Part shown: piece after piece, positions 1 through 64,000 of the stretch | Position numbering within the stretch: position 1 is the stretch's first letter | Layout: each line of letters starts with the position of its first letter | IMG/VR virus record: IMGVR_UViG_3300028840_008185 | Coordinates: 62,001-126,000 of that record | Length of the DNA stretch: 64,000 nucleotides | Strand: one strand, 5' to 3' | Notes under the pieces: model-generated | What the model was told of the DNA's origin: nothing | Seen by the model: the letters and a program-made list of their open reading frames with translations, nothing else | Database searches by the model: none | Made by a program: the position numbers and the translations under genes

Positions 1-916
1 AGAGCTTTATCTTTCCTAAGAACTGGTGGTTGGATGCGCGAGTCTCAAACAACAGCTTCGTAATCCACTGCCCAGTCGGGCTCTTGGGATCTATCCAGTC
101 TAATTCCGCATTCAATTTCTTATACTGGTCATCAATAGCACTTCCCTTACCTAGCACAGATGCAACATTTTTGGCGTCCAAGAAGGTGTCCAAAGTGTCA
201 TGTTTCTCCATGATCTTGTCTATGGTATCCAACCTTAGGGATGCCGGGTCAATCTTGTGTGGAAGCACATGAGGAATAAGGCTATAGAACTGACTGGTTA
301 GTTGGTCATATTCGCTGGAACCAGACTTAGTTTTGGCATTAACTCTGGATTTACAATCATCCAGAACCGCTCGTCCCTTATCAATCTGCTCTTTCGTCAA
401 TTGTCCAAGGGGACACTTCAGCGTCATTGTGATAAACTGGCCGGTTGTCCCAAACCAACCAGACACCATGCGGACCACTTCTGGGTGCAAAGATGAGCTG
501 CCATCAGCTTGCTTGATCTTTCCCTTAACTTTAAGCCCCGTCATGGGCTTCTTGATTTCCTTGGCTCCCTGTGAGCCAACATCCGTAATAGCCAGATCCA
601 CTTCTCTATAGGGATTTCTCTTTCTGTCCCTTTTCTTTCTAACTAGCGACTCATAGTCGCTTATACAGGCTGATTCGGATTGATAGTATCTGTGTTCCGT
701 CGTGGGATTTTTGGCTCCAACTCTTCCATACATCGTCATGATTCTGGCCTTACCGTTTGCAGCAACCTGAATCTCAGCATGATAGAACTTGTTATTGTTC
801 TTTGCAACGTCGGTGCAATTCCCTTCCCACCTTTTCGTGACCTTGAAAGTAGATGGAAAGTTGGGCTGCTTGGCATCGCCAGCCTTCCAAGCCTTCACCT
901 TCATAGATGCGCCCAT
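1..916 (-). CDS. PARP1-like ADP-ribosyltransferase, N-terminal 305 aa (WGR + PARP regulatory domain); continues beyond left edge
   Basis: Translated by hand (not in ORF track). ATG at 916 behind AGGAGG, open frame to window edge. WGR-type TDVAKNNNKFYHAEIQ...MYGRVG; regulatory-domain PLGQLTKEQIDKG, LTSQFYSLIPH, IDDQYKKLNAEL. Confidence 0.88.
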   Translation of the reverse strand, partial: MGASMKVKAWKAGDAKQPNFPSTFKVTKRWEGNCTDVAKNNNKFYHAEIQVAANGKARIMTMYGRVGAKNPTTEHRYYQSESACISDYESLVRKKRDRKRNPYREVDLAITDVGSQGAKEIKKPMTGLKVKGKIKQADGSSSLHPEVVRMVSGWFGTTGQFITMTLKCPLGQLTKEQIDKGRAVLDDCKSRVNAKTKSGSSEYDQLTSQFYSLIPHVLPHKIDPASLRLDTIDKIMEKHDTLDTFLDAKNVASVLGKGSAIDDQYKKLNAELDWIDPKSPTGQWITKLLFETRASNHQFLGKIKL

Positions 917-924
917 AGCTCCTC

Positions 925-1197
925 CTATACTAACGCTTTCAAAAATTCAATGTGAGCCTCAAGTCTCTCATGTCTTCTGCTGCCGGGAGCAATTCCCTGT
1001 AGCTTATCAATAGGCTCTTTCTTTTTACCCTTCAATTTCCACCGCTTCTTACCCTCGTTGAACCTAGCTAGCAGCTTATTAAGTTTCTTCTCGCACCTGC
1101 GAATCTCCGTTTTAATTCTGCGAATTCTGTTGCTGGCCTCATTGCGAATCTTCAGCTTGCCAGAACTAGACTTGCCCTTCGTCTTTCCTGCTACCAT
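925..1197 (-). CDS. Basic Lys/Arg-rich hypothetical protein
   Basis: 90 aa ORF, GGAGG RBS, helical and basic. Confidence 0.6.
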   Translation of the reverse strand: MVAGKTKGKSSSGKLKIRNEASNRIRRIKTEIRRCEKKLNKLLARFNEGKKRWKLKGKKKEPIDKLQGIAPGSRRHERLEAHIEFLKALV

Positions 1198-1210
1198 TGT
1201 TTCCCTCCAA

Positions 1211-1245
1211 TAAAAAAGGATACACCAACATCGGTGTATCCTTTT
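1211..1245 (-). terminator. Intrinsic terminator
   Basis: 13-bp inverted repeat AAAAGGATACACC/GGTGTATCCTTTT, followed by a U-run on the minus strand. Confidence 0.8.
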
Positions 1246-1270
1246 AAGGTTTGTATGTATTCGTTTTAGA

Positions 1271-1942
1271 TTATAGGAATTTCCTTATCTCTTCTAAGCC
1301 GACTGCGTAGTTTCCACCTGGAATCAGCATCGAGGAAAAAACCGACATTCTAAGATAAGAGATGCTGTCTACAACACCAACCAGCTCCCCTCTCTCATTG
1401 AACACGCCGCCGCCAGAATTTCCAAAGAATACATCGGCGGTGAATCTGTAAGTCAAGCGTTTGGGCTTTTCCTCCCAAACAAAATTGCTTAGGTTGCCCT
1501 TGGTCACTGTAGATTTAACGCTCATCGGAGTTCCAATGGCCCACACAGTATCTCCTATGTTAGGAGATTTTGTCGCCACTCTAACGTATGGGCCATCGCT
1601 TACCTCTTTCGCATAACCCATTAGTAAGGCTAAATCCTTTTTCTCATCTAACTTAACCACCTTCATCGGTTTGATGGCGCTACTATAGGTAAAAGTAATG
1701 TGTATGGCCTTCTTTCTTTTCTGCATGCTTTTTATCACATGGGCGGAAGTTATTACCATCATATAATCGCCACCCTTGTTCCAAATAATCGTTCCACTGC
1801 CGGAAGATTTTCCGACATTGTTAGTAACGGAAACGCTCGAAAAATACATATCTTCAATTTTTTGATTTACGAAACCAGAACGATTAAAGGTGTAGCAGCT
1901 AGCTAAGAATAGGCAAAGAATAAGTGCTAAGATTTTTTTCAT
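1271..1942 (-). CDS. Trypsin-like (S1) serine protease, probable lipoprotein
   Basis: TSAH (His), DLALL (Asp), GNSGGG (Ser); lipobox-like LASC. Confidence 0.88.
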   Translation of the reverse strand: MKKILALILCLFLASCYTFNRSGFVNQKIEDMYFSSVSVTNNVGKSSGSGTIIWNKGGDYMMVITSAHVIKSMQKRKKAIHITFTYSSAIKPMKVVKLDEKKDLALLMGYAKEVSDGPYVRVATKSPNIGDTVWAIGTPMSVKSTVTKGNLSNFVWEEKPKRLTYRFTADVFFGNSGGGVFNERGELVGVVDSISYLRMSVFSSMLIPGGNYAVGLEEIRKFL

Positions 1943-2355
1943 AGATTTTTAAAGAAACCCTCCTTATCGATTCTCTTAATCCATCGAGCAGCGAATCTGT
2001 CGGCGTACTTTTCTGCCGTCTCGTGGTCATCCCATCGGGGATCGTCTTCCCCGTATTTTTGATGGACATACAAATGTCCAATTTCATGAAGCATAATCTC
2101 AGCAAATCGCCGTGGCATAGTGCCTCTAAAACTAAAATCTAAGTCCACTGGCACATGAATCGTCCAGCCTTCGACATCGCAATAGGCGCACGGCGGATCT
2201 CCACTTTCTTTGCCTTCGGTTTTTGTATAATATTCTCTTAGCTTTTGAGTGCTGCTGTGAACCACAAGCCTAGCCTGTGGATAGGTGTTTGGAAGCCTAT
2301 CAAGAAGGGCTTTATATACTTTTCGTATCCTTTTTCTAGAATGAATATACATCAA
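1939..2355 (-). CDS. HEXXH zinc metallopeptidase-like protein
   Basis: MLHEIGH plus downstream E (HETAEKYAD). Confidence 0.6.
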   Translation of the reverse strand: MMYIHSRKRIRKVYKALLDRLPNTYPQARLVVHSSTQKLREYYTKTEGKESGDPPCAYCDVEGWTIHVPVDLDFSFRGTMPRRFAEIMLHEIGHLYVHQKYGEDDPRWDDHETAEKYADRFAARWIKRIDKEGFFKNL

Positions 2356-2430
2356 CCTCCCTCCCAGCAGAGTCTCCTTTCCATCTAAATGGACAGAAAT
2401 TAGTAGAGAGACATAAGTGGGCGAGAGAAT

Positions 2431-2463
2431 TAATAAAAAGGGCGGGCCGAAGCCCGCCCTTTT
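2431..2463 (-). terminator. Intrinsic terminator after hsp20
   Basis: AAAAGGGCGGGC-TTCG-GCCCGCCCTTTT, UUCG loop, U-tail. Confidence 0.9.
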
Positions 2464-2884
2464 AGTTGGCTCCCTTAATCTTTATTTGTTTGGGGACCGC
2501 TTCTTTCTTTTTGGGAATAGTAATCTTCAATATTCCCTTGTCGTAAGAAGCTGAAATCTTTTCACTATCAGCCGAGGTGGGGAGAGAGAAGGACCGAATA
2601 AATGCCCCGTAGTATCTTTCAGCCCTATAAAAATCACCTTCTTCTTTCTTTTCCAGCTTCTTCTCACCCTCGATGGTCAGCGTATTTTTTTCCACTGTAA
2701 TCTTCACATCTTTGGGGTCAACACCAGGAAGTTCAACATCGACCGCGATTTCTTTTGTATCTTCTCTTACATCTACCGGTGGCCTAAAGAGCCCTTCTCC
2801 AGTAAATTTATCAAAATCCATCAACCTTCTTACTACTTTTTCAGCCGCGCTGATCTCCCAAAAAGGACTCCATCTCATTAACAT
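2462..2884 (-). CDS. hsp20: Small heat-shock protein Hsp20
   Basis: Alpha-crystallin motifs: PPVDV, ELPGVD, ERYYGAFIRSFSLP, ASYDKGILKITIPK. Confidence 0.95.
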   Translation of the reverse strand: MLMRWSPFWEISAAEKVVRRLMDFDKFTGEGLFRPPVDVREDTKEIAVDVELPGVDPKDVKITVEKNTLTIEGEKKLEKKEEGDFYRAERYYGAFIRSFSLPTSADSEKISASYDKGILKITIPKKKEAVPKQIKIKGAN

Positions 2885-2929
2885 CTTAAACCTCCTTTGA
2901 AAAATATCTCAGTTTTCAACACATATACT

Positions 2930-2957
2930 AAGATAATCATTCTGGAGATTCAGTCAA
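2930..2957 (-). promoter_or_regulatory. Sigma70-like promoter upstream of hsp20
   Basis: TTGACT-N16-TATCTT with TG just upstream of -10; AAGGAGG RBS downstream. Confidence 0.5.
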
Positions 2958-2975
2958 GCCCCTTTTGTTGATTTT

Positions 2976-3482
2976 TTACGGCAATCGTCCCTCACGCCTC
3001 CGCTTTTTGTCCGCCCTGCGCTCAGTCCTGAAATGAACAGTAGCTTTCCTGGCCCAAGCGGGCTTGTGACTCATCTTGCTAAGGTAAAGCTCTGCGGCAG
3101 TTTTCAAGATGATTGCTGGGGGCAGCTCCCCAGCCTCCGGTGCTAGCTTAAGCACGCCGCGTTTTTTACTGTGTTCTGGATATTGAATGTGTTCTCTAAT
3201 ATACGCCCTACCCTTGGCCTTAGAGAAATTATCCTCTGGGGAACAAAGGGCAACTGCGTAGTAAAGCTTATCACCAACGCGCGTGCCACCAACAGTCATA
3301 GCACCATCACCCACCTTGAGATGAGCAAAAGTAAACTCATTAGACCAGCAGAGATATTCACGATGTAGCTCGTTCGCAAAATCAAACTCTACCACTGGCT
3401 CCTGCGTAGACTCTTTTTCCTCTTCAGTAAGTCCGTAATGCTCAAACCCGTAGAACAGTGTGTTGAAGTCAGTTTCATGCAT
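2976..3482 (-). CDS. Hypothetical phage-type protein
   Basis: 168 aa coupled ORF; ALCSPEDNFSKAKGR motif. Confidence 0.55.
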   Translation of the reverse strand: MHETDFNTLFYGFEHYGLTEEEKESTQEPVVEFDFANELHREYLCWSNEFTFAHLKVGDGAMTVGGTRVGDKLYYAVALCSPEDNFSKAKGRAYIREHIQYPEHSKKRGVLKLAPEAGELPPAIILKTAAELYLSKMSHKPAWARKATVHFRTERRADKKRRREGRLP

Positions 3483-4005
3483 TTTCTTCTCCTCTTGTTT
3501 TTCTTAGAAATCTCACAAGTTCATCAACGTGGATAGGTTTGAAATCCCAAACATCTACGCCAACATTGACATTCTTTCCTTTGACCTTCCACTTCTCGTG
3601 GACGTGGCCACAGATTATAAAGTCGTAAACATCTAATAGGTGAAGTTCTGGCGAGGTGTGGTTGTATTTCCAACCCACCTCTATTGGCCAATGCGTAAGG
3701 AAACATTTAAACTCAGCCAATTTTAGAGCTATACCATCAACCGCCAAGTCAAAACATTTCCAATGCCGCTTATTGTCGTGATTTCCCTTGACCAGAACAA
3801 CCCTGCCATTCAATCTGTCAATGTATTTATCCGAATGGAATGAGAAATCTCCCAAATGATACACAATATCATCTGGCATTATGACTTCATTCCAGTAGTT
3901 AGACATTTTGACATTCATTTCATGGGCATCACCAAACGGCCTATCGCAGTAGCCTATGATATTTCCGTGACCAAAGTGATGGTCGCTAGTAAACCAAACG
4001 CTCAT
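3475..4005 (-). CDS. Calcineurin-like metallophosphoesterase
   Basis: FTSDHHFGH, HLGDF, KGNHD, CGHVH; start adjusted to MSVW. Confidence 0.9.
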   Translation of the reverse strand: MSVWFTSDHHFGHGNIIGYCDRPFGDAHEMNVKMSNYWNEVIMPDDIVYHLGDFSFHSDKYIDRLNGRVVLVKGNHDNKRHWKCFDLAVDGIALKLAEFKCFLTHWPIEVGWKYNHTSPELHLLDVYDFIICGHVHEKWKVKGKNVNVGVDVWDFKPIHVDELVRFLRKTRGEENA

Positions 4006-4006
4006 A

Positions 4007-4531
4007 TTACCCCGCAAAGAAAGAGATTGTAGAGAGTGCAATTGGCAACGCCATATAGATTATGGCCCCAACCGAAAGCGCCTTAAACAACTTCACAGGG
4101 AGATCCAAGCGCCGCTGAAATCTCCACATATCGCTCTCGTTCGGTTCTCTAAAGAACACAGACACAAAGCCAGTGCAGAAATCGATGAAGTTGAACCAAG
4201 TAAAAGTCAAGAATATAATTGAAGCAACTTTGTTAGTGATTGCAGCAGATAGTATGGCTGCCATGATTATGAACACAGCATTGACTATCTTTGGCATCAC
4301 TGACACCAGCGCCTTATCTTTATCCGTAAGTTCCTTGCTTTCTTCTGTCTTCTCGTATTTCACATGAGCGAAAGTGAATCGCCCAAGCTTCCAAGACGGA
4401 AATGGCCACAGCTTAAACTTCCACTTCCATCCTATATACCTGGTGAGGCCGTGCGATAGTTCGTGGATTGTGTTCTGAAGCAACCAGAACGGGATAAGTA
4501 AAACCAGAAATACTATCCATTTGGTTTCCAT
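4007..4531 (-). CDS. Membrane protein with HEXXH (M50-like peptidase)
   Basis: TIHELSHG inside a hydrophobic segment, several TM helices, NxxD-like NFIDF. Confidence 0.6.
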   Translation of the reverse strand: METKWIVFLVLLIPFWLLQNTIHELSHGLTRYIGWKWKFKLWPFPSWKLGRFTFAHVKYEKTEESKELTDKDKALVSVMPKIVNAVFIIMAAILSAAITNKVASIIFLTFTWFNFIDFCTGFVSVFFREPNESDMWRFQRRLDLPVKLFKALSVGAIIYMALPIALSTISFFAG

Positions 4532-5402
4532 CTTTTAAACTCCTCTCTCAAAATAAGTTGTATATCCGATCTTCCAGGGAAGATGTCGTGAAGCATAATG
4601 TTAATGACATCTATGGCCTGAGGCCCATAATTAAGCCATGGAAATAATTGGTCCACAATTAAGTCTACGATATTTTTGTTGTATCTACTTCTTTCCATTT
4701 TCTTTATTATCATTTTCTATTTGAGGTTTCCTCTCCCAACAAACATGCACGCAATTGATTATACAACATAGGTCTGGCGTGAGCAATAAAAGATGCTGGG
4801 CTTTCAAAGCTCCGATATGACTTCATGAGCCTTGATAAGAGCTGGTAAATTTCTGATGGCATGTCAAAATGGAACCAACTCATATGTTTGTTTTCAATCA
4901 TCCTAATTTCCACAGGCTAAGCTCCATTAGCTCAAAATTCAACCGCCACCTAATCGGATCACGCAGCCCATAATATCTTATAAAGCTGTGCAACTGAATT
5001 TGACGAACTAACAACACCAATGAATCATGAGTCCTTTCTCCATCTTTATACAAAGATGTATTATATACAGCCCGCCTTATTTCCATATATACCAATCTCT
5101 TAGTAACTGATAATGAAGCCACGTATGAAATATATCATACGGATTATAACCGCGATCATAGAACCAGACATTAAACCCAAAAATTGGCTTTATTTCCATT
5201 TGTCTAAAATTAGTTTCCATATCGCTGTTCGCGTCTCCAACAGAGAATTTCTTAACTCATGATGCAACTGCCTTTTGGCCGGGTCAAGATCTCCATTTTT
5301 TCTCCGCAACTTATTAACGAACGTGGGCATAAAGTCTGGGTGGCTGGAATCAAAATCAGTGTCATAAAGCCACGTTCCAAAAGGCTTGACTTTCTTGATC
5401 AA
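4513..5402 (-). CDS. Chain of five coupled microproteins (5190-5402, 5077-5199, 4898-5086, 4710-4913, 4513-4713)
   Basis: Starts MIKK, MEIKP, MEIRR, MEIRM, MIIKK; 5077-5199 (40 aa) found by hand; overlapping junctions. Confidence 0.6.
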
Positions 5403-6454
5403 AATTGAACCCCTGTGCCCATATTAATCGTTAAGCCGCCTGCCGTATCCAGACCAATCTGTGGACTTAGATATAGATTGGTCAGCAACGGCATCGGTTT
5501 GCCCAAGTTGAAGGCAATTGGGGCGAAGGCAAAGTGCCCAGCTCTCCTTTCTATGTTGTATCCTAAACTAAATCTAAACAATCTAAACCAACTATCAACC
5601 TTCGTCTCGCCGTAAGATGATAGTGATATTCCTAAGTCCAAGCCCATAGACAGGATGCTATCCGGTCTTCCTGGGCCTTGAGCAAAGCCATACACATTTC
5701 CGCCCGCAAAGAAGTTGGCATCCAACCTTGGATTGAGCCAGAACATTCTATTTGGAGGCGGAGCTTGCCTATACTGAGATGAAACAAGATTAACCTTGTA
5801 GGTTTTCTTGGACTTCTCAGGCATAGAGTATTCTAAATTATGATGTAATACAAGCTGGCCACTTTCTTTCTTACTTACAGCCGTGACGAGCTTATACTGA
5901 CGCTTATAGACCTCATAACTCCAAGGCTTCTTCTTCGCCGCATTAAACTGAACTTCAGTCAGCGGGGCCAGATTTGTATCTGTGACGAGCTTGATCTGTG
6001 GCTTCTTGGTATAGCCGTGCGTATCAACCAGGCGACCATCATCGCAAGTTTCGGGATTGGGGTTCTCTGGCCCCTCGCTGTCGCTTGCTTCCAGCCTGGA
6101 AACTTTCCTGCCGATTACGCCAACGGTCTTTCCAACCGCCGTGAGCCTTGTGCCAAGCTTCTTAATGTCACCCTCAAGCGCGGCTAGGTCTTCCTTCTTG
6201 AGCATACCCTTGAGATCATTTTCTAGATCATCCTTAGTCGCCCAAGTCGTACTGCTCCTCACGAGACTTTCCGTGAGCTTCTTAAACTGCGTAATATCAT
6301 TTCTTAACTGGGCGTTCTCCTCGGTCAAACTCTTATAGACATAGTATCCTGCGACAATACCTAATGCAACTAAGATGACCAGAACGAAGTTTAGAATTGC
6401 CGAAAATTTGCTACTTCCACTTTTAATAATCACAGTGCCTTCCTCTACAGACAT
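5399..6454 (-). CDS. Membrane-anchored coiled-coil protein with beta-rich C-terminal domain
   Basis: N-terminal TM, heptad region, alternating hydrophobic strands, terminal ...GTGVQF. Confidence 0.6.
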   Translation of the reverse strand: MSVEEGTVIIKSGSSKFSAILNFVLVILVALGIVAGYYVYKSLTEENAQLRNDITQFKKLTESLVRSSTTWATKDDLENDLKGMLKKEDLAALEGDIKKLGTRLTAVGKTVGVIGRKVSRLEASDSEGPENPNPETCDDGRLVDTHGYTKKPQIKLVTDTNLAPLTEVQFNAAKKKPWSYEVYKRQYKLVTAVSKKESGQLVLHHNLEYSMPEKSKKTYKVNLVSSQYRQAPPPNRMFWLNPRLDANFFAGGNVYGFAQGPGRPDSILSMGLDLGISLSSYGETKVDSWFRLFRFSLGYNIERRAGHFAFAPIAFNLGKPMPLLTNLYLSPQIGLDTAGGLTINMGTGVQF

Positions 6455-7710
6455 TTTAATTCCTCTTTTACGAGTTGTATTTTTCCTCTTACCATCATCT
6501 CATAAGCTCGATTTGGATCCAGAATATTGAGGCAATTATTAATCACCCAGAACAAACCTTCAAGAATATCATTCGTAAAAATACAATGCAACGGATTGTT
6601 GAATTCCGGTGCCTGTTGAACATATTTGGTTTCCATCAAAGCTTTTAGATGTCCCCTTTTTGTTCCACTTATTTCCATCCGCTTTCCATAGAGCGCGTAA
6701 AACCTCTTCTTAAAGGAGGCCAAGACCAATTCATATCCATAAGTTTAACTGCTATTGGCCTAAACTCATACTCGCCCAAACCATATCTCATGCGAAATTT
6801 ATTTTTAAGATACAGGGAGCTTAATTCGTATGTTACTTTAATCTCCATTCATTTTCCTCGTAGCCTCTTTCACCTTAGATTTCAAAAACCAAACTGGCGA
6901 TGTATCGAATGTGAAGCCATTTGAGTATCTTAGAGCCACATATGGCAACAAAACTTTCTCAATACCCTTGATTATAAAAGAGCCCCACTCATTATTGTCC
7001 ATATATGTATAACCAGTATTGTCAAGAAGGTGAACACCCTCAAGACCATAAATGAATCTCGCTTTTGCATGCCCGATTTTATTAGCTTCTATCATTTTTC
7101 ACTATCCGGCTGCCATTTCACGAACACCACATCCTTCTTGGCAGGGCACCATTCGGGCCAAGAGCTTTCATCTTCCAGCGCCTCGTCTGGAATCTCTTTG
7201 TGGATTGCCCGGCATAACTCTTTATCATTAAGCCGAGAGCGTAGCACGCAATCAGCACATCCGTAAATTTTAATGAACATTTCTATCCCCTCATGACTAC
7301 TCGTTCAAACCCCGCAAAACTTTCAAGCTCTTCGTAGAGCGACCTCTTGAAAAATACCTTCACGGCGAAGATTGGACTACTCACCGCATTTCTTAATTCA
7401 AATTCAAAACCAGAATCTTCCATTGCCCAGCGTATAGGCGTATGGAATCTTTCATATTTTAAGGGTCTAATAATCATAAGTATGGCCTATTATATCTCCA
7501 ACAGCGAAGGGGCCTATCAATTTGGTGCTTTCCAATTTCCAAAGAGTTAGGATCTAGGATTCTAAGCACATTTGCTATACGACTAGACAGCCCAATCCAT
7601 TCCATATGATAATCAAGCACGGAAGACATATTAAGTTTGAACAATATTCTTTGCCTGATATCGTTGGTTACAACACGCCGCATATTACTCCCAGTTTTCT
7701 CCATCACCAA
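6445..7710 (-). CDS. Run of small hypothetical proteins (6445-6678, 6669-6848, 6838-7095, 7092-7280, 7283-7477, 7474-7710)
   Basis: Coupled ORFs; 6669-6848 MEIKVTY (59 aa) found by hand; 7092 has CxxC/C/C. Confidence 0.55.
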
Positions 7711-8035
7711 CCTCTATCTTGATGTTCTCTGGTTTCATCATTTCTTCTATCTTGGCCTCAAGATCCCTGTGTCCCTGTAGACGAGCCGCAGCTTCAAGCC
7801 TGAGCCAAGATTGAAACTTCTCGCTTTCCACCAAGCGATTGAAAGCTATTTTCTTATTCTGTTCCTTAGACCTTTCGTCGCGGCTGATTCCTTCTGCGCC
7901 TGATGCCGTATGTCTTATTCTGCAAGCGGAGGATGTCTTGTCCCCTTTTTGGCCACCGTGTTTCCCTGCGCGAAAATACTTTATATCTAGATCTTTCTTC
8001 GTTATTGAAAAAAGCAGCTTTTTCTTTTTTGACAT
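7685..8035 (-). CDS. Stand-alone RF-1 domain peptidyl-tRNA hydrolase (GGQ)
   Basis: RAGKHGGQKGDKTSSACRIRH; RSKEQNKKIA; no codon-recognition domain. Confidence 0.85.
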   Translation of the reverse strand: MSKKKKLLFSITKKDLDIKYFRAGKHGGQKGDKTSSACRIRHTASGAEGISRDERSKEQNKKIAFNRLVESEKFQSWLRLEAAARLQGHRDLEAKIEEMMKPENIKIEVGDGENWE

Positions 8036-8260
8036 GTCCCCATCTCAGTTTTGTTGTTTCGTTCGCAAGTTTAATCTTGAAATCGAAAAAGGCAAAATAT
8101 ATGGCGCTGCCCAAGGGGTTGGCAAAGCGATCTACTGAATCTTTGATGTGATCCAAATGAGGCGAAGAAAATATTCGTGTCATAAAGGGCAATGCAATTG
8201 GCTGATCTTCCCAGGCCCAATTCATCCTTGTTGATATTCTCTCGCGCTTAAAGTTTCTGG

Positions 8261-8894
8261 TCAGCATAACTCTTTCCTGAAAGACTCTATTATGTACTCT
8301 CGTATCGGCTGCCCGAGTCCAAATAAGGTGCGCCTCTTAGCCTCCATCTTGAAAGAGTAGCCAACTTGGCGCCTAAATCCCCAATAGAAAACATTACGCC
8401 TGGCATCTCTGTGAATTGGTTTGATCATGTTATTCCTCAAGCTGATCTATCAGGCTCCATTTTAATTCAGTGCGCGTATCTCCACTCAGATGCAATAATT
8501 CTGCTTGGATTCGGGTTCTTATTCCCCACACATCAATGGGCCAGTGCCGCATCTCCCACAGCCATCCAGCTTTCATGTAAGAACGACGGATGTAATCTAC
8601 AAGATGCATATGTCCCACTAGAGATATTGAGCGATGCACAACTTACCTCGACATACGCATGCAGTTTGACATAAGCACGGCCAGATTTACGCTCAAACCA
8701 CTAAGACCGCTTTGAAGCCTATCTACCACTCCTACATGATCTCTTACCACTATATCATAGCACATATAATCTCTAGGTTTTGAAATAATTACACCATTAC
8801 TTATCAGGCATGTTGATATTACAGGCTCGTCAAAAAACTCCCATAAACATTGTCTAAGCCCTTCGGGGCGTTTTAGAGATATTGAGCGATGCAC
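8261..8894 (-). CDS. Three microproteins (8261-8428, 8430-8639, 8643-8894)
   Basis: 8261-8428 MIKPIH found by hand; the other two both start MHRSISL. Confidence 0.5.
8619..8894. repeat. Exact 21-nt direct repeat (8619-8639 and 8874-8894)
   Basis: tagagatattgagcgatgcac occurs twice. Confidence 0.95.
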
Positions 8895-10261
8895 TCTTCC
8901 GGCTCCTTGTCCGCTGGTCCCTTATATATCGGAAATCTCAGAGCAAATACGCCGTCTTTCTCAGGCTGGCGAGAATCAAACTCGACCTTAATGGTCTGGT
9001 CAATCAGATCATCGCCTTCCTCGTAGAACTCTATGCGCTGAGGATCCGTGAAGCCACCACCACATTTACCACAATCAATCCACTCCCCAGTCTCAGGATG
9101 AACCTGCTTGATGTAGAATCCACCAAGTCTGCCCATATTCTTACCACTGCCTTCGTAGTAGCCAGTGATTACGAACTCATCTTCATACTTGGGCTTACGC
9201 TTCCATATACCATCCGGTCTCTGTGCCTTGCCGTCAAAACTATAGGCTTTATCACCATATACGGCATCGGCGTCTAGAGCAACAAAGCCTTCGGCTTTAA
9301 GCTCCTTGGCCAGCTCCAGATCGTCACCCGTGCTTGTCTCATAGATCTTGATTGGACCGATATGAAACTTCCGCAGGATCCCCTCACGCAACTTGCTCTC
9401 TCGGAGCTTTCTGCGGCGATCTGAGGCGAGTCCGGTGCTGAGTGCTAGTCTGTCATCTAATTTCTGGAAAATCTTCCTCAGGGCCGCCAGGCGGCTTCTC
9501 ACGGTCAGTCTTGATATGAGATCGGCTCCGCTATAGAAAGCGATGTCAAAAACGTAATAGGACACTTTCCCAAGAACTTCCTTATCCTTTTTGCCCTTGG
9601 GAAACTTTCCAAGTCCCTGATATGCCAAAGCTAAATCGGGATCAGAGCGACATATTCTTGAGGTTCCCAAGAAATCATCCGACCCATCGTCTTTCAATAG
9701 GGTCATTTCGCCAAGAAGAATTGTGTTGTTTGGAAGGTCTAAAAGCTCAACACTTTCAATAATATGTGGGAACTTCTCCGTCACCAGATCCATACGGCGG
9801 GAGTAAATCTCAACCTCGTCTTCCCGCTTCACAATGATGTGGCACATGCCATCGCGCTTGAGAGTCCAGATAGCCCTCCCATCTTCCTCAAGCTTGGCCA
9901 GTTTCTTATCTGAAATCTCCTTCTTCGGCTTGAAGAAACAGAGATGTTTTGGTAGAGGTTCATCAAAATCAATAGCCGTGGAAAGCTCTTCCACTGGTTC
10001 GCCGTCTATGTATTCAACATAGCCTTGCTCGCGCTTCTTCCTGATGTCTCTGCTAATGCAAAACTTTACATACTCTTCCGGCGTCTGATAATCGGAATGA
10101 CCTTCAACGCCGCAATCCCCAGGAGAATCGGAAGTCTCCTGCATGGCCCCATCCAACTGACCCCACTTAACGATGTAGGTTTCGGGGTCGTTGGGATCCA
10201 CACCAATAAACCACACTTGCGGGCGCTTATTGCGCCCTGTTGTCTTCCTGAACTCTCTCAT
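8873..10261 (-). CDS. lig: ATP-dependent DNA ligase with N-terminal WGR-like domain
   Basis: KRDG adenylation motif, LLGE, YYVFDI, EGFV, KRKP, OB fold (GSGKNMGRLGG...LRFP); N-terminal KWGQLDG...KKREQGY. Confidence 0.9.
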   Translation of the reverse strand: MREFRKTTGRNKRPQVWFIGVDPNDPETYIVKWGQLDGAMQETSDSPGDCGVEGHSDYQTPEEYVKFCISRDIRKKREQGYVEYIDGEPVEELSTAIDFDEPLPKHLCFFKPKKEISDKKLAKLEEDGRAIWTLKRDGMCHIIVKREDEVEIYSRRMDLVTEKFPHIIESVELLDLPNNTILLGEMTLLKDDGSDDFLGTSRICRSDPDLALAYQGLGKFPKGKKDKEVLGKVSYYVFDIAFYSGADLISRLTVRSRLAALRKIFQKLDDRLALSTGLASDRRRKLRESKLREGILRKFHIGPIKIYETSTGDDLELAKELKAEGFVALDADAVYGDKAYSFDGKAQRPDGIWKRKPKYEDEFVITGYYEGSGKNMGRLGGFYIKQVHPETGEWIDCGKCGGGFTDPQRIEFYEEGDDLIDQTIKVEFDSRQPEKDGVFALRFPIYKGPADKEPEECIAQYL

Positions 10262-10570
10262 CTCACTTTATCCTTGCGAAAAAAGCTCCTAAAGAACCAT
10301 CTATCAGTTTCGAGCCCGCCATCGCCAAGCACCCAATCTACATTTGCTTCAAGACTGGCCGGCAGGTTAAATCTAAGACCCAAATAGTAGCTCACGGGAG
10401 GCGCGTCTTTAATCTCCAATATTAATTCTCCTGGCTAATCGGTTGCGCATAAGCCAACGAAAATCACCACCCATGACTTTAATTCTGCCGCCCACAGGAA
10501 AAAGAAATGTAGGCACAAAAGAAAGAGGCACAATGATGTTCGTCCAGGTCAATCTGCGTTTAATTTCCAT
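10258..10570 (-). CDS. Two 53-aa MEIK microproteins (10409-10570; 10258-10419 with TTG start)
   Basis: Hand translation: MEIKRRLTW... and (M)EIKDAPP...; GGAG RBS before the TTG. Confidence 0.55.
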
Positions 10571-10821
10571 CATTCCAGTGCCTTAATTGAAAGTTCAGCC
10601 AAATTATCAAAGAGAAGAACAGAGCCAACGATGACAAAAGCCGCAAAAACCACCAAAATAATCATCCACATAACAAACTTTCTAGTGGCCTTCTTCTTGC
10701 TCTTTTTCATCAAGAGATCAAAGTCAGAAGTTATCTTCGCCCTTTTTCTTAACTCAGGTTCCACACCGACAACTTCCAATAAGAGATCAGCGGGCTCACG
10801 GTTTTTATCATCAAGGCTCAT
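10570..10821 (-). CDS. Single-TM hypothetical protein
   Basis: 83 aa, one hydrophobic helix. Confidence 0.6.
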   Translation of the reverse strand: MSLDDKNREPADLLLEVVGVEPELRKRAKITSDFDLLMKKSKKKATRKFVMWMIILVVFAAFVIVGSVLLFDNLAELSIKALE

Positions 10822-11111
10822 TTCTTCTTTCTCCTGTTGGCTTGTGCTCTCTGTCTTGCTTTTCTGCCGCGAGAACGACGCATCTTCTTAATAGCCTCAC
10901 GCCGCTCCCTCCTCTTTTTCTCGGAGGGCTTCTCTGCAAAGCGCCTGCGTTTGAGTTCAGCCAAAACGCCCTCATTAGACATCTTCTTTCTCAAAGCTCT
11001 AATCGCCCCTTCCAGATCTCCGTCCCTGACTTCCACCTCCAATGGCCTCACTCTGGGCTCTCTTTTCTCTTTCTTCTTCCAAGCTGGTCTTCTGTCGTCG
11101 CTCATTTTCAT
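10818..11111 (-). CDS. rpsU: Ribosomal protein bS21
   Basis: VEVRDGDLEGAIRALRKK...LKRRRFAEKPSEKKRR. Confidence 0.9.
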   Translation of the reverse strand: MKMSDDRRPAWKKKEKREPRVRPLEVEVRDGDLEGAIRALRKKMSNEGVLAELKRRRFAEKPSEKKRRERREAIKKMRRSRGRKARQRAQANRRKKK

Positions 11112-11409
11112 CTTTCCTTATTGATCTAATGGCCAACATAGCAATCAGGAAGCCAATTAAATCGCTAATAGTATCACCAACAATTTTATTTATGAATAAC
11201 TCGTTACCCGCATATGGGAAGTTGGGTATGTTTTGAACAACCCAATGTTCAAACACTTCCCACATGAAAGCAATTCCAACAGCACCCATCCAAGCATGAC
11301 GCCTGAATACAGAGTATAACATAACCGTGATGGCTATAAACCATACTACATGGTGCAGAGAATACGTATCGAATAAACTAGTCCCTGCTTTTCCCCAAAT
11401 TAGATCCAT
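10999..11409 (-). CDS. Small membrane protein
   Basis: 3 TM helices; HH, WEVFE and GD residues; overlaps rpsU. Confidence 0.55.
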   Translation of the reverse strand: MDLIWGKAGTSLFDTYSLHHVVWFIAITVMLYSVFRRHAWMGAVGIAFMWEVFEHWVVQNIPNFPYAGNELFINKIVGDTISDLIGFLIAMLAIRSIRKDENERRQKTSLEEEREKRAQSEAIGGGSQGRRSGRGD

Positions 11410-12727
11410 CTTGCATAGCTTTCTTAAATAACTCCTCTAAGCTCTTATCTGGGTGTACAGGAACCTGAGTCTCTTTCGGTTCCAAAGAAGCCAGATTGGA
11501 GTGCAGGTTAATGAGGGCAGCATTGCAATACTTACGAGAAACTTCTAAGTCCACAACGCTTTCCTCAATAATCTCGCCATCTTTTATATTACAGTCCAGA
11601 AGAGGCGTGAGGTTTTCTTCTGGTTCAACCGCTCCCTCTATTGCTAATAGATGTTTCCACTCACCATTTCGCTGATCCAAGAAGACTTGTTTGCGGCCAG
11701 GAAAGGTCTTCTTGCCTGCGGACAGTTTCATAAGTGGTCTATCATCTGTATCGTCATATACAACTTTATACACAGCCCCCAGAGAAGGAACATCTCTGGA
11801 AACAACAAGCTCAGTGCCCACAGCAAAAGTGTCGATAGGGGCACCACAACGGGCCAGGTTGTCTATGGCATATTCGTTGAGGTCATTAGACACAATAATC
11901 TTAGCTGACTGCTTGCCATTACTATCCAAAATTCCCCTAACTTTTTTGGACAATGTTTCCAGATTTCCAGAGTCCAGCCTTACTCCTTGTAGTAGCGGAA
12001 TTTGTGCGGCATAAACAGCGCCCATGTCCGTATCGTAGGTGTCAATTAGTAACACAGGGCTTCTATACACATCCTTAAAATCACTGAACGCTCTGGATTC
12101 ACTCTTAGAAACCATGACCCACATATGAGACATTGTTCCAGCAACAGGGATGCCGTATGTTCTGCCCGCCTCAACATTGGAGGTTGCCGCAAACCCAGCA
12201 AGATAGGCAGCTCGGGCTGCTCTAATAGCAGCTTCATGGTGGGTTCTTCTGGTGCCAAACTCTAAGACTGGTCGCCCACGGGCGGCGAGAACAATTCTCG
12301 CCGCCTTGGAGGCAACCTTAATATCATGGTTCAACACCGAAAGGGCAAAGGTTTCGGCCATATGAACTTCCGGCAGCGTTCCAGACACCCTTATAAGTGG
12401 CTCACCAGCAAAAGCAATCTCGCCTTCCGCCATCGCCCAGAAGTCACCCCTGAAGGAGAAATCTTCCAAGTATTTAGCGAAGTTAGACATAGAGAAAGCT
12501 GGCTTGAGAGCTTTAACTTCCCTGAGATACTTGATGTCGTCTGCCGTGAATCGCAGGCTGGTGAGGAAGTCTCTAATCTCCTCGGTCCCAGCCATCACGA
12601 GAAACCTTCTCTCTGGGGGCAACTTCCTCACAAAACCTTCACAAGTCACTTTCTTTTTGTGAAGACCTTTCACATAGTAAGCCGCCATCATTGTGAGCTG
12701 ATAAAGGTCAGTCTTTAAAGCGTCCAT
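11378..12727 (-). CDS. pncB: Nicotinate phosphoribosyltransferase
   Basis: TDLYQLTM, EFGTRRTH, TSNV, GTMSH (phospho-His), IDTYDT, VRLDSG, SNDLNE. Confidence 0.95.
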   Translation of the reverse strand: MDALKTDLYQLTMMAAYYVKGLHKKKVTCEGFVRKLPPERRFLVMAGTEEIRDFLTSLRFTADDIKYLREVKALKPAFSMSNFAKYLEDFSFRGDFWAMAEGEIAFAGEPLIRVSGTLPEVHMAETFALSVLNHDIKVASKAARIVLAARGRPVLEFGTRRTHHEAAIRAARAAYLAGFAATSNVEAGRTYGIPVAGTMSHMWVMVSKSESRAFSDFKDVYRSPVLLIDTYDTDMGAVYAAQIPLLQGVRLDSGNLETLSKKVRGILDSNGKQSAKIIVSNDLNEYAIDNLARCGAPIDTFAVGTELVVSRDVPSLGAVYKVVYDDTDDRPLMKLSAGKKTFPGRKQVFLDQRNGEWKHLLAIEGAVEPEENLTPLLDCNIKDGEIIEESVVDLEVSRKYCNAALINLHSNLASLEPKETQVPVHPDKSLEELFKKAMQDGSNLGKSRD

Positions 12728-12728
12728 A

Positions 12729-12857
12729 TTACCACCATATCTCCTGTTCTGGGAACAGAAATTTGCGTCCCCATCGATCATAGACCAAAACCCACTCGTC
12801 ATTATAATAAAATTCGTGGATATAAACCCTACCCAAAACAGGATTCCAGCCGGCCAT
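12729..12857 (-). CDS. 42-aa aromatic-rich microprotein
   Basis: Hand translation MAGWNPVLG...EIWW; exactly fills the gap between genes. Confidence 0.5.
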   Translation of the reverse strand: MAGWNPVLGRVYIHEFYYNDEWVLVYDRWGRKFLFPEQEIWW

Positions 12858-13315
12858 TAGAAATACCAGTTTGGCCAAGGCCCCATTTTTGCTTCATCCC
12901 ACTGATTAAACACGAGCCTCAACTCTCGTCTTGCGATCAGCATTTCCTGCATCAGGCGAAAATAAGCCCGTTTGCGCTTTTCGTATTCAGCATCGCTTCT
13001 TATAGGGCGAGGTTTATACTGTCCCTCTTCCTTTCCACGAGGCGGGCGCACCAGCCCGGAAGAAACTGAAACTGGCTCGGGGGTGATAATTCCCCTGTCG
13101 ATTAGTTCCTGTCGCTTTCTAGCGCTGGCTTCCTTAGTTGATAGAGCCACGGGATTTCCCTTTTTGATAAATAGCTCTGGGTTTTTGGACGGTCTAATCA
13201 TACCTACATAGATGAGGGCATTCCTTCTAGCAGCACACTCTTCGTCAGTAGCAACCGGCAACTCATCATGAACATCATTAGCATTAAGAATTTTACTCAT
13301 CTTTGTTTCTCCCAA
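12857..13315 (-). CDS. Hypothetical protein with internal repeat
   Basis: ECAARRNALIYVGMIRP / EASARKRQELIDRGIITP. Confidence 0.6.
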   Translation of the reverse strand: MGETKMSKILNANDVHDELPVATDEECAARRNALIYVGMIRPSKNPELFIKKGNPVALSTKEASARKRQELIDRGIITPEPVSVSSGLVRPPRGKEEGQYKPRPIRSDAEYEKRKRAYFRLMQEMLIARRELRLVFNQWDEAKMGPWPNWYF

Positions 13316-14184
13316 AATCGTTTGCGTTCGTCGGGAACTTTATTCAAATTCTCCTCAGTGTTTAGTTTAGTATTATATACATTATCTATGCTAAATTCAA
13401 CTCCGTGAGACCTGATGTCTTCACGGTCAATGGCCTTTCTAGCGTAGTTCATTATGATGGTTGCGGCACTTACATTAACCTGCATATTTTGGGGCGCCGA
13501 GAGCGCCCTGTCTGCACAAGAAAGCTCGGAGTTGAAACCATCTTCACTGTCTATGAGTTCTGGATAGTGATCCATAACACAGGGCAAACTGAATTCTCCA
13601 ACCGCATTACCACTAAAAGGGCCAGCCTTTATAATTCCATAGTGTCCTCTCCTAGTTGGCGCGTAGCCACAGACAACCTGCCCCGCCTTTTCTTCGTTTC
13701 CAGAATCAATCCAGAACTTAGCATGAAAGTCTTCAGTTGTAAACCACTCATGTATTACCCTACGAGAGGCGTTATTATCCACACAGCCTATCACCATATA
13801 GGCAGAATCACTCCCGATTGAGTAGTGATTCAGAGCATCATTTATATCCTCCACCTTCTCTAAATCATTGGGGATTGCTTTAATCTCCAAACCAAAAGCG
13901 GAAGAATATCTTTCCGCCATCACCATGGCCTTGTTCTTGGAGATGTCCTGCATAATAAAGTGCTGTCTTTTAAGATTCTTTTCCTCGACCATATCTCCAT
14001 CGGCCAGAATTAGATTTACAGTTCTGCGCTCACCAGAATCGTTTTTGACTTTTACATACCTAGCCAAATGGGGGATCAAGTGCCCACCAGTCCCGCCACA
14101 ACCAATAACAAGAATGGTTCTGACGGGCCTATAGCCGGCCAGAGAATAAACTTTCTGGAGTATCTTAATTTTCTTCGCAGCCAT
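13297..14184 (-). CDS. ThiF/E1 ubiquitin-activating-like enzyme (PRTRC ThiF type)
   Basis: IGCGGTGG, DGDMVEEKNLKRQ, CVDN, WIDSGN, catalytic-type LSCAD. Confidence 0.92.
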   Translation of the reverse strand: MAAKKIKILQKVYSLAGYRPVRTILVIGCGGTGGHLIPHLARYVKVKNDSGERRTVNLILADGDMVEEKNLKRQHFIMQDISKNKAMVMAERYSSAFGLEIKAIPNDLEKVEDINDALNHYSIGSDSAYMVIGCVDNNASRRVIHEWFTTEDFHAKFWIDSGNEEKAGQVVCGYAPTRRGHYGIIKAGPFSGNAVGEFSLPCVMDHYPELIDSEDGFNSELSCADRALSAPQNMQVNVSAATIIMNYARKAIDREDIRSHGVEFSIDNVYNTKLNTEENLNKVPDERKRFWEKQR

Positions 14185-14185
14185 T

Positions 14186-15226
14186 TTAGAACTTCTTTCC
14201 TCTATGATCAGTTGGCTCGGCTTCAACGCGCTGGCCACGCTCCACATACCACTGCTTCTCGCCATCCTTTACAAACCAGAGCTTATCATCCTCTCTGACA
14301 TAAAACCCCTCATCCTCATCATCGTCATCATCGTCATCGGGTAGATAATGCATGCTGTGGCCAAGATGCTCATCATCAAAGAGTTTAGCTACATCATCGA
14401 TTTCATCTATCTCTGCACCAGAACCAAACATCGAAATCTGTCTGCCGGGCCAACCGCCGCCGGGAAAAGTGTACGCTTGGTTGCCGCCCTTGCCCCTGGT
14501 TCTTTTGGTCTTCTTCGGCTTTTTCTTCTTTATTCTATCGACCCAATCGCTCGGGAAATTTTCGGCGTGATAAAGCTCATCGTCCATCTCGAACAAATCT
14601 TCAACATCTACTTCATACTCTCTACCACCTACCACCAAGCGCAACACCATGTCTGGGAAGAAATCAGTGATGCTTCCAATCACTCCATAGAAACGATCAG
14701 ACTTCTCATCTGCATCATCAACCATAGAGAATGAAGCGCCCATGTTACCGTGGCTATGAATCTCAAAGACAAGAATCTTTGAATCATATTCGGGGTCATT
14801 CTTGTAATTTACAGACGCCCCACTAACCACCTGCTTAGGGCAGTGAAGAATATATTTCTCTTCTTTTTGATCGTAGTAGAACTGTAAGAACACTTCGCTT
14901 GAGTGTTTCCTATAGATGCGACGGAAGAAGGCCACAGTAGTCCCCAAAAGATTGATGGGAATCTTTGGAACATTAAGCTCCCAACCACTAACCATGGTTT
15001 CATCCAGACCAGGGACGGCCACCTTGGCAATTCTCGAATCAAAAGTCCCAAGCCTATTAATCCTGCGCTCCCAAAGACCATCACCCTGAAGAACATATAT
15101 GATCTTCTTCTTGCAGTCTTCTGGGATGCTTTCTACGTAGTGGCCAACCATCATCTTCTGGAGAGCCAGTCTCTTGTCCTTGTCCACCTTTGGCTTCGGC
15201 TTCTTATAACTTCCCCACACGCTCAT
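14186..15226 (-). CDS. Prokaryotic JAB deubiquitinase-like protein (PRTRC A type) with acidic tail
   Basis: SSEVF; EIHSHGNMGASFSMVDDADE; poly-Asp tail. Confidence 0.85.
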   Translation of the reverse strand: MSVWGSYKKPKPKVDKDKRLALQKMMVGHYVESIPEDCKKKIIYVLQGDGLWERRINRLGTFDSRIAKVAVPGLDETMVSGWELNVPKIPINLLGTTVAFFRRIYRKHSSEVFLQFYYDQKEEKYILHCPKQVVSGASVNYKNDPEYDSKILVFEIHSHGNMGASFSMVDDADEKSDRFYGVIGSITDFFPDMVLRLVVGGREYEVDVEDLFEMDDELYHAENFPSDWVDRIKKKKPKKTKRTRGKGGNQAYTFPGGGWPGRQISMFGSGAEIDEIDDVAKLFDDEHLGHSMHYLPDDDDDDDEDEGFYVREDDKLWFVKDGEKQWYVERGQRVEAEPTDHRGKKF

Positions 15227-15918
15227 TAGCTACTCCCTTCAATAACTTGGGCCAACGTATAGCCCTTCTTGTACATTAAATCCTCAGGAAACTCTTCCAT
15301 ATTCTCTACATACTTAACCAAGCCCCACAAGTTGTCTACGGGGTCTTCTCCGGGGCCCACTGTCGGGTGGACAAAAGCGCCCTCATTAATCAAATCCCCA
15401 TTAAACCCAGAATCAAAGAACATAGCAAGGGCGCCGATCAGATCCATGGGTTTTGTGATGTTGCCCAAACGTGCATCACCCCAGCAAATTCTACCATCCT
15501 CATATACATTACCATATGGGAAACCATATAACGACTCTGACCAATTATTAAGTGGCGCAGCAAGGCAGAAAAGCCAAGTGTTAAAGGACCGGTTGTTTTT
15601 AATGTGCATCACAAACAAGCTTCTTGGAACTGGCAAAAACTTTCTAACGCCATCTTCAACATTGTCTATCTGTAATGGACGCTTCTTTGGAATCAATTCC
15701 ACACCTATGTAATAATCCGAGGGGCTTCCTTTATAGAACCTTGTCCCTCGCGGCAAAATGTCAGTAGATATGCGATGAGAACTTGCGAGTTGTGTTATTA
15801 AATCATCGACAGATATAGTCTTCTGACCCACTGTCCCATCAGGACCAATTAAACTAACCTGCACCTCCGAGGAGTTTGAAGATATTCTCGCAGTCAGGTC
15901 ATAACTTCCAGCATCCAT
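15226..15918 (-). CDS. Prokaryotic E2 family protein (PRTRC B type)
   Basis: LPVPRSLF; FPYGNVYEDGRICWG with catalytic Cys; FFDSGFNGDL. Confidence 0.8.
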   Translation of the reverse strand: MDAGSYDLTARISSNSSEVQVSLIGPDGTVGQKTISVDDLITQLASSHRISTDILPRGTRFYKGSPSDYYIGVELIPKKRPLQIDNVEDGVRKFLPVPRSLFVMHIKNNRSFNTWLFCLAAPLNNWSESLYGFPYGNVYEDGRICWGDARLGNITKPMDLIGALAMFFDSGFNGDLINEGAFVHPTVGPGEDPVDNLWGLVKYVENMEEFPEDLMYKKGYTLAQVIEGSS

Positions 15919-16745
15919 TAAGCTCCTCCTCCACCTCCAGCAGACCTATTTCCTCTGAATCTGCTAAGGGCTTGCTCAAATCTGTTCTGTGCATTCTCTC
16001 TTCTTCTATCAGCTTCCGCAGAGACCTGTGCGGCAACAGCCGCTCGTCTCTCCTCTTCTATTCTATTGGCTTCCGCTGCTTCTGCATCTCGGGCTGCTCT
16101 TTGCGCCGCCAACTCTCTGTCGGCCCTGTACCTTGCTTCCTCTGCTGCACGCCTTTGTTCTTCACGCTGCCTTCTTTGCTCAGCCTCTATTTCATCCCGT
16201 TTTGTCTGGAAAAAATCATAGAAGTCGCGCAACGATTGTATATTAGTGTCCCACAACTCTTTGAATTCAATACAATCTAGCGCACACTCATAAAACTTCT
16301 CGCTGGGTCTGTATCCACCCATTGTGTTGGATCGGTTAATAGCACATACCTTTATTTCATATGGAAGATAAGGAGCTACATAAGAGGTTCCAGTTGCGAG
16401 CTGATTATATTTCTCAACCGCATTTGCTCCCATATCTCCACATGCTTGCCTTAGGCGAGTGTCATACGTCAGGGTATTGATTGTATTGAGCATTTGCCTA
16501 TCATCGCGCGAAATATTTACGCGGAGACTCTCATATTGAGTCTGGACTTTGGAACCGACAAACAGGTGTTTTTCTAAGAGAGATTTTAAAAGCCTTCTTC
16601 CAGCAGCGGTGGCCGTATTGTCGCCATCATATTCCGTGGGCATTTTTCTTTTACGCTTTGCTACACCCAAAGAACGACACAACCTAAAAAGGCGCAGAAA
16701 ATCTATCTGCATGTATTGCTGTCTAAACGAAAACATATCCCTCAC
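15918..16745 (-). CDS. Hypothetical protein with long charged coiled coil (PRTRC F position)
   Basis: 275 aa; Glu/Arg/Ala-rich helix; synteny only. Confidence 0.55.
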   Translation of the reverse strand: MRDMFSFRQQYMQIDFLRLFRLCRSLGVAKRKRKMPTEYDGDNTATAAGRRLLKSLLEKHLFVGSKVQTQYESLRVNISRDDRQMLNTINTLTYDTRLRQACGDMGANAVEKYNQLATGTSYVAPYLPYEIKVCAINRSNTMGGYRPSEKFYECALDCIEFKELWDTNIQSLRDFYDFFQTKRDEIEAEQRRQREEQRRAAEEARYRADRELAAQRAARDAEAAEANRIEEERRAAVAAQVSAEADRRRENAQNRFEQALSRFRGNRSAGGGGGA

Positions 16746-16748
16746 GCC

Positions 16749-17003
16749 TTAAATAAAGTTAATCTTAGTTGCCCTAACCGCTGGCAAGTTCAAAATTATT
16801 TGCTTGATATTAACGGCTTGCGGAATCTGCGCAGCCATCCTATCAAGCTCATCCTCTAAAGCTTGGAGTTCTGCGTCAGTTGCAAAGTCATCATCAAAGC
16901 TCATGGGCGTTTTAATGGCCATGAGTTTATCAAGCAGCTCTTTACAATCCGCATTAAACTCTCTTAGCTCATCACAATTATCAAATATCTGTTTTGGATT
17001 CAT
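16749..17003 (-). CDS. Small acidic hypothetical protein in Ubl cassette
   Basis: 84 aa coupled ORF. Confidence 0.6.
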   Translation of the reverse strand: MNPKQIFDNCDELREFNADCKELLDKLMAIKTPMSFDDDFATDAELQALEDELDRMAAQIPQAVNIKQIILNLPAVRATKINFI

Positions 17004-17019
17004 ATTGAAACCTCGTAGT

Positions 17020-17049
17020 GGCCCGCCTGGGAGCGACCCCAGGCGGGCC
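17020..17049. other. 12-bp GC hairpin directly after the Ubl gene
   Basis: ggcccgcctggg-N6-cccaggcgggcc; no U-tail on the coding strand. Confidence 0.8.
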
Positions 17050-17055
17050 TAGTTT

Positions 17056-17238
17056 TTACCCCTTGGAACCAGCACGAAGTGCAAAGGTGTAGCTGCCGTC
17101 GGGATTCTCGACAACTTCCGCATTGGCGATGGCCGCGTGGCAGTCTTCCCAAACAGCCCTAACCTCATCAACACTCATATCAGCAGGAGCCTTGATCTCT
17201 TCATCCATGAAACGGTAAATAGTGAATTCTTCAGACAT
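17056..17238 (-). CDS. Ubiquitin-like protein (PRTRC C type)
   Basis: 60 aa, predicted beta-grasp pattern, C-terminal RAGSKG; AGGAGG RBS; synteny with E2/JAB/E1. Confidence 0.8.
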   Translation of the reverse strand: MSEEFTIYRFMDEEIKAPADMSVDEVRAVWEDCHAAIANAEVVENPDGSYTFALRAGSKG

Positions 17239-17249
17239 TTCTTCCTCCT

Positions 17250-18759
17250 TTAGCCTTCAAGACGCTCAAGTAGAGCAACGGCACGGTCAAATCCCATCTC
17301 ATCCAGGGCATCCTTAAAATTCTCGATGTGCCGAATATCGACAGGACCATACCCGCCGTCGAGAACCATGCTAATAGCCTGGTTGAGTGCATCCTCAATA
17401 CTCTCGTAACTGATCGCACCACGAATCTCACCATCGAGATTAATGCGAGCAAGATACACCTCTTCCTCATCCGCCCACTCATTTTCCTGAGTCGGCACCG
17501 CACCGACAGTAACCACGACGCGGTTTTCATACTCTGCAAAGAGTCTACCGAGTAGCTCTTCGGCTTCACTGAGTCTAATCATGTTTCCTCCTTTTTAAAC
17601 TCAAAAAAATACATATCCATAGACAAAAACTTCTCACCTCCTCTCTTTACTTTCCGCCTCTGTCTCTGCCGGGAGAGCGAGAAGTTCCCTCTCGCCTACG
17701 GACAGTTTCCCAATCAAGCCACTGGCCAGTGGTTTCATCGATAATTACTAGGGCTTGATCCTTGTTAATTCTGCGCACAGGAATACCGGCAAGCCTACCA
17801 TTAGTTGCCCTGTTCGCACCAGCATACTTCACGTTATACCGCTTGAGAGACTCAACAAGCAGGTGGTCTCTATGAGCCTCAAGAACCTTGACTCGCATCT
17901 CCTGCTTCGTCTGGTCAAACTGCGAGGTCTTGCGAGTCGCATAAATAATATAAGTGTGATTACTCGTCCTTACTTGATCCTGATCCGACATCTTCTTTCT
18001 CCTCTCTCTTTATTGCTTCGATCACTTGATCAACCTGCTCCTTGCATGAAGCAGTTTTCACTACACCATCTAATTCTTCATTGAGCTTGACTAACTGCTC
18101 CTCAGTAATGAGCCCCGACTTTACAAATGTCTGCGCAATTACTTTCGAAGCAAGCATGAAACTAATGAACAACGTCCCAAATGGAACTGGGGAATCTTTC
18201 GTGAGACCCGCAATTCTTATAAAATGGTCGATGAACAATTGAGTCACATCGCTCAATCCTTTAAACCTTTCCATCATGATCCTCAACAAACTTGCCGTTC
18301 CAGTAATATCCGAACCAACACCAGAAGGCACCCATGATACAGAGCACAGCGAAGTGTGGCACTGGAGCGACAAGATACGTGACAGCACTCCCGATCATAA
18401 ATATCACCGCCAGGATCAAAAATATCTTCCGGAGCACTTTAGATATTTGAGATTGCAAGCTCATCTGTAAACTTCTCCATATCCATGAGGATTTCGTCAG
18501 CCGGTTCAACGGCAGCCTCCACATCCTCCATCTTGTCCAGTATCGTCTGTATCTCCTCAAGAATATCAATAACTCGCGAAAGCCTGGCCATCCAGTTGTC
18601 AGATTTCTTCATTGCGGGAAGTAAATCTCTGGCCTTCTGGAGCCTCGTACTGATATACACCTCTACATCTCTTAGCCTATCCGTTGTATTCAGGGCACTT
18701 TTCTCAAATTCCTCCAATTGGTCTGAAAGCTTCCTTGAAATATCATCTAGTTCGTTCAT
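17250..18759 (-). CDS. Hypothetical proteins (17250-17582, 17647-17991, 17960-18277, 18261-18464, 18439-18759)
   Basis: Coupled ORFs; one with TM helices, one coiled coil. Confidence 0.5.
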
Positions 18760-18998
18760 ACGCGTCTCTGCACTTTCTTTTCATAAACTACTGGGATGAC
18801 CTCCTTGGGTGGATCCACCCTTTTCCACACCGTCCTGCCACACTTCTTACTTCTACATTTCCAAAATATTCCCCCGGCAGAATCGCCAGGCCCGCGAAAT
18901 CTCATCCTGTTTCCACAATGGGGACACTTCATTTCCACTTTTTCCTTCTCCCTTTCTTTTTTCCTCTGCCTGGGAGGGCCGTCACGCTTTTTTACCAT
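18756..18998 (-). CDS. Zinc-ribbon protein
   Basis: CPHCG...WKCRSKKCG. Confidence 0.6.
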   Translation of the reverse strand: MVKKRDGPPRQRKKEREKEKVEMKCPHCGNRMRFRGPGDSAGGIFWKCRSKKCGRTVWKRVDPPKEVIPVVYEKKVQRRV

Positions 18999-19036
18999 TA
19001 TTCACTCCGTTGATATAGATAAAGGTTTCACTCGGA

Positions 19037-19081
19037 AAGAGCGAAAAAAATCAAATATCCCGCTCCACACGCGCAATTTTT
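19037..19081. promoter_or_regulatory. 45-bp dispersed intergenic motif, copy A
   Basis: 35/45 identical to 61522-61566. Confidence 0.6.
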
Positions 19082-21422
19082 AACCTTCCAAATTGATAAG
19101 CGACTCCTCACCGGAGTTCACTTTCCCCATGGGCTTCTTATCCACGCTGCCATTGGTGCCCATCATAATTATATCCAGCGCCTCTTCCAAGTTGGATACA
19201 GGCGTTAGTTTGATGCTATTCTTCACATCGTTAGGAACCTCCTCCAGGTCGCACTTGTTTCTTATGGGGAACACAACTTCACTAAGGCTGGCTCTGTGAG
19301 CCGCAAGAGTCTTCTCCAGAAGGCCACCAATAGGGAGGACTCTCCCGCGCAAAGAAATCTCACCAGTCATTCCAACATCATTTCTAATTGGCCTGTCCGT
19401 GAGGGCAGATAAGATTGATGCAGCAATGGCGATTCCAGCGCTCGGGCCATCCTTAGGTGTCGCTCCAGCTGGAAAGTGAATGTGGACATTATTCTCAGCG
19501 AACTTTTCAGGGCTAAGACCAAACTTGTCAGCGTTGGACCTAATCCAAGTATAGGCTGCTGACGCAGATTCTTTAAGAACCTTGCCAAGATTGCCTGTCA
19601 GAACAATTTTGCCCTTGCCTTTGACCAACGCAGATTCCACAAACAGCAGTGAGCCCCCACTAACCGCCCAAGCGAGTCCAGTAGCAACACCAACAGAGGG
19701 CTCCTCAATCGCCTGCTGAGTAAAGATCTTACTTGGCCCCAGATACTTGTGAATCATGTCGGTCTTTATAATGGCGGGCGGCTTCTTCTTAGAGGCAACC
19801 TGAACAGCAACCTTCCTGAAAACACTGCCGCACTCTCTTTCGAGGGATCTAACACCAGCTTCACTCGTATATTCCTCGATGATTTTGTTGATTGCATTCT
19901 TGGAGAAAGCAATCTCATGATCCTTGAGCCCCTTCTCCTCTTTCTGCTTGGGAATCAAGTGCTTCTTGGCAATCTGTAGCTTATCATGCGGGGAATAACC
20001 AGGCAGCTTGATAATCTCCATCCTGTCTAACAGAGCGGGCTGGATGTTGCCCCTGGTATTAATTGTAGCAATGAAGAACACATTCGACAAGTCAAAAGAC
20101 ATGCCGAGGTAATTATCGTTGAAAGAGTGATTCTGCTCCGGGTCAAGAACCTCCAACAGTGCCGAACCAGGATCGCCTCTGAAGTCTCTGCCCAACTTAT
20201 CCAACTCGTCCAACATGAACACCGGATTATTAACACCAACCTTCTTGATGAGCTGGATAATCCTACCTGGCATCGCGCCAACATAGGTTCTTCTGTGGCC
20301 ACGAATCTCTGCCTCATCATGGACACCACCAAGCGAAGTGCGGATAAACTCACGTCCCATAGCTTCTGCGATGCTCTTGCCAAGGCTCGTTTTACCTGTT
20401 CCAGGAGGGCCAATAAAGCAAAGAATCGAGCCCTTTCTCTCTGGAGCAAGCTTCTTAACCGCAAGAAACTCCAGGATTCTTTCTTTTGGTTTCTTAAGAC
20501 CAAAGTGATCTCTGTCCAGAATCTCTTTGCCCTTCTCAATATCCAAGCTGTCTTCAGTGCTCTTGCCCCACGGCAAAGAAGCCAACGTTTCCAAGTAATT
20601 AAACATAACTTGGAACTCTGCGCCATTAGGAGGGGTCATAGAGAGCCGCCTCATTTCCTGCTGTGCAATCTTCATGTTTTCTTCAGGCATTCCGGACTTC
20701 TGGAGCTTCTCGGCCAGCCGCCTAATTTCAGCCTGCATGGGATCTTCGCCCTGCTGTTGTGGGTCATTTGAAATCAAAACTTCAGTATTTTTGGACAACT
20801 CCGTGACCATCGCAACAAGTCTTTTCAGTCTTTCCGCTGGGCTTGGTATATGCAGAAGATCAAGGAGTTTCTCTCGCGAAACGATTCCCTGTTTATCAAC
20901 CTGTAGCTGACCAGCGATGTCGTCCAAAAAAGCCGCAAGATCTTGGCTGTTTTTGGGAGTTTCTTTCTTCTTGAGAGCAATACTAGGTAGGTGCTCAGAG
21001 ATCGTATCGTAAAGAACCTTCACCTGCTCCTTGATATCATCGGTGATCTCAACCTCTTCTTCTTGCACATATTCAATCTCACCCTGGAGATACTGCTCTT
21101 CTCCTTCTGTAAGCCCAACAATTTTGAGATGGGCCCGCCTAACACCAACGAGAATGACTCTAAGATGTGGCTCATCTTTTGCGCCTGCTTTCAACACACT
21201 TTTAATCTGTGCCTCCGTGCATTGACCGAGAAAGTCTTTGGCCACTGGCTCATCAACATCTTTGTCTGTCTGCAAACCTACAATGATGTTAATCTCGTTA
21301 TTCTTGGCCACATTTATGGCGTTTACAGAGAACTCTCGGCCAACTTCCACCTCGCAAAAGTTTCCAGGAAAAACCACCAGGTCGGGGTCTCGAATGGGCA
21401 AAATAGGTAGAGTCGCTTTCAT
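19080..21422 (-). CDS. lon: Lon protease
   Basis: LON_N domain; GPPGTGKT; MLDELDK; PKDGPSAG (Ser); IGGLLEK (Lys). Confidence 0.97.
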   Translation of the reverse strand: MKATLPILPIRDPDLVVFPGNFCEVEVGREFSVNAINVAKNNEINIIVGLQTDKDVDEPVAKDFLGQCTEAQIKSVLKAGAKDEPHLRVILVGVRRAHLKIVGLTEGEEQYLQGEIEYVQEEEVEITDDIKEQVKVLYDTISEHLPSIALKKKETPKNSQDLAAFLDDIAGQLQVDKQGIVSREKLLDLLHIPSPAERLKRLVAMVTELSKNTEVLISNDPQQQGEDPMQAEIRRLAEKLQKSGMPEENMKIAQQEMRRLSMTPPNGAEFQVMFNYLETLASLPWGKSTEDSLDIEKGKEILDRDHFGLKKPKERILEFLAVKKLAPERKGSILCFIGPPGTGKTSLGKSIAEAMGREFIRTSLGGVHDEAEIRGHRRTYVGAMPGRIIQLIKKVGVNNPVFMLDELDKLGRDFRGDPGSALLEVLDPEQNHSFNDNYLGMSFDLSNVFFIATINTRGNIQPALLDRMEIIKLPGYSPHDKLQIAKKHLIPKQKEEKGLKDHEIAFSKNAINKIIEEYTSEAGVRSLERECGSVFRKVAVQVASKKKPPAIIKTDMIHKYLGPSKIFTQQAIEEPSVGVATGLAWAVSGGSLLFVESALVKGKGKIVLTGNLGKVLKESASAAYTWIRSNADKFGLSPEKFAENNVHIHFPAGATPKDGPSAGIAIAASILSALTDRPIRNDVGMTGEISLRGRVLPIGGLLEKTLAAHRASLSEVVFPIRNKCDLEEVPNDVKNSIKLTPVSNLEEALDIIMMGTNGSVDKKPMGKVNSGEESLINLEG

Positions 21423-21425
21423 ACT

Positions 21426-22025
21426 TTACTCCTTTTCGTAAAAACAGTTGTTATTCCACACCGTCACTTTGTTGTTCCTTATTAAGCACCCGACGGCTTT
21501 TTCATCATTGTGGGTTGGCACTACATGTCCACTTCTAATCAACTTATACATAATGTCTTTCTTATTTGGCGAGTGGGGCAGCCCGAGTATGTGTCCAATC
21601 TCATGGGTCATCAAAGCATAGAATTTATGCGGACGGACAACGAATATATCTCCGCCTATCCCCTTGGGTCTTCCCATTATTGTAATGGCCACACATGGCT
21701 GTTTGCCTTTGTGCGTGCAGCCTTCTCGTTTAGCGACTGCCCTCTGCCATTTGTATTTCCCGCTATAAATGGTCGAGACTCCATCATATCTCCAGTTAGT
21801 CTTCTCATCTTTATTGAGCGGGGTTTCTCCAATAATAAAGCAAACTTGTCTTTTCGAAAGCTTATACCAGACCTTTGCTGCCGCATATACAATATTCTGC
21901 TGCTTCTTGGTAAGCTTATTATCCACCCTCAAAACAACAACCTTCTTGCACCTATCTTTTCCGACAGCGTGCGTGGGAACAAGCAAGAGCGCAAGACCAA
22001 CTAGCAACGTTCTAAATAGCACCAC
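21426..22025 (-). CDS. Secreted matrixin-like metzincin protease
   Basis: Signal peptide; HEIGHILGLPH; Met-turn DIMY. Confidence 0.85.
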   Translation of the reverse strand: MVLFRTLLVGLALLLVPTHAVGKDRCKKVVVLRVDNKLTKKQQNIVYAAAKVWYKLSKRQVCFIIGETPLNKDEKTNWRYDGVSTIYSGKYKWQRAVAKREGCTHKGKQPCVAITIMGRPKGIGGDIFVVRPHKFYALMTHEIGHILGLPHSPNKKDIMYKLIRSGHVVPTHNDEKAVGCLIRNNKVTVWNNNCFYEKE

Positions 22026-22524
22026 AGTATCCCTCCTTTAGACACCTATAACTGATTCTCAATTTTGTATATCCTCTATTCTTAATTATCTTTAGCAGTT
22101 TGGGGTTTCCAGATTTATAGGCCTTAGAGACCCACAAAATATGTAAATGATGGTTCCTGCTGTTCCAATTGTAATGCCTAAGCCAGTGGTTATATCTTCT
22201 ATGCTTGTGCTGATTTAGGCAGGCATAACGCCAGAGGGCCATCTGCCTTGTTCCCTCTTTAATATTGCATCCTATTTTTAGCAGGTTGCATCTGGCTCTG
22301 GAATATTTCTTATTAACTTGCATGAGTCCATAATCACCTGTCTTGCTTACCAACCGGCGATTAAAACTGGACTCATGCCTTATCAAAGCTAAGACATCAT
22401 GAGGATCGAGTTTCCTCACTTCTGACCAAGCACAGACCCTCTTGGAGATCTTATAGATATTTGGACTATTGGGATAAGGGCTTGTAGCTACAATCAAGCT
22501 CATTATCATCTTAACGCAAAACAT
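22012..22524 (-). CDS. SLT-type lytic transglycosylase
   Basis: ALIRHESSF, GLMQV, NIKEG, YN motifs. Confidence 0.85.
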   Translation of the reverse strand: MFCVKMIMSLIVATSPYPNSPNIYKISKRVCAWSEVRKLDPHDVLALIRHESSFNRRLVSKTGDYGLMQVNKKYSRARCNLLKIGCNIKEGTRQMALWRYACLNQHKHRRYNHWLRHYNWNSRNHHLHILWVSKAYKSGNPKLLKIIKNRGYTKLRISYRCLKEGYCGAI

Positions 22525-22527
22525 TAA

Positions 22528-23151
22528 TTAGCTGTCCTTTTTAGCCTTAGATTTCTTAAACAGCGTATCTAACTTGGCTCGCTTAAAAGCCTTCGCTATG
22601 TCCAGAGTGAATTGGCCCGAAGGATAATATCCCTTGGCTCCGTAGCGTGCTATTCGTTTGATACATACGGATAGATTGTCCGTGTAGATGAAGTTAAACT
22701 CCTTGGCCATGGCGTCATTTTTTGCGTCCATGATATAGCAGAAGTCATCTCCGTCTATGGCAAAACAGCACACAGTAAAGTCAAACTTCCTAAAAATATC
22801 AGCTACTTCTCTATACCAGTGCCGCGTAACCAATTGTAAATCAACACCGGCAAGTTGAAAAGTCACGCTCCACTCGCTCTCCGTAGTTTTAACAAACCCT
22901 TTGCTCTCAAAGATTTGCTTTGCTTCACCCCACCGTTTTCGCGAACTAAAGAACACATCCCAGTCTTTAATCTGGTTGTAATCTCCCGTGTATAGAGCAA
23001 GCGCGGCCCCTCCTGCAATCCAACATCCCTCCATATTTTTGGTCGTGTCAATGATTAACCTATCTATGGAGGGCAGAGAAAGTATGCTGGACCTTCTATC
23101 TTGAAGCACATCATTAAAGGGCTCTCTAACCACCGTAAAATCCGGGGCCAT
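22528..23151 (-). CDS. Nucleotidyltransferase (poly(A) polymerase/CCA head-like)
   Basis: IAGGAA, DWDVFF, FDFTVCCFAI. Confidence 0.7.
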   Translation of the reverse strand: MAPDFTVVREPFNDVLQDRRSSILSLPSIDRLIIDTTKNMEGCWIAGGAALALYTGDYNQIKDWDVFFSSRKRWGEAKQIFESKGFVKTTESEWSVTFQLAGVDLQLVTRHWYREVADIFRKFDFTVCCFAIDGDDFCYIMDAKNDAMAKEFNFIYTDNLSVCIKRIARYGAKGYYPSGQFTLDIAKAFKRAKLDTLFKKSKAKKDS

Positions 23152-23161
23152 TTTTTACCTC

Positions 23162-23461
23162 CTAACACATGCCTGTTAGGCCAACCAAATGATAAACGGC
23201 CACTGCTGAATAAACACCGGCCGCCAGAATACCCCCAACCTTAGCTACTTTAAAGCGTTCCCAAAATCCAACGACCAGGAACAATACCAAGGAGGCAAGG
23301 AGAATCTTTATGTAAAGAAACCCGTCAATACCGAAACTATTTATGCACCACAGCATTAGTGGATTCGTTTCTTTTCCAATATGATGTTCTACTGCATATG
23401 CCGTAGCCCCAGCATCGAAGATGCAGAGCAAAAATATCGCCAATCCCACAAGCCACTTCAT
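23162..23461 (-). CDS. Small membrane protein (DUF5658-like)
   Basis: D..AT..A...ETNPLM, 3 TM helices. Confidence 0.6.
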   Translation of the reverse strand: MKWLVGLAIFLLCIFDAGATAYAVEHHIGKETNPLMLWCINSFGIDGFLYIKILLASLVLFLVVGFWERFKVAKVGGILAAGVYSAVAVYHLVGLTGMC

Positions 23462-24401
23462 TAATTTACTACCTTGTCTTTATCCTCTAGAACCTCTTTG
23501 AAAAGTCTCTCGGCATCGTCGTAGCCCATCTTATAAAGCTGCCTAGCAAAATGGGCTGTGACCAACTGGAAGTTTTCTGCGGAAGGGCCAAAGATTTTCA
23601 GCTTCTCGCTCATAAGCGCAGACCAATCTTCCACGAGCTTCTGGTACCGCCAGTAAAGAGGATCCTCCACTCGCGGATTATATTTCTTTTCGTCGCTCAT
23701 TCTTTCATCTCCTCAAGCATAGCCGCATATTCAAGCACAGCTAAGCCTTGGTCTTCCGTAAAGCCGGCTTCTACTGCCGCTTCCCTATATCTTTCTTTCA
23801 TAGCGGCGAGCTGGGCATCTTCCACGGCCAAACCGTCCTCAATGTAAGAAGCCACGTCCTCTTTTGTAGGCATACTGATTTTAGATGTAGCTTCCAGAAG
23901 CTTCAAATAATCCCCATAGCCCATAAAGAAAAGGCGCTTGCCTATATCAAACGCCTTCTTCACAGCCAGTTTTGTCTCGTTGTACATTTTCACTCTTCTT
24001 TTGCTCTGATCGTGCCGTATTTGTCTATTCCCTTGTTCCAATCTTCATAGAGTTCTTCTTGCGTAACATCAAGCTCTAATTCCGCGTGTTCATATCCAAC
24101 CTCTTCATCCCACCCAACTCTCATATAATCGAAGCCCCCATCTACAAAGGTTTTTCCACACGAGCATTGGTGCCAATCGTGTCTTGCTCTGCTGTAGATT
24201 GTGTCCCCGCAGCCGAGACATTTTATTGCGAAAATCTTCATCTTTAAATCTCCCAAAGAAAAAATGTGCAGGGCGAAGCGCTCCGAAAGGTCTGCTTGGC
24301 CTTGCTAAAAGGTCCCAAAATGATACAAAAGGTATACCATCACCATTACGCGAACGACTGAGGCGTTCTGCAAGTGGATAAGTATAGACAGGCTCTATCA
24401 T
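23461..24401 (-). CDS. Small hypothetical proteins incl. Zn-finger 23990-24256 and MIEPV microprotein 24105-24401
   Basis: CLGCG...CSCG motif in 23990-24256. Confidence 0.5.
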
Positions 24402-24455
24402 ATCGCCCTCTCGGGCCAACATAATGGCTCGGTCTTGACCGTCATCAAGAGATCT

Positions 24456-24989
24456 TTAAGGGGCCTCTTGATTATATTCTCTGCTTCTAAATACAACGGG
24501 TGGCTCCACGGGTAATCCCAGAATTTCTCTTTGAGATTGTAATACATCCTTAACTCTATCTTCATCCAACATCTCCCTTGGATCTGGATATGGTGGCTCC
24601 ACGCCCCACATTGGACCTGGATCTGGACCTGGACCTGGACCCGGCCAATCTGGTTCTGGGTTGTATTGCCTTGGCCTACAGTCTTTCCAGCAACTCGTCA
24701 TGCTTTCTTTGTAGCAAATACCATCGCCGCAGTATCCGTTCTTTGGTCCACCATAAGGATCAGAACAATCCCAATAGCAGCTCCAGTAATCTTCGCCCTT
24801 CTCAACTTCACAAACCCCGTTGCCGCAGTATTCAATTGGCTCTTCGACTTTCTTATCAGGTTTGGGCAATGGAGTAGGATCTGGATCCTCAATGACTCCG
24901 CCACAACCAAAAAGTAATGCGGCCAACAAAGTCGCCACGAAGAATGCTAAGCTAATTGCTATAAGCCTACTTGCCGTCAATTTATTCAT
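24456..24989 (-). CDS. Lipoprotein with Cys-rich CGxGxC repeats and Pro-rich linker
   Basis: LLFGC lipobox; CGNGVCE..C..DC and CGDGIC..C..DC; PGPGPDPGP. Confidence 0.7.
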   Translation of the reverse strand: MNKLTASRLIAISLAFFVATLLAALLFGCGGVIEDPDPTPLPKPDKKVEEPIEYCGNGVCEVEKGEDYWSCYWDCSDPYGGPKNGYCGDGICYKESMTSCWKDCRPRQYNPEPDWPGPGPGPDPGPMWGVEPPYPDPREMLDEDRVKDVLQSQREILGLPVEPPVVFRSREYNQEAP

Positions 24990-25198
24990 TTTCCACTCCC
25001 GAAAGCATCCTTAAGCAAACCTGAAACTACTATTAACAAAACTACAATGGGTATGAACCATATTGTAAATGGAATTGTAAGCCAGAACCAGGCCCGCTTC
25101 CTTTTACTACAAAATCCAATGTGCTCTGCGTAGAGATAAGCCAGCGAATAAATCACCATCAGGGCATATAGCACCCCCAAAATCATTATAATATGCAT
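24986..25198 (-). CDS. 2-TM small protein
   Basis: Two hydrophobic helices. Confidence 0.55.
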   Translation of the reverse strand: MHIIMILGVLYALMVIYSLAYLYAEHIGFCSKRKRAWFWLTIPFTIWFIPIVVLLIVVSGLLKDAFGSGK

Positions 25199-25199
25199 C

Positions 25200-26093
25200 T
25201 TATCCTCCCTTCAGGGCGTCGGCACAGGTTTCCATAATCTTCATCACTGCGTTCTTGAACCTATCCGGTTCCACATAAGCATCCTTGAGCGTGCCGTAGT
25301 GATGTTCAAGACACTTAAACAGAAGCTTCTTTAGTTCCTTCTCGTCTGGTCCCCAAGGCAACCCGCTTTGCTCGTAGGCTGAATTGAGCGCATGTTCCTT
25401 TTGTTCGAAGAACTTTTCCACGCGCTCTTGGGACCACTCCCCACGCCTAATGGCCTTGAGAACCTCGGAATTCTGATCAAGATGGAGATCTCCTGCGGTG
25501 AGGATTTCCTCAACCTCATACATCAAGCGAACAAGATGATAAGCGAACTTCACATCATAGCCGTATTTCTCTACATATTCCGCACGCTTACTTCCTGGCT
25601 CGGGGTTCTTGATGGCCATTTTGTGAAGCTGGCTGTAGGCGTAGCCCCTGAACTTGTGCCAGCAACCTCTATGGAGAAACAACTTTCTGTTCTCCCTTAC
25701 GATGTTGCCCACGGCACTACAATGGATTACGCATCGCTCGGGGACGAAGAGAGCATCAACCATGTTCGGATTATTATCCATGCATAGCTGGAAGAACTTC
25801 ACGATGTTATACACACTGAAGTCATACTCTTTGCCCTTGACTTCATCGTTGATATGATGTTCCTGCCACTGATCAAACCGCTTGATCTGCTTTCCGAACC
25901 CGGCGATCTCGCCAGCAAGATGCGGAAAGATCATTTGTTTCGGAGGAATACACCAGCCATATATATCGCAATCAGAATCATCACCCGCTACGCCGTATGC
26001 GAAACTCCCCATGATGCAAAGGTAATGTGTAGTGCTGGGAAGCCAGGGTGGAGGGTGGATTAGATTTCTGGATTGTAAATCGTTTAGTAGCAT
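25200..26093 (-). CDS. Pol-beta superfamily nucleotidyltransferase (RlaP-like)
   Basis: GSFAYG..DDSDCDIYG; NPNMVDALF; YDVKFAYHLVRL. Confidence 0.8.
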   Translation of the reverse strand: MLLNDLQSRNLIHPPPWLPSTTHYLCIMGSFAYGVAGDDSDCDIYGWCIPPKQMIFPHLAGEIAGFGKQIKRFDQWQEHHINDEVKGKEYDFSVYNIVKFFQLCMDNNPNMVDALFVPERCVIHCSAVGNIVRENRKLFLHRGCWHKFRGYAYSQLHKMAIKNPEPGSKRAEYVEKYGYDVKFAYHLVRLMYEVEEILTAGDLHLDQNSEVLKAIRRGEWSQERVEKFFEQKEHALNSAYEQSGLPWGPDEKELKKLLFKCLEHHYGTLKDAYVEPDRFKNAVMKIMETCADALKGG

Positions 26094-26096
26094 AAC

Positions 26097-26399
26097 TTAC
26101 CTCTCGACAACTTCTTTTATTTCTTGCAAGGCATCAAAAATATCTTGGTAGTCAACATCCCAAGCCGACCTAGGAAAATCAGACCAATCCACAGCGTCGA
26201 GTATCTCCTTAACTCTTAAGACTTTCCACTGAGCCATTTTAAACATCAGTGTGCGATGCACTTGAGCTTCGGCAGATGTATACATGACCCACGAGCCAGA
26301 ATGGCAATTGTTGCACGTCGGTTCGTGGTATTGATGCGCCGAGCATATACTCGCCCACCAATATTGTCCGTGCTCTTCTTCATTCATATTATCTCTCAA
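26097..26399 (-). CDS. Hypothetical protein
   Basis: 100 aa; CxxH...CxxC. Confidence 0.5.
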   Translation of the reverse strand: MRDNMNEEEHGQYWWASICSAHQYHEPTCNNCHSGSWVMYTSAEAQVHRTLMFKMAQWKVLRVKEILDAVDWSDFPRSAWDVDYQDIFDALQEIKEVVER

Positions 26400-26401
26400 T
26401 T

Positions 26402-26690
26402 CTAATCTTTAAGTAAAAGCCAAACTCCAAGACAGAACAAAATACAAGAGGCTGCTAATATAATACCCAGTAGCACGCCCATCTCTCAATTCCAATCCTT
26501 AGTCAAAAACCAAATTCCGACGCAGGCCAAAAGAAATACGCCTGCAAATATTCCTGCATACAGCGGATCTATCATCTTTCACCTACTTCATCATCAAATT
26601 ACATGCGTGAAACTGCAAGCCAAGCATAATGGCCATGCCTATAATTAATCCAGCATAGATAATAGCATCAGCAATCTTTTTAGTGTCCAT
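26402..26690 (-). CDS. Three tiny single-TM peptides (26402-26482, 26486-26575, 26583-26690)
   Basis: Hand translation: 26, 29 and 35 aa; the first two are a tandem duplication. Confidence 0.6.
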
Positions 26691-26935
26691 CAATCTTCCT
26701 CCAACTCCTTATGTATTTGTTGGGCGAGTTCAATAGCCGGCTCATGGCTGCTCCAATACTCTACCCATTTTACTGACTTCTCCAGCAATCTCCGCAGCCG
26801 CTCCACCTTTTTCTCCCAGCAACCGTCAAGAGCATTCATATCTCGGACGAGTTCAGCATTCCGCTTTTTGCAATTTGGCCAGCTCTTGCTCGCAATTTTC
26901 CAGCTTGCCCGATATAAAACTACAAAGCGATCCCA

Positions 26936-29113
26936 TCACTTATCCTCCAATTCATCCATCCAATCGGTAATGTCTGCGAAGCACCCGTGCATTGGGTTCT
27001 CTGCACTAACTTGCCTCCGCAATTCTGCCCAACGGTTCCGCAACTTGGCGTTGTCCGCGATTTGCCCACGCAGAATATCGCCTTGCTCGTCAAGCTCCGT
27101 CTCCAACTTTTCAACCCGATCTTGGAGACTATCGCGCAGGGCACAGTCTTTACAAATGTGCTGTTCGCAAGTTTCACAAAGATCCACATCCACAAGAGGC
27201 GAGCGCTCATCTTTTTTCCAGGATACTCCCATCACTCATCTTCCTTGCGCAGGGGGATTACCTGGTATGCCTCTAAGGTGAATCTAATTGCGGATTCGGT
27301 ATTGTCCCGCAATTCCTCTTCTCCGCGACGACGGCCAACACCATTCCAAGAGGCGTTCATCATTGCGTCTTGCACCAGATCCGCAATCAAATGTTCGGCT
27401 TCAGAAGCGTTTATCTTATCCTCTTGTAGCGATTCAACCAATTGTTCCAACTCTTTCACGCGGGCACGGAGAGCAGCATTTTTTTCGGTCAGCATATCAT
27501 ATGAGACTGGCATCACTCACGCCCCCATGTCCGCCCAGTTTCAGGCCACCTCACCAACGTCTTCTCTACAACACCCTGATATTTATGTGCATCCAATAGT
27601 CCAGCCCTATACAAATCATCTACGATTTGTCGGGCGAGAAAGTCAGATATATTCTCCCAATCATCAAACGTGATTTTGTTTTTATCATCAGTCATTTATA
27701 ACCTGCCGTTCCACAACTTCATCAAAGCGGTAAGGGCCACTCTCCATAGCTTCCCTAAGTTTGTCTAACAGATACAGTGGCAGCGTGGCTTCAACTGTCT
27801 GACCAGAAACCGACATAGATGCCCAATTCACGCGGCAATGAAACGTTTCAAGAATCTCCCCAATTTTTTAAACTTCCTTATCAGGTTCTCCCTGCGCTCC
27901 CTACGATCAACGCCGGTTATTCCAAACTTATACTGGATGGTTATTTTCTGTTCTCCACTTGCAACAAAATCTGGGTCGAGAGGCTTATAGGTTCCAGCCG
28001 TGGTGTGAAGGTTCAGATCATTATCTACAGTTAAAGCAATCCGGATCATCTTAATTGGCCAACCAACAATCATGAACGGGCTGGGATTATTAAGGGCCAT
28101 GGAAGCAAGCCACAATATAATACCAATGCCCAAGTATATCGCAAGGCAAATGCCTATGATTATTCCTACAAACAAAGTCATCAGTATCCCCAATCCTCTC
28201 GTTCTTTCAGCGTTTCTTTAATCTGCCTTCGCATAGCGGTGGTGAGTTTCCAGTAAAACTCATAGTTCTCACCTTGGCCACCCTTACCAGACTGAGGAAA
28301 CCAAGACTTCCGCATAAGGCTCAAAGCCCTAGCAACCAGATCCAAATCGCAAGCGTCTGTCACTAGCTCATCTACTTCTTTGCCGCTGGTTTTGCCTTGA
28401 GCAGCAAGGCTCTTGATGTATTCCCTGTATGGCTTCCAGGCATCATATATAGGGGCACCAGCAAAACCCCTATCGTTGAAGACTACAGCAAACTGATTAT
28501 CATATCTGCTTGATTTCTCACACCTATCATTCCGCGAGTTAAATAGCATATGATCTTTCAGCTCATCGCTCAACATATCTTCCCCATAAATTTCTTTCAG
28601 TCTCTCCGCTTCTTCAACAAGAAACTTCATGAAATATCTGGCATCTTGGCGCATATGTTTTCTTGGATAAGTCTCACAATATCTTTCGTATGATGTTCTA
28701 ACACCCTTGAGAGATAGGGCTATATCTTCCAAAACCATAAATAAGCCGACGGGGAACTTTTCTATGTATCTTCTTTCTTCCTTATCTTCAACATAGAAAG
28801 TATAACTATCTCTCTCAACCTGGTCATTTAGTAAAGTTTCGATGTCTGGAAACTTATCTCCCTCTGTGTCTCGGAAAATATCCAGAATCAACTCCGTGTT
28901 ATAGTTCTCCTCAATGCTCTCTATTCCGCCGTAATCGTTATACTTCCCGCGAATAGGAAGCGTCATAGGAAAACCCAAGTCTGTTGAGTAGCAGTGACCA
29001 CTTGAACTGGGGTTGTCTCTATAACCGGCAACACCAATAAGAAACGCCCAAATCCTTTGGCCTGCTAAGATTGGCATTTGGCTAATGCCGCAGGTTCCAT
29101 TCCAACAGCCCAT
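26936..29113 (-). CDS. Hypothetical proteins (26936-27235, 27232-27516, 27513-27695, 27828-28193, 28181-29113)
   Basis: Coupled minus-strand ORFs; no recognisable family. Confidence 0.5.
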
Positions 29114-29664
29114 TAGTCCTCCCTCTTCATTGACCGCACGCGGAAGGGCGCACAGACACCAGCACTGAAATATGCAGCAATTTCCAGCGACTTCTTGATT
29201 CGAGTCTCTGGCTTTAGTTTCGCAAGTGCGGACATAGCACCCAGGGCAAACTGGCTTCCGCAACCCACAGCATCAAAACCATCAGACATTTCTGACACTT
29301 GGAAGTCGCCATGCATGGTATAGATCTTGCCCTTGTAGGCAACTATAAAAGTGCCGCCCGTTTCGTTGTTGCTTGCGATGGTAGAAAACCCCTTTTCCTT
29401 AAGCAGCTCTCTTACCTTCTCCGCAAACTGAACCACCATATATTCTTGGTCGCTCTGTTTAGGATTCTGTGCAGGAACTTCAAGCCAGTGTTCAAGTAGC
29501 TGACCCATACGAAAACTGGTAGTGTATCCAATAATAAAGGGGCCGCGCTTAAAAACTTTAGGCACGTTGGTAGGTCTGGTGATTAATTTATCCACATTCA
29601 CCGACGCAGAATCGGCACCAACATAAACACGGTCTTTACCCACCAAGCCAATAATACAGGTCAT
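29113..29664 (-). CDS. N-terminal Thr (Ntn) hydrolase, proteasome-beta/HslV-like
   Basis: M-T-CIIG start behind GGAG; GADS; PKVFK; AVGCGSQFALGAM. Confidence 0.75.
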   Translation of the reverse strand: MTCIIGLVGKDRVYVGADSASVNVDKLITRPTNVPKVFKRGPFIIGYTTSFRMGQLLEHWLEVPAQNPKQSDQEYMVVQFAEKVRELLKEKGFSTIASNNETGGTFIVAYKGKIYTMHGDFQVSEMSDGFDAVGCGSQFALGAMSALAKLKPETRIKKSLEIAAYFSAGVCAPFRVRSMKRED

Positions 29665-29665
29665 T

Positions 29666-29947
29666 CTATTCTCCAATCAAATATGTTTCGATGTATTCTT
29701 TCACCTCGTTTGGAGCTATACCGGGGCCGCTCCACTCGCCAGTTTCTCTATCTTGTTTCAAGTCCAAACCTGGATAGAGATCATGATAAGATATTCTATG
29801 AACTTTCCTATCTGGGGATCTCACAAGAACACCTGGATTGCTGCCACTTCTCACCACAACCCATTGCCACTCTTGGCCATCCACATGAACTTTTCTCTCA
29901 TTTTTCCACGCCATCATCCACCTCGTCCACCTCGTCCCATTCGACAT
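29666..29947 (-). CDS. Hypothetical protein
   Basis: 93 aa ORF. Confidence 0.5.
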   Translation of the reverse strand: MSNGTRWTRWMMAWKNERKVHVDGQEWQWVVVRSGSNPGVLVRSPDRKVHRISYHDLYPGLDLKQDRETGEWSGPGIAPNEVKEYIETYLIGE

Positions 29948-30070
29948 TCACATCAAAGCCTAGGTCGGAAAACAACTTTCTAAGCACCGAGATGCGATAT
30001 TCAAAACTAGAGTGTTCTTCTACTTCCATGCGCTTGATAAGAGCAAAAAATACTAACCTATCTTTTTGTT

Positions 30071-30622
30071 TCACGGCATCTCCTTGAGACTCTCCACGAG
30101 CTTTCGTGATTCCAGATATTCCAAAACCGCCTTCGGAACCATGTGGGAAACATCTTTTCCTTGTTTAAGGAGCCAGCGTATATAAGAAGAACGAATCTGC
30201 AACACTGGATTGCTGGCGTATAGCTGGGCAGGAACCCACATAATATCCGCCAACTCTCTAATTTCATCACTCTTATACCACTTTTTATCAAACTCAAAGA
30301 ACAGGTCATCACCCAAGATAAGAGTATAGCGAGCTTCCGGATAGTCTGCAATTAAGTATTTCAACAAGTCGTAAGTTCTTCCAGTGTTTATTTCCTTTTC
30401 ATAATCTACAGCCATGACATTATGAGGGAAAAGCTTCCTAACCATGATGTTGCACATATATAACCGATTATAAAAAGACAGCATCTTATCTTTGAACGGA
30501 TGCTTATAGCAGGGAGCAACCAAAATCTCATCGAAATCTTCCCTGGCCAGAGCATATTGAATCATTGCAGCATGGCCTATGTGGGGCGGATTGAAGCTTC
30601 CTCCTACAATTCCTATTCTCAT
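30071..30622 (-). CDS. nadD: Nicotinate-nucleotide adenylyltransferase
   Basis: GGSFNPPHIGH, ILGDD, IRSSYIR. Confidence 0.9.
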   Translation of the reverse strand: MRIGIVGGSFNPPHIGHAAMIQYALAREDFDEILVAPCYKHPFKDKMLSFYNRLYMCNIMVRKLFPHNVMAVDYEKEINTGRTYDLLKYLIADYPEARYTLILGDDLFFEFDKKWYKSDEIRELADIMWVPAQLYASNPVLQIRSSYIRWLLKQGKDVSHMVPKAVLEYLESRKLVESLKEMP

Positions 30623-30632
30623 TTTAATCTCC

Positions 30633-31115
30633 CTAGTGTGGAACCGGTCTATCACACTCTATAACTATGACCTTGAAACCTTCGTATTCGCTGGGCAAGT
30701 CGGACTTTGAGCCATCTATTAAGTAAGCTTCGATGACTTCCTCACCATCTTCAAGCCCTATACCACAGCCCCACATATTACCATCGGTGTGGTTCATACT
30801 AAAAGAATCCACAGCTCTTTCTATTGGGCTCGGCTCTTCCAGAGCCCTTTCCCAGCCATATACCAATGGCGGATCCACACGCACTTCCTCATAGAGAACA
30901 ACCTCACCCTTTTTAACTGCTTCAATTTGACTTTGGAGCCAACCTATCGCACTTTCAGCAGCATTCACGAAAAGTATTGAGGCAGCGGTTTTTCCCATTT
31001 GCCATGCCATTCCTGGAGGGGGCAAAGCCCCAAAACCAAATTCTCTTTTTGGCGTGTCTTCTGGCAGTGGACAAGGGCTGGGAGGAACAGAATCCTCAAA
31101 GTCTCTCTTACCCAC
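30633..31115 (-). CDS. Hypothetical protein
   Basis: 160 aa, coupled to vWA gene. Confidence 0.5.
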   Translation of the reverse strand: MGKRDFEDSVPPSPCPLPEDTPKREFGFGALPPPGMAWQMGKTAASILFVNAAESAIGWLQSQIEAVKKGEVVLYEEVRVDPPLVYGWERALEEPSPIERAVDSFSMNHTDGNMWGCGIGLEDGEEVIEAYLIDGSKSDLPSEYEGFKVIVIECDRPVPH

Positions 31116-31899
31116 CGAAACCTCCCATTGCCGTCTTGCTAAAGTTCATGCTGCTTTGGCTGGCCTGAACTGCACTCTTGCTGAACAACTGGAAAGCCCT
31201 GCGAATTTCAGTTGGGGTGTTCTGTGGCGTGAGAATCCACTCGTCCCTGAGCCCCATCTCTTTGAAAACCTCACGAAAGCTTGTAGCACCACCATCATCA
31301 AAACCCATGGCCGCAACGATATGATTTTCTTGGCCAAGCATATCAGCCACAATGTTCTTTACAGCCGCAGCATCATGGCGACTGGAGTGTAGGTCACGTC
31401 CATCAGTCATAACAAGAGAAATCGTTCTCACAGGAACTCCGTTGTCCGCAAACTCGAAAGTCTTGGCGAGAACAGTGCCCAGAAAAGAAACTGTTTCATC
31501 ATAAAGGGGCGTGCCCTGATTGGGGTCGTAATTGCTTCTATCCATTTCAACGGCTTGATCAAGCGAACAATACGGATAAAGAACCCCGCCGTTCAAGTAT
31601 CGAGTATGGGCCAAGATATTATCCTGCTGCTTGGAATCCGTCAAAGCACGAATCAACTCATTGTGGCCATCACGAATCGGCTGGGCATTCCCAGAGAATC
31701 GAATAGAACCAGAATCATCAACCATTACGGAAACAAGCACAACCTCACTTGCCTCGACATCATCAACATCCACACCCAAGCCAGCCTGAATCTGCTGACC
31801 AATATCATGAACCATTAGAGCCTGGGAAGACTCAGGAGAAAGAAGCCCTTCATCCTGAGCATCTTCAAAAAGCTCATTAATATTCTTGCTTTCACTCAT
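31108..31899 (-). CDS. vWA domain protein (TerY-like)
   Basis: MIDAS DDSGS, GTPLYD, MTDGRD. Confidence 0.8.
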   Translation of the reverse strand: MSESKNINELFEDAQDEGLLSPESSQALMVHDIGQQIQAGLGVDVDDVEASEVVLVSVMVDDSGSIRFSGNAQPIRDGHNELIRALTDSKQQDNILAHTRYLNGGVLYPYCSLDQAVEMDRSNYDPNQGTPLYDETVSFLGTVLAKTFEFADNGVPVRTISLVMTDGRDLHSSRHDAAAVKNIVADMLGQENHIVAAMGFDDGGATSFREVFKEMGLRDEWILTPQNTPTEIRRAFQLFSKSAVQASQSSMNFSKTAMGGFGG

Positions 31900-32437
31900 T
31901 TGATTCCTCCAAATCATAAACATACACATCGCACGCTGTAAGCAAAGCTCCGATAAGCTCACTTACAATTCCCCAATCTCCGCCGCCCAAACCGCAACCA
32001 ATTCGCGGCATATGGATTGAAAGGTGAGTGTTAGTGGGCGGCAGAACCATACGACTCTTTAGATGACAATAGTGACCAATCCAGTTGTTCAAATCAGCCA
32101 GACATGCACAAAGCATATCATACCTAACGGCAACTGGATGGTCTGGAGCAGTGTATCCCTCTTGTGCGATCATGTTGCACACATAGAGCGGACCTTCCTT
32201 TTTAGGATCTTTCACCTGGACGAGTTGTATTTGCCCCAGCGGCAGCGTTTTGTTTGTGTCGTCCGTAGCCCACTTGAACCACTCTCTATACTTTCTCTCT
32301 GGTTCAGGCCACTTGTTAGACAGGGCAACAACAAAACCGCTCCCCCAACCTCCAAGATCATTACAAATATGAGCGATGATTCTCGCTCCCTTATTAACCT
32401 GGGGCTCTGTGGCATCGCCAGTTAGGTAGTGTATCAT
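31892..32437 (-). CDS. Macrodomain ADP-ribose hydrolase (TARG1/DarG/Poa1-like)
   Basis: GDAT, IAHICNDLGGWGSGF, MPRIGCGLGGGDW. Confidence 0.9.
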   Translation of the reverse strand: MIHYLTGDATEPQVNKGARIIAHICNDLGGWGSGFVVALSNKWPEPERKYREWFKWATDDTNKTLPLGQIQLVQVKDPKKEGPLYVCNMIAQEGYTAPDHPVAVRYDMLCACLADLNNWIGHYCHLKSRMVLPPTNTHLSIHMPRIGCGLGGGDWGIVSELIGALLTACDVYVYDLEESNE

Positions 32438-33459
32438 AGGGTAATCCCATCCCAGGTGGTAATTGGGTCAGTAGATTTAACAACATGCATCCCAGCCTTC
32501 TGGAACCTCTCGAAAGCCTCGTTAGCCTGGTCGGTGAAATCGATGCCAGGAATCACAACCGGAGAGGTGCAATCCTCCAGAAGATAAACCTTCTTGACCA
32601 GCTTGGGATCCTTGGTGTTAATCTCATTGAGCAGATCGTCAATCGTCCAAGCAACACAGTGAGACTTAGCCTGGCCAGCAATCACAACCGCATCAAAGTT
32701 GAGCAGCTTCTCGATAAAAGCAGTGTTCTTCTGGGCAATAGCAACGCCCTTTGCGGTGGTAAGAACTTCTGGACGAAGCACCGAATAGTTCTCAGTCAAG
32801 GGATTTCCACCCTTAATCTGGAAGTCGGTCTGGCTTCCACGAGCGATGTCATGGAAAAAGATGGCTTCTTCAAGAAGGGGAACAAGCGCATGGCCAACTC
32901 CACCAAGCATCGCGTGGTGTGGCCAGATAAGCAAAGCATACTTGCCCTCGTCAGCGAGAGTCTGTGTGTAGTGAAGGGCATACTTATGAAGCCCGGTGTA
33001 GCTGGCGTTAAGAACGCTGGCCATAACCGGATTCACCTTCCACACGCCCTTCTTAACATCGTCCGCAGAAATCATAGTGACACCGGGAGGAGGATGCTCA
33101 CCCTCATCATTGACCCAGAAATCCTGGTGGAAAATCTGCTTGCTCAAGTGAGTGTCCATCGTGGGAGAAATATTGGTAATTACATCCATATTCCTATAGA
33201 TAAACTCACAAAGCCGCACGATGTCTTTGTCCGCATCTACCACAGAAAGCTCCCCATCGGGATACGGCATACAGAAAGTATTCTGGCAGTCAATAGCAAT
33301 CAAGCAGACGCGAAGCTTATCTTTGGCCGCAGGCTGGAGGTCATGTCGCTTGGCCCACTCCTTTGCCCTGGTGAAAATATCCTCATACTTAACATGGAAA
33401 AGCTCATTAACTTTGCTCGCATCAAAGTGCGAGGGAACCGGAAGATCCAATTTACTCAT
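32434..33459 (-). CDS. pncA: Nicotinamidase (isochorismatase fold)
   Basis: IDCQNTF (Asp), MDTH, WPHH, KGGNPLTENYS (Lys), GQAKSHCV (Cys). Confidence 0.8.
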   Translation of the reverse strand: MSKLDLPVPSHFDASKVNELFHVKYEDIFTRAKEWAKRHDLQPAAKDKLRVCLIAIDCQNTFCMPYPDGELSVVDADKDIVRLCEFIYRNMDVITNISPTMDTHLSKQIFHQDFWVNDEGEHPPPGVTMISADDVKKGVWKVNPVMASVLNASYTGLHKYALHYTQTLADEGKYALLIWPHHAMLGGVGHALVPLLEEAIFFHDIARGSQTDFQIKGGNPLTENYSVLRPEVLTTAKGVAIAQKNTAFIEKLLNFDAVVIAGQAKSHCVAWTIDDLLNEINTKDPKLVKKVYLLEDCTSPVVIPGIDFTDQANEAFERFQKAGMHVVKSTDPITTWDGITL

Positions 33460-33470
33460 TTGTTTTCTCC

Positions 33471-35327
33471 TTATGAAATCGTAAGCAGCCTAATCTCGTG
33501 TTTGGACACAACATATAGGCCATTTTTGGAAACTAGAAGGTGGCAGCCTGAATCAACAAACGGCTCAGTATCAGGAAACTCTTTAGCAACATCCAGCATC
33601 CCGCCGCCTGGTTCAACTCTAACAATGCCGTCATCTGTGGCGGCAAACAAGAAGTTCCCAGCGGCAGCCTTACCACGAATCCTACCCAGCCAAGTTCCAT
33701 CGCCTTCTATACCTATTGCCGAATCTCCAACTCTACCGTCGGATTTGATAATAACACACCTGTTAATCGTTTGGCCTTTCTCCCTTGTTGAATAGAAAAA
33801 CCATGCCCAGTCACCAGCAAAATAGCAGGTGGCATCAATCAACTGCCCTGGAATTATAGGCATCTTCACCGTATCGTTGATTCCTCCTTTATCGGCGTTG
33901 AATAGAAAACCAACATTAATATTACCCGCTCGGTAAAAACCGAAACCAAACTTGGGGCCAACCCAAAAGAGTGTTTGTCCTCTAAGCACATCTCCTATGT
34001 ATTTTGGCCCAACCCTTTCATCTCTAAACAATTGACCATCATAAGACCAATATTTATGATTCCCATTTGAATCAAAAAGCGTAAGCATATTGAGGCTATC
34101 CACAGCAACCTTGCTTGGCTGGCCGCCGGGAACTATGGAAACAAACTGACCATTACTACCAATCAACGTTTCCTTGCCCTTGATTCTAAATCTCATCGTG
34201 GGGCTCAACGAGCCCTTTACCACTTCTACTTCATTTTCCCTAATGAATCTATTATCTTTGTGATACAAATATCTCAGCTTATCATTTTGAACGGTGGAGT
34301 AGATGATGAGGCCAGGCGTCTGAAACACACGAACGCACTTGATATTGCCCCTGATTGTTTCCACAACTGCCATGGGAGAATAAGTTGCACAGCCAGGACA
34401 CACACGCTTCGCGTGAATTGTCCCGCATTTAATACAAGTTGTCCATCTTATATCCAGTAGGTTCTCTGGATACTCGCCTCTCTTGTCCTCTTGAAATAGC
34501 AGATGAAAGTGCTGAAGCATATCATCTGGTAGGACATCATAATGAGTCGCGGGCTTAGGATACTTAACCTCTGAATTAAATACCGTGATTCTCTTCAGCG
34601 GTCTCTCGCCCTGCTTAACTCTCTTTGATTTGTCTTTTGGCTTGTAGATTCCACCATACGGGCCAACATAAAGTAAGCTCTGCATGAGCATAATGGCGTA
34701 AGCATACCAATCAGATCCCTCGTTGTGGCTCCTGGTTAGAATTGGCCTGGTTTCATTTGGGTCGCAAAGTAGCGGATCCACAAATCTTTCTGTGAAAAGA
34801 TGACAGAGAAAGCCTCCATACTGGAAACTATCCGCATCAATTATGTGAGCTTCATCGCCCTTTATCATTATGTTAAGGTCATTGAAGTCCCCTATGATTG
34901 CTCCAGCCCTATGGATCCCTTTAACCGTGGCGTGAAGATCCTTGAAGACTTCAATAACATCTTCGTTGCTCACGCCCGCTTGTCTGTATGAGCGATCAGA
35001 ATACTTCAGGAGAACTTCGCAGCCTTTAAGAAAGGGCATCACATAGCCAACTACTTCTTTGCCGTTTTTGTTGGTGAGTATGCCATGGGGAGCTACGACC
35101 CTGCCCGGCAGATTCTTGGGAAACGCGGGAAGCTTCGTTTGGTGCTCGGCTATTCTTATCTTGGCCGCTTGTTGTTCATGGGGGAAGCCTCGGAAATCTG
35201 GGTGGTTGGGCTGTTTGAAAACCTTGAAGGCCATGTTGCCCTTGGCGAAAATATCTGCCTCGCCACCCTTGCCGATTGAATCGGCGGGATTAAGACGATA
35301 CTGCTTGCCGTTCAGATATACTATCAT
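33471..35327 (-). CDS. Ser/Thr kinase with Zn ribbon and beta-rich C-terminus (TerY-K-like)
   Basis: IGKGGEADIF, AFKVFK, GDFNDLNI, IDADS; CIKC...CPGC. Confidence 0.8.
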   Translation of the reverse strand: MIVYLNGKQYRLNPADSIGKGGEADIFAKGNMAFKVFKQPNHPDFRGFPHEQQAAKIRIAEHQTKLPAFPKNLPGRVVAPHGILTNKNGKEVVGYVMPFLKGCEVLLKYSDRSYRQAGVSNEDVIEVFKDLHATVKGIHRAGAIIGDFNDLNIMIKGDEAHIIDADSFQYGGFLCHLFTERFVDPLLCDPNETRPILTRSHNEGSDWYAYAIMLMQSLLYVGPYGGIYKPKDKSKRVKQGERPLKRITVFNSEVKYPKPATHYDVLPDDMLQHFHLLFQEDKRGEYPENLLDIRWTTCIKCGTIHAKRVCPGCATYSPMAVVETIRGNIKCVRVFQTPGLIIYSTVQNDKLRYLYHKDNRFIRENEVEVVKGSLSPTMRFRIKGKETLIGSNGQFVSIVPGGQPSKVAVDSLNMLTLFDSNGNHKYWSYDGQLFRDERVGPKYIGDVLRGQTLFWVGPKFGFGFYRAGNINVGFLFNADKGGINDTVKMPIIPGQLIDATCYFAGDWAWFFYSTREKGQTINRCVIIKSDGRVGDSAIGIEGDGTWLGRIRGKAAAGNFLFAATDDGIVRVEPGGGMLDVAKEFPDTEPFVDSGCHLLVSKNGLYVVSKHEIRLLTIS

Positions 35328-35985
35328 GCAACCCTTCCTTGAGACAAGGTAAGAAACAGAGTCTTAAACATAAGATTCTGGCCCAAATCAGACCTATTTC
35401 TGGCAAAATTAACACCCATCCAGAATATTGCCGGGGATACAGCCCCGACATGAGGAGCAATGGACACTCGTAAGTCTGAAGTATAAACCAGTTTAATCAC
35501 TTTAGCCATTTTCTCAAACCCCAAGACACCAGACCTAGCAAAGTGTCGTCCTCATCGTCAAAGGTCCAAAGCTCATTTAGGTTGTTGAAAAACAAACCAG
35601 TGAGGAGACGCCAAAAGTTAAGGGTCCTTTTTGACGCAGAACGAATTGGCTCAATCATTTCCCCACCTGCTTAATCCCCATCCACCTAATGTCCCCATAA
35701 GTAGTTTGTGTCCAGCAAGAACTATGCTTGGTCTAATATAGTTCAACAGGAAGTTGCCCATATTATATGTGGCGGCACTCACTTGTTTCTCACTTAGCCA
35801 TTTTCGCCTGTGATCGGCCCAAATTGGAATTATCACCATGAGTAGCCCCAACAAAAATCTCTTGGACGAAGCGCATGCACAAATAAATCACCAAGATGGT
35901 ATAGGGGATGCGACTCAAACTGAAATGCAAACTGAACCCAGAGTTTATGGCGATGCCGGTGGTTATTACTATTATCTATTTTCAT
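35324..35985 (-). CDS. Four microproteins between kinase and PP2C (35324-35524, 35497-35658, 35651-35854, 35833-35985)
   Basis: Two found by hand: MIEPIRS (53 aa) and MKIDNS...KLWVQFAFQFE (50 aa). Confidence 0.5.
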
Positions 35986-36805
35986 CTTTCCGTCTTATAG
36001 CAACCACGGTTGTATCATCCTTCAGGTGTCCATGCTGACGAGTAGCCACGCCATCAACTACCTTCACCACTTCTTTATTTATCCTGACCAGGCGCCTTTG
36101 TAAAGCCATTTTGTTGGTGAAGTATTTGTCCTTTGTCCAGAACTGGCTAAGTGGCCCAACCAACTCATCTTTGCCTGGGATACTCTTATTCTCGGCAGCC
36201 TGAAAGTCATCAAGCCCATCTGTCCCAATCACTAAGCTCTGGAAATTTTCAGCAAGGATTATCTCATTAACTTGAAACTTGGGGTTCCTAAACCGTTCAT
36301 CAACCGCCTGCGGAACAATACCGTATGAGGAATAGGGTGGGGCATTATTGGGAAAGGGGCCAATAGTTTTGACCTCTCCGTTTAGGGCATACACACCATC
36401 ACCAATGGACGCAATAGCAACCCAATACTTAGTAATGATGGCCACCATACAGGTGAATAGGAAATAGTCTTTAACAACCCCGACCAATTTCTCCTCAACT
36501 TTTCCTGTCCCCCAGATCATTTTCACGGCCAAGTCGGTGATATTGACGTTCAATTCCACGAGCCCCGTCACTTCCGTTTTGTCGAGGTCTCCAATATCCG
36601 CAATAAGTCTAAGCTGGTGGGGCAACATATATGCTGCAATCTTAGCTCCCACTTCGCTGTGAGCACCGCTTCCACAACCATCACAAACTACAGCAACTAT
36701 ACTGTCTGGTCTATGGACAACATTGTAGGCGTCGTGGTTATTCTTGTTGAGCCGCAAGTGGTCTTTGCCGATCACAGAACCGGCAGCAATCTCAAACCCC
36801 TTCAT
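35972..36805 (-). CDS. PP2C-like phosphatase (TerY-P-like)
   Basis: GKDH...NHDA, VCDGCGS, IGDG, GTDG, DDTT. Confidence 0.85.
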   Translation of the reverse strand: MKGFEIAAGSVIGKDHLRLNKNNHDAYNVVHRPDSIVAVVCDGCGSGAHSEVGAKIAAYMLPHQLRLIADIGDLDKTEVTGLVELNVNITDLAVKMIWGTGKVEEKLVGVVKDYFLFTCMVAIITKYWVAIASIGDGVYALNGEVKTIGPFPNNAPPYSSYGIVPQAVDERFRNPKFQVNEIILAENFQSLVIGTDGLDDFQAAENKSIPGKDELVGPLSQFWTKDKYFTNKMALQRRLVRINKEVVKVVDGVATRQHGHLKDDTTVVAIRRKDENR

Positions 36806-37115
36806 CTTCAGCCTGTTCCTTTAGCTGGCCTCGCAACTTCTCATTTTCTTTAACCAACACTTCGGTGCCCGCTTGTAAGGCTGCAAACATCTCCCTAACC
36901 TTAGCTGTAGAGGCTAAGGTAAGTTCGTTAAGAAAAAACAGAATGCCACCAAACACCCAGCCAATTCCCGCACCGAAGTCACTCATAGTGCCTCTAAACC
37001 CATTTGCCGCATTAACAACTACCAGTGCTGCTACAACTACCATAATAACAAGACGCATGGTGTTGCCTTTATAAAAATCTCTGAGAATATCAAAAATAAT
37101 CTTTAATTTTTCCAT
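36792..37115 (-). CDS. 2-TM protein with coiled-coil tail
   Basis: Hydrophobic helices. Confidence 0.55.
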   Translation of the reverse strand: MEKLKIIFDILRDFYKGNTMRLVIMVVVAALVVVNAANGFRGTMSDFGAGIGWVFGGILFFLNELTLASTAKVREMFAALQAGTEVLVKENEKLRGQLKEQAEDEGV

Positions 37116-37127
37116 AGGTGCCTTCTC

Positions 37128-38489
37128 CTAACCAGTTGAAACTGTTTCTTTTGGCCTGCCGTTGCCCCTTTTTCTTCTTTTGAGTCTCCTCGCTGTTTTG
37201 CTTACCAGTTGTGGGCCATCTGGGCTTACGGGCTCATCACCCTCCTCTTCATTGCACACACCAGCCATCGTCTTCATGTGCTCCACAACCTCTTTCAATT
37301 CCTCAAACTTACCCTCGGTAATCGCCTCCTTGATTTCACCATACTGTCTAACAGTAATCTGGAGAGCCACTTCTCTCAAATAAGCAGGCGTCATACCTTC
37401 AGTAATTTCAGCAACTTCATCAAGATAAGCATTGGCCAGGCGCATCTCGAAAGAATCAAGGTAGGCTTTGACTATCGCTCTGCGCTGTTCAACATTGGGA
37501 AAATCAAACATGATGATCTCATCGAATCTTCCAGGGCGCCTCATCGGCTCGGGCAACTCGCCCAGATGATTCACGGCGCCCATGATTACTACGTTGCCAC
37601 TTCCCTTATATCTGTTGAGCGCTTCGACAGTGCCCAGCAGCATATCTAATCCCTGCTCTCCAATCCTATCCATATCATCAAACAAAACGACGCTCGGAGA
37701 AAGAGCCCTAAAGATCTTCTCCAAGGGAAGAGAATACTCCGACGCAAAGTTGAGAGCAGGAGCATCTATCACTATAAGCTGGCCATCGAGCATACTGGCT
37801 ATTTTAGCGGCCAGAGTCGTCTTTCCACAACCGGGCGGACCAAAAAGTAGGGAAGATCGATTGAGATTCATCTTCTGGAACCTCTTGATATTATCGAAGA
37901 ACTTTCCCTCATCGAAAGTAGAAACGTATGTATCCAGCGGAATCTCTATCTCTCTAATGCGGATGAATGTGTTCCAACCCTCTATGCCCATAACAACCGA
38001 GATGTTTTGGCCCATGTTTTCTCGAACGACTTTCGAGAAGGCATCAATAAACTTATCCTCGTCCTCTGCCCACATCCCTTCTAAAGACCCATTTTCAATA
38101 GCAAAATAGGCATCACAACCAGGCAACTCATAAAGAACAGTTCTAATATCACTGCCCTCTTCTTTCTTAACGAAAGGAGTGGAGTAAGGATAGTCAATCT
38201 CTTGTAGAGCATAATAAACAAGGCGTTCCATCCTATAAAGGATGGGCTTCAGACCAGTATCGCGCAGTCTGGACAAAAGATCCTTCTCCTCTTTTTCAAA
38301 GATCTTTTCAAGAGCATCGTAAGTGCTGGCCAAACTCATGCCCGCATATATAAGATCCTTCTTCTTGATGGCCAAATATATCTCAAAGCCAGCTCTACCA
38401 ACGGCTATGGCCTTTCTGATCTTCTCCTTGATCTTTCTCTTGTCGCGCCTATATTCTATTGTCGATTCTTTGTCGCGCTCAAACATCAT
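37128..38489 (-). CDS. Classic-clade AAA ATPase
   Basis: GPPGCGKT, VLFDDMD, second region of homology VNHLGELPEPMRRPGRFD. Confidence 0.9.
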   Translation of the reverse strand: MMFERDKESTIEYRRDKRKIKEKIRKAIAVGRAGFEIYLAIKKKDLIYAGMSLASTYDALEKIFEKEEKDLLSRLRDTGLKPILYRMERLVYYALQEIDYPYSTPFVKKEEGSDIRTVLYELPGCDAYFAIENGSLEGMWAEDEDKFIDAFSKVVRENMGQNISVVMGIEGWNTFIRIREIEIPLDTYVSTFDEGKFFDNIKRFQKMNLNRSSLLFGPPGCGKTTLAAKIASMLDGQLIVIDAPALNFASEYSLPLEKIFRALSPSVVLFDDMDRIGEQGLDMLLGTVEALNRYKGSGNVVIMGAVNHLGELPEPMRRPGRFDEIIMFDFPNVEQRRAIVKAYLDSFEMRLANAYLDEVAEITEGMTPAYLREVALQITVRQYGEIKEAITEGKFEELKEVVEHMKTMAGVCNEEEGDEPVSPDGPQLVSKTARRLKRRKRGNGRPKETVSTG

Positions 38490-39394
38490 ACCACCAGACC
38501 TTTTCTCTTCAAGTAATCTCGTGGGATTTCTGGGGGCGGCTCAGCCTTATGACGAGTGGCTTTCTCCATTTTCCTCATGGCCCTAACAACTTTACACTGC
38601 TCTTCCGTATAGCCGAACTCCTCGGGGTCAGTATCTTCCGCCAAACCCCGAATCAAGCCAAAATCTTCATCCTCTCTGCTGCACCACTCAATAGTTCCCA
38701 TCTCTTCTTGACCTGGGCGAGTGTAAGTTAGTGGAACTCCACAGAGATCTTCTAACTCTTCTTCGTCGTTGTGTTCCTCACCAACTCCCCAAAGATCTGG
38801 AGTAGGAACGGCATTGATGATCTCCTCTGGGACGCCCAGATGTTCCGCCAATTCCCATACTTCGCTCTTAAACAAGGAACCAATCCAATTAGAATCGACT
38901 TCTCCATCGCCTCCCTTTTGGTAAAACCGAACATACTGATCTTCATCCCTGTTTCCTGTTCCTTGTCTAATCCCTCCGCCAAACAACCTATTCACGAAGC
39001 GCCCAACGGGCGCCCTGATACAACTTCTAAAGCTGCCGTAAGTTGTTGGGTTCTCATTTTCATCAGGCCAAGGGAGCCCAAGACGCTCAAACTCTCGCCT
39101 AATTTGGGCACGAACCGTAAAGAACACGGGAGCCAGGTGTAGCTCTATGAAATTGAATCCAAAAGTCTTAGCAACCAATCTGGCTCGTCTAAGAGACTCG
39201 GGGGAAGAATTAACATCGCTATAAACCCCGATTACATTTTCGGAGCCAAAAGCCCTACAAGCCAGAGCAGCCACAACGGCACTATCAACGCCACCAGAAA
39301 TATCAATCTCAGCTTTGTCTGTATGAGCTTCGTTGGCCTGCTTTCTCATATACCAAACTATCTCTTCAACGAGCTTTTCGTAATCAAGAATCAT
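38486..39394 (-). CDS. nadE: NH3-dependent NAD+ synthetase
   Basis: ISGGVDSAV, GTGNRDE, KGGDG, LFKSEV, PTPDL; no glutaminase domain. Confidence 0.93.
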   Translation of the reverse strand: MILDYEKLVEEIVWYMRKQANEAHTDKAEIDISGGVDSAVVAALACRAFGSENVIGVYSDVNSSPESLRRARLVAKTFGFNFIELHLAPVFFTVRAQIRREFERLGLPWPDENENPTTYGSFRSCIRAPVGRFVNRLFGGGIRQGTGNRDEDQYVRFYQKGGDGEVDSNWIGSLFKSEVWELAEHLGVPEEIINAVPTPDLWGVGEEHNDEEELEDLCGVPLTYTRPGQEEMGTIEWCSREDEDFGLIRGLAEDTDPEEFGYTEEQCKVVRAMRKMEKATRHKAEPPPEIPRDYLKRKGLVV

Positions 39395-40027
39395 TTGGAT
39401 CCTCCTTCATGGCTCCATTTACGACAAGAACAATCTGGCCGTCCTCAGTATCCGTACAAGAATCATTAAGGTTGTCTCTAACATGATTATAATAAGTCTG
39501 GCTTATGTTCTTTTCCAACCAATTCAATATAGCCTCTTTAATCTCATGTTCGGTAAACTTGATGTTGATCATCTTTTCTATTTTCATCCCTCATCTCCCG
39601 CCTTGATCTCTTCATAGAGTTCCTCAAGGAGCTTCTCGGCTTCCTGTAGCTCCTTCTCAACGATCCCCATCATTATGCTTTTCTTGAGCTTATTGTCTCC
39701 CTCGTCCAATTCTTTCAGTTCTTTCAGGAGCTTATCTCTTCTGGCCTTGTGATATGCGAACTGAACAATCTTGGGAGATCTGGCCAGTTTGTTTTGGAAC
39801 TCCACATTGTCTTTATCTTTTGGGTTTATGGGCTTCTCGGCGCGAGAAAGTCTGTCCGCTTCTCTGCCGATTCTTAAGAGAACGATAAGCCGATGATCGG
39901 AGGCATCCTTGTGCCTATTCCCCGTGGCAGTTTTACCACCCTTGGGCTTAACCAGCTCGCCGTAGGTCTTGGCTCCAGGCAGTATTGGATGTCCCTTTTC
40001 GTCGCGCTTTATTTTTTTGCTCGGCAT
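39384..40027 (-). CDS. Two hypothetical proteins (39384-39587, 39584-40027)
   Basis: Coupled ORFs. Confidence 0.5.
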
Positions 40028-40036
40028 GTTTCTCCT

Positions 40037-40803
40037 TTATATGCCCCAAACAAGCTGGCCACATTTGCTACAAATACAAGCCATACGGATTATCTTTCCA
40101 GGCGCTCCGCACTCTTTACAGCGGTCTTCTCTATTATTAGATAGTTTCACTCCGTTTGCCAAAACAAACGGAATTATCGTCTTATCATTGCAGAATGAGA
40201 AGTCATCCTTGTGTACCGAAATAACTAACGGATCTTCGTCAGTATATTCAAGTCTAGTCACTACATCTAAATAGTTTGAATCGTATTGATTAAAATCCAC
40301 AGATAGAACGTCTAAAACCCTATTTTCCCAAGTCACCCACTTTATCAGAAACTTGTTGGGGAGTGGATGCTTGGCCATCTCTTTACACCACAACACAAAA
40401 GCCTCGCTCATCTTCACCTTGCTGCCAACTGCGAACATTATATCCCCCAAATCAAGCTGCCGCAACTTGGGCACATACAACACATTCCTTTCACCTCCCC
40501 CATGGCCCCACAATTTCCACAAACATCATCCTCGCTTGATTCGTTTCTGGTTGGGCTATAGCCTTCTGCCTCTACTAATTCAAAAACGGCAAACCCATCG
40601 CGCTGGCCATCCTTGTCGATTATGATCTTTCGCAAATAACCTTCCCCGGTAAAATACACAACATAGGAGGGGCCGTTATGGCTAATGCCGTCAAGAGTAA
40701 CCTTCATTACTTCTAGTTTTCTACCTTTAATGTTTTCAAAATTGGAGTCGTGTCTTATGTATTCTTCAGTCATTCTCACGACATCACCCGTTTTGGGGAC
40801 CAT
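40037..40803 (-). CDS. Tandem paralogs with C-terminal Zn ribbon (40037-40438, 40438-40803)
   Basis: Both end CxxCG...CxCxxCGxLxWGI. Confidence 0.7.
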
Positions 40804-41913
40804 TTATTCCTCCTCTTCGGGCTCATAAATGATGGGTTGGTTTGAGAAACAACCCCTGTCTAACTGCGCTCTTTCACAAAGTTCCCCAGCATCAAGCTCA
40901 TGCATAGCATTAACGCCAGGCGGAACAAGACCATCCTTAATCATCGTAGCCACGGCGCCCACCACATATCCAGTTGCCTGGGCCATAGCTGGAAGATCAT
41001 ATTCGTAATCATACTCAAAAAAGTATCTCTCAATTATCTCATCGCCATCTTCGTAATCTATGTGGAAACATAGGGTAACCACGTCCGGATTGTCCGCATT
41101 AATTTCCGGCAAAACGCTGTCCAACACGTAGACTGGATCCTGTTGATTGAGAATATGGTTTTGGACGAACTCCCAATGACCTGGGAAACGTAATGTCTTA
41201 TAGGCAAGGTTCTGGATATTGAGTCCATAAGGCAGTATTGATAAACCACCTGACGTGCGACGGGCTCTGAGTAGTCCCAAGCCTGGGACAAACACATCTT
41301 CTTCACCTGAGAGGGCCGGATAATTACGGACTTCTCCATTCACAATCTCCCTTGCTATGCCCAGATATTCTTTAATCATGCCGCCGGTATAGAAAGTTTT
41401 ACCGTGATAATGCGGAGCTTCTGGATATTTCACAAGCCCAGCACAATAAATCCTAATACCAATCACGCCGTCGTCTTTAGCTATGTCGGCAGCCATAGGA
41501 GAAATAATACCTGGGGCTAGGCCAGCCTCAAGAACGTTTATGGAGCCAACTTTCGCTGCCTTATCATGTAGTTCCGACTGCTTCAAAGCGACCTCAGTGC
41601 TTCCACCCAGGTCGATGAAATGATGAACATATCCCTTAGCCGATTCATCCAAGCAATACTTCATAATTCTCAGGTTTTCCTCTGTAGGCAAGCAGCTAAT
41701 AACAATGAGTTGCTCTTCTTCTTTTGTCTTGGGCATAAAGGAATAGGAAAAGCCATTCTCTTTGTGCTCCAACCTATCGCCACACATTTCTACTATGTGC
41801 TCAGGCGGCGGCTTTGGATCCAATACAACCATCTTATCTTTAGTTTCCTCGTAAAGATATTTGGTTATGGCTTGGCCCTGGATTCCAGAACCTCCAAGTA
41901 TTACGAATTCCAT
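40804..41913 (-). CDS. Saccharopine dehydrogenase-family oxidoreductase
   Basis: Rossmann ILGGSGIQG, FIDLGG, AGLAPG, YKTLRFPGH. Confidence 0.85.
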   Translation of the reverse strand: MEFVILGGSGIQGQAITKYLYEETKDKMVVLDPKPPPEHIVEMCGDRLEHKENGFSYSFMPKTKEEEQLIVISCLPTEENLRIMKYCLDESAKGYVHHFIDLGGSTEVALKQSELHDKAAKVGSINVLEAGLAPGIISPMAADIAKDDGVIGIRIYCAGLVKYPEAPHYHGKTFYTGGMIKEYLGIAREIVNGEVRNYPALSGEEDVFVPGLGLLRARRTSGGLSILPYGLNIQNLAYKTLRFPGHWEFVQNHILNQQDPVYVLDSVLPEINADNPDVVTLCFHIDYEDGDEIIERYFFEYDYEYDLPAMAQATGYVVGAVATMIKDGLVPPGVNAMHELDAGELCERAQLDRGCFSNQPIIYEPEEEE

Positions 41914-42046
41914 ATGTTCCTCCTTATGAAATCGTAGACTGTTCCAGCCACGCGGAACGGCCACTCAACATAATCAAATATAGTACATCTCAAATCAAAT
42001 AGCTTTTGATCTAAGGTTCTTTCGGGCTCTTCTTCAGACTCAATCC

Positions 42047-43456
42047 TCACGGCTTTTCTTTTCCAACCAAGCAACGCCATTGTTTTGGATCCTTATCTAA
42101 TTTAGGCTGGGAATACTTTATCCAGAACTCAATGATTTGTTCTGGGGTCATGTCTGCGCTAATCTTATTCTCCAGCAAAAGCCCATCGAGTATCTTTTTA
42201 ATCTCGCCAACCTTCGCCCCAGGTTCAAGATGGAACCTATCCATGATGGCGTTTCCAATGCCCTTGGGCAACCTGGGACGCGCATCCTTTTCTCTAATAG
42301 CTTCAAGGGCTTCCTTGAGAAGCCTGCTGTGAGCACCATGTCTCTCTTTGATATTAGGCTTGTTAGAGGTGCAGTCTGCGGAGAAGAGGTCGATTAAGTC
42401 ATCAATGTCGCAGCCTCTTTCATCACAGTCTCTAATCAGCCTCCGCAGCGCATTCTCGCTTACCGGTGGGTCATATCTTCTGCTCACTACATCGCCTACT
42501 CTTTGGTGCAAGGCCACAAGACCCTTAATAGAACGCCGAAGCTTGTTAGACATTCTATATCTTCTGGCTATACCTTCCACCATCTCAGCACCAAGATATT
42601 CGTGCTGCCAGAAATGAACTTCGTTAACATCCTCAAACCTGGTGTAGGGCTTGCCGATGTCGTGTAGAATAGCAGCCCATCTAAGGGCCAGCCTTGCGGG
42701 CGTTCCAGCGGTCACAAGCATCGTGTGCCGGGATAGGTTTTTACTCGCAACTTTGGCCTGAGGATCATTAAGCGTCATCGCATACACTTCAGGCAGCAAG
42801 TATCCAAGCAGTCGTGAGGCATAAAGAAGAGCAAATCCCTTGTTGATGTTGCCCAGCAGAAGCTTGCTCATCTCATCAAACCACCTCTCCCTGCTTACGG
42901 TCATAATGGCTTGAGCATATTCCTTAATGGCACTCAAAGTTCTATCTTCCATGTCAAAATCAAGCTGGGAGCAGAACCTCACTGCCCGTAGCATCCTCAA
43001 CGGGTCTTCACCAAACCTTGCTTTGGGAGAGCCCGTAGCTTTGACCAATCTTCTGCCGATGTCTTTGAGGCCACCAAAGGGATCAACAACTTTGCCCTTG
43101 GCGTCCATGGCCATTGAATTAATTGTGAAGTCTCTTCTCGCCAGGTCTTCTTCCAGATTGTCCGTGAAGACCACATCGGGGTGACGCCCAGGCGTCATGT
43201 CTTTGCGATGAGTGGTGATTTCCACATCCATCCCATCAAATTTGGCCGCAATCGTGCCGAATTTCTCGCCTAAAGGCCAGTGTTTATATCCTGCTTTATC
43301 AAGTATCTCTTTGGTTTGTGGTGGTCTTGCGTCTGTTGTGAAGTCATAATCCTTGGGCTCTCTCCCAAGCATGATGTCTCTTACAGAACCACCAACATGG
43401 TAGAGTTTATATCCACCATCCTCAAACGCTTGGAATAACTTTTCGAACATTATCAT
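42047..43456 (-). CDS. cca: CCA tRNA nucleotidyltransferase with HD domain
   Basis: VGGSVRD, DYDFTT, DLARRDFTINSMA, EDPLRMLRAVRF, LHDIGK. Confidence 0.92.
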   Translation of the reverse strand: MIMFEKLFQAFEDGGYKLYHVGGSVRDIMLGREPKDYDFTTDARPPQTKEILDKAGYKHWPLGEKFGTIAAKFDGMDVEITTHRKDMTPGRHPDVVFTDNLEEDLARRDFTINSMAMDAKGKVVDPFGGLKDIGRRLVKATGSPKARFGEDPLRMLRAVRFCSQLDFDMEDRTLSAIKEYAQAIMTVSRERWFDEMSKLLLGNINKGFALLYASRLLGYLLPEVYAMTLNDPQAKVASKNLSRHTMLVTAGTPARLALRWAAILHDIGKPYTRFEDVNEVHFWQHEYLGAEMVEGIARRYRMSNKLRRSIKGLVALHQRVGDVVSRRYDPPVSENALRRLIRDCDERGCDIDDLIDLFSADCTSNKPNIKERHGAHSRLLKEALEAIREKDARPRLPKGIGNAIMDRFHLEPGAKVGEIKKILDGLLLENKISADMTPEQIIEFWIKYSQPKLDKDPKQWRCLVGKEKP

Positions 43457-43598
43457 TTTCTAAACCTACCTTTAACCTTTTCTTCCCATCTGACCAATCT
43501 CGTTTGCAGCTTGTCGATAGGCTTTTCCAGTAATGGACTGAGAAGTATGGCGGCGATTATCCCGCCCAGGAGCGCCGCAATGAACGTTGTCGCTTCCA

Positions 43599-43797
43599 TC
43601 ACTGTTCCTTTTTCTTCTTCTTTTCTATTCTCCCAAACTTTCTGCCCAGAGTGAAGTTCCAGATTTGCTTATAGAAAATTCCCCATACAACACCCACCAC
43701 GACCAAAACATACGTTCCAGTAGGGCCCATATATCCCATGGGGAAAGATAGAGCGAGCACACACAAAACACCCAAAGCAAAGGCACCAAGATCTCTC
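43599..43797 (-). CDS. 2-TM small protein
   Basis: MRDLGAF start behind AAGGAG. Confidence 0.55.
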
Positions 43798-43812
43798 ATC
43801 TTCTTCTCCTTT

Positions 43813-43848
43813 AAAAAACCCTGGCCCCATATTTCAGGGGCCAGGGTT
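43813..43848 (-). terminator. Intrinsic terminator
   Basis: AACCCTGGCCCC-N8-GGGGCCAGGGTT plus U-run. Confidence 0.9.
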
Positions 43849-43857
43849 GCGGGCTTT

Positions 43858-43995
43858 CTACTGCCCGTTTCTCCTGCGAGTCTCCCACGCCTTGCGAGCA
43901 CGCTCGCGCAGCTTACGGGTGCGAGCAGCCTTGCGGGCACGGCGAGTCCGCCACGCCTTATGGGCACGCTCACTAAGCTCTCTCTTAGTCGCCAT
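43858..43995 (-). CDS. 45-aa Arg/Lys-rich protamine-like protein
   Basis: Hand translation MATKRELSERAHKAWRTRRARKAARTRKLRERARKAWETRRRNGQ; AAGGAGG RBS; own terminator. Confidence 0.8.
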   Translation of the reverse strand: MATKRELSERAHKAWRTRRARKAARTRKLRERARKAWETRRRNGQ

Positions 43996-44066
43996 GTTTT
44001 CCTCCTTAAATGGCCATTTGGAGTAAGGACGAATTGAATATCATCATCCAAAACGCCAGTCTGTAA

Positions 44067-44490
44067 TTACCACCACAAACTACCTCTCAGTTCTATGATT
44101 CTCTCTCTTATTAGTCTTCTATATTCCACGGCATCGAGCCCCTTAACAATAACATCTTCCACTATCTTATGGAAAAAGTTGGCGTAGGATATGTTGCCTA
44201 CCCGCATCTTGCTTGCGAAAAGATCATACATATCATGCCATATATCGTTCTTGAAGCCGCTGCCCCTATATGTTCTGGTTGGTTTAATTTCCATCTACCC
44301 GATCCTTAAGGATTTTACACTGGCACCAAAAATCTACAAACAAGAAATCCTCAAGGACATCGTAAGCGGGCCACTTGCCAGCAAATATATCACTGGCGAC
44401 ATGCCCCCAGAACATACAATACGGATAGAAAGTTCTATCTATTCTTTCATTACCTTCCACGCCCTTGATGTTCCTCTTTTCAATCTGCAC
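44067..44490 (-). CDS. Two microproteins (MEIKP 44067-44294; MQIEK 44284-44490)
   Basis: 11-nt overlap ATGGAAATTAA. Confidence 0.55.
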
Positions 44491-44621
44491 GCAAAACCTC
44501 CCACAAAATTCCAGAAATCGTTTGGGATTCTACGCGAATATCAGATATGAAATAGGCAAGATCGACCATCGGCCAAAAGTAATCAGGTGGCGCTTTAAAC
44601 ACCTTGTTCAGCACCCTTACA

Positions 44622-45542
44622 TCAACCCACATAGCCCTGCCTGAAATGGTCAAAAGCATCCACCGCCGTAGAAAGCCACTCTTCTTTCAAGCAGATTTCA
44701 TCGCACAGCATCATTTTCTTATAGCCAATATCATACAGCCACGCAAGCTGTAGGAAGTCGGCACAAGAGGGAACGGGGGCATCAACGATGGAAAGCAACA
44801 TCCTCGAACCCACAAGAGCTTTGGGATCTCGCTCGATGATTAGCTTGAGAGCCTTGGTAATCTCATGTGGCTTCTCAACCTCCACATACATATCACCAAG
44901 AGCAGCAACCAGACGCAACCCTTCTTGATCACGATACTCTCTGGCTACATACTCCAAGCCTTTCTGGTTCTCAATCTTGGCGATAATCAAAGAATCTTTG
45001 CCTACAAACTCCCTGAACTCATCAATATCCCGTTGGCTTTCCACATACGAGAGAAAGAACTTGTTGAATCCAGCCTTCCTGGCTTTCTCAATCTTCTCAA
45101 TCTCAAAGGGCAGAAAAGTCGGGCCAAGAACTTCCAGGCTTGGATCTCTAATGTGCAGAGATTCACCCTCATATACCATGTATTCTGGCCCGCTCTCGAA
45201 GACCAGATGGGTTCCGTCCCTCACCTCTTTCAACAGGCAGCAATCTTCGCCCGCCTTGAAAAGAACCATGGTGGGAGTCTTCACCTTGATGGGGTGGTTA
45301 AGCTTGAGTTCCAGCCTGTCGGGGAGAATAATTGTCTCAACAATACGAAGTTGCTTGCCTTTAATATCGAAATACAAAGGCACGGAATCTTGAATCTTCC
45401 TAGCAATATCAAGCTCGGTGTCTAACGCTTCTCCCTTAACCATCGCACTATTAAGCCTGATGCCGTTGAGTCGTTTATCAACCACGAATCTCTTGAAGTG
45501 AGAAAAGGTTGGCCACATCGTCACCATTAAATCCAAGCCCAT
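44622..45542 (-). CDS. Truncated pyruvate-kinase-like protein
   Basis: GIRLNS, FDIKGKQLR, IAKIENQKGL, ALGDMYVEV; lacks PK C domain. Confidence 0.75.
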   Translation of the reverse strand: MGLDLMVTMWPTFSHFKRFVVDKRLNGIRLNSAMVKGEALDTELDIARKIQDSVPLYFDIKGKQLRIVETIILPDRLELKLNHPIKVKTPTMVLFKAGEDCCLLKEVRDGTHLVFESGPEYMVYEGESLHIRDPSLEVLGPTFLPFEIEKIEKARKAGFNKFFLSYVESQRDIDEFREFVGKDSLIIAKIENQKGLEYVAREYRDQEGLRLVAALGDMYVEVEKPHEITKALKLIIERDPKALVGSRMLLSIVDAPVPSCADFLQLAWLYDIGYKKMMLCDEICLKEEWLSTAVDAFDHFRQGYVG

Positions 45543-45543
45543 A

Positions 45544-45735
45544 TTATCCTCCAAACAGCTTGTATAAGACATACGCCAGTGGGCCAAATCCAACGGCCAA
45601 TATAATCACGACAAGTAGTTTTTCGACAGTGTGCTGGGCACCGCCGCCACTAGTAGTCATAATCAAGCCCAAGCACCCACAAACCACAGCCCACGCAATA
45701 GAAAAGACAAGGGCTATTGCTAAAATAGCTTCCAT
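45544..45735 (-). CDS. 2-TM small protein
   Basis: Hydrophobic 63 aa ORF. Confidence 0.5.
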   Translation of the reverse strand: MEAILAIALVFSIAWAVVCGCLGLIMTTSGGGAQHTVEKLLVVIILAVGFGPLAYVLYKLFGG

Positions 45736-45747
45736 TAACTTACCTTT

Positions 45748-46728
45748 CTATAGCAACGACTTGGTTTTCTTGCCCTTGGTCTTCTTGTGAAGCTTAGAGG
45801 CAGACTTCAGAAGCTTGCGATCCTCAGGCGGAGAAACCTTATGAATCGTCTTGAGCGATTTCATAACCGTCTCGACCTGATGTGGCTCCTGCCTATCCTT
45901 GATTTCCTCCTTGAAATACTTAATCTTATCGGTTTCTTTGGCCAGAATACCGAAGATTGTATCAACAACTCGGCCAGCTTCAGGCAGGATAGAGATATGG
46001 TCAGCACCAAGAACCTTTTCCCACTGTGAGTAGATGGCCTTATCGATTGGGCTCATGTCGTCAGTTCCAGTGGATCTGTAGGGCTTCCTGATCAGATAGA
46101 CCGAGAATTTTCTCTTAAGCTCCTCAAAAACATCCACAGAATTCATACGCTTCTGCATAGCGGTCTTAGCGAACTTCTCGCCAAGGCTCTTGTTGATTGT
46201 GTCGTAGAACCCTTCGTCACCAATGATGATACAAATCGGGTTAATGGCCTTGGGCATGTGGATGTTTCGGGCACAGTAAAGAGCAGCAATCTCGTAGGTC
46301 TCCTGCTTGGAGCCTCCACCACCACCCTCGATGACAAGCTCCTTGAGCTTCTCTTTGATGTCGGTGTCCTTTGAGAACTCCCTAATCTGGAATGGATAGG
46401 AGTCATTGCACATAGCATCGCCAATGGCTCCCCACGCAATCTCCATATCCTTGCCCAAATACTCTTTGGTTTCGTGCTCAAGATACGGGAGCTTTGAGAA
46501 CATGGTGGCTGGCCATGCACCCATGGAGCCCGTCACATCACAAAGAATAACAAGAGGTGCAGGGCTGTTGGTCGTAATCGAATCAGGAATCAGATCAGTG
46601 CTTCCCTTGTTCGCAGCCTTAGCATCACCATAGCTTCTATTAACATGTCGGTCATAGACCTTGCGGGCATCCGAAAAAGAGGTGTGCCCCTTCCATTTTC
46701 CTGGGTTATAATCAGCAGTTTCAGACAT
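45748..46728 (-). CDS. vWA domain protein
   Basis: CDVTGSM, GAIGD, EGGGG, ETYE, IIGDE. Confidence 0.75.
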   Translation of the reverse strand: MSETADYNPGKWKGHTSFSDARKVYDRHVNRSYGDAKAANKGSTDLIPDSITTNSPAPLVILCDVTGSMGAWPATMFSKLPYLEHETKEYLGKDMEIAWGAIGDAMCNDSYPFQIREFSKDTDIKEKLKELVIEGGGGGSKQETYEIAALYCARNIHMPKAINPICIIIGDEGFYDTINKSLGEKFAKTAMQKRMNSVDVFEELKRKFSVYLIRKPYRSTGTDDMSPIDKAIYSQWEKVLGADHISILPEAGRVVDTIFGILAKETDKIKYFKEEIKDRQEPHQVETVMKSLKTIHKVSPPEDRKLLKSASKLHKKTKGKKTKSLL

Positions 46729-46891
46729 TTTTGTTCTCCTTTTCATGTCTCCAATCATACAAAGTCGAATTCATATCCCAAGCCCAAGGAGCCACAACTT
46801 CCAAATCTCTTAATACTTGAGAGATAGTGGGACTCCAACCTTTAAGCTTGAGCCTAGCTTTAGCTTTACGCATCTCCAATGCTTCTATCAT
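46721..46891 (-). CDS. 56-aa microprotein
   Basis: Hand translation MIEALEM...; overlaps both neighbours. Confidence 0.45.
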   Translation of the reverse strand: MIEALEMRKAKARLKLKGWSPTISQVLRDLEVVAPWAWDMNSTLYDWRHEKENKNV

Positions 46892-47928
46892 TTAAAACCT
46901 GGAATGTTCATACCAAAAGAACATGTCCTTTTGAAAGTTTGCTGTCTGATGTTTTGCAGCTCCTCCATCAAACTCTCTTCGTTCCATCTTGGCCTGGCCA
47001 AAACATCATACACAATCAACTTCTTGATGAATTCACAAACCAGGTCGGGCGTTCTTTTTGGAACGTCCCTGCTCCCCACATCACCGCCCAGAGCATAAAC
47101 CATCGTCATCCCAAGCGAATAATAATCCGACTCGGGGAGTAAAGGCATGCCCTTGATTTGCTCAGGTGGGGCAAAATGAGGAGTGTAGCCCAGACTCTTA
47201 GAGCTACTATTTGGTCTGACTACCGAAAGGCCATAATCTACGAGAACAACCGTATGACTACTGGGCTGAATAATAATGTTCTGTGGCTTCACGTCGCCAT
47301 GAACAGTGGCGTGATAGTGGAGATACATTAGGGCATTAAGGCATCTCTCAGTGATCCAGCATACGTGCTCTGCATCCAAGCCGCCGTTTTTCTCAATGAT
47401 TTGTTCCAGGGTTGGCCCAGGAATGTAGCTCATGACCAAGGCCAAGCTGCCGTCATCCAGCTTTAGAATATCTCTAATAGCCGGAATGGCAAAGTGCCTC
47501 AAATCCCAAATAGATTTTGCCTCTCCCATCAGGATTTCCTCATCCTGAGGAGAGATATTTGAGGCGTGCTTGATACAAACTGGAGTGCCCAAGCTCACAT
47601 GCTCGCCCTTGTATGTCTTTCCGAAGCCACCTTCAGCAATTTGCTCAAGGATTCTATAAGCCCCAACTACAGTTCCCTCAAGATCATCTTTGCCAGCATC
47701 ATACTTCTTGCGGGATTTGGCGTTAGATAATACTTGGTGAGCTTCATTGAGCTGCTTGGAAACTCTATCATCTTCGCACTTGTCGGGATGAAAGATTTTC
47801 ATCAAGGCTTTATATGCGGCTCCAATTACCTCTGGCCGTGCCCTCGGAGAAACCTCAAGCACGTCGTAATAATCCTTCTTACGGCTCGCCACGACCGACC
47901 TCCTTGTTTCTTTTGCATCCATTTTCAC
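46888..47928 (-). CDS. J-domain / Ser-Thr kinase fusion
   Basis: DYYDVL...FHPDK...RKKYD; IAEGGFGKTY, HGDVKPQN, DYGLS, APPEQ, DYYSLG. Confidence 0.9.
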   Translation of the reverse strand: MKMDAKETRRSVVASRKKDYYDVLEVSPRARPEVIGAAYKALMKIFHPDKCEDDRVSKQLNEAHQVLSNAKSRKKYDAGKDDLEGTVVGAYRILEQIAEGGFGKTYKGEHVSLGTPVCIKHASNISPQDEEILMGEAKSIWDLRHFAIPAIRDILKLDDGSLALVMSYIPGPTLEQIIEKNGGLDAEHVCWITERCLNALMYLHYHATVHGDVKPQNIIIQPSSHTVVLVDYGLSVVRPNSSSKSLGYTPHFAPPEQIKGMPLLPESDYYSLGMTMVYALGGDVGSRDVPKRTPDLVCEFIKKLIVYDVLARPRWNEESLMEELQNIRQQTFKRTCSFGMNIPGFK

Positions 47929-49909
47929 AGTCTATAACAACATCGCCGGTTTTGTTTAAGTGAAACCCCCGGCCATGACACTTGGCGCATGACTGAGCAA
48001 CACTTCCTCCAACCACATTGAGCTTGGACATATCAAAAAGATTGCCGCCCATTGACCCATCGTGGTAGTGCTTTCCATCAGTGTGCTCGGGAATGGTTTC
48101 ATCCATCATATAAGCACACTTATTTGGTGTGCATTGAATAATATAGACGCTGTGCGTCTTTATATCAACCTCTTTGAGATTTGGACAATACTTTGCGAGC
48201 CTTTCAAAAAGCTGCCTCTGCTCCGTGATGTTAAGCCAATGTTCGGGGAACGACAGGAACAAGCTCTTTACATCCTTCCTGACTTCCATCCGGTCGTATA
48301 GGCTCTCCAGGACACCACGACCCATGAACATTTCCATTTCGAGACTGTCATCTCTCAAATTGGGGCGTGTGTAGATATACACAGAAAGTTCAAACGGGTA
48401 ATCACGCATCATCTTCCTCGTCGGCAACGGGAGCATCCCAATCAGGATCTCGCTCAGGGTCATCCACAAACTCTATCTCATCCAGGGCCAGGTGAGCGTC
48501 TCCCCTCATTGCGGCCACAGACACATCCTCAATATCCATATCGCTGGGGTCTTCTTCGCTCCAGATAATTATTACCCTCTTCCACAATCCTTTATTTGGA
48601 TTCATAGACCTCCTCGACTTTCTTCTTTTGCGTGGCGGGAGAAGTTGTCTCCTCGTCCAAATAGTAATGGCCAAAGACCAGAACACCAATTATGAGCAGA
48701 AGCAGAAAGATGAATCGCCCATGAACCATCTGGTCATTTGATAGGCAATATTTACATCGCCCAGCCATTATTGGGATGCTGCTCCAGCAGTGGAAACATA
48801 GCTTTTTCATTCTGTTCCTGCCTTCTCCACTATGCCAAAGGCTATGCTTTGTGGAACGAACATCAACTCATCTTTGCCGTTGTCAAAAAAGGCGAAAGAC
48901 CAGTATGGCTTGGAATCAGTTGGAGGGACAACGCCCTTGAGCCTTCCAAACCACCTATTCTTGGCTCCATGATAGATGTATAGTATGACGTTCTTGCCGA
49001 CAAAATCTCCTAGTTCCAACGGCTTTGCGTTGTCTCTATAAACACTCATTTATACACCGTCCCGCCTCTGCTTATCACAACTATCTCGCCCTTCTTTGTC
49101 CCCGACAAACACTCGCAGAAATAAGTTCCCTTGTTTCGCGGGCTTAGGCGAAATATATCAACGCAGTATCCATGACAGGCATCGAGCGCGTCGTTAGTAT
49201 AGAAGGGCTCTTTCTTGGTTTCACGCACGGCCACTACGCAACTGGCCAGAAGGAAAGCCAAAATAATCAGTATCTTATACATCGAAGCACTCCTTAAGAA
49301 GACCAATAATCTTCTCCGCCATTTCTTTGTCCCTAACGATAAAGTATGAATATCGTTTATATGTGCCCCCTTGACTCTTGAAAGCAGCGAGCATCGTTTC
49401 TTCTGGCCCATACATCTCACCAGACCCCTCACGATCTTGAAACTTAAAAGCCAGTGCTGCCCAAGGCCCACCCTTTTTAAGGAGCCTCTTGTCTGTCTGC
49501 CTTCTCAGTTGGACACCAAGCTGGCTATATCCAACATCAAGCTCATCTATGGTTTCTGCTTGCAGGCCAGATGTTTTCCGCATCACCTTATCTTCCATTA
49601 GTCTTCCTCTGGTATAAAATAGCCAAGTTGCCCATGGGAGATGTGTTTATGATACATCAGTTTACGCTTATCACGCTTATCCTCTGGCTCCTCCCATACC
49701 CTCATCTCTATTCCTTTTTCCATGAGCGTGATCTCTAAACTATGACGGTCATCAAGTTTTCTCGAAACAGTATCGTCATCTACAACCCATTTGTATTGAG
49801 ACAAATTCTCACTCCTCGTCTTCCTCGTCCTCTTCCACGAGACAAACAACGTCTTCCAATTTGGCAACAACAACGTTCTCAGGTGCTCCAAGACCAAGTG
49901 GAATAGCAT
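47879..49909 (-). CDS. Run of hypothetical proteins (47879-48469, 48402-48602, 48592-48810, 48807-49049, 49046-49282, 49275-49598, 49598-49909)
   Basis: Coupled small ORFs; some Cys-rich or exported. Confidence 0.5.
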
Positions 49910-50096
49910 TGTCTATAAGATAGACAATCTCATCACCTTCGTCTATGCCGAGGTCATCAGAGGCCACCACTCTTCCCCTGCCAAAAAAGGGAGTGGATTT
50001 ATTAACCACTTTGATTGGCCCATCATCAGCGGCACCTTCTTCTAACTTCTCGATAATAATGAACTCACCCACAGCTTCAAGCTTTTTAAGGTCCAT
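49809..50096 (-). CDS. groES: GroES-like co-chaperonin
   Basis: LEAVGEFIIIEK...GRVVA...EGDEIVY...LEDVV pattern. Confidence 0.7.
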   Translation of the reverse strand: MDLKKLEAVGEFIIIEKLEEGAADDGPIKVVNKSTPFFGRGRVVASDDLGIDEGDEIVYLIDNAIPLGLGAPENVVVAKLEDVVCLVEEDEEDEE

Positions 50097-50375
50097 TTCT
50101 TTCTCCTTGCCTTATTCCTAAGCTCGCAGAGCTTATTGTGATCAATCTTCTCTCCACATACCAGACAAGACCAGTTGTCTAAGTAGTCTTTATATAGAGC
50201 GTAATGTAGCCCTCCATTACACTTATTTTTTAACACTTTTAAAACCCCCAAATATCTTTACATGCTTGTAGCTTAAATATTTGTGGTAAACCCTGCTGCT
50301 CACAAAGACCAGAAAAACAGCGAGTAGAAGGGCGGCGGCAATGCCGCCAAAAAACAACAACATGGCATCTTCCAT

Positions 50376-50810
50376 CTAGCTTTCCTTTAAGTCTAACATA
50401 GATCTAACCATCAGATCATAAACCCTCATATCAACATTGTGTTTGGTAAATACATAACGAGCCCTCGACAAAAGGTCTTCCTCAACTTTAAGGAACCACT
50501 CGTTACTCTCTTCCTCAGCTTCAAGGTTGTCGTTATTACTTGGGTGCATTAACTTTTGGAAAACAGGGGACTTGGCGAAGTTCACAAGCTCATCCAGCTC
50601 CTCTTCATCAAATCTATTCGCAAGTCTCTTGGCATGACCTTCGATTAGAAAGGAGTAGTCAAGATCCGCGAACAGTTCAGTCCAAGCAACTGCCGGGGCT
50701 TGAGGGGCCATACTATAGTGCATTTGAACCATCATATCAATGATGTCATCCTTGAACCCAATTTCCTCAAGATACTTAAGAGCTTTGCTGAGTTTCGGGT
50801 CGCTTTCCAT
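50376..50810 (-). CDS. DUF2059-like helical protein
   Basis: FDEEELDELVNFAKSPVFQKL. Confidence 0.6.
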   Translation of the reverse strand: MESDPKLSKALKYLEEIGFKDDIIDMMVQMHYSMAPQAPAVAWTELFADLDYSFLIEGHAKRLANRFDEEELDELVNFAKSPVFQKLMHPSNNDNLEAEEESNEWFLKVEEDLLSRARYVFTKHNVDMRVYDLMVRSMLDLKES

Positions 50811-50821
50811 TAATCCTCCTG

Positions 50822-52733
50822 TTAATCCTCGACCGAGATATAAAAATCGATCTTCTTACCTTCTCTATCAAAACACTTACATTTGCCAAAAGTTCCGTGG
50901 ACATCACGGAACATGAAAGTAGATCCCACATTGTCGGATTGCTTTTGCTTGCACATCTGTTTGCATCTGGCCCTCAGGCTGTTGTAGTTTTTACCGCAGT
51001 CAGAGCACCCCGATGTTGCCAAAACCAAGACAACTAAAACAGCTTTCCAAAACATTTCTCCTCCTTCAAGTTGCACACATTATAGGCAACATCACGCACA
51101 GTGCAACTACAACAAACATAAAAATAAAAGGGAGCCAGTCTCTACACCATTCGCCCATTTTACCTCTTTTAATCAGCGACCATACACCACTCATTAGAGT
51201 AGTCTTTGATTTCTTTGGCTTTCTCTCTTATCTCATCCGCAGTCCAGAGCAAAGCCTCCTTGTTTCCACCTGCTAAATTATGAACAAAGCGAGTGGGGGT
51301 CAAGGGGCTTTTTGGCCCCGATGCAGCAAGAACGGCGACAAGAATATGACTACACCCAGTTGCCAATATTCTTGCAGTCTCAGCTTCATCGATGTCTGGG
51401 TCGGCTAAGTATGCATCTAAAGTATATACGACTACGGCAACATTATCGACTTCCGCCGCAAAGGCTCTTTTTAGATAGAGTTTAACCGATTCCCTGTGGC
51501 TTCGAATTACATAATCTTCTGGATTCATTGTCCTTTTACCGACACCAGAAGAAACCCACTTGCAACATTTATCGGGCAGGACTATGTAGGCTTGACCTGG
51601 CTGGCGACAAGAACTCCAATCGAACTTCTCTACTTCCTCGTACAAAACGCGCAGGAAATCCATTTGGTCTTGCCACCAAACCTTTGTGCCTACCGTTCCT
51701 TCTTCCTGAAAGGCTGTCAAGATGTCAGCGAATCCAATTTTAGTTCCCATGCAACCACCTCCTTATACAGCCAATTCTCAAGTAGCCTGAAAAGACGCGA
51801 ATCAAATTTGGTCATCACCGTGGCGCCAAAGTTCAAATAAGATCTACTATCAAAGGCGCCGCAGGCTGCGCTTCGCCGCTTGGAAAGAATACAAATTTCT
51901 ATATCCATGCGGGCTGCCCCCATTTCTTTTCCCAAAAACCATCATGAACGGTATTAACTACCGTATGCGAAAGCTCACCCAAAAGTGGAGCCATCAAGGG
52001 ATAGAAAGGGTTGCCATTGAAACCCACCCAACTACAATAGCCGACCTGATTATGTATCCTCCCCTTGTTCGGGCTCATCATCTCCAGTTTCATCTTCTTC
52101 CTCAAGCTCAGCCAAGTAGTCCTCGGTTCGCATCTTTCTTTGTCTTTTCTCACGCTTATCTTTATGTGGGCCAGCTTTACCGTGAAGCCCCTGTTCTTCT
52201 CTACTTATCTTCTTCAATGCTTTTAGTCTGTCCCACTTCTTTTTCTTAGCCATTTCTTCTACCCGGTATTTTCATTTTCGAAAGAACCAATCTTCTTATT
52301 TCATTGCCGGCAGGCAACCAAGCACTAACAAGCTTTTTCCTAATTACTTCCCACAAAGGAACAGAGATATAATCCTCGATTTCTGGATTGTATCTTCCTC
52401 GCAGACAAATCATTTGCGTCCATACTTTCTTATCACATCGGCTATGCCGTCGGCTTCCACTTCCTCTAATTTATCACCGGCCAACTCAGCTGCTTCTTTC
52501 TTAATGCTCTCGGCGTCACCTTCTTCAATATCTCCAGATAGTTGCCCGTAATTGATTAGGTCTTCGCCCATCCTAAACATAGACACAGCGACATCTCTAA
52601 AGGTAAATCCCATTTCTAAAGCCTTCGATACAATAAAAAGGCTGGCCATAGCGCAGAAGGTCTTGAACTTTTTCTCATTGGTTTGTGGCTCTGTGCGATC
52701 CTCATACGGAATCTTGGTCATTATCATCTCCAA
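50822..52733 (-). CDS. Hypothetical proteins incl. lipoprotein 50822-51076, 51169-51750, microproteins 51717-51908 and 51899-52153, 52050-52253, 52410-52733
   Basis: Coupled ORFs. Confidence 0.5.
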
Positions 52734-53235
52734 ACAAATCTTCTAAATATCTCCACATCTTAGCAACTCTAGGATCCATTTCCTCCGTGCTGTGAAGTGC
52801 GTTATAAAAACCTGGCCACTCCTTCTTATACATATCAAAGAAGCCAGAGTCGGTGCCTTTGGAAAATTCCATGTTCGCTATTCGGTCAGCAAGCTTCAAC
52901 GCCAGAGCATCTCTGGACTGCCTGATTTTCGCATAGGTTTTCTCGTGTCTTTCTTTGCGGTTCCTTCCCATCTCGTTGGTCACGGCATAAACGATGTCCG
53001 CAATTTCCTGACCAAACCCACACTTGATTTGGTCGTAGGAAATTTTTGTATCCTCGATTACATCATGTAGCCACGCCGCAGTCCTGAGCCTGAAATCTTC
53101 CACAAAGCCAAATCTATTTAGGGCCATCTCTACTTGTTCGAGGTGATAGGTATAATCGTGGGTGCCGTATTTCTGCTTACAGTGAGCAACCTCACCAAAC
53201 CATTTAGCTTTTTCACGAAGGTCTTTCCAACACAT
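52702..53235 (-). CDS. HD-domain hydrolase, Mesh1/SpoT-like
   Basis: YTYHL, AAWLHDVIEDT, LKLADRIANM. Confidence 0.85.
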   Translation of the reverse strand: MCWKDLREKAKWFGEVAHCKQKYGTHDYTYHLEQVEMALNRFGFVEDFRLRTAAWLHDVIEDTKISYDQIKCGFGQEIADIVYAVTNEMGRNRKERHEKTYAKIRQSRDALALKLADRIANMEFSKGTDSGFFDMYKKEWPGFYNALHSTEEMDPRVAKMWRYLEDLFGDDNDQDSV

Positions 53236-53401
53236 TTTTGATTCTCCATTTTTCTACAGCAAACCTATACCCGCACCGATTTCTAAGCTGGTCCCACATA
53301 ATTGACCAATATTGATCCCAATGATCAGGATTAGCAATATAAGTACTTATGGAACCCCATCTCTGTTCCTTTCTCTTCCAAAAATCAGTATTTATTTCCA
53401 T
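53213..53401 (-). CDS. MEI microprotein
   Basis: MEINTDFW...WDQYWSIMWDQLRNR. Confidence 0.55.
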   Translation of the reverse strand: MEINTDFWKRKEQRWGSISTYIANPDHWDQYWSIMWDQLRNRCGYRFAVEKWRIKNVLERPS

Positions 53402-54256
53402 CTATCTCTTCTCCAAGACAAACAGCTCAGACCTCATCGGCATCACACTATCCACATATTTCTCTGAGTGGCTGGATAGGATGCGCCAGTTTAGATTTTC
53501 CAGGCGCCTGAACAAAGGATCGGGCATCAATATATCATATTGAAATTCCGTAATCTTCCGCCCGCCACAGGTGGTCACATTAATCACGGAAACTGTTTGA
53601 GATGTATTATGTATCGCTTCAGCGATTTGGTCAAGCAACTTATTTGTGATGATACACATCAGGTCGAAATCATAGACCGAAAACTTCTTATCTGTTTCTT
53701 CAAGGAAGTCAAATATATCTTCCGCGTGAAACGAGACGCTCGCCGCTGGGGCGAAGTGTCTCTTGAGCATGAACATGAAAGCCATCATCTCTACGCTTCT
53801 CTCACAGGCATCTACGGAGTCATAGTTCCTTGCTGCCATGAGAATCTGACTTGCTGGGAGGCCAACATAATTGGCCTCTTCTTCCACAAACATATCAACC
53901 ATCAGCTCGAACTTGCTATAAACCAAGTCTTTGCCGTATCTTGCGATGAGTCTATTATCAAACGGTTGACCGCTGAAAGAGGAAGCCGCCATGGGTTTCC
54001 TCTTGCCCGCCTTCAAAGATCTATAGTGAGTCTGGATGGTCGCTTCCGTCAGACTAATCCCATACTCGGCCAACCGTGCTTGCGCTTTTGTGGCCCACCG
54101 ACGATATTTTCCTAGCACTGATCGGATGTATTCCTCGAATATGATTTGGTTAATCACCATATTGCGAGTGGTGGAATCTACCCAGTTCTGTATGGGCAAA
54201 TTCCTGCTACTGCGTTTTTGACCAGTTTCCATTTTGTTTCCCGCGATTTCAAGCAC
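53402..54256 (-). CDS. Hypothetical protein, possible N-terminal DNA-binding helices plus methyltransferase-like Rossmann domain
   Basis: DSVDACE, AEDIFDF, YDFDL pattern; weak. Confidence 0.4.
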   Translation of the reverse strand: MLEIAGNKMETGQKRSSRNLPIQNWVDSTTRNMVINQIIFEEYIRSVLGKYRRWATKAQARLAEYGISLTEATIQTHYRSLKAGKRKPMAASSFSGQPFDNRLIARYGKDLVYSKFELMVDMFVEEEANYVGLPASQILMAARNYDSVDACERSVEMMAFMFMLKRHFAPAASVSFHAEDIFDFLEETDKKFSVYDFDLMCIITNKLLDQIAEAIHNTSQTVSVINVTTCGGRKITEFQYDILMPDPLFRRLENLNWRILSSHSEKYVDSVMPMRSELFVLEKR

Positions 54257-54328
54257 TTAGAACTTTTCGCTTGACGATTTGGATTTACGAATTAAGTTGA
54301 TCATAGAAGCCCAGAGAAGTATATACAT

Positions 54329-55309
54329 TTAACAAATGAAGAACTTTAGTACATAGCCCACCAACCAACAAAGACCTACAGCGCCTCCTATAACACCTGC
54401 CGTAAAAACTCCAGCAAGTAAGGTTCCCTTAACGCTATTTATTCTATCACGCCGCACACGAGCATAGTGCTCAGGATACTCTTTCCTATCTCGCCTCTCC
54501 CTTTCCCGCGCTTCTCGCCTCTCCCTGATTTTTTCTGGTATTTTAAAGAGAGAGATAAAGCCGTGGATTAAGTATGAGAAACCAAGCGATAAAATACCAC
54601 ACCAAACCAGAAACATAAAACCCCATACGACCGTGGGATTCTTACTGGTAGAACAAGTATCGGCGGGCATAAAAGAAACATTTATAATTCCGGCAACAAG
54701 CCCTAAAACTATTCCTGCTACTTTGGTCCTAAAATGCATTGGTCTTTCCTTAAAACTTGAATGTTGGATACTCGACGCTTGTTTTCTTAACGGAGCCTGT
54801 AGATCTTTCTACCCATCCCGATTTGAATTCTCTTATTATTACCTTGCCTTTGGGACTAATGCCTACCACCACTCCCTCACATTTTATATTACCTCTCCTA
54901 CTTGTTTTCCAAAATTCTATCGCATCACCGACTTTTATTTCCTCATCCATTACCAATCCTCCGGAAGCGGGCCAAGAATATCCGCAAGGCTCTCGCCAGT
55001 TTCCTCGCCCCATTGTTCTCTTGGAGCTAATCGCTGGCCAGAAGAATTGTAGTCTGCCCCACACTCACAAGTATTCGTGAAGCCATCACAATAAACTTCC
55101 TCACCGCAATCACACTCAACGAGAGTATATCCTGGAACTACATGTGAATACTCAATTGTTTCCCTTCTCCAATACCCATCGCAGTTAGGATTGGGACACG
55201 GCCTCTCAGTCAAATCTTTCGTATTTCCACAACCACACTTATCACATCCAACATGCTCTTCTTCATATTCATGTAGTTTGGAAGCCACACGCTCAATCAC
55301 TTTAGACAT
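54329..55309 (-). CDS. Hypothetical proteins (TM 54329-54739; 54750-55064; Cys-rich 54950-55309)
   Basis: TM helices; multiple CxxC. Confidence 0.5.
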
Positions 55310-55871
55310 TTTTCTTATCTCCGTCCAGAATTAAGCACTCAAATGGAATATCATCGGACAATACAATTCTATCATCCGCACTCTTATAGAACTTCACACC
55401 TTTATACCTGGCGTGAGATATAGCCACCTCAATCAATACTACATGCCTGCTGCGCCTACGAGCAGCCTCAATAGTAATGTCTTTGTCGTATGATAAATGA
55501 ACCTTCTGCCTGTTCATAGCACAGAGTCCAGATTTCTTGATGTCTTTTAGAGCTTCTTCTGTGGTCGCATGATAAATAGGCTTATCAGGCAAAATCTCTG
55601 TGTAGCCCTCGACCTCAATCGAATGCCCATGACCAGCTCTAATATAGCCCCCCTCTAACTCAAACCTCGTCTTAACTTTTGGATCCTTAGACGGACGGGT
55701 TAGAGAAATAACATCTTGTTTTGATACACTAAACTTCATCTTGGCGTTTAGCTTTTTCAACAGGTCATCCAGTTTGCAGCACCCTCTTGAATCCAGCTCC
55801 AAATCGCCCGGCTTGTGCCGAAGCAGCAAGCTCATATATTTAGACAGCTTTTTCTTATCCTGGGATTTCAT
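55302..55871 (-). CDS. kptA: RNA 2'-phosphotransferase Tpt1/KptA
   Basis: MSLLLRH, RFE, IRAGHGHSI, YHAT, MNRQKVHLS. Confidence 0.92.
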   Translation of the reverse strand: MKSQDKKKLSKYMSLLLRHKPGDLELDSRGCCKLDDLLKKLNAKMKFSVSKQDVISLTRPSKDPKVKTRFELEGGYIRAGHGHSIEVEGYTEILPDKPIYHATTEEALKDIKKSGLCAMNRQKVHLSYDKDITIEAARRRSRHVVLIEVAISHARYKGVKFYKSADDRIVLSDDIPFECLILDGDKKNV

Positions 55872-56599
55872 TAGACCCTCTCCTAAATACCCTTTTACTG
55901 TTAAGTTTCATAGTTTCATCATGGACACGACTGCTCAAAAAGTTATGAGATGTATAAATGTGTCGGAGGATGTGTATCCCTTCACAATAATAGACAGAGT
56001 GCCAATGAACAAAGGCACCCTGAAATGCATTGGCTTTTCTAGGCTTTATCATACTTCACAAACACCGGATTGGGGTGCTCCCTCATCTCTGTCCGTTTCT
56101 TATACTCAATCCACTCAATCCTGGGCAGAAGAGCTTGTCCATTTCTTTTGATGAGCACATGATGAGGTCCGATTTTAGAAATCTCGTTGTCCGCCTCACA
56201 TCTCCAGCATTTCTTTCTGCTACATCTATAGCCCACAAAGTATTGTTTTTGTTTGTTTCCAGTCTTCTTGTCCTCTACTTCGGCCAAGAAAGAGACATGA
56301 ACAAGAGTTAGAGGAGCCTCTCCATCACACCAGCCCGTAAAATGATAGTCTGGATGCCAGCCGAGTTGCTCCCCATTCTCAAAAGCACGAGCGATTTCAT
56401 CAAAAGTTAGTGGCTTCATTTTTTATCCTTGATTATAAACCGAAATGACATGACGCCGAAACCGCACCACCTCTTCGTCCCAGAGCTGAGACTTTAAGTT
56501 GCCACCAAATATATCACTTAAACTAAAAAGAAAGGGAAGGGCAGGAATCCAGACCGAAGCAGTAACCATGTTTCTATTGCGCCGCTCGATTATTTTCAT
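55855..56599 (-). CDS. Small proteins 55855-56052, 56039-56419, 56423-56599
   Basis: MIKP and MKII starts; coupled. Confidence 0.5.
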
Positions 56600-56775
56600 A
56601 TTATTTTCCTGAGCTGCCCCCAAAGTTGAGACTCAAGCCGACTCCAAAGCTGATTCCCAAGCTGAGGTTCAAACTGAAACCCAAGCTGAAACCTAATCTG
56701 AGCCTCAACCTGAGCCTGAGCCTCAACCTGAACCTGAGCCCAAAGCCGACTCTTAGGCTGAGATCTTATTTCCAT
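56596..56775 (-). CDS. 59-aa tetrad-repeat microprotein
   Basis: MEIRSQPKSRLWAQVQVEAQAQVEAQIRFQLGFQFEPQLGNQLWSRLESQLWGQLRKII; degenerate 12-nt repeat. Confidence 0.7.
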   Translation of the reverse strand: MEIRSQPKSRLWAQVQVEAQAQVEAQIRFQLGFQFEPQLGNQLWSRLESQLWGQLRKII

Positions 56776-57423
56776 TTACTTTTTCCTGCAAACATAGATG
56801 TCAGTATTCCTATTAGGGCGTAGAACTTCAACGTCCAGTGTCGGAGAGAGCCAGTCCATAAACTCATCTGGAGAAATCCAAGCGAAACTCGTATAATGAG
56901 GCTCGCATCCCTCTCTCATCTGGAAGTGATGGACAACATTACCAACCGTATAGTAGCACTCGGCCACAACATCTTCATTCGCAGCCTTGTAGCCTTTGAA
57001 AGTAGGATCCTCCGGCGGACGATAATGAAAGGTATTGAACACAAACCTCCCGCCATCCTTTAGGCGCTTGTGAATTATAGTAGCCGATAGTCTGGTAAGC
57101 CAGTAATTAACTGCCTGTTGGCTGAAAATCGTATCCCATTTGACAATCGATTGACCAAGAAAACAACCAACACTGCTATTTACAAGATCGATGCAATGCT
57201 TTTTCAAGCCCTCTTCATCAGCCATATTTATATCAGCATCCACCACATTTATGATTCCAGCACCACGCTTACGAGCAGCAATAGCAAGACGGCCAGAACC
57301 ACCGCACAGATCCAAAACAGATTCGCCCTCTTTCAACTCAGCCGCATCGAGCAGAGGATCCGGGGATCTTTCCAAGTATCGTTCATACAAAAGCTCGTAG
57401 CTTTTTTTATCTAAGTAGTTCAT
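56776..57423 (-). CDS. Class I SAM-dependent methyltransferase
   Basis: VLDLCGGSG, VVDAD, FSQQAVNY, LKDGGRFVF. Confidence 0.85.
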   Translation of the reverse strand: MNYLDKKSYELLYERYLERSPDPLLDAAELKEGESVLDLCGGSGRLAIAARKRGAGIINVVDADINMADEEGLKKHCIDLVNSSVGCFLGQSIVKWDTIFSQQAVNYWLTRLSATIIHKRLKDGGRFVFNTFHYRPPEDPTFKGYKAANEDVVAECYYTVGNVVHHFQMREGCEPHYTSFAWISPDEFMDWLSPTLDVEVLRPNRNTDIYVCRKK

Positions 57424-58540
57424 CACTGTCTCCATACAACCAAAAGACTCCGTGGTGTTCAATCTCAAAACTCTCTCTACAAACCCTACAAGAATCCCTG
57501 ACGGTTCCAGGCGGAGCCCATGCTACAAGAGGCAAATCCGTATTGGTTTCGTGAGCATGGACAATGGTCCTACATTTAGGATTCAGCTCGAATAGATAAT
57601 GGAGCAATGGCGCGTTGAGAGTTGCTTTTGGACCTTCGACTGTAACCACCTTTTCCCTATGATCAACAGAGCTTACATGCGTCCAGTCACTCATGTCCTC
57701 TTTTCCTCTGACCGTGGTGACAAAAGAAACATCTTCTCTGTTCTGCACCCTCGTTGCAATTGTACCGAACCTATAGCCTTGTTTGCCGTATGTCTTATGG
57801 AACTTGTCTGCAAACGCTACGGCATATCTTTTGCATAGCTTACGGGCAGCTACAATATCAAGCTCTTCAACTGTGGTTCTCTCCAACCATCCATCCCGCA
57901 ATCGAGTTGCGTAATATTTGTCCTCAAGCATTTCGCAGACGAACCTAGCAAGATCCTCATTGCCCACGATTTCCTGAACCGAATGTTCCTTGGTAATCAC
58001 CAGCTTCCGATCCAAGTTAGTAGCATCATTGGCAAACACGGCAGAGGCTCTTGACTCCAGCACAATATCATAAGCCGCTCCCAACAACTCTTCTTCCGGA
58101 ACAGCCTTGAGAAGCTTGAAGCCAAACAGGTGGGTATTAGGATTGGCTTTCTTGACTTCATCAATTACTCTGGGAGCAATGGTGAAGTCGATGGGGATTA
58201 TGTCTCCCGGCTCATAGTCGTGAGATGGAAATTTGCCCTCCCATGGATTAACTGGAATCAGGTTGGCGACCGCGCCTCCGAGAATCACGGCATCAAATTT
58301 AGGAGCAAGTTCAACAACTTGCTTCATATAATCATGGAAGCCATCGTGAGTTAGGAGAGTATGACCTGTGAAAGTTCTGGGCTTTGTTTGCTGTGAGGTT
58401 AGATATGTGACAGAGTATCCCAAATCATAGAGCTTGTTTGCAAGATCGACCATCCGGCCACCACGAAAGCGGTTCGTAATGATCTTCACCGCATCCAGCT
58501 TCGCATGAACTGGGCCTCCCGTAACCAAGATCTTTTTCAT
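57407..58540 (-). CDS. CoaB-like ligase domain fused to class II aldolase/adducin-like domain
   Basis: ILVTGGP..LDAVKIITN, GAVAN, FGFKL, FAND; C-terminal LHYLFE...IVHAH. Confidence 0.7.
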   Translation of the reverse strand: MKKILVTGGPVHAKLDAVKIITNRFRGGRMVDLANKLYDLGYSVTYLTSQQTKPRTFTGHTLLTHDGFHDYMKQVVELAPKFDAVILGGAVANLIPVNPWEGKFPSHDYEPGDIIPIDFTIAPRVIDEVKKANPNTHLFGFKLLKAVPEEELLGAAYDIVLESRASAVFANDATNLDRKLVITKEHSVQEIVGNEDLARFVCEMLEDKYYATRLRDGWLERTTVEELDIVAARKLCKRYAVAFADKFHKTYGKQGYRFGTIATRVQNREDVSFVTTVRGKEDMSDWTHVSSVDHREKVVTVEGPKATLNAPLLHYLFELNPKCRTIVHAHETNTDLPLVAWAPPGTVRDSCRVCRESFEIEHHGVFWLYGDSDELLR

Positions 58541-59860
58541 TGTGGCCCCTTGCTAGTGGTTCGAAATCTACCAAGCTTTAATGCTGAACACCTTTCAACA
58601 GCACAATCTATATCACAATTCATCCCATCCCTGAACGGACAAATACCTTCATCTGGGCAATCATACTTATATGGCCTATACCTCTTAATCAGCTTCCATC
58701 CAAGCTTGTGAAGCCAGCCATCCAGTCTGCTTGGGCCGGATGTTATGTGTGGAATAATAACAGCTTCACGATCCCTAATTCTTTCTTCGATCTCTTTCAA
58801 CTCATCAAGTAGCTGCCCGCGTTTCCCATATAGAGAAGCGATGCTGTCCCTGTATGGCCCGTCGGATCTGGGCACACGCCAAACCCTGGAGTCAGGCGCA
58901 TCGTCTAATGCTGTCTCCGCAGCTCTCGCCTTCTTAGTTGGCGACCAAGGTGGGGGCATATTGTTCTCCTTTTTCACCATGATGCCTGGCATGCCAGGCA
59001 TGTAGCTGGAAGTCTTAAAAGTTGGCACTCTCTTTTTCATCTCTTCGTCGTATTCCCCTAAATCATCCGGCATTTTCTATCTTTCTGGTCCGCCCGCAGG
59101 GCGAAAGCTCACTACGGACGGGTGGATCGCGTTCTTTTTTGATCTTTAGAAATCAAATCCCGAATCTGACGCGGCTTCAATCGTCTCGGTTTTCGGCTCG
59201 GTTGTTTCCGTCTCGGGCTCGGTTTCGCAAGCAGCCAGAAGCTCGGCAGCAAGCTCATCCCGCTGCTCCTTCTTAAGGCGACCCTGGCAATAAGATTTCA
59301 CGAGAGCATCCAGAACAACGTCGTTTTCCTTGATGATGTCATAATGCTGAACCACGAAAGCCTTGATGTGGTCACGCCGCTTGGGCTGACTGGCCACGGC
59401 TTCCTGCTTGGCTCTCATATCGTTTTTGATCTTATCTTTCAGGGCGACGGGATTGGAGAGATCCTCATCCTTGATAAGCTCCACAATATCCTTCACCTTG
59501 GCCTCAGTGCCATCAGTCTTCAACAGAACCCGAATACAACTAGCGATTTCCCTTACTTCCTTTTTGTCATTGGCCATTTCTTTCTCCTTTCAGTTAGTTA
59601 AGAACAGTGTCCTCGTTTTTGGACATCTCTTCAAGGCCGTCCCAAATCTCTTCAAACATCGCCAAAATCTTCTCTTTTGGCTCGCCAAGCTTTTGGGCAA
59701 GTTTAATGACTATATTCATCATCACATTTGCCGTCCAATTGGCGAAGCGACCATCCTTAAAAGTTTCAGGATGTGAATCGCGCATACTGCTCAAAGCTTC
59801 CGAAATTACTACTTGAATTTCATTAGCAGCTTTTAGTTCCTCTTCTCCTTTCATTATCAC
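58537..59860 (-). CDS. Hypothetical proteins (58537-59073, 59146-59577, 59594-59860)
   Basis: ORFs with RBS; 59146 has ETEP repeats. Confidence 0.55.
59090..59121 (-). other. Intergenic RNA hairpin
   Basis: CCGUCCGUAG/CUGCGGGCGG 10-bp stem with two G-U pairs only on the minus strand; no U-tail. Confidence 0.6.
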
Positions 59861-59902
59861 CTCGGTTTCATTATTTATCCGCCCGCTCGCCCTACCCCTA
59901 CT

Positions 59903-61036
59903 TTATTCGCAGATTTCTGCTTTACTATGAGTAGTTTGCACAACTGGAAACTCCTGCATAACAAAACGCATAGCCCGCATAAGAACCCTCAAATTCTTAT
60001 GGGTTTTTAGCTCAAGCAGATAATAATCCCTATCACCACGAACTCTATCTGCTGAGACTAAAATATCTTTGTTGAAGGCCACATACCTAATAAAATTGAG
60101 GGCATGTGTCTCTCCGCCATGAATGCCCTTCAAGAAATTATTTGCCCATACATCTGGCAAACTTCCAGCTTCTTCATCGCTCTCAGGAAAATACATCCAA
60201 TACAACTTCTCCTTGGCGATGGGGAAGAACCTGCACTGCTCAACCTTGCCAGAAGTAGCCTCCATAGCTCGTGTATAAACTATTTGCGCTGTATAATGAC
60301 TGCCAGCAGGCTTCCCTTCCATTTCACCCGGCGCATCAGGATTGGTTCGTCTCCTAAACCTTATCTTAGCTCCCCTACCAGAATAGTTGGGGAGCTTCGC
60401 ATCGAAGTATCTGTCGTAATACGTTAGAAGCTGCTGGGTTTCCAGCCCGAACTCCTCAGTCGCAATGCTCATAATCTCATCAGGATCAGCTTCAGCATTG
60501 ATGAAAAACCTTGCTTCGTAATATCTCTCTAACTTGAAACCCACCTTCTTGGCCCTGCGCTTAAAGAACCAGTATCGTAGCTCAGTAACACCAACCTCAA
60601 TCCCAGCAACCGCAACCACCGCGATAATAAAGCTCATCGCTGCTAAAACCCACGCTGGAGTCTCAGGGTATATAGCGAAGCCAGCCATCATTAAGATAAT
60701 ATACAGAGGGTCATGGATCAGAACATCTTCAGCGAGACTAACCGAACCTCCCTTGATTGCCTGCTTTGCGTAATGGCGCAGAGGCTTTCTCTTTTTAATA
60801 GGAGTCGTCCTATAGATTTTCCAGGCTTCCCAAATGTGAGCTGGAAAAAACCCAATCTTTTCAACAACCGGGCCAGCTATGGACAACACTAAAACGCTGG
60901 TGGAAAACAGAGAAACTATCGCCGTGCCCACCACATTGACGAGCATGGCGATTGCTTCATCTCGGCCAAACCTCTTGAAGACCTTCCAGAACGGACTGCC
61001 TGGAAGCTCAATTGGCTTCTCCGCAAATCTTTTCAT
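59903..61036 (-). CDS. Membrane domain fused to CYTH-like triphosphatase domain
   Basis: About 4 TM helices, then YEARFF, YYDRYFD, IRFRRR, LELK. Confidence 0.6.
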   Translation of the reverse strand: MKRFAEKPIELPGSPFWKVFKRFGRDEAIAMLVNVVGTAIVSLFSTSVLVLSIAGPVVEKIGFFPAHIWEAWKIYRTTPIKKRKPLRHYAKQAIKGGSVSLAEDVLIHDPLYIILMMAGFAIYPETPAWVLAAMSFIIAVVAVAGIEVGVTELRYWFFKRRAKKVGFKLERYYEARFFINAEADPDEIMSIATEEFGLETQQLLTYYDRYFDAKLPNYSGRGAKIRFRRRTNPDAPGEMEGKPAGSHYTAQIVYTRAMEATSGKVEQCRFFPIAKEKLYWMYFPESDEEAGSLPDVWANNFLKGIHGGETHALNFIRYVAFNKDILVSADRVRGDRDYYLLELKTHKNLRVLMRAMRFVMQEFPVVQTTHSKAEICE

Positions 61037-61074
61037 TTGTGGCCCCTGTTATAACTATAACAATTTTTCTTAGG

Positions 61075-61482
61075 TCACTTTGCTTTATTGACGTATTTGT
61101 TGGTTACAGGATCATACAGCCTGTTGCGAACCATAGTGCAAACGTCCCTCGTCATATTGATCTGGCTAAAAGCGGCATCCCAACTACCACCCTTAACCTG
61201 AACGTAGTCATAAGAACCAGAGACATGGATGAGGTTCCCACTTACCGTATCCTTCCAGTAGATCCCATCAGATCCTTCTTCACTGCTTAGGGCCACATTC
61301 CTCAGCTCCCAACAACGATAGGGCGTGCCGTCCATCTCCGTAAGCTCAACAACCACCCAATCAGCGCCCATGTTCTCCGCCCAGCAAGACGAGCAACCAC
61401 GATCAATGCTGGCACAACTCACCATAAAAACACAGAAAGCCACAAAGAGCCACAGGTGGCTATTACTAATCAGTTTCTTCAT
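61075..61482 (-). CDS. Predicted lipoprotein
   Basis: MVSC lipobox. Confidence 0.6.
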   Translation of the reverse strand: MKKLISNSHLWLFVAFCVFMVSCASIDRGCSSCWAENMGADWVVVELTEMDGTPYRCWELRNVALSSEEGSDGIYWKDTVSGNLIHVSGSYDYVQVKGGSWDAAFSQINMTRDVCTMVRNRLYDPVTNKYVNKAK

Positions 61483-61521
61483 CGATTTTTCTCCTTAAGC
61501 CGCAACAAAGGCTTTGTTAAT

Positions 61522-61566
61522 AAGAGCGAAAAAAGGTCGATCTCCCTCTCTACATGCGCGATTTTT
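61522..61566. promoter_or_regulatory. 45-bp dispersed intergenic motif, copy B
   Basis: 35/45 identical to 19037-19081. Confidence 0.6.
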
Positions 61567-62426
61567 TAATCTTGAAAGCTCATCCTTGATACGACAATAC
61601 CTCCTATCACTAAGATTGAAGCAACCCAGAGAAGCCGATTCCAAGCACCTCCGAACCAAACAGTTGAAATGATTAAAGCCAGAATTGGAATAGCATACAA
61701 GCTGCTTGATGACTTCTGGCCAATCCTCCTAACCACGCTAATCCAAAAAGAATAAGACAAAGCCATATGAACAATTGCGAAAACGAGGATAAGTGCTGTG
61801 GAGCACAGCGAAGAGACATTGTTCCAGTTAAATGTCCCAGTCAAGTGCCCAACAAAGAAAGCGGCAACACTACTGACGCCCTGAGCAACTCCCTGTAGAA
61901 AGAATCTTACTTTCTCGTGCTCCTCTTCAAGGGAAGCACTATATCCCGCCCATAGAAAAGCAGCCACAATTCCAAAGAGTATGCCAATAATATCATCAAC
62001 TACAATATCCCCAATCGCCGGGGCAAGTATGACGGCAACTCCGAGAAACCCCATCACGCAGCCGACAAAAGCATTCTTCGAAAGCTTCTCTCCCCTTCTC
62101 CTGGCTATGAAGACAACCAGAAGTAATGGCCAGAGATAGTTGGCAAGAATGGCGTATTGAATTGTGAGACAGAAATAGATGGCCAGGAGAACAAAGATGT
62201 CGTAAAAGCCGTTGAGAAGCGCCAGCTTAAAGAACTTGCCCCTATCTACTTGCACTTTTGATTCGCCCTTAGCGAAACCTATGAAGCACAATATAGAGGC
62301 TGCGATGCCGTTATACATAGTAGCCACAGCAGCCCAATCTCCGTTCGAACAGACAAGCATCTGTTTTACAAAGGGGCTCGCTGAAGCCCAGACGATAATT
62401 ATGAACCAAAAAAGGATGTGAAACAT
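61566..62426 (-). CDS. EamA/DMT family transporter
   Basis: About 10 TM helices, two internal repeats; ANYLWP, GEKLS. Confidence 0.85.
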   Translation of the reverse strand: MFHILFWFIIIVWASASPFVKQMLVCSNGDWAAVATMYNGIAASILCFIGFAKGESKVQVDRGKFFKLALLNGFYDIFVLLAIYFCLTIQYAILANYLWPLLLVVFIARRRGEKLSKNAFVGCVMGFLGVAVILAPAIGDIVVDDIIGILFGIVAAFLWAGYSASLEEEHEKVRFFLQGVAQGVSSVAAFFVGHLTGTFNWNNVSSLCSTALILVFAIVHMALSYSFWISVVRRIGQKSSSSLYAIPILALIISTVWFGGAWNRLLWVASILVIGGIVVSRMSFQD

Positions 62427-62742
62427 TTCAACTCAGATCCGCACCGATGGGTTAAAGGCCCCGTATGTAATGGCCCAAAAATAACATACCGGCTCTTCCT
62501 CCAGAGAGAATTCTCCACCAAGAGCAGGCCCATAAACGAAGTCCTAAACCCCGGCCAGGTCTTCACACGCCTGGATTTTATCTCCACAACAACACCAACT
62601 CTCTTTCAAGCTCGCTTCTCAGTGGAAAGGAAATAATCGCCCTGAAAGGAGCACGACATCTATACTTCATATCTGCCCTCTTAAATACCACCTCACTTAC
62701 AGACGCCTCAGCTGGATACATGAAAACTGGTTCAATAACCAT
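62399..62742 (-). CDS. Two microproteins (MEIKS 62399-62587; MVIEPV 62578-62742)
   Basis: 10-nt overlap GTGGAGATAA; second found by hand. Confidence 0.55.
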
Positions 62743-63511
62743 ATTTCATTTCATAAGCTCGCTCGCGAGCATCCTCCGCAAGAAACTGCAAATAATCGTT
62801 GTACCTTTCCAGCACTTTTTCGTCTGCAAGCTTCTCATCAATCTCGGGCACCACCCTCTTTCCATTACACTCATAACAAGGAACATCATAGAAACCGGAC
62901 ATATAGTTTTCTCGATCCTCGTAGCTCCAGTCTCGATCCCATTCATCGCCCGTGATTCCATGCGAGTCGATACTTGGATTCACATGCTTCCCTTTACCCT
63001 CGCAAGTCGGACAGACCTCAAACCTAATGGGAACTCTAACCTCCTCCTCACAATCGCCACCACCGCACTCACAATCCTCACCACAAGGCAGCGTAAGAGT
63101 GGCCATTAGTCTATTTTCATCAATACTATTCCACCATTTACCTTTGAGCGCTGCAAAATCTCTACAGTCCATTTTTCTTCTCCCTGATTTCCTCCCGTGC
63201 CAACTCTATTTCATTCTGAGCGTCTTGTAGGGCCCACATCACACAATCTTCGCGTCCCTCTTCAGCATACTCCTCAAGAGCACTGCCAAGTTCCTTGATG
63301 GCATTGCCTACACGCTTGATGAATTCCGTGTCCATGGCATCTCCTTTAGTTCTTTGCCTCTGAAGATATGAATGGGGCCAGTGCGCCGTGTGGCCAAATC
63401 TTTTGCAAGAGCTTCAGCCTCTATATAAGTATCCACAACTTTGTAGAACAGGCCATCACTATGAATTGGGTCGTCGGCGTAAGCAGCAATTACCAAATAC
63501 CTATCATCCAT
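62732..63511 (-). CDS. CxxCxGxG zinc-finger protein 62732-63172 and small hypotheticals
   Basis: CPTCEGKG, CYECNGKR. Confidence 0.55.
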
Positions 63512-63713
63512 TTTCCTACACCCCTATCCTACAACTCATCCAAAGAAAAGGTGCCAGTGTCATTAACGACTAAAACGCGCTTTCTACAGCCAGAGCAAGT
63601 GGCCCAAAAACAAGCCTCTCTAAACCTTTGCACATAGTCGGGCTCACCCTCGTAAGGCCCCTCAACTTCATCGTGCATACATTCTTCCAACTCTCTTTCT
63701 TCCATCATATCTC

Positions 63714-64000
63714 CTAAGCGAAAATAGCTATGATTTCTTTGACCTCTTTTCTACCACCCGCCTTGGCGGAGATAGACCTCCTAACACTTACCTCTACGAT
63801 ATTAGCGCCCTCGTAAAGCTGCCTGGTAAATTCAGTGTCGTGATTGCTGATTAAAACTGTCGCTCCTCTTTCACAAGCCTTTCTGGCCAGTTCAGCCAAT
63901 TCCTCTTGATCCTCTTTGGAGAACCCAACACCAGAATAGTTCGTAAAGCCGCTTTCATTGAGCGGCACGTAAGGCGGATCGCAATAGATTACATCCCTAT
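63714..64000 (-). CDS. dam: DNA adenine methyltransferase, C-terminal part
   Basis: Frame open to window edge; VIYCDPPY, LISNHDT, RRSISAK. Confidence 0.88.
   Translation of the reverse strand, partial: RDVIYCDPPYVPLNESGFTNYSGVGFSKEDQEELAELARKACERGATVLISNHDTEFTRQLYEGANIVEVSVRRSISAKAGGRKEVKEIIAIFA

Follow-up and report, generated by a model that had tools for sequence, protein, structure and literature searches.

A predicted PARP2/PARP3-like ADP-ribosyltransferase of a huge uncultured phage and its conserved partner gene

The window analysed here, a stretch of 64,000 nucleotides (positions 62,001 to 126,000 of IMG/VR record IMGVR_UViG_3300028840_008185), opens with a minus-strand frame that runs off its left edge and resembles the DNA-activated PARPs. 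Does this frame belong to an intact PARP gene, and what would such an enzyme do for a phage? The source is a ~318-kb IMG/VR contig of an uncultured phage (sediment and seawater metagenomes) and is syntenic with two further huge viral contigs, supporting the phage origin assumed in the initial annotation. The position of the PARP gene is likewise syntenic across the three contigs.

Integrity and domain architecture of the PARP gene

The following features of the PARP gene lie within the window.

2..916, minus strand: first 305 codons of the 500-codon PARP gene (open frame, read from the sequence)
921..926, minus strand: AGGAGG ribosome-binding site, 4 nt before the ATG at 916-914
623..820, minus strand: WGR domain, residues 33-98 (Pfam PF05406, E 6.5e-13, 49 bits against a cutoff of 22)
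116..484, minus strand: helical regulatory (HD / PARP_reg) domain, residues ~145-267 (Pfam PF02877, AF2 model)
2..109, minus strand: start of the ART catalytic domain, residues 270-305 (phmmer alignment to PARP1)

As claimed earlier, the frame is unbroken from the ATG at 916-914 to base 2; it has 305 sense codons and no stops. It had also been called hidden. The frame is indeed missing from the ORF list, but only because it crosses the window edge and the list omits frames running off the end of the sequence; nothing about it is biologically hidden. The remaining 195 codons and the stop codon lie left of the window (L001:10916-11503), where the frame stays open and encodes a Pfam PARP catalytic domain with a conserved H-Y-E triad. 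Neither an early stop nor a non-ART domain, which the initial annotation had named as refuting its reading, was thus encountered beyond the edge. The full gene (L001:10001-11503) encodes 500 aa up to its stop codon, and L009 carries an identical copy. L001 and L009 are two independent assemblies, and the full-length protein is 100% identical to the window frame over 305 residues. The AGGAGG (926-921) overlaps the stop codon of the gene at 925-1197, upstream of PARP. The PARP gene is intact, with a ribosome-binding site and a stop codon in two assemblies.

The motifs from which the initial annotation had recognized a PARP1/2/3-type enzyme are all present, namely NNKFY (residues 41-45), YGRVG (63-67), PLGQLTKEQI (169-178) and FYSLIPH (210-216). 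Profile searches agreed with that identification: the WGR and PARP_reg matches are both above the Pfam cutoffs and far beyond chance, and all three Pfam domains of the WGR-regulatory-catalytic architecture were matched in the full protein. The WGR domain aligns to the PARP3 WGR structure 2eoc, and its K43, G64 and G67 are invariant in the homolog alignment. Its motif is Y63-G64-R65, the usual bacterial form; among 128 family representatives, YGR occurs in 64 and WGR in 45, and Tyr at the first position of this motif has been described as the norm in bacteria (PMC5966428). PARP_reg (PF02877) matches residues 167-259 (E 1.7e-13, 51 bits against a cutoff of 26.8), the HD region aligns to the PARP1 HD, and the AF2 model predicts six helices (145-165, 175-193, 200-213, 224-227, 232-255 and 261-267). 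In a phmmer search of the PDB with the window fragment, residues 160-298 match human PARP1, including the first strands of the catalytic domain. In the full protein, Pfam PARP (PF00644) matches residues 285-462 (E 3.1e-24; 86 bits, cutoff 26.7), and the window holds residues 285-305 of this stretch; H366, Y400 and E475 are all beyond the edge. PHROGs has no family for the 305-aa fragment, and NCBIfam has no model matching the PARP.

Among 39 homologs (32-79% identity), H366, K407, Y411 and E475 are invariant and Y400 is nearly so, and the H-Y-E triad is found in 120 of the 128 wider family representatives. The catalytic His and Tyr, the SKS motif and the NY align by phmmer to PARP1 H862, Y896, K903 and Y907. 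The AF2 model of the protein has a pLDDT of 84, and its best Foldseek match is 7s6h_B, the WGR-HD-ART part of human PARP1 on a double-strand break (E 9e-31; TM-score 0.62 by query and 0.65 by target); 6x0l_P and 7aeo_A are other top matches, and the top set includes PARP2 on DNA. Judged from its sequence, the protein is a minimal PARP2/PARP3-like ADP-ribosyltransferase with WGR, helical regulatory and H-Y-E ART domains.

Full-length homologs (485-500 aa) number more than 120, and their sporadic distribution looks like horizontal transfer. A scan of species-representative genomes with a single degenerate pattern found five loci, an underestimate of the bacterial distribution. In INPHARED, neither megablast of window 1-6000 nor tblastn of the 305-aa fragment gave a match, and the full-length protein retrieved distant phage PARPs at ~25% identity. 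A chance frame, a pseudogene or a relic without catalytic activity would be compatible with the window, which shows part of the gene only, and nothing beyond this favors such a reading. Given the complete 500-aa ORF with its stop in two assemblies, the many full-length homologs, the conserved catalytic residues and the confident structural model, we regard a non-functional gene as extremely improbable.

The phage PARP shares its domain order, H-Y-E triad and the SKS...NY motif of the NAD+ site with the WGR-HD-ART module of PARP2/PARP3 and PARP1, and its predicted fold can be superposed on DNA-break complexes of PARP1 and PARP2. It is ~21-25% identical to the human PARPs and differs from them in several respects. 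Zinc fingers, a BRCT domain and the long N-terminal tail are absent, YGR replaces WGR, and a 48-aa insertion of two helices at residues ~314-361, with no PARP1 counterpart, precedes the catalytic His. This insertion places the protein in a long-insert subfamily, in which the pre-His segment has 44-60 aa compared with 11-23 aa in most relatives. The acceptor loop comprises 17 aa, whereas it has 38-51 aa in eukaryote-type sequences (~40 aa in human PARPs), and N-S-E stands in place of Y-N-E ahead of the catalytic Glu. The H-Y-E triad is necessary but not sufficient for PAR chain elongation, and PARP3 is a mono-transferase; because of the short acceptor loop and the N-S-E motif, chain elongation by the phage enzyme is uncertain. 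We infer both DNA-damage sensing and the transfer of poly- or mono-ADP-ribose from homology.

A partner gene and DNA ligases near PARP genes

The phage PARP gene is adjoined downstream by a conserved partner gene (L001:11799-12929), previously unnamed and without a Pfam family. In the partner, a winged-helix N-domain, 17 residues of which are invariant, is followed by an acidic linker and then by a putative AbrB/MazE-like C-domain; the protein is probably DNA-binding. Its invariant residues include D103, N106, R117, H118 and R119. The partner domain lies at most 4 kb from PARP in 9 of 14 distinct loci and is absent from the other five. In a reciprocal test with divergent partners on long bacterial contigs, two of three adjoin PARPs, which are only 25-31% identical to the phage PARP, and the third adjoins LigA. 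The PARP-partner link spans huge phages to Myxococcota, with the two genes occurring in either order and overlapping at stop and start in Kofleriaceae. The genetic tie between PARP and this partner is the new element here. No partner gene was found near PARP in cultured phages.

Of the loci searched, only L001 and L009 carry two small ORFs, one encoding a 90-aa basic protein upstream of PARP (window 925-1197) and the other a 99-aa product between PARP and the partner (L001:11503-11802). Neither is counted as part of the module.

The C-domain of the partner raises the idea of a toxin-antitoxin-like conflict module, in which a NAD+-consuming or ADP-ribosylating PARP toxin would be checked or transcriptionally controlled by an AbrB/MazE-like partner, for abortive infection in bacteria and for superinfection exclusion or competition in phage. 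Pfam MazE_antitoxin (SpoVT/AbrB) matches the C-domain in 5 of 12 members (best E 2.7e-4) and AbrB chains in the PDB match it weakly (E ~0.9); the tight coupling of the genes in either order, with the overlap in Kofleriaceae, and the sporadic distribution resembling horizontal transfer are also consistent with such a module. Foldseek on the C-domain gave no significant match, its sliding-clamp matches being of low probability and treated as noise. However, conservation of the partner peaks in the winged-helix N-domain rather than in the AbrB-like part, and in L014 and L015 the N-domain alone is present. Moreover, the kinds of genes linked to the pair (LigA, ATP ligase, T4 endonuclease V-like, ARH) suggest a role in DNA repair, and the phage invests in NAD+ synthesis, not depletion. 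A conflict module is therefore improbable in our view.

A DNA ligase gene is encoded in the window.

8873..10261, minus strand: ATP-dependent DNA ligase, LigD/NHEJ-ligase-like (Pfam DNA_ligase_A_M, E 2.7e-13)

NCBIfam NHEJ and ATP ligase models match this gene below threshold. It is co-oriented with PARP but ~8 kb upstream and not adjacent, which counts against the explanation preferred below. Ligases near PARP also occur in L012, L013, L015, L016, L010/L011 and L022, and the PARP-partner-ligase linkage is found on bacterial chromosomes as well. A DNA ligase frequently accompanies the PARP-partner pair, and an ARH hydrolase does so in some cases. We tentatively propose that PARP and partner form an undescribed, ancient prokaryotic/phage cassette, in which the partner may be a dedicated acceptor, a DNA-end adaptor or a regulator, though we hold this to be less probable than not by a wide measure.

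NAD+ supply, erasers and the possible role of the enzyme

The initial annotation had further placed an NAD+ supply in the same window, and genes for the first and third steps of NAD+ synthesis and a NadD-like gene for the second are indeed encoded there, together with a further NAD+-related gene.

11378..12802, minus strand: nicotinate phosphoribosyltransferase PncB, Preiss-Handler step 1 (TIGR01513, NF009131, NAPRTase_N)
30071..30655, minus strand: nicotinate/nicotinamide mononucleotide adenylyltransferase, NadD-like, step 2 (Pfam CTP_transf_like)
38486..39394, minus strand: NAD+ synthase NadE, step 3 (Pfam NAD_synthase, E 2e-28; TIGR00552, 102 bits against a cutoff of 63.65)
55302..55871, minus strand: Tpt1/KptA RNA 2'-phosphotransferase (Pfam PTS_2-RNA, E 1.3e-27)

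PncB is matched by TIGR01513 (409 bits, cutoff 297), NF009131 (401 bits, cutoff 330) and Pfam NAPRTase_N (E 3e-29). The NadD-like gene has a Pfam CTP_transf_like match above the cutoff (E 1.6e-11), and its best NCBIfam matches are all NadD/NMNAT, each just below the cutoff (TIGR00482, 102 against 112 bits). A candidate nicotinamidase PncA at 32434-33459 was rejected, with a partial Isochorismatase match only (19.4 bits against a cutoff of 27). Tpt1/KptA, to which NCBIfam RNA 2'-phosphotransferase models match at E 4e-38 but below the cutoff, is a second NAD+-consuming ART-fold enzyme in the window (RNA repair).

The explanation that we favor, with a probability of roughly 0.55, is that the phage PARP is a DNA-nick- or DNA-end-activated ADP-ribosyltransferase that takes part in the replication, end processing and nick sealing of phage DNA, with its NAD+ replenished by PncB-NadD-NadE. 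By homology with PARP1-3 and HaPARP, the WGR domain would bind a nick or DNA end, and this binding would release the enzyme from autoinhibition by its helical domain, whereupon the ART domain would spend NAD+ to ADP-ribosylate the enzyme itself, neighboring DNA-bound proteins or DNA termini, and the phage PncB-NadD-NadE pathway would replenish the NAD+ spent. A role in replication, end processing and nick sealing is suggested because PARP is coupled to the partner and because ligases recur next to PARP homologs.

A macrodomain eraser, also expected from the initial annotation, did not materialize: a Pfam search of the window ORFs of at least 80 aa (~85 in the 64-kb window; E thresholds 1e-3 to 1e-2) gave no Macro, PARG, ARH or NADAR matches. 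A macrodomain lead from a six-frame motif scan (NAAN...GAGI at 36963-37013) lies in the ORF 36792-37115, for which Pfam indicates a small membrane-like protein instead. ARH or NADAR genes do occur near PARP homologs at other loci. That no eraser was found in the window is a point against the favored explanation, bearing on a reversible signalling cycle. Further points against it are the short acceptor loop with its N-S-E motif, the insertion ahead of the catalytic His, and the lack of the partner at five of the 14 loci and in cultured phages with PARP.

The same result fits an irreversible modification, and with it the possibility that the PARP is a host-takeover effector that the WGR domain merely places on DNA, as proposed by Iyer et al. 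for jumbo-phage PARPs (PMC7824862). The window is also rich in host-manipulation genes, encoding a Ser/Thr kinase-DnaJ fusion, PP2C, Lon and prokaryotic E2/JAB. Nevertheless, the WGR and autoinhibitory helical domains are kept as in DNA-activated PARPs, and the PARP-partner-ligase linkage also exists on bacterial chromosomes, for which host takeover has no meaning. Host takeover thus appears unlikely, if less so than a conflict module.

PARP1-3 ADP-ribosylate DNA termini in vitro. A DNA-end-capping function, in which the terminal phosphates of the linear phage genome or nicks would be ADP-ribosylated as an exonuclease shield or a ligase mark, would draw on this activity, and the structures nearest to the predicted fold are DNA-end complexes of PARP1/2. 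In L015, moreover, the PARP homolog has a NADAR gene and a T4 endonuclease V-like gene in its vicinity. On the other hand, the sequence does not distinguish DNA from protein acceptors, and Pfam found no DNA-ADP-ribose hydrolase in the window. We rate capping slightly below even the conflict module, and retain the nick- or end-activated enzyme described above as the preferred reading.

Relation to known PARPs and significance

Bacterial WGR-reg-PARP enzymes are known from Herpetosiphon aurantiacus (HaPARP) and Clostridioides difficile CD160 (CdPARP); both synthesize PAR in vitro, and HaPARP requires DNA for its activity (PMC8120803, PMC5966428). Their organisms encode PARG and MacroD erasers, whereas none was found in the phage window, and the phage PARP probably differs from them in belonging to the long-insert subfamily. 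We know of no HPF1-type cofactor in prokaryotes.

Phage PARPs have been annotated in Klebsiella phage vB_KpM_FBKp34 (gp111), Xanthomonas phages Xoo-sp13 and XacN1, Cellulophaga phages phi4:1 and phi17:2 and Aeromonas phage Aeh1 (known since 2005), and the WGR-reg-PARP architecture is already annotated in the cultured phage vB_KpM_FBKp34. These proteins are only ~25% identical to the PARP described here and lack the partner gene nearby. No experimental or biochemical characterization of any phage PARP was found in the literature searched. Jumbo-phage PARPs were noted earlier (PMC7824862), and their co-occurrence with phage NAD+ synthesis has been described (PMC7824862, PMC9503650, PMC11662467). 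In particular, a purely computational study of NAD-jumbo phages (Microbiome 2024) reported pncB-nadD-nadE and, among the NAD+ consumers, a PARP1-type "DNA damage sensor" (PMC11662467). Those phages come from gut metagenomes and have clustered NAD+ genes, whereas the present phage is from sediment and seawater and its NAD+ genes are scattered across 27 kb. Taken by itself, the finding of a phage with PARP and NAD+ genes repeats published comparative genomics.

The clade described here combines a compact protein (500 aa), in which every catalytic and regulatory element is intact, with a phage-encoded NAD+ pathway and a candidate partner that is conserved. It therefore offers a clean model for the role of DNA-activated ADP-ribosylation outside eukaryotes and for why phages invest in it, and the PARP-partner-ligase linkage provides a concrete, testable hypothesis for prokaryotic PARP function. 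If the cassette proposal is true, PARP signalling would gain a defined two-component form outside eukaryotes, with a partner whose role would resemble that of eukaryotic PARP1/2 accessory factors, and the cassette would serve huge phages as their own DNA-end or nick response.

A complete PARP gene in a huge phage

The unbroken minus-strand frame that the initial annotation placed at 1-916, along with every motif quoted from it, was found in the sequence. An ATG at 916-914, with AGGAGG ahead of it at 926-921, opens 305 codons without a stop, reaching base 2 of the window. In Pfam searches, residues 33-98 scored as a WGR domain (E 6.5e-13) and residues 167-259 as a PARP regulatory domain (E 1.7e-13), each far over its gathering score, and phmmer against PDB sequences aligned residues 160-298 with human PARP1, into the first strands of the catalytic domain. 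The frame is indeed missing from the ORF track, but only because the listing skips ORFs running off a source end; the gene is not hidden in any biological sense.

The source contig, IMGVR_UViG_3300028840_008185 (318,373 bp; locus L001), was recovered by a back-translated pattern scan of IMG/VR, and a word-indexed protein search brought up P0001, a protein of 500 aa with 100% identity across the window's part and precomputed PARP, PARP_reg and WGR domains. The full gene occupies L001:10001-11503 and is closed by a stop codon. A 73.8-kb JGI contig from another sample (L009) carries the same gene but for G335S, with Gly in the IMG/VR contig and Ser in the JGI contig and P0001, so near-identical phages occur in separate samples. 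When the sequence past the window edge was checked for a stop or a non-ART domain, a PARP catalytic domain with the H-Y-E triad was found instead (residues 285-462, E 3.1e-24, Pfam on the full protein), and the idea of a non-functional frame is refuted.

By phmmer, LWHGT, the Tyr of ALYHAE and SKS..NYC align with PARP1 H862, Y896, K903 and Y907. Across 39 aligned homologs (32-79% identity), H366, K407, Y411 and E475 never vary and Y400 hardly does; H-Y-E is kept in 120 of 128 representatives of the wider family. The gene is thus intact, with three domains and a conserved NAD+ site and triad, which bears out the proposed PARP1-like identity. An AlphaFold2 model built from the 39-sequence alignment (mean pLDDT 84) predicts a PARP1/2-like fold. 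Its top Foldseek match in the PDB is human PARP1 WGR-HD-ART on a double-strand break (7s6h_B, E 9e-31; TM 0.62 by query, 0.65 by target), followed by PARP2 on DNA or nucleosomes (6x0l, 7aeo), and the N-terminal domain aligns with the PARP3 WGR structure 2eoc.

Several traits set the phage protein apart from eukaryotic PARPs. Its 'WGR' motif reads Y-G-R, the form reported as usual in bacteria (PMC5966428) and commonest in the family (64/128 representatives, vs 45/128 with W-G-R). The loop from the HSV strand to the catalytic Glu has 17 aa, compared with 38-51 aa in eukaryote-type sequences, and the Glu is reached through N-S-E rather than Y-N-E. Unlike the eukaryotic enzymes, it also has a 48-aa segment ahead of the catalytic His, with two helices (316-330 and 350-359). 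The length of this segment is bimodal among the 128 representatives (11-23 or 44-60 aa), so the insertion marks a subfamily. The insertion spans residues ~314-361 (L001:10940-11083, outside the window).

Phage lineage, NAD+ supply and gene content

The window covers roughly positions 62,001-126,000 of the contig. About 100 of its 122 candidate ORFs are encoded by the minus strand, and GC skew is strongly negative all along it (-0.15 to -0.23; weaker, -0.09, in the one 4-kb bin at 32001-36000). Two more huge viral contigs of 244 kb (L002) and 316 kb (L003) are syntenic around PARP genes with 66-71% identity to the window PARP, sharing a peptidase, HSP20, a 351-aa protein, a GroEL-like chaperonin and other neighbours with the source contig; the gene is stably inherited in this huge-phage lineage. 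The runs containing the sequence are sediment and seawater metagenomes, with no RNA run among those listed. Relatives of at least 60% identity come from metagenomic and viral contigs only, and the nearest in species-representative genomes are from Kofleriaceae (46-47%), Berkiella (43%) and Omnitrophota (40%) MAGs. An exhaustive search gave 3,116 representatives at E <=1e-3, only 52 of them at E <=1e-30.

Features of the window (strand where recorded)
11378-12802, PncB-type nicotinate phosphoribosyltransferase (TIGR01513, 409 bits; cutoff 297)
30071-30655, NadD-like adenylyltransferase (best matches all NadD/NMNAT models, each just below cutoff)
38486-39394, NadE (TIGR00552, 102 bits; cutoff 63.65)
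1271-1942, trypsin-like peptidase
2462-2884, HSP20
15226-15918, minus, prokaryotic E2 family D (E 3.6e-7), with Prok-JAB matches elsewhere in 925-26400
19080-21422, Lon protease, in the same stretch as E2/JAB
21426-22025, M10-like metallopeptidase
46888-47928, minus, DnaJ domain fused to a Ser/Thr protein kinase (E 4e-31)
35972-36805, minus, PP2C phosphatase, 10 kb from the DnaJ-kinase
33471-35327, minus, second, weak kinase-like protein (618 aa)
55302-55871, 42047-43456, 52702-53235 and 3475-4041, minus, RNA-repair toolkit: Tpt1/KptA (a second NAD+-using ART-fold enzyme), CCA-adding/PolyA_pol enzyme with HD domain, HD_4 protein and calcineurin-like phosphoesterase; RlaP nucleotidyltransferase match within 925-26400

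The NAD+ supply expected in the same window is present: PncB, the NadD-like enzyme and NadE would make up a Preiss-Handler route and co-occur with the PARP gene. For a nicotinamidase, which would complete the recycling, the sole candidate is one partial, sub-threshold Isochorismatase match in 32434-33459. The macrodomain eraser also claimed for the window is unsupported, as none of its ~85 ORFs of >=80 aa matches Macro, PARG, ADP-ribosylglycohydrolase or NADAR. A macrodomain motif lead in ORF 36792-37115 proved false.

Among the other genes, the DnaJ-kinase, PP2C and kinase-like protein suggest a phage phospho-signalling set, and E2 family D with Prok-JAB suggests a ubiquitin-like conjugation/deconjugation pair. 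Translation and folding genes of huge-phage type (ribosomal protein S21, RF-1-domain protein, IF3, peptide deformylase, GroEL-type chaperonin) lie at L009:1-100, 2883-3233, 13736-15349, 16372-16893 and 16890-17399 and at window ~7685-8035 and ~10999-11409, with adenylosuccinate synthase and APS kinase further left. No tRNA gene was found within the window.

Linkage with a partner protein and DNA ligases

The PARP gene of L001 precedes a non-conserved 99-aa ORF, after which comes, left of the window, a 376-aa partner (L001:11799-12929). Partner residues 79-170 have matches in the gene that directly follows PARP in L002 and L003, and in a 232-aa gene of three Kofleriaceae MAGs that overlaps the PARP stop codon with its start. 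With domain HMMs, the partner was found <=4 kb downstream of PARP in nine of 14 distinct loci (L001/L009, L002, L003, L012, L004, L005, L006/L010/L011, L014, L015); it was absent near PARP in L013, L016, L017, L018 and L007, as well as around the PARP genes of Klebsiella phage FBKp34 and Xanthomonas phage Xoo-sp13.

Partner homologs
L002:11661-12425
L003:11438-12307
L010:9488-10186
L012:10710-12170
L014:7592-7942
L015:11124-11585
L019:4001-4681
L021:4001-4663
L022:4001-4702

For a reciprocal test, three divergent partners from long bacterial contigs were taken as starting points. The first has a WGR-reg-PARP gene 58 nt downstream of it (1.15-Mb contig), the second shares an operon with an ARH hydrolase, next to a tandem pair of PARP genes, and the third adjoins the gene of the NAD-dependent ligase LigA in divergent orientation, with no PARP <=4 kb away. 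The PARPs of the first two loci have only 25-31% identity to the window PARP, so the linkage is old or repeatedly selected. Writer, eraser and partner are combined in one cluster of a 249-kb bacterial contig (L021:4663-8663), which holds a partner-ARH (ADP_ribosyl_GH) operon and two tandem WGR-PARP_reg-PARP genes.

An ATP-dependent ligase occurs near PARP in the source phage, L012 and L016; LigA adjoins PARP in Kofleriaceae and lies 3-6 kb away in L013 and L015, and a T4 endonuclease V-like gene is directly downstream in L015. WGR-reg-PARP genes of huge phages and Myxococcota are genetically linked to the family of this probable DNA-binding partner, even at PARP identities of only 25%, and PARP also to ligases. 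A ~510-aa protein with faint DUF4379/CapR matches lies directly downstream of PARP at L012:7542-9086 and L017:7440-8951. This could be another gene that recurs beside PARP, or else a mobile family; L013 contains scattered DUF723/DUF4379 genes.

At least 187 proteins, mostly of 220-240 aa and many from Myxococcota, belong to the partner family. When 12 of its sequences are aligned (23-81% identity to the first), the N-domain shows 17 invariant residues (F-T-x-L-D-x-S-N-x-x-K, R-H-R, V-R, L-Y-H, Y); an acidic linker, which varies, separates it from a conserved C-domain. The AlphaFold2 model (pLDDT ~90 in both domains) predicts a winged-helix topology, helix-helix-helix-strand-strand, for the N-domain, which no Pfam family covers. 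Foldseek gave no match at E <=1e-3 and came closest with the winged helices of TFIIIC, TFIIE-alpha and PadR (E ~0.04); ESM Atlas leads agree (PadR, TFIIE, HTH_39, DUF1413). Five of 12 members match Pfam MazE_antitoxin (SpoVT/AbrB) with their C-domain (best E 2.7e-4), which also weakly matches AbrB chains. It is unlikely that the pair is a conflict module resembling a toxin-antitoxin system and regulated by the AbrB/MazE-like partner. One or two copies of the C-domain, without the winged helix, also occur in another gene, which lies downstream of the GroEL-like one (L001:15406-16365, L002:15500-16591, L003:14995-15933).

Relation to known PARPs and proposed role

Bacterial enzymes with the WGR-PARP_reg-PARP architecture are established, and two of them, HaPARP and CdPARP, are active in vitro (PMC8120803, PMC5966428). 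A phage PARP (Aeh1) was noted as early as 2005, PARPs were reported in 'few jumbo phages' in 2021 (PMC7824862), in 2022 PART/PARP was listed as one of the commonest viral ART families (PMC9503650), and phage pncB-nadD-nadE was described together with a PARP1-type sensor in 2024 (PMC11662467). As annotated in GenBank, gp111 of Klebsiella phage vB_KpM_FBKp34 carries all three domains, and tblastn found relatives in 16 deposited phage genomes (~25-45% identity in the matched part, ~25% full-length). This kind of enzyme is therefore already known, and the PARP of this phage is a new, divergent member of it, within a long-insert subfamily. The linkage of PARP with the partner, and in part with ligases, is provisionally the new element, since the search covered open-access literature, where no description was found, and the partner has no searchable name.

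By analogy with PARP1-3 and HaPARP, a DNA-dependent bacterial PARP (PMC8120803), we favour, at a probability of about 0.55, DNA-break-activated ADP-ribosylation. The WGR domain would bind a nick or DNA end, which would free the helical domain, and the ART domain would then move ADP-ribose from NAD+ onto itself, nearby DNA-bound proteins or DNA termini. DNA-end capping as the chief activity is improbable, slightly more so than the conflict module; a host-takeover effector like T4 Alt/Mod is a doubtful alternative, if the least unlikely of the three. Under break-activated ADP-ribosylation, the partner would be the obvious candidate among DNA-bound acceptors, and the reaction would take place as phage DNA is replicated, its ends are processed and nicks are sealed.

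What the first reader, a model, noticed from the sequence alone, without database searches (positions are those of the whole stretch)
4513..62742. About 25 hypervariable MEI[K/R] microproteins chained by a start/stop overlap motif
Seen: 40-100 aa ORFs starting M-E/Q/D/I/K-I-K/R/E or MIEP/MIKP, with Trp/Arg-rich amphipathic C-termini, are scattered in runs (4513-5402, 6445-6848, 7283, 8261, 10258-10570, 24105, 35324-35985, 44067-44490, 46721, 51717, 53213, 55855-56775, 62399-62742). Many fall under the 60-aa cut-off. The same 10-mer encodes both the end of one gene (W-K/R/I-stop) and the start of the next: ATGGAAATAA at 5077, 5190 and 6669; GTGGAGATAA at 62578; ATGGATATAG at 51899. An 11-nt variant (G-N-stop) sits at 44284. 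Sub-motifs recur at distant loci (IEPV[F/Y]xYP at 24401 and 62742; L[N/R]ILDPN at 6445 and 7474). Inference: a self-expanding, rapidly diversifying small-protein cassette family, e.g. host-protein or anti-defence inhibitors, with the overlap motif as insertion or recombination anchor.
Basis: partly seen in the sequence, partly recalled or inferred. Interest (0 to 1): 0.75.

Follow-up and report, generated by a model that had tools for sequence, protein, structure and literature searches.

The report
Small phage genes sharing a start/stop junction
A huge environmental phage carries about two dozen real but fast-evolving small genes that begin Met-Glu-Ile and often overlap the previous gene's stop; the pattern spreads at least partly by local duplication across gene junctions, they are not one demonstrable protein family, and their function is unknown.

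Summary
The window is part of a huge phage genome: a 318-kb assembly whose identical locus also lies on a 452.6-kb contig. Nearly all genes are on the minus strand.

- **Motif excess.** ATGGAAATAA occurs 10 times on the coding strand against 1-2 expected, and 8 of these are small-ORF starts. N-terminal Met-Glu-Ile occurs 23 times against about 8 expected.
- **Arrangement.** These genes cluster in arrays, and 57% overlap the upstream gene by 7 nt or more, against 21% of other genes.
- **Same ten bases.** Trp-Lys/Arg-stop and Met-Glu-Ile are two readings of one decamer.
- **Real genes.** Ten small genes have orthologues in close relatives, all with pN far below pS. dN is 0.07-0.57 against 0.05-0.11 for core genes.
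- **Lineage-specific.** Relatives at 65% core identity or less lack the arrays.
- **Not one family.** Beyond the first 4-7 residues, homology appears only within local subgroups.
- **Mechanism seen.** One relative shows a tandem duplication across a junction that made a chimeric gene. One-gene indels and swaps break at the junctions.

Function is unknown. Pfam, PHROGs, the ESM Atlas and Foldseek gave nothing, and the two models are low-confidence three-helix bundles. I read this as a variant of phage hyperplastic regions.

The parts
4513..4713 (-). Small gene, 66 aa, MIIKK..., ends RWKPNG and overlaps the next start (ATGGAAACC...) by 19 nt
   Evidence: Orthologues in L010, L012 and L060 with an invariant DQLFPWLNYGPQ core. 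pN 0.28 against pS 0.56. AF2 model is three helices, pLDDT 68.
4710..4913 (-). Small gene, 67 aa from GTG (MEIRMIENK...) or 63 aa from ATG at 4901
   Evidence: 75% identical to L010 12293-12487. pN 0.14 against pS 0.50. L010 has one extra gene unit inserted exactly at this start.
4898..5086 (-). Small gene, 62 aa, MEIRR...; its start lies in the ATGGAAATAA junction at 5077-5086
   Evidence: 66% identical to L010 11923-12114. pS is only 0.31 against about 0.65 elsewhere, and dN/dS is 0.58. The nucleotide homology block ends exactly at its start and stop.
5077..5199 (-). Small gene, 40 aa, MEIKP..., ends WYIWK-stop inside the next gene's start
   Evidence: 56% identical to L012 11571-11696, which ends WYIWR-stop in ATGGAGATAG.
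5190..5402 (-). Small ORF, 70 aa, TTG start in a TTGA overlap with the 351-aa core gene; ends DKWK-stop in ATGGAAATAA
   Evidence: Weak N-terminal paralogy to neighbouring units (hhalign 32% to L010_11750).
6445..6678 (-). Small gene 'Y', 77 aa, MEISG...
   Evidence: N-terminal similarity to L010 9572 and 9799. Its junction with gene X is ATGGAAATAA.
6669..6848 (-). Small gene 'X', 59 aa, MEIKV..., ends SGWK-stop; the best-conserved member
   Evidence: 86% identical to L010, 63% to L012, plus L060 and L061. dN/dS 0.04. Only 3 relatives in 1.84 billion proteins. AF2 model is three helices, pLDDT 61.
6838..7095 (-). Small gene, 85 aa, MIEAN..., ends NGD-stop in an 11-nt overlap ATGGAGATTAA
   Evidence: 37-40% identical to L010 9163-9417. 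pN 0.40 against pS 0.72.
7283..7477 (-). Small gene, 64 aa, MIIRPLKYERFHTP...
   Evidence: Orthologues in L010 (59%), L060 and L061. hhalign 70.6% probability to the 4513 family.
8261..8428 (-). Small ORF, 55 aa, MIKPIHR...
   Evidence: No orthologue found in the relatives.
10258..10570 (-). Two chained small ORFs: MEIKRR... (10409-10570, with a TM-like segment) and TTG-MEIKD... (10258-10419), joined by the 11-nt overlap TTGGAGATTAA
   Evidence: The first is 61% identical over 31 aa to L010 6069. TM-like stretch.
24105..24401 (-). Doubtful ORF, MIEPVYTYP..., overlapping the better gene 23990-24241 by 137 nt
   Evidence: Its only similarity is a 15-aa N-terminal match to 62578-62742.
35497..35658 (-). 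Small ORF, 53 aa, MIEPIRS..., ends RKWLK
   Evidence: coding score is positive. No relatives were available.
44067..44490 (-). Two chained small ORFs: GTG-MQIEKR... (68 aa) and MEIKPTR... (75 aa), joined by the 11-nt overlap ATGGAAATTAA
   Evidence: The 75-aa protein matched only itself in a word-based search of 5.8 billion proteins, a search that also missed known relatives of another member.
46721..46891 (-). Small ORF, 56 aa, MIEALE...
51717..51908 (-). Small ORF, 63 aa, MDIEIC...; its start lies in ATGGATATAG, which ends the upstream ORF with W-I-stop
53213..53401 (-). Small ORF, 62 aa, MEINTD...; ATGGAAATAA start with no overlap (the upstream stop abuts it)
56423..56775 (-). Two small ORFs: MEIRSQ... 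(59 aa, made largely of a 12-nt tandem repeat) and MKIIER... (58 aa)
   Evidence: Nine copies of the 12-nt repeat.
62399..62742 (-). Two chained small ORFs: MVIEPVF... (54 aa, ends LLWR-stop) and GTG-MEIKSR... (62 aa), joined by GTGGAGATAA
8619..8894 (-). Perfect 21-nt direct repeat (8619-8639 and 8874-8894), which is the ligase gene's last 7 codons plus stop, bracketing a 255-nt unit with its own ORF
   Evidence: I read this as a footprint of duplication or insertion at a gene end.

Best explanation
These are lineage-specific accessory genes of a huge phage. They sit in variable slots between conserved core genes and are translated from long one-strand operons by stop/start coupling. The recurring decamer is a dual-coding gene junction: ATG-GAR-ATA-A read as Met-Glu-Ile, and A-TGG-ARA-TAA read as Trp-Lys/Arg-stop. 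The arrays change by tandem segmental duplications that span a junction, which copies the junction and creates chimeric genes, and by gain, loss or replacement of whole gene units. The bodies of the genes then diverge quickly. The junction changes more slowly because it is read in two frames and also carries the initiation context. This would explain why unrelated-looking proteins share only their first 3-7 residues and a C-terminal Trp. Shown: the genes are real; the motif is enriched and clustered; one duplication and the junction-bounded indels and replacements. Inferred: that this process accounts for all copies, and that the products are dispensable host-interaction proteins.
For: Coding status: pN is far below pS in 10 of 10 small-gene pairs with relatives whose GC content differs by 6-7 points. 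Lineage restriction: arrays are present in L010/L011, L012-L014, L060 and L061, and absent in relatives at 65% core identity or less. Coupling: overlaps are the genome's norm (4 nt x68, 1 nt x36, 8 nt x35, 11 nt x23). This class has overlaps of 7 nt or more in 57% of cases against 21% (p = 4e-5), and 8 adjacent pairs against 1.5 expected. Shine-Dalgarno pairing is present but weaker than in other genes. Duplication: L010 9478-9581 and 9705-9808 are a 104-nt direct repeat (71% identity, 227 nt apart) spanning the 3' end of gene X, the junction and the 5' end of gene Y. It yields the chimera L010 9572-9796. A one-gene indel and a cassette replacement have homology blocks that end within 3 nt of junctions. 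A 21-nt perfect repeat of the ligase 3' end brackets a 255-nt unit. No nucleotide conservation extends beyond the motif. Members are of unlike kinds: predicted soluble three-helix proteins, one with a TM-like segment, and one built from a 4-residue repeat.
Against: Only one duplication is caught in the act, and it is in a relative, not in the window. Orthologous junctions and N-termini switch between lineages: the X-to-Y junction is ATGA in L012 and L060 but ATGGAAATAA in the window and L010, and ortholog groups vary among MEI, MII, MIE, MKL and MGI. The motif is therefore gained and lost, which inheritance alone does not predict. GAA and ATA are only mildly over-used (p = 0.02 and 0.05). Five copies of the motif do not overlap a stop or lie far from any array. 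No expression data exist. Orthologues were obtained only for window positions 4.5-10.6 kb.
Confidence: 0.55

Rival explanations
1. Convergent translation signal: the ORFs are unrelated, and ATGGARATHA is selected independently at each start. The reason would be that an A-rich, unstructured start, with the stop 7-8 nt downstream of the AUG, favours initiation or termination-reinitiation, possibly with the phage's own bS21 and other translation factors.
For: The motif appears and disappears among orthologues. Codon choice is biased towards A-rich GAA and ATA. Predicted start-region structure is weaker and SD pairing weaker than in other genes. Ile at position 3 and Lys at position 4 follow partly from embedding TAA. 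The phage encodes bS21 and an RF-1-domain protein.
Against: Large genes do not share the preference: MEI occurs in 4 of 287 large genes against 19 of 336 small ones. Glu-Ile coupling exceeds the product of the position-specific frequencies. The similarity extends to Pro at position 5 and basic residues at 6-7, beyond the overlap. The 10-nt overlap is otherwise rare in this genome. A junction is seen being copied by duplication.
Confidence: 0.2
2. One ancient protein family, or a shared N-terminal functional tag: M-E-I-K/R-(P) would be a targeting, processing or degradation signal on diverse small effectors, comparable to the capsid-targeting sequence of T4 internal proteins. This is the sense of the reader's cassette family.
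For: All synonymous codons are used, which suggests conservation at the amino-acid level. An extended consensus M-E-I-[KR]-[PV]-[RI]-[KRF] exists. The N-terminal 8 residues are predicted to be disordered tails ahead of three-helix bodies. Composition is shared, being W/R-rich with net positive charge.
Against: There is no profile similarity beyond the N-terminus for most pairs. The tag is not conserved within ortholog groups. It is only 3-7 residues long with no recognisable protease site. Part of it is dictated by the overlapping stop.
Confidence: 0.15
3. Spurious ORFs in non-coding or decaying DNA, with W/R/L-rich compositions typical of off-frame translation.
For: Coding scores are lower than for other genes (0.22 against 0.30 bits per codon). 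A few members are doubtful. No expression data exist.
Against: pN is far below pS for all ten tested pairs, although synonymous sites are near saturation. Frames and lengths are conserved across five related genomes. External gene callers also called them.
Confidence: 0.04

Closest known systems
Hyperplastic regions of T4-type phages with PeSL-mediated modular shuffling (Arbiol et al. 2010, PMC2839356; Comeau et al. 2014, PMC4122927)
   Same: Small ORFan genes are packed in variable slots between conserved core blocks. Close relatives differ by insertion, deletion and replacement of single gene units. A short recurring motif sits at the unit boundaries.
   Different: PeSLs are intergenic cassettes made of a sigma-70-like promoter and a stem-loop terminator. 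Here there is no intergenic DNA, promoter- and terminator-like sites are at chance level, and the recurring element is a 10-11-nt stretch read in two frames with no conserved flanks.
Translational coupling through overlapping stop/start codons (ATGA, TAATG and longer overlaps); established knowledge
   Same: The start codon lies within or next to the upstream stop. SD-like sequences are embedded in the upstream gene's last codons. Genes are chained on one strand.
   Different: In this genome the 10-nt class is almost entirely one specific decamer, tied to one class of small genes.
T4 internal proteins with a shared N-terminal capsid-targeting sequence (recalled from my own knowledge, not checked here)
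   Same: Variable, small, basic proteins share only a short conserved N-terminus.
   Different: The T4 signal is about 10 residues long and ends in a prohead-protease site. Here the shared part is 3-7 residues, varies among orthologues, and no cleavage or packaging evidence exists.
Gene 'accordions' and tandem multigene families of large DNA viruses (recalled from my own knowledge)
   Same: Tandem duplication is followed by rapid divergence of accessory genes.
   Different: Units here are about 180 nt, the duplications span gene junctions and create chimeras, and no selective agent is known.

Membership tests
   blastp all-against-all found one MEI-MEI pair at E < 1e-3. hhalign with 7 residues trimmed gave MEI-MEI mean 9.3 against control 8.8, with one pair above 50%. 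Ortholog-group profiles gave 1 of 351 pairs above 50% and 8 above 20%, mostly within one array. There is no nucleotide similarity either.
   L010 genes X, the chimera and Y match at E 2e-12 and 9e-8. Slot-A N-terminal block MEIKPI..WFY matches at E 5e-5 to 1e-3 in a small database.
T4-type PeSL shuffling cassettes | Intergenic promoter plus stem-loop terminator flanking ORFans | tested here: not met
   15 promoter-like sites against 15.4 expected, and 4 terminator-like sites against 6.0. Genes overlap rather than leaving intergenic DNA.
T4-type PeSL shuffling cassettes | Indel and replacement breakpoints between close relatives coincide with the recurring motif | tested here: met
   Homology blocks end within 3 nt of junctions at window 5086, 4899-4902, 5202 and 5078. 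The sample is small, and selection would also favour gene-boundary breakpoints.
Translationally coupled overlapping genes | Start codon overlapping or abutting the upstream stop on the same strand, with an SD in the upstream coding sequence | tested here: met
   Actual reinitiation cannot be tested with these tools.
N-terminal targeting tag (T4 CTS-like) | Conserved N-terminal peptide with a protease site, and presence in virions | not testable with these tools
   Only a 3-7-residue consensus exists, and it varies among orthologues.
Diversity-generating retroelement targets ('hypervariable') | Template and variable repeat pair near the variable genes | tested here: not met
   No long near-identical repeats lie in the arrays. 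Contigs from three runs are identical. A reverse transcriptase was not searched for.

The most novel reading that the evidence does not exclude
The dual-coding decamer (Met-Glu-Ile / Trp-Lys-stop) could be a functional module rather than a passenger. It would be a coding-embedded counterpart of T4 PeSLs or integron attC sites, serving both as a microhomology for in-frame duplication, excision and exchange of about 180-nt gene cassettes and as a reinitiation site. Any newly inserted sequence would then be expressed at once, making it an engine for new small genes in huge phages.
Probability: 0.2. Interest if true: 0.7.

Novelty: new variant of a known kind. Interest (0 to 1): 0.45.

Why it matters
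Huge phages carry hundreds of tiny unannotated genes, many below usual calling cut-offs. This case shows that a recognisable subset are real, selected genes. It also gives a worked example of how such genes multiply: a duplication spanning a gene junction copies a ready-made start/stop module and produces a chimeric new gene. If the junction proves to be an active recombination or reinitiation module, it would be a new route of gene birth and exchange in phages. It would also be a practical marker for finding small accessory genes, possibly host-takeover or counter-defence genes, in metagenomes.

Tried and rejected
- **Known families.** Pfam and PHROGs on ten members gave no credible hit. The ESM Atlas gave no feature hits and only generic helical look-alikes.
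- **Folds.** Foldseek of the better AF2 model against BFVD and PDB gave nothing below E = 4. The models themselves are low-confidence (pLDDT 61 and 68).
- **Word-based homologue search.** Two small proteins returned only themselves. The tool also missed relatives I already held, so this does not show they are ORFans.
- **Hidden paralogy.** An iterative HMM from the gene-X family found no other member in the genome. A nucleotide-level test for frame-shifted paralogy was no better than controls.
- **C-terminal amphipathicity.** Not significant.
- **Promoters and terminators.** At chance level.
- **Population variation.** Logan contigs from three DNA runs were identical to the window.
- **Expression.** No served RNA run holds the locus.
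- **Relatives for the 44-56 kb loci.** None found in genome contigs or IMG/VR, and no near match in the phage collection.
- **Other readings.** Alternative genetic codes and programmed frameshifting were considered and dropped. Core genes are intact under table 11, and each unit has its own conserved start codon.
- **RiPP precursors.** Rejected, because the shared part is only 3-7 residues and no modifying enzymes are adjacent.
Full report
**Setting.** The window is bases 62,001-126,000 of a 318-kb single-contig assembly with 45.8% GC. Almost every long ORF lies on the minus strand. The identical locus also sits on a 452.6-kb JGI metagenome contig and on 130-220-kb Logan contigs at about 175x depth.

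The gene content is that of a huge phage:
- a tail-protein hit, ribonucleotide reductase, a helicase and a PrkA-like kinase;
- DNA ligase, a NAMPT-like enzyme and a CCA-adding enzyme;
- a Lon-like protease, bS21, an RF-1-domain protein, and a ThiF / Prok-E2 pair.

This fits the huge phages described in PMC7162821 and the bS21 phages of PMC9723584. No record in the phage collection is close.

- RTGGAWATAR occurs 9 times in the window against 1.1 expected.
- Genome-wide, ATGGAAATAA occurs 10 times on the coding strand against 1-2 expected under Markov orders 1-5 (p = 2e-6). Eight of the ten are starts of small ORFs. The 11-nt forms ATGGAAATTAA and ATGGAGATTAA occur 4 and 3 times against about 0.3 expected each.
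- With my own gene calls (623 genes, 336 of 100 aa or fewer), Glu-Ile is the commonest dipeptide after the initiator Met. It occurs 23 times against 7.9 expected (p = 7e-6), and 19 of the 23 are small proteins.
- A second N-terminal type, M(V)IEP / MIKP, recurs. The combined consensus is M-E-I-[KR]-[PV]-[RI]-[KRF].
- The class is Trp- and Arg-rich and net basic, and 46% have a Trp in the last six residues against 13% of other small proteins.
- Members are clustered (8 adjacent pairs against 1.5 expected). They are chained by overlaps of 7 nt or more in 57% of cases against 21%.

I could not confirm that the C-termini are amphipathic. The two recurring sub-motifs are only weak local matches. 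Two of the roughly 24 ORFs look doubtful.

**What the decamer is.** ATG-GAR-ATA-A read from base 1 gives Met-Glu-Ile. Read from base 2, A-TGG-ARA-TAA gives Trp-Lys/Arg-stop. The 'W-K/R-stop' and 'MEI' features are therefore the same ten bases. The 11-nt form, AT-GGA-RAT-TAA, gives Gly-Asp/Asn-stop.

Overlaps are the rule in this genome: 4 nt x68, 1 nt x36, 8 nt x35, 11 nt x23. The 10-nt class, however, consists mostly of this one sequence.

Ile at position 3 and Lys at position 4 are partly forced by embedding TAA. Glu at position 2, and Pro and basic residues at positions 5-7, are not forced. All synonymous codons are used, with only mild excess of GAA and ATA. Nothing outside the motif is conserved at the nucleotide level. 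Shine-Dalgarno pairing is present but weaker than for other genes. Promoter- and terminator-like sites are at chance.

**Are these real genes?** I searched with the conserved 351-aa neighbour gene (5399-6454) and found 94 relatives. From these I fetched five close genomes with 80-84% core identity and 36-39% GC.

Ten small genes in window positions 4.5-10.6 kb have orthologues there, at 40-90% amino-acid identity, with frame and length preserved. In every pair pN (0.07-0.40) is far below pS (0.31-0.73). dN is 0.07-0.57 against 0.05-0.11 for core genes. They are coding and under purifying selection, and most evolve two to five times faster than the core.

For the remaining loci (24-63 kb) no relatives could be obtained. 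Their status rests on coding score and context alone.

**Distribution.** Relatives at 65% core identity or less lack the arrays and MEI-type small ORFs. In most of these, the 351-aa gene is followed directly by the homologue of the 174-aa gene 4007-4531. The arrays are therefore an innovation of a narrow clade.

**One family?** Not demonstrably.
- Pairwise blastp finds almost nothing among members.
- An HMM of the best-conserved member finds no paralogue elsewhere in the genome. It finds only three relatives among 1.84 billion representative proteins.
- With seven N-terminal residues removed, hhalign scores among members equal those of control small proteins.
- With ortholog-group profiles, only 1 of 351 pairs exceeds 50% probability, and 8 exceed 20%. 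Most of these lie within one array and are confined to the first 14-36 columns.
- No frame-shifted nucleotide paralogy is detectable.
- Members are heterogeneous: two low-confidence three-helix models with disordered N-terminal tails, one protein with a TM-like segment, and one built from a 12-nt repeat.

Local paralogy survives.

**How the pattern spreads.** Relative L010 carries a 104-nt direct repeat (71% identity, 227 nt apart). It covers the 3' half of gene X, the junction ATGGAAATAA and the 5' end of gene Y. The result is X, a chimeric gene with a Y-like N-terminus and an X-like C-terminus, and then Y, with the junction present twice.

Other events between the window and its relatives show the same unit structure:
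- L010 has exactly one extra gene unit. It is bounded by two similar starts, ATG-GTA-GTT-GAA-AA and ATG-ATA-ATT-GAA-AA.
- Between the window and L012, two genes are replaced by one unrelated gene. The homology ends at the junction decamer.
- In the window, a perfect 21-nt copy of the ligase 3' end brackets a 255-nt unit.

These events show that arrays change by whole units and that duplications can carry the junction along.

Against pure inheritance, the orthologous X-to-Y junction is ATGA in L012 and L060. N-termini also switch among MEI, MII, MIE, MKL and MGI within ortholog groups. Some pressure, either initiation context or recombination at the motif, probably also acts.

**Function.** Unknown. 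Pfam, PHROGs, the ESM Atlas and Foldseek gave nothing, and no RNA data exist. By analogy with the hyperplastic regions of T4-type phages (PMC2839356, PMC4122927), I infer dispensable host-interaction proteins. This step is inference only.

**Verdict.** The closest known kind is the phage hyperplastic region with modular shuffling, combined with ordinary translational coupling. The variant here is that the recurring boundary element is a dual-coding start/stop decamer rather than an intergenic regulatory cassette. I rate it as a new variant of a known kind, with moderate interest.

Noticed in passing
window 8619-8639 and 8874-8894: A perfect 21-nt direct repeat, equal to the last seven codons plus stop of the DNA ligase gene, is repeated 255 nt downstream. 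Two successive ORFs therefore begin with the same seven codons.
   Followed up: partly
window 56627-56761: Nine tandem copies of a 12-nt unit inside the small ORF 56596-56775 give a four-residue xQLx repeat protein. A QLWGQLR match lies in another MEI-type ORF at genome position about 164.5 kb.
   Followed up: partly
window 7685-8035, 10818-11111, 42047-43456: The phage encodes translation-related genes: an RF-1-domain protein, ribosomal protein bS21 and a CCA-adding enzyme. Close relatives also carry IF3, a peptide deformylase with a SEC-C motif, and Cpn60.
   Followed up: partly
window 13297-14265 and 15226-15918: A ThiF (E1-like) gene and a Prok-E2_D gene lie close together, suggesting a ubiquitin-like conjugation module.
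   Followed up: no
window 46888-47892 and 35972-36805: There is a fusion of a DnaJ domain with a Ser/Thr protein kinase domain, and a separate PP2C-type phosphatase.
   Followed up: no
L010 11073-11741: A GIY-YIG homing-endonuclease-like gene is inserted in a close relative, directly after the 351-aa core gene and at the head of the small-gene array. It is absent from the window.
   Followed up: no
window 4898-5086 versus L010 11923-12114: This one small gene has much lower synonymous divergence (pS 0.31) than its neighbours (about 0.6-0.7). This may indicate a more recent exchange of the cassette between lineages.
   Followed up: no
whole assembly (G000) versus L016: The assembly holding the window is 318 kb, but the identical locus lies on a 452.6-kb metagenome contig. 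The assembly may therefore be incomplete.
   Followed up: no
genome 167,472-167,825 (outside the window): A 117-aa ORF contains two MEIK-type units fused in frame, with MEIKP at the start and MEIKV after residue 61. It looks as if a stop between two cassettes was lost.
   Followed up: no

What the first reader, a model, noticed from the sequence alone, without database searches (positions are those of the whole stretch)
11378..39394. Complete deamidating NAD+ salvage route (PncA-PncB-NadD-NadE): candidate third NAD reconstitution pathway
Seen: nicotinamidase (32434), nicotinate PRTase (11378; TDLYQ type, not Nampt TDSYK type), NadD (30071) and NH3-dependent NadE (38486), all with intact catalytic motifs. 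Known: Thoeris, DSR/SIR2 and TIR defences cleave NAD+ into ADPR + nicotinamide. The described phage counter-pathways NARP1 (Adps + Namat) and NARP2 (Nampt + Nmnat) use amidated routes. Inference: this element rebuilds NAD+ via Nam to Na to NaMN to NaAD to NAD+. PncA would also remove nicotinamide, a product inhibitor of its own PARP. This would be a distinct four-gene anti-NAD-depletion system. Caveat: the genes may simply be a captured bacterial salvage neighbourhood.
Basis: partly seen in the sequence, partly recalled or inferred. Interest (0 to 1): 0.9.

Follow-up and report, generated by a model that had tools for sequence, protein, structure and literature searches.

The report
Huge-phage NAD+ salvage genes with kinase module
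An uncultivated phage with a genome of about 450 kb carries all four enzymes that turn nicotinamide back into NAD+ through nicotinic acid; this pathway was already reported in jumbo phages, but here three of the genes sit inside a conserved kinase/phosphatase/ADP-ribose module that has not been described.

Summary
All four ORFs are on the minus strand at the stated coordinates. They are a NAPRTase (PncB), a NadD-type adenylyltransferase, an NH3-type NadE, and a 341-aa protein that Pfam barely detects. That protein's profile, motifs and AlphaFold model place it among nicotinamidases.

The contig (452.6 kb, listed in IMG/VR) belongs to a clade of huge phages. A second genome of 461 kb keeps all four genes at 31-65% identity. 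So this is not a captured bacterial salvage neighbourhood.

- "NARP3" is already taken by PnuC+NadR (2026).
- Preiss-Handler gene sets, PARP and a counter-defence idea were published for "NAD-jumbo phages" in 2024.
- It is not a compact four-gene system. PncB lies 17 kb away.

NadE, PncA and NadD are interleaved with a PP2C phosphatase, a kinase with a beta-propeller, a vWA-like protein, a macrodomain and an AAA+ ATPase. The PP2C-kinase-PncA-vWA core also occurs in cyanobacteria, next to the NAD regulator NrtR and ADP-ribosylglycohydrolases.

Most likely function: salvage of nicotinamide to NAD+ during infection, possibly under regulation. An anti-defence role is untested.

The parts
11378..12802 (-). 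PncB, nicotinate phosphoribosyltransferase (NA + PRPP -> NaMN)
   Evidence: TIGR01513 at 409 bits against a cutoff of 297; NAPRTase_N/NAPRTase domains; TDLYQ motif. Relatives at 59-87% identity lie on huge contigs, always downstream of E2-JAB-ThiF.
30071..30622 (-). NadD-type nicotinate-mononucleotide adenylyltransferase (NaMN -> NaAD). The longest ORF extends to 30655.
   Evidence: CTP_transf_like; best NCBIfam hits are all NadD models (about 100 bits, below cutoffs); GGSFNPPHIGH and IRSSYIR motifs. The ENA gene call is 183 aa.
30633..31115 (-). Conserved 160-aa protein of unknown function between the vWA-like gene and NadD
   Evidence: No family hit. Conserved after the vWA-like gene in relatives L090, L094 and L095.
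31108..31899 (-). vWA-like protein, assigned from MIDAS-type motifs only
   Evidence: The DDSGS, conserved GTPLYD threonine and ITDG-D motifs are invariant in 21 homologues. No HMM or PDB sequence match. Follows the PncA-like gene in 39 of 80 bacterial loci and in all phage loci.
31892..32437 (-). Macrodomain protein (ADP-ribose binding/hydrolase class)
   Evidence: phmmer against PDB: 2afc, 2fg1 and 5e3b 'Macrodomain protein', E 4e-33 to 2.5e-32. Weak DarG macrodomain hit. Absent at this position in relatives.
32434..33459 (-). Long-form nicotinamidase-like cysteine hydrolase ('PncA'; Nam -> NA inferred)
   Evidence: Family profile hits nicotinamidases in PDB. Triad D57/K216/C268 and metal site D102/H104/H182 are conserved. 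AF2 model pLDDT 96.9; top 15 Foldseek hits are nicotinamidases. Curated HMM thresholds are not reached.
33471..35327 (-). Protein-kinase-like domain + CxxC...CPxC zinc ribbon + C-terminal beta-propeller
   Evidence: Weak Pkinase hit. Invariant G-loop, Lys, D147-x4-N152 and D164/D166. AF2 model pLDDT 81; best Foldseek hit is LRRK2 kinase-WD40, then beta-propellers and PknG.
35972..36805 (-). PP2C-type protein phosphatase
   Evidence: PF13672 PP2C_2, E 5.5e-17. Conserved upstream of the kinase in phage and cyanobacterial loci.
36792..37115 (-). 107-aa protein of unknown function
   Evidence: No significant family. Homologue in L090.
37128..38489 (-). AAA+ ATPase (IetA-like by PADLOC)
   Evidence: PF00004 AAA, E 2e-19. 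PADLOC IetA, E 6e-17. Present in L088, absent in L090, L094 and L095.
38486..39394 (-). NadE, NH3-type NAD+ synthetase (NaAD -> NAD+)
   Evidence: TIGR00552 at 102 bits against a cutoff of 63.65; PF02540; SGGVDS motif; single domain of 302 aa. Overlaps the AAA+ gene by 4 bases.
2..916 (-). First 305 codons of a 500-aa WGR-PARP_reg-PARP protein (consumes NAD+, releases nicotinamide); cut by the window start
   Evidence: Precomputed Pfam WGR, PARP_reg and PARP on L096:11027-12529. PARP1 catalytic domain, E 1.4e-25. Translation of the window part.
55302..55871 (-). Tpt1/KptA RNA 2'-phosphotransferase (consumes NAD+)
   Evidence: PF01885, E 1.3e-27.

Best explanation
The window is part of an uncultivated huge phage of about 452 kb. 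The phage encodes the complete deamidating NAD+ salvage route, that is, a nicotinamidase step followed by the Preiss-Handler pathway:
1. A long-form nicotinamidase-like enzyme converts nicotinamide to nicotinate.
2. PncB makes NaMN from nicotinate and PRPP.
3. NadD adenylates NaMN to NaAD.
4. The single-domain NadE amidates NaAD to NAD+.

The nicotinamide comes from any cleavage of NAD+ in the infected cell. Sources include the phage's own PARP and Tpt1/KptA, and possibly host NADase defences. The net effect is to keep the NAD+ pool up during infection and to remove nicotinamide, which inhibits ADP-ribosyltransferases.

NadE, PncA and NadD lie in one tightly packed, co-directional 9.3-kb array. 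The array also holds a PP2C phosphatase, a kinase with a beta-propeller, a vWA-like protein, a macrodomain and an AAA+ ATPase. I infer that this is a phosphorylation-based control or sensing layer for the NAD+/ADP-ribose module.

Shown: gene identities, fold, catalytic residues, conservation of the arrangement, and relationship to a cyanobacterial cassette linked to NrtR. Inferred: substrate specificity, flux through the pathway, any regulation, and any anti-defence benefit.
For: Enzyme identities:
- Family assignments.
- Nicotinamidase-like fold and active site. From established structural knowledge, the Asp-His-His metal site is what binds the free pyridine nitrogen in solved nicotinamidases. 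That fits nicotinamide better than NMN or NAD.

Phage nature:
- 452,619-bp contig, and a 100%-identical 318-kb IMG/VR UViG.
- All genes on one strand across more than 100 kb, with many small ORFans.
- Ribosomal protein S21, IF3, Cpn60, Lon, HNH and Phage_gp86 genes.

Conservation:
- The 461-kb relative has NadE-PP2C-kinase-x-x-PncA-NadD-...-vWA, plus E2-JAB-ThiF-x-PncB about 31 kb away.
- The 44.5-kb contig L095 has NadE-PP2C-kinase-x-serpin-PncA-NadD-...-vWA.
- L090 and L088 keep NadE upstream of the cassette.
- In an unrelated viral contig (L005), whose PncA falls inside the bacterial clade (an independent acquisition), a NAPRTase sits immediately upstream of PP2C.
- In cyanobacteria the PP2C-kinase-PncA-vWA cassette is flanked by a divergently transcribed NrtR in 16 loci, and carries one to three ADP-ribosylglycohydrolase genes in 16 loci. 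NrtR is the Nudix-related regulator of NAD metabolism (PMC2330246).

NAD+ consumers in the same genome: PARP, Tpt1 and a macrodomain.

Gene packing: 4-base overlaps NadE/AAA+ and PncA/macrodomain.
Against: - No biochemical data exist for any of these proteins.
- The nicotinamidase-like protein fails the curated Pfam and NCBIfam thresholds. It carries an insertion of about 70 aa and a 45-aa N-terminal extension, so its substrate could differ.
- NadD scores just under the curated cutoffs. It is only 31-35% identical between relatives whose other genes are 64-74% identical, and its position shifts.
- PncB is 17 kb away in another conserved neighbourhood, so co-regulation is not shown.
- In bacteria the PncA-like gene is rarely next to salvage genes: PncB-type NAPRTase in 2 of 80 loci, an L005-type NAPRTase in 1, NadD in 1.
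- Much of the synteny among the huge phages may simply reflect shared ancestry.
- I saw no structural hallmark gene (capsid, terminase) in the roughly 84 kb inspected.
Confidence: 0.6

Rival explanations
1. The pathway is specifically a counter-defence, a further NARP. It rebuilds NAD+ after Thoeris, DSR, SIR2-HerA or other NADase defences cleave it. The kinase, PP2C and vWA proteins act as a sensor that switches it on.
For: NARP1, NARP2 and NARP3 show that phages gain from rebuilding NAD+ (bioRxiv 10.1101/2024.02.11.579819; PMC13464706). Li et al. proposed this role for NAD-jumbo phages (PMC11662467). The cyanobacterial cassette sits next to NrtR, which responds to the NAD+ cleavage product ADP-ribose (PMC2330246). 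A macrodomain or an ADP-ribosylglycohydrolase is present in the cassette.
Against: No experiment supports it. The four-step route costs ATP and PRPP and is slower than NARP1 or NARP2. The phage has its own heavy NAD+ consumers (PARP, Tpt1), which alone could explain the selection. No defence-system hits for the core proteins in PADLOC.
Confidence: 0.3
2. The PncA-like enzyme is mainly part of an ADP-ribosylation signalling unit with the kinase, PP2C, vWA-like protein and macrodomain/ARH. It clears nicotinamide to relieve product inhibition of PARP and other ADP-ribosyltransferases, or it acts on another amide. Feeding PncB would be incidental.
For: Its invariable partners in phages, and its partners in 30-39 of 80 bacterial loci, are PP2C, the kinase and the vWA-like protein rather than pncB. 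ARH or a macrodomain is inserted in the cassette. A phage PARP is present. From general knowledge, yeast Pnc1 activates Sir2 by clearing nicotinamide.
Against: In two independent phage lineages the cassette is physically joined to NAD synthesis genes: NadE and NadD in one, NAPRTase in the other. NadE has no use except in the deamidated route, and PncB needs a source of nicotinate.
Confidence: 0.2
3. The contig is cellular, for example a small-genome symbiont mis-called as viral, and the genes are ordinary housekeeping NAD salvage.
For: A related 244-kb contig is deposited in NCBI inside a 'Patescibacteria group bacterium' MAG. Translation-related genes are present (S21, IF3, RF-1 domain, Cpn60). 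No capsid or terminase gene was seen in the parts inspected.
Against: IMG/VR lists it as a viral genome. There are no tRNA or Rfam hits in 64 kb. Most ORFs are small ORFans, all on one strand. HNH, LAGLIDADG and NUMOD3 homing-endonuclease domains, Endonuclease VII and Phage_gp86 are present. The same translation-related gene types are typical of published huge phages (general knowledge; PMC11662467).
Confidence: 0.08
4. The genes are a passively captured bacterial salvage neighbourhood with no selected function in the phage.
For: The PncA-like, vWA-like and kinase proteins are 47-65% identical to cyanobacterial ones.
Against: No bacterial locus has the phage arrangement. The five huge-phage PncA sequences form their own clade (support 99/95), sister to the bacterial one. 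PncB and NadE belong to clades found mostly on large unnamed contigs. All ORFs are intact and conserved at about 60% identity between genomes.
Confidence: 0.04

Closest known systems
'NAD-jumbo phages' with the Preiss-Handler pathway (Li et al., Microbiome 2024, PMC11662467)
   Same: Genome above 200 kb. It encodes pncB, nadD and nadE, that is, all genes for NAD+ synthesis from nicotinate. It also carries PARP and other NAD+ consumers. A counter-defence role has been proposed but not tested. That paper also mentions phage-encoded pncA.
   Different: That work reports compact pncB-nadD-nadE clusters (for example Kuafu_71) in gut phages with Bacteroidota hosts. Here PncB is separate. The nicotinamidase is a long form that Pfam barely detects. 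NadE, PncA and NadD are interleaved with a PP2C/kinase/vWA/macrodomain module, which that paper does not describe.
NARP2 (Nampt + Nmnat; bioRxiv 10.1101/2024.02.11.579819)
   Same: Starts from nicotinamide and PRPP and ends in NAD+. Phage-encoded.
   Different: NARP2 is amidated, takes two steps via NMN, and has been shown to counter NADase defences. The present route is deamidated, takes four steps via NA, NaMN and NaAD, needs NadE and ammonia, and is untested.
NARP1 (Adps + Namat) and NARP3 (PnuC + NadR; PMC13464706)
   Same: Phage-encoded restoration of NAD+.
   Different: NARP1 re-uses ADP-ribose via ADPR-PP. NARP3 imports nicotinamide riboside. Neither enzyme set was found among the window's ORFs. 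The name NARP3 is already taken.
Bacterial salvage pathway I / NrtR regulon (pncA-pncB, nadD-nadE; Rodionov et al. 2008, PMC2330246)
   Same: Same four enzyme activities. The cyanobacterial relatives of the cassette sit next to an NrtR regulator.
   Different: Bacterial operons are pncA-pncB or pncB-nadD-nrtR-nadE, without a kinase, PP2C or vWA protein. The phage has no NrtR in the window. The nicotinamidase belongs to a distinct family of about 345 aa.
vWA / Ser-Thr kinase / (FHA) / PP2C signalling operons, e.g. Deinococcus DRA0331-0334 (bioRxiv 10.64898/2026.01.23.701218)
   Same: Co-directional vWA-like, kinase and PP2C genes.
   Different: No FHA protein was detected. An NAD-salvage enzyme and ADP-ribose hydrolases are embedded. 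The kinase carries a zinc ribbon and a beta-propeller.
Yeast Pnc1 / Drosophila nicotinamidase (PDB 2h0r, 9u8m)
   Same: Fold, Asp-Lys-Cys triad and Asp-His-His metal site.
   Different: 13-21% identity. An extra 70-aa insertion and an N-terminal helix. Activity not measured.

Membership tests
Nicotinamidase (PncA/Pnc1; isochorismatase-like cysteine hydrolases) | Isochorismatase-like alpha/beta fold | tested here: met
   AF2 model pLDDT 96.9. Foldseek top 15 hits are nicotinamidases; 2wta E 2.3e-13, target TM 0.77.
Nicotinamidase (PncA/Pnc1; isochorismatase-like cysteine hydrolases) | Asp-Lys-Cys catalytic triad | tested here: met
   D57, K216 and C268 are conserved in at least 90% of 60 homologues. 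They align to Pnc1 D8/K122/C167 regions in the profile-PDB alignment.
Nicotinamidase (PncA/Pnc1; isochorismatase-like cysteine hydrolases) | Asp-His-His metal site that binds the pyridine nitrogen | tested here: met
   D102 and H104 (TMDTH) and invariant H182 align with the DWH and HC motifs of Pnc1.
Nicotinamidase (PncA/Pnc1; isochorismatase-like cysteine hydrolases) | Reaches the curated family HMM thresholds | tested here: not met
   PF00857 at 19.4 bits against 27. NCBIfam PRK11609 at 17.7 bits against 174.
Nicotinamidase (PncA/Pnc1; isochorismatase-like cysteine hydrolases) | Hydrolyses nicotinamide to nicotinate | not testable with these tools
   Needs an enzyme assay.
Nicotinate phosphoribosyltransferase (PncB) | Equivalog HMM above cutoff, with N-terminal and catalytic domains | tested here: met
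   TIGR01513 at 409.4 bits against 297.4. PF17767 and PF04095.
NadD (NaMN adenylyltransferase) | (H/T)xGH and ISSTxxR-type motifs in a nucleotidyltransferase fold | tested here: met
   GGSFNPPHIGH and IRSSYIR. PF01467, E 1.6e-11.
NadD (NaMN adenylyltransferase) | Equivalog HMM above cutoff; NaMN preferred over NMN | tested here: inconclusive
   The best models are all NadD but below cutoff (TIGR00482 at 102.1 against 112.45). Substrate preference is not testable here.
NH3-dependent NAD+ synthetase (NadE) | PP-loop SGGxDS, NAD_synthase domain above cutoff, no glutaminase domain | tested here: met
   TIGR00552 at 102 bits against 63.65. SGGVDS motif. 302 aa with a single domain.
NAD-jumbo phage (Li et al. 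2024) | Phage genome above 200 kb that encodes a complete salvage or Preiss-Handler NAD+ pathway | tested here: met
   452,619-bp contig and an IMG/VR UViG. pncB, nadD and nadE present.
NARP1 / NARP2 / NARP3 | Adps+Namat, or Nampt+Nmnat, or PnuC+NadR gene pair | tested here: not met
   No such families among the window's ORFs scanned with Pfam, NCBIfam and PHROGs. The PRTase is the nicotinate type.
NARP1 / NARP2 / NARP3 | Restores NAD+ and rescues phage from NAD+-depleting defence | not testable with these tools
   Needs plaque assays and metabolite measurements.
vWA domain | MIDAS motif DxSxS...T...D in a Rossmann-like fold | tested here: inconclusive
   The motifs are invariant.

The most novel reading that the evidence does not exclude
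The conserved locus NadE-PP2C-kinase(beta-propeller)-PncA-(macrodomain/ARH)-NadD-vWA is a signal-controlled NAD+/ADP-ribose homeostasis module exchanged between cyanobacteria and huge phages. In this reading, a sensor (the vWA-like protein or the beta-propeller) detects NAD+ cleavage or ADP-ribosylation. It then switches the nicotinamidase-led resynthesis route on through phosphorylation. That would make it a regulated, deamidating NAD+ reconstitution system distinct from NARP1, NARP2 and NARP3.
Probability: 0.2. Interest if true: 0.75.

Novelty: new variant of a known kind. Interest (0 to 1): 0.5.

Why it matters
NAD+ depletion is one of the commonest bacterial anti-phage strategies. Three phage pathways that restore NAD+ have been demonstrated, and all of them are amidated. 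A working deamidating route in phages would widen that set. It would also show that huge phages can run the whole pyridine nucleotide cycle themselves, alongside their own PARP.

The part that is new here is the conserved embedding of the nicotinamidase, NadE and NadD in a kinase/phosphatase/vWA/ADP-ribose-hydrolase cassette. In cyanobacteria the same cassette sits next to NrtR. This suggests post-translational control of NAD+ salvage, which is not known in bacteria or phages. It also assigns a probable function to a very large family of about 345 aa: more than 8,000 clusters at 90% identity, currently labelled only 'isochorismatase'.

Tried and rejected
- DNA similarity to GenBank phages: no match for 12 kb of the locus. 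No protein match for a clade-conserved 351-aa ORF.
- tRNA and Rfam scans found nothing, including no NAD riboswitch.
- IMG/VR scans with PncB and NadE returned only the phage itself, so that tool could not give a co-occurrence survey.
- The genome scan with the alignment failed for lack of conserved peptide stretches. I repeated it with a single cyanobacterial protein.
- The Pfam scan of fused 583-aa PncA forms gave no domain for the N-terminal half. That half has no relative in the held loci.
- PADLOC gave no defence-system assignment for PncA, the kinase, PP2C or the vWA-like protein.
- PDB profile searches for the kinase and vWA-like families found nothing useful.
- The promoter/terminator scan was not informative: terminator-like sites were at the level of the shuffles.
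- I considered the Aravind vWA-MoxR 'ternary' conflict systems and rejected them. Their core components (MoxR, VMAP, iSTAND) are not present, and that paper does not describe this cassette.
- I first failed to find the PARP, because the ORF listing omits ORFs that run off the window. It turned up when I fetched the flank.
- The supplementary tables of Li et al. are not held, so I could not count how many of their phages have pncA.

Full report
**1. What is at the coordinates**

The window has about 45% GC and a strongly negative GC skew throughout. Almost every plausible gene is on the minus strand.

- The first is a nicotinate phosphoribosyltransferase. The NCBIfam equivalog TIGR01513 scores 409 bits against a cutoff of 297. 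The NAPRTase_N and NAPRTase domains and the TDLYQ motif are present.
- The last is a single-domain NAD+ synthetase with the SGGVDS PP-loop. TIGR00552 scores 102 bits against a cutoff of 63.65.
- The 194-aa ORF has GGSFNPPHIGH and IRSSYIR motifs. Its best matches are all NadD models, but they fall just under the curated cutoffs. The public gene call starts at the internal Met, giving 30071-30622.

**2. The 'nicotinamidase' needed real testing**

By HMM alone it is a sub-threshold Isochorismatase hit: 19 bits against a cutoff of 27.

It belongs to a very large family of about 345 aa. More than 8,000 clusters match, and 2,306 representatives at the 50% level. Sources label them only 'isochorismatase' or 'nicotinamidase-related amidase'.

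- A profile of 60 members has solved nicotinamidases as its five best PDB hits: yeast Pnc1 (E 2.8e-9), Acinetobacter, M. tuberculosis PncA, a further nicotinamidase entry (29iv) and Pyrococcus.
- D57, K216 and C268 (the triad) and D102, H104 and H182 (the metal site) are conserved in at least 90% of the family, and H182 is invariant.
- The AlphaFold model is confident (pLDDT 96.9), and its top 15 Foldseek hits are all nicotinamidases.

So the protein has the fold and the active site of a nicotinamidase. It also has a 45-aa N-terminal extension and an insertion of about 70 aa. In solved nicotinamidases the metal binds the free pyridine nitrogen (established structural knowledge). This favours nicotinamide as the substrate, but the activity is inferred.

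**3. Is it a phage?**

The identical protein lies on a 452,619-bp ENA contig, on a 73.8-kb JGI contig and on a 318-kb IMG/VR viral genome.

- The window has no tRNA and no Rfam match.
- It is dense in small ORFans.
- It carries Lon, an HslV-like subunit, an ATP-dependent DNA ligase, a CCA-adding enzyme, RlaP, Tpt1 and HSP20.
- Precomputed Pfam calls on the window and its flanks add ribosomal protein S21, an RF-1 domain protein, Cpn60, IF3, peptide deformylase and a Phage_gp86 protein.
- Relatives carry HNH, LAGLIDADG and NUMOD3 domains and Endonuclease VII.

This is the gene content of published huge phages. I did not see capsid or terminase genes in the roughly 84 kb I could inspect. One relative is deposited inside a Patescibacteria MAG. 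I therefore leave about 8% for a cellular origin.

**4. What surrounds the genes**

NadE, PncA and NadD are not isolated. They lie in one co-directional, tightly packed array from 39394 down to 30071. The order is:

NadE, AAA+ ATPase, a 107-aa ORF, PP2C phosphatase, four small ORFs, a 618-aa kinase-like protein, the PncA-like enzyme, a macrodomain protein, a vWA-like protein, a 160-aa ORF, NadD.

- The kinase has invariant kinase motifs, a four-cysteine zinc ribbon and a C-terminal beta-propeller. Its model's best structural match is the LRRK2 kinase-WD40 half.
- The macrodomain matches PDB macrodomain proteins at E 1e-33.
- The vWA assignment rests on invariant MIDAS-type motifs only.

PncB lies 17 kb away, directly after an E2, JAB, ThiF/E1 set.

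**5.

No PARP appeared in any listed ORF. Fetching the flank showed a 500-aa WGR-PARP_reg-PARP gene that starts at window 916 and runs off the window's start. It matches the PARP1 catalytic domain at E 1.4e-25. With Tpt1/KptA at 55302-55871, the phage has at least two enzymes that consume NAD+ and release nicotinamide.

**6. Related sequences**

Closer relatives keep the locus.
- L090 (PncA 87% identical) has NadE-x-PP2C-...-kinase-PncA-vWA-u160.
- L088 (71%) has NadE-...-AAA-PP2C-...-kinase-...-PncA-vWA, and its 91.7-kb contig probably also holds a PncB at 69% identity, inferred from equal contig lengths rather than checked directly.

More distant members are the most informative.
- A 460,879-bp JGI contig has NadE-x-PP2C-kinase-x-x-PncA-NadD-...-vWA. 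About 31 kb away it has Lon ... E2-JAB-ThiF-x-PncB. Identities are 59-74%, except NadD at 31%.
- A 44.5-kb contig has NadE-x-x-PP2C-kinase-x-serpin-PncA-NadD-deoxyribosyltransferase-like-...-vWA.
- A 244-kb contig shares the Lon...E2-JAB-ThiF-x-PncB-S21-ligase stretch.

Several further contigs appear in both the PncA and NadE hit lists with identical lengths. Equal length is only suggestive of the same contig. Two of these cases were checked directly.

The four-enzyme set is therefore a conserved trait of a clade of huge phages.

**7. The cyanobacterial connection**

The nearest named relatives of the PncA-like protein (about 65%) are cyanobacterial. In 80 genome loci, mostly cyanobacterial:
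- the gene is followed by the vWA-like gene in 39;
- it is preceded by the kinase in 33-34 and by PP2C in 30-31;
- a NAPRTase lies within 6 kb in only 3 (two PncB-type, one L005-type) and NadD in 1.

In 16 loci a divergently transcribed (15 of the 16) Nudix + NrtR_WHD regulator (NrtR) flanks the cassette. In 16 loci, one to three ADP-ribosylglycohydrolase genes lie between PP2C and the kinase. NrtR is the ADP-ribose-responsive regulator of NAD metabolism, and in cyanobacteria the usual operon is pncB-nadD-nrtR-nadE (PMC2330246).

So the cassette is tied to NAD/ADP-ribose metabolism in bacteria as well, but it is not a salvage operon there.

A tree places the five huge-phage sequences in one clade (support 99/95), sister to the bacterial clade. 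The unrelated viral contig L005 falls inside the bacterial clade, so it acquired the gene independently. In L005 a NAPRTase sits immediately upstream of PP2C-kinase-PncA-vWA. Two separate phage lineages have therefore joined this cassette to NAD synthesis genes. That is the strongest contextual evidence that the enzyme feeds the Preiss-Handler route.

**8. Mechanism**

Most likely (about 0.6), the phage runs nicotinamide to NAD+ through nicotinate, NaMN and NaAD. The nicotinamide would come from its own PARP and Tpt1 and from any host NADase.
- Shown: the identities, the fold, the catalytic residues and the conservation.
- Inferred: the substrates, the flux and a regulatory role for the kinase, PP2C and vWA-like proteins.

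Whether the selective benefit is counter-defence (0.3 as a specific claim) or general support of NAD+-hungry phage functions cannot be decided from sequence. A rival reading (0.2) is that the nicotinamidase mainly serves an ADP-ribosylation signalling unit by clearing the inhibitor nicotinamide.

**9. Comparison with what is known**

NARP1 (Adps+Namat) and NARP2 (Nampt+Nmnat) are amidated routes (bioRxiv 10.1101/2024.02.11.579819, which does not mention PncA, NadE or deamidation). NARP3 is PnuC+NadR (PMC13464706). None of these gene pairs is in the window.

Li et al. 2024 (PMC11662467) already described:
- 174 'NAD-jumbo phages' with complete salvage or Preiss-Handler pathways;
- pncB-nadD-nadE clusters;
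- phage PARP;
- phage-encoded pncA in passing;
- the hypothesis that this counters NAD+ depletion.

The 2022 survey by Iyer et al. covers only NadV, NadM and NadR. I found no paper on the PP2C-kinase-nicotinamidase-vWA cassette.

**10. Verdict**

The claim of a new 'third' four-gene pathway is pre-empted by published work.

What remains new is a variant: a long-form nicotinamidase, with NadE and NadD built into a conserved kinase/phosphatase/vWA/ADP-ribose-hydrolase module. That module is shared with cyanobacteria and conserved across a clade of huge phages.

Interest 0.5. The most novel surviving reading is a signal-regulated NAD+ reconstitution system (probability 0.2, interest 0.75 if true).

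Noticed in passing
window 12857-15918 (-); L092:5953-9988; L093:6873-9990: A ubiquitin-like conjugation set (Prok-E2_D 15226-15918, JAB 14186-15226, ThiF/E1 13297-14265, then a 152-aa ORF) sits immediately upstream of PncB. The same order is kept in the 461-kb and 244-kb relatives. L093 also has a faint Prok_Ub hit nearby. A phage-encoded E1/E2/JAB system conserved next to an NAD gene is unexplained.
   Followed up: partly
window 2-916 (-), continuing outside the window; L096:11027-12529: A 500-aa WGR-PARP_reg-PARP gene is cut by the window edge. The ORF listing does not show it because it runs off the end.
   Followed up: yes
window 31892-32437 (-): A macrodomain protein (PDB 2afc/2fg1/5e3b, E 1e-33) is inserted between the PncA-like and vWA-like genes only in this phage. 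Cyanobacterial versions of the cassette carry ADP-ribosylglycohydrolases instead.
   Followed up: partly
window 7685-8035, 10818-11036, 2462-2884 (-); L096 beyond the window: Translation and chaperone genes typical of huge phages: an RF-1 domain protein, ribosomal protein S21 and HSP20. Just outside the window lie Cpn60, IF3, peptide deformylase, thioredoxin and a DHH phosphoesterase.
   Followed up: no
window 25200-26093, 42047-43456, 52702-53235, 55302-55871 (-): An RNA repair theme: RlaP nucleotidyltransferase, CCA-adding enzyme with an HD domain, an HD_4 protein and Tpt1/KptA. The Tpt1 product pathway could link to the macrodomain.
   Followed up: no
window 22528-23151 (-): The precomputed annotation lists PF26128 (Gad2, an anti-Gabija family) for this 207-aa protein. 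My own Pfam scan found nothing at E <= 0.01. The discrepancy is unresolved.
   Followed up: no
window 19080-22524, 29113-29676, 1271-1942 (-): An unusual load of proteases: a full-length Lon (TIGR00763, 781 bits), a matrixin-like metalloprotease, an HslV/proteasome-like subunit and a trypsin-like protease. An SLT lytic transglycosylase is also present.
   Followed up: no
window 44622-47928 (-); L088:16651-19646: A second kinase (DnaJ + Pkinase, 46888-47928) lies beside a 336-aa unknown protein and a protein like the pyruvate-kinase barrel. The trio is conserved in relative L088.
   Followed up: no
proteins P0121, P0011, P0022, P0025, P0118 (about 583 aa): Some members of the nicotinamidase-like family carry an extra N-terminal domain of about 240 aa. 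It has no Pfam hit and no relative in any held locus.
   Followed up: partly
window 57407-58540, 61566-62426, 40804-41964 (-): Other metabolic genes: a DFP (CoaBC-like) flavoprotein domain, an EamA-family transporter and a saccharopine-dehydrogenase-like NAD(P)-binding protein. Whether the transporter imports a pyridine precursor is unknown.
   Followed up: no
L012:5380-5976 and 9 other cyanobacterial loci: A conserved 198-aa protein of unknown function lies between the kinase and the PncA-like gene in Pseudanabaena-type cassettes.
   Followed up: no
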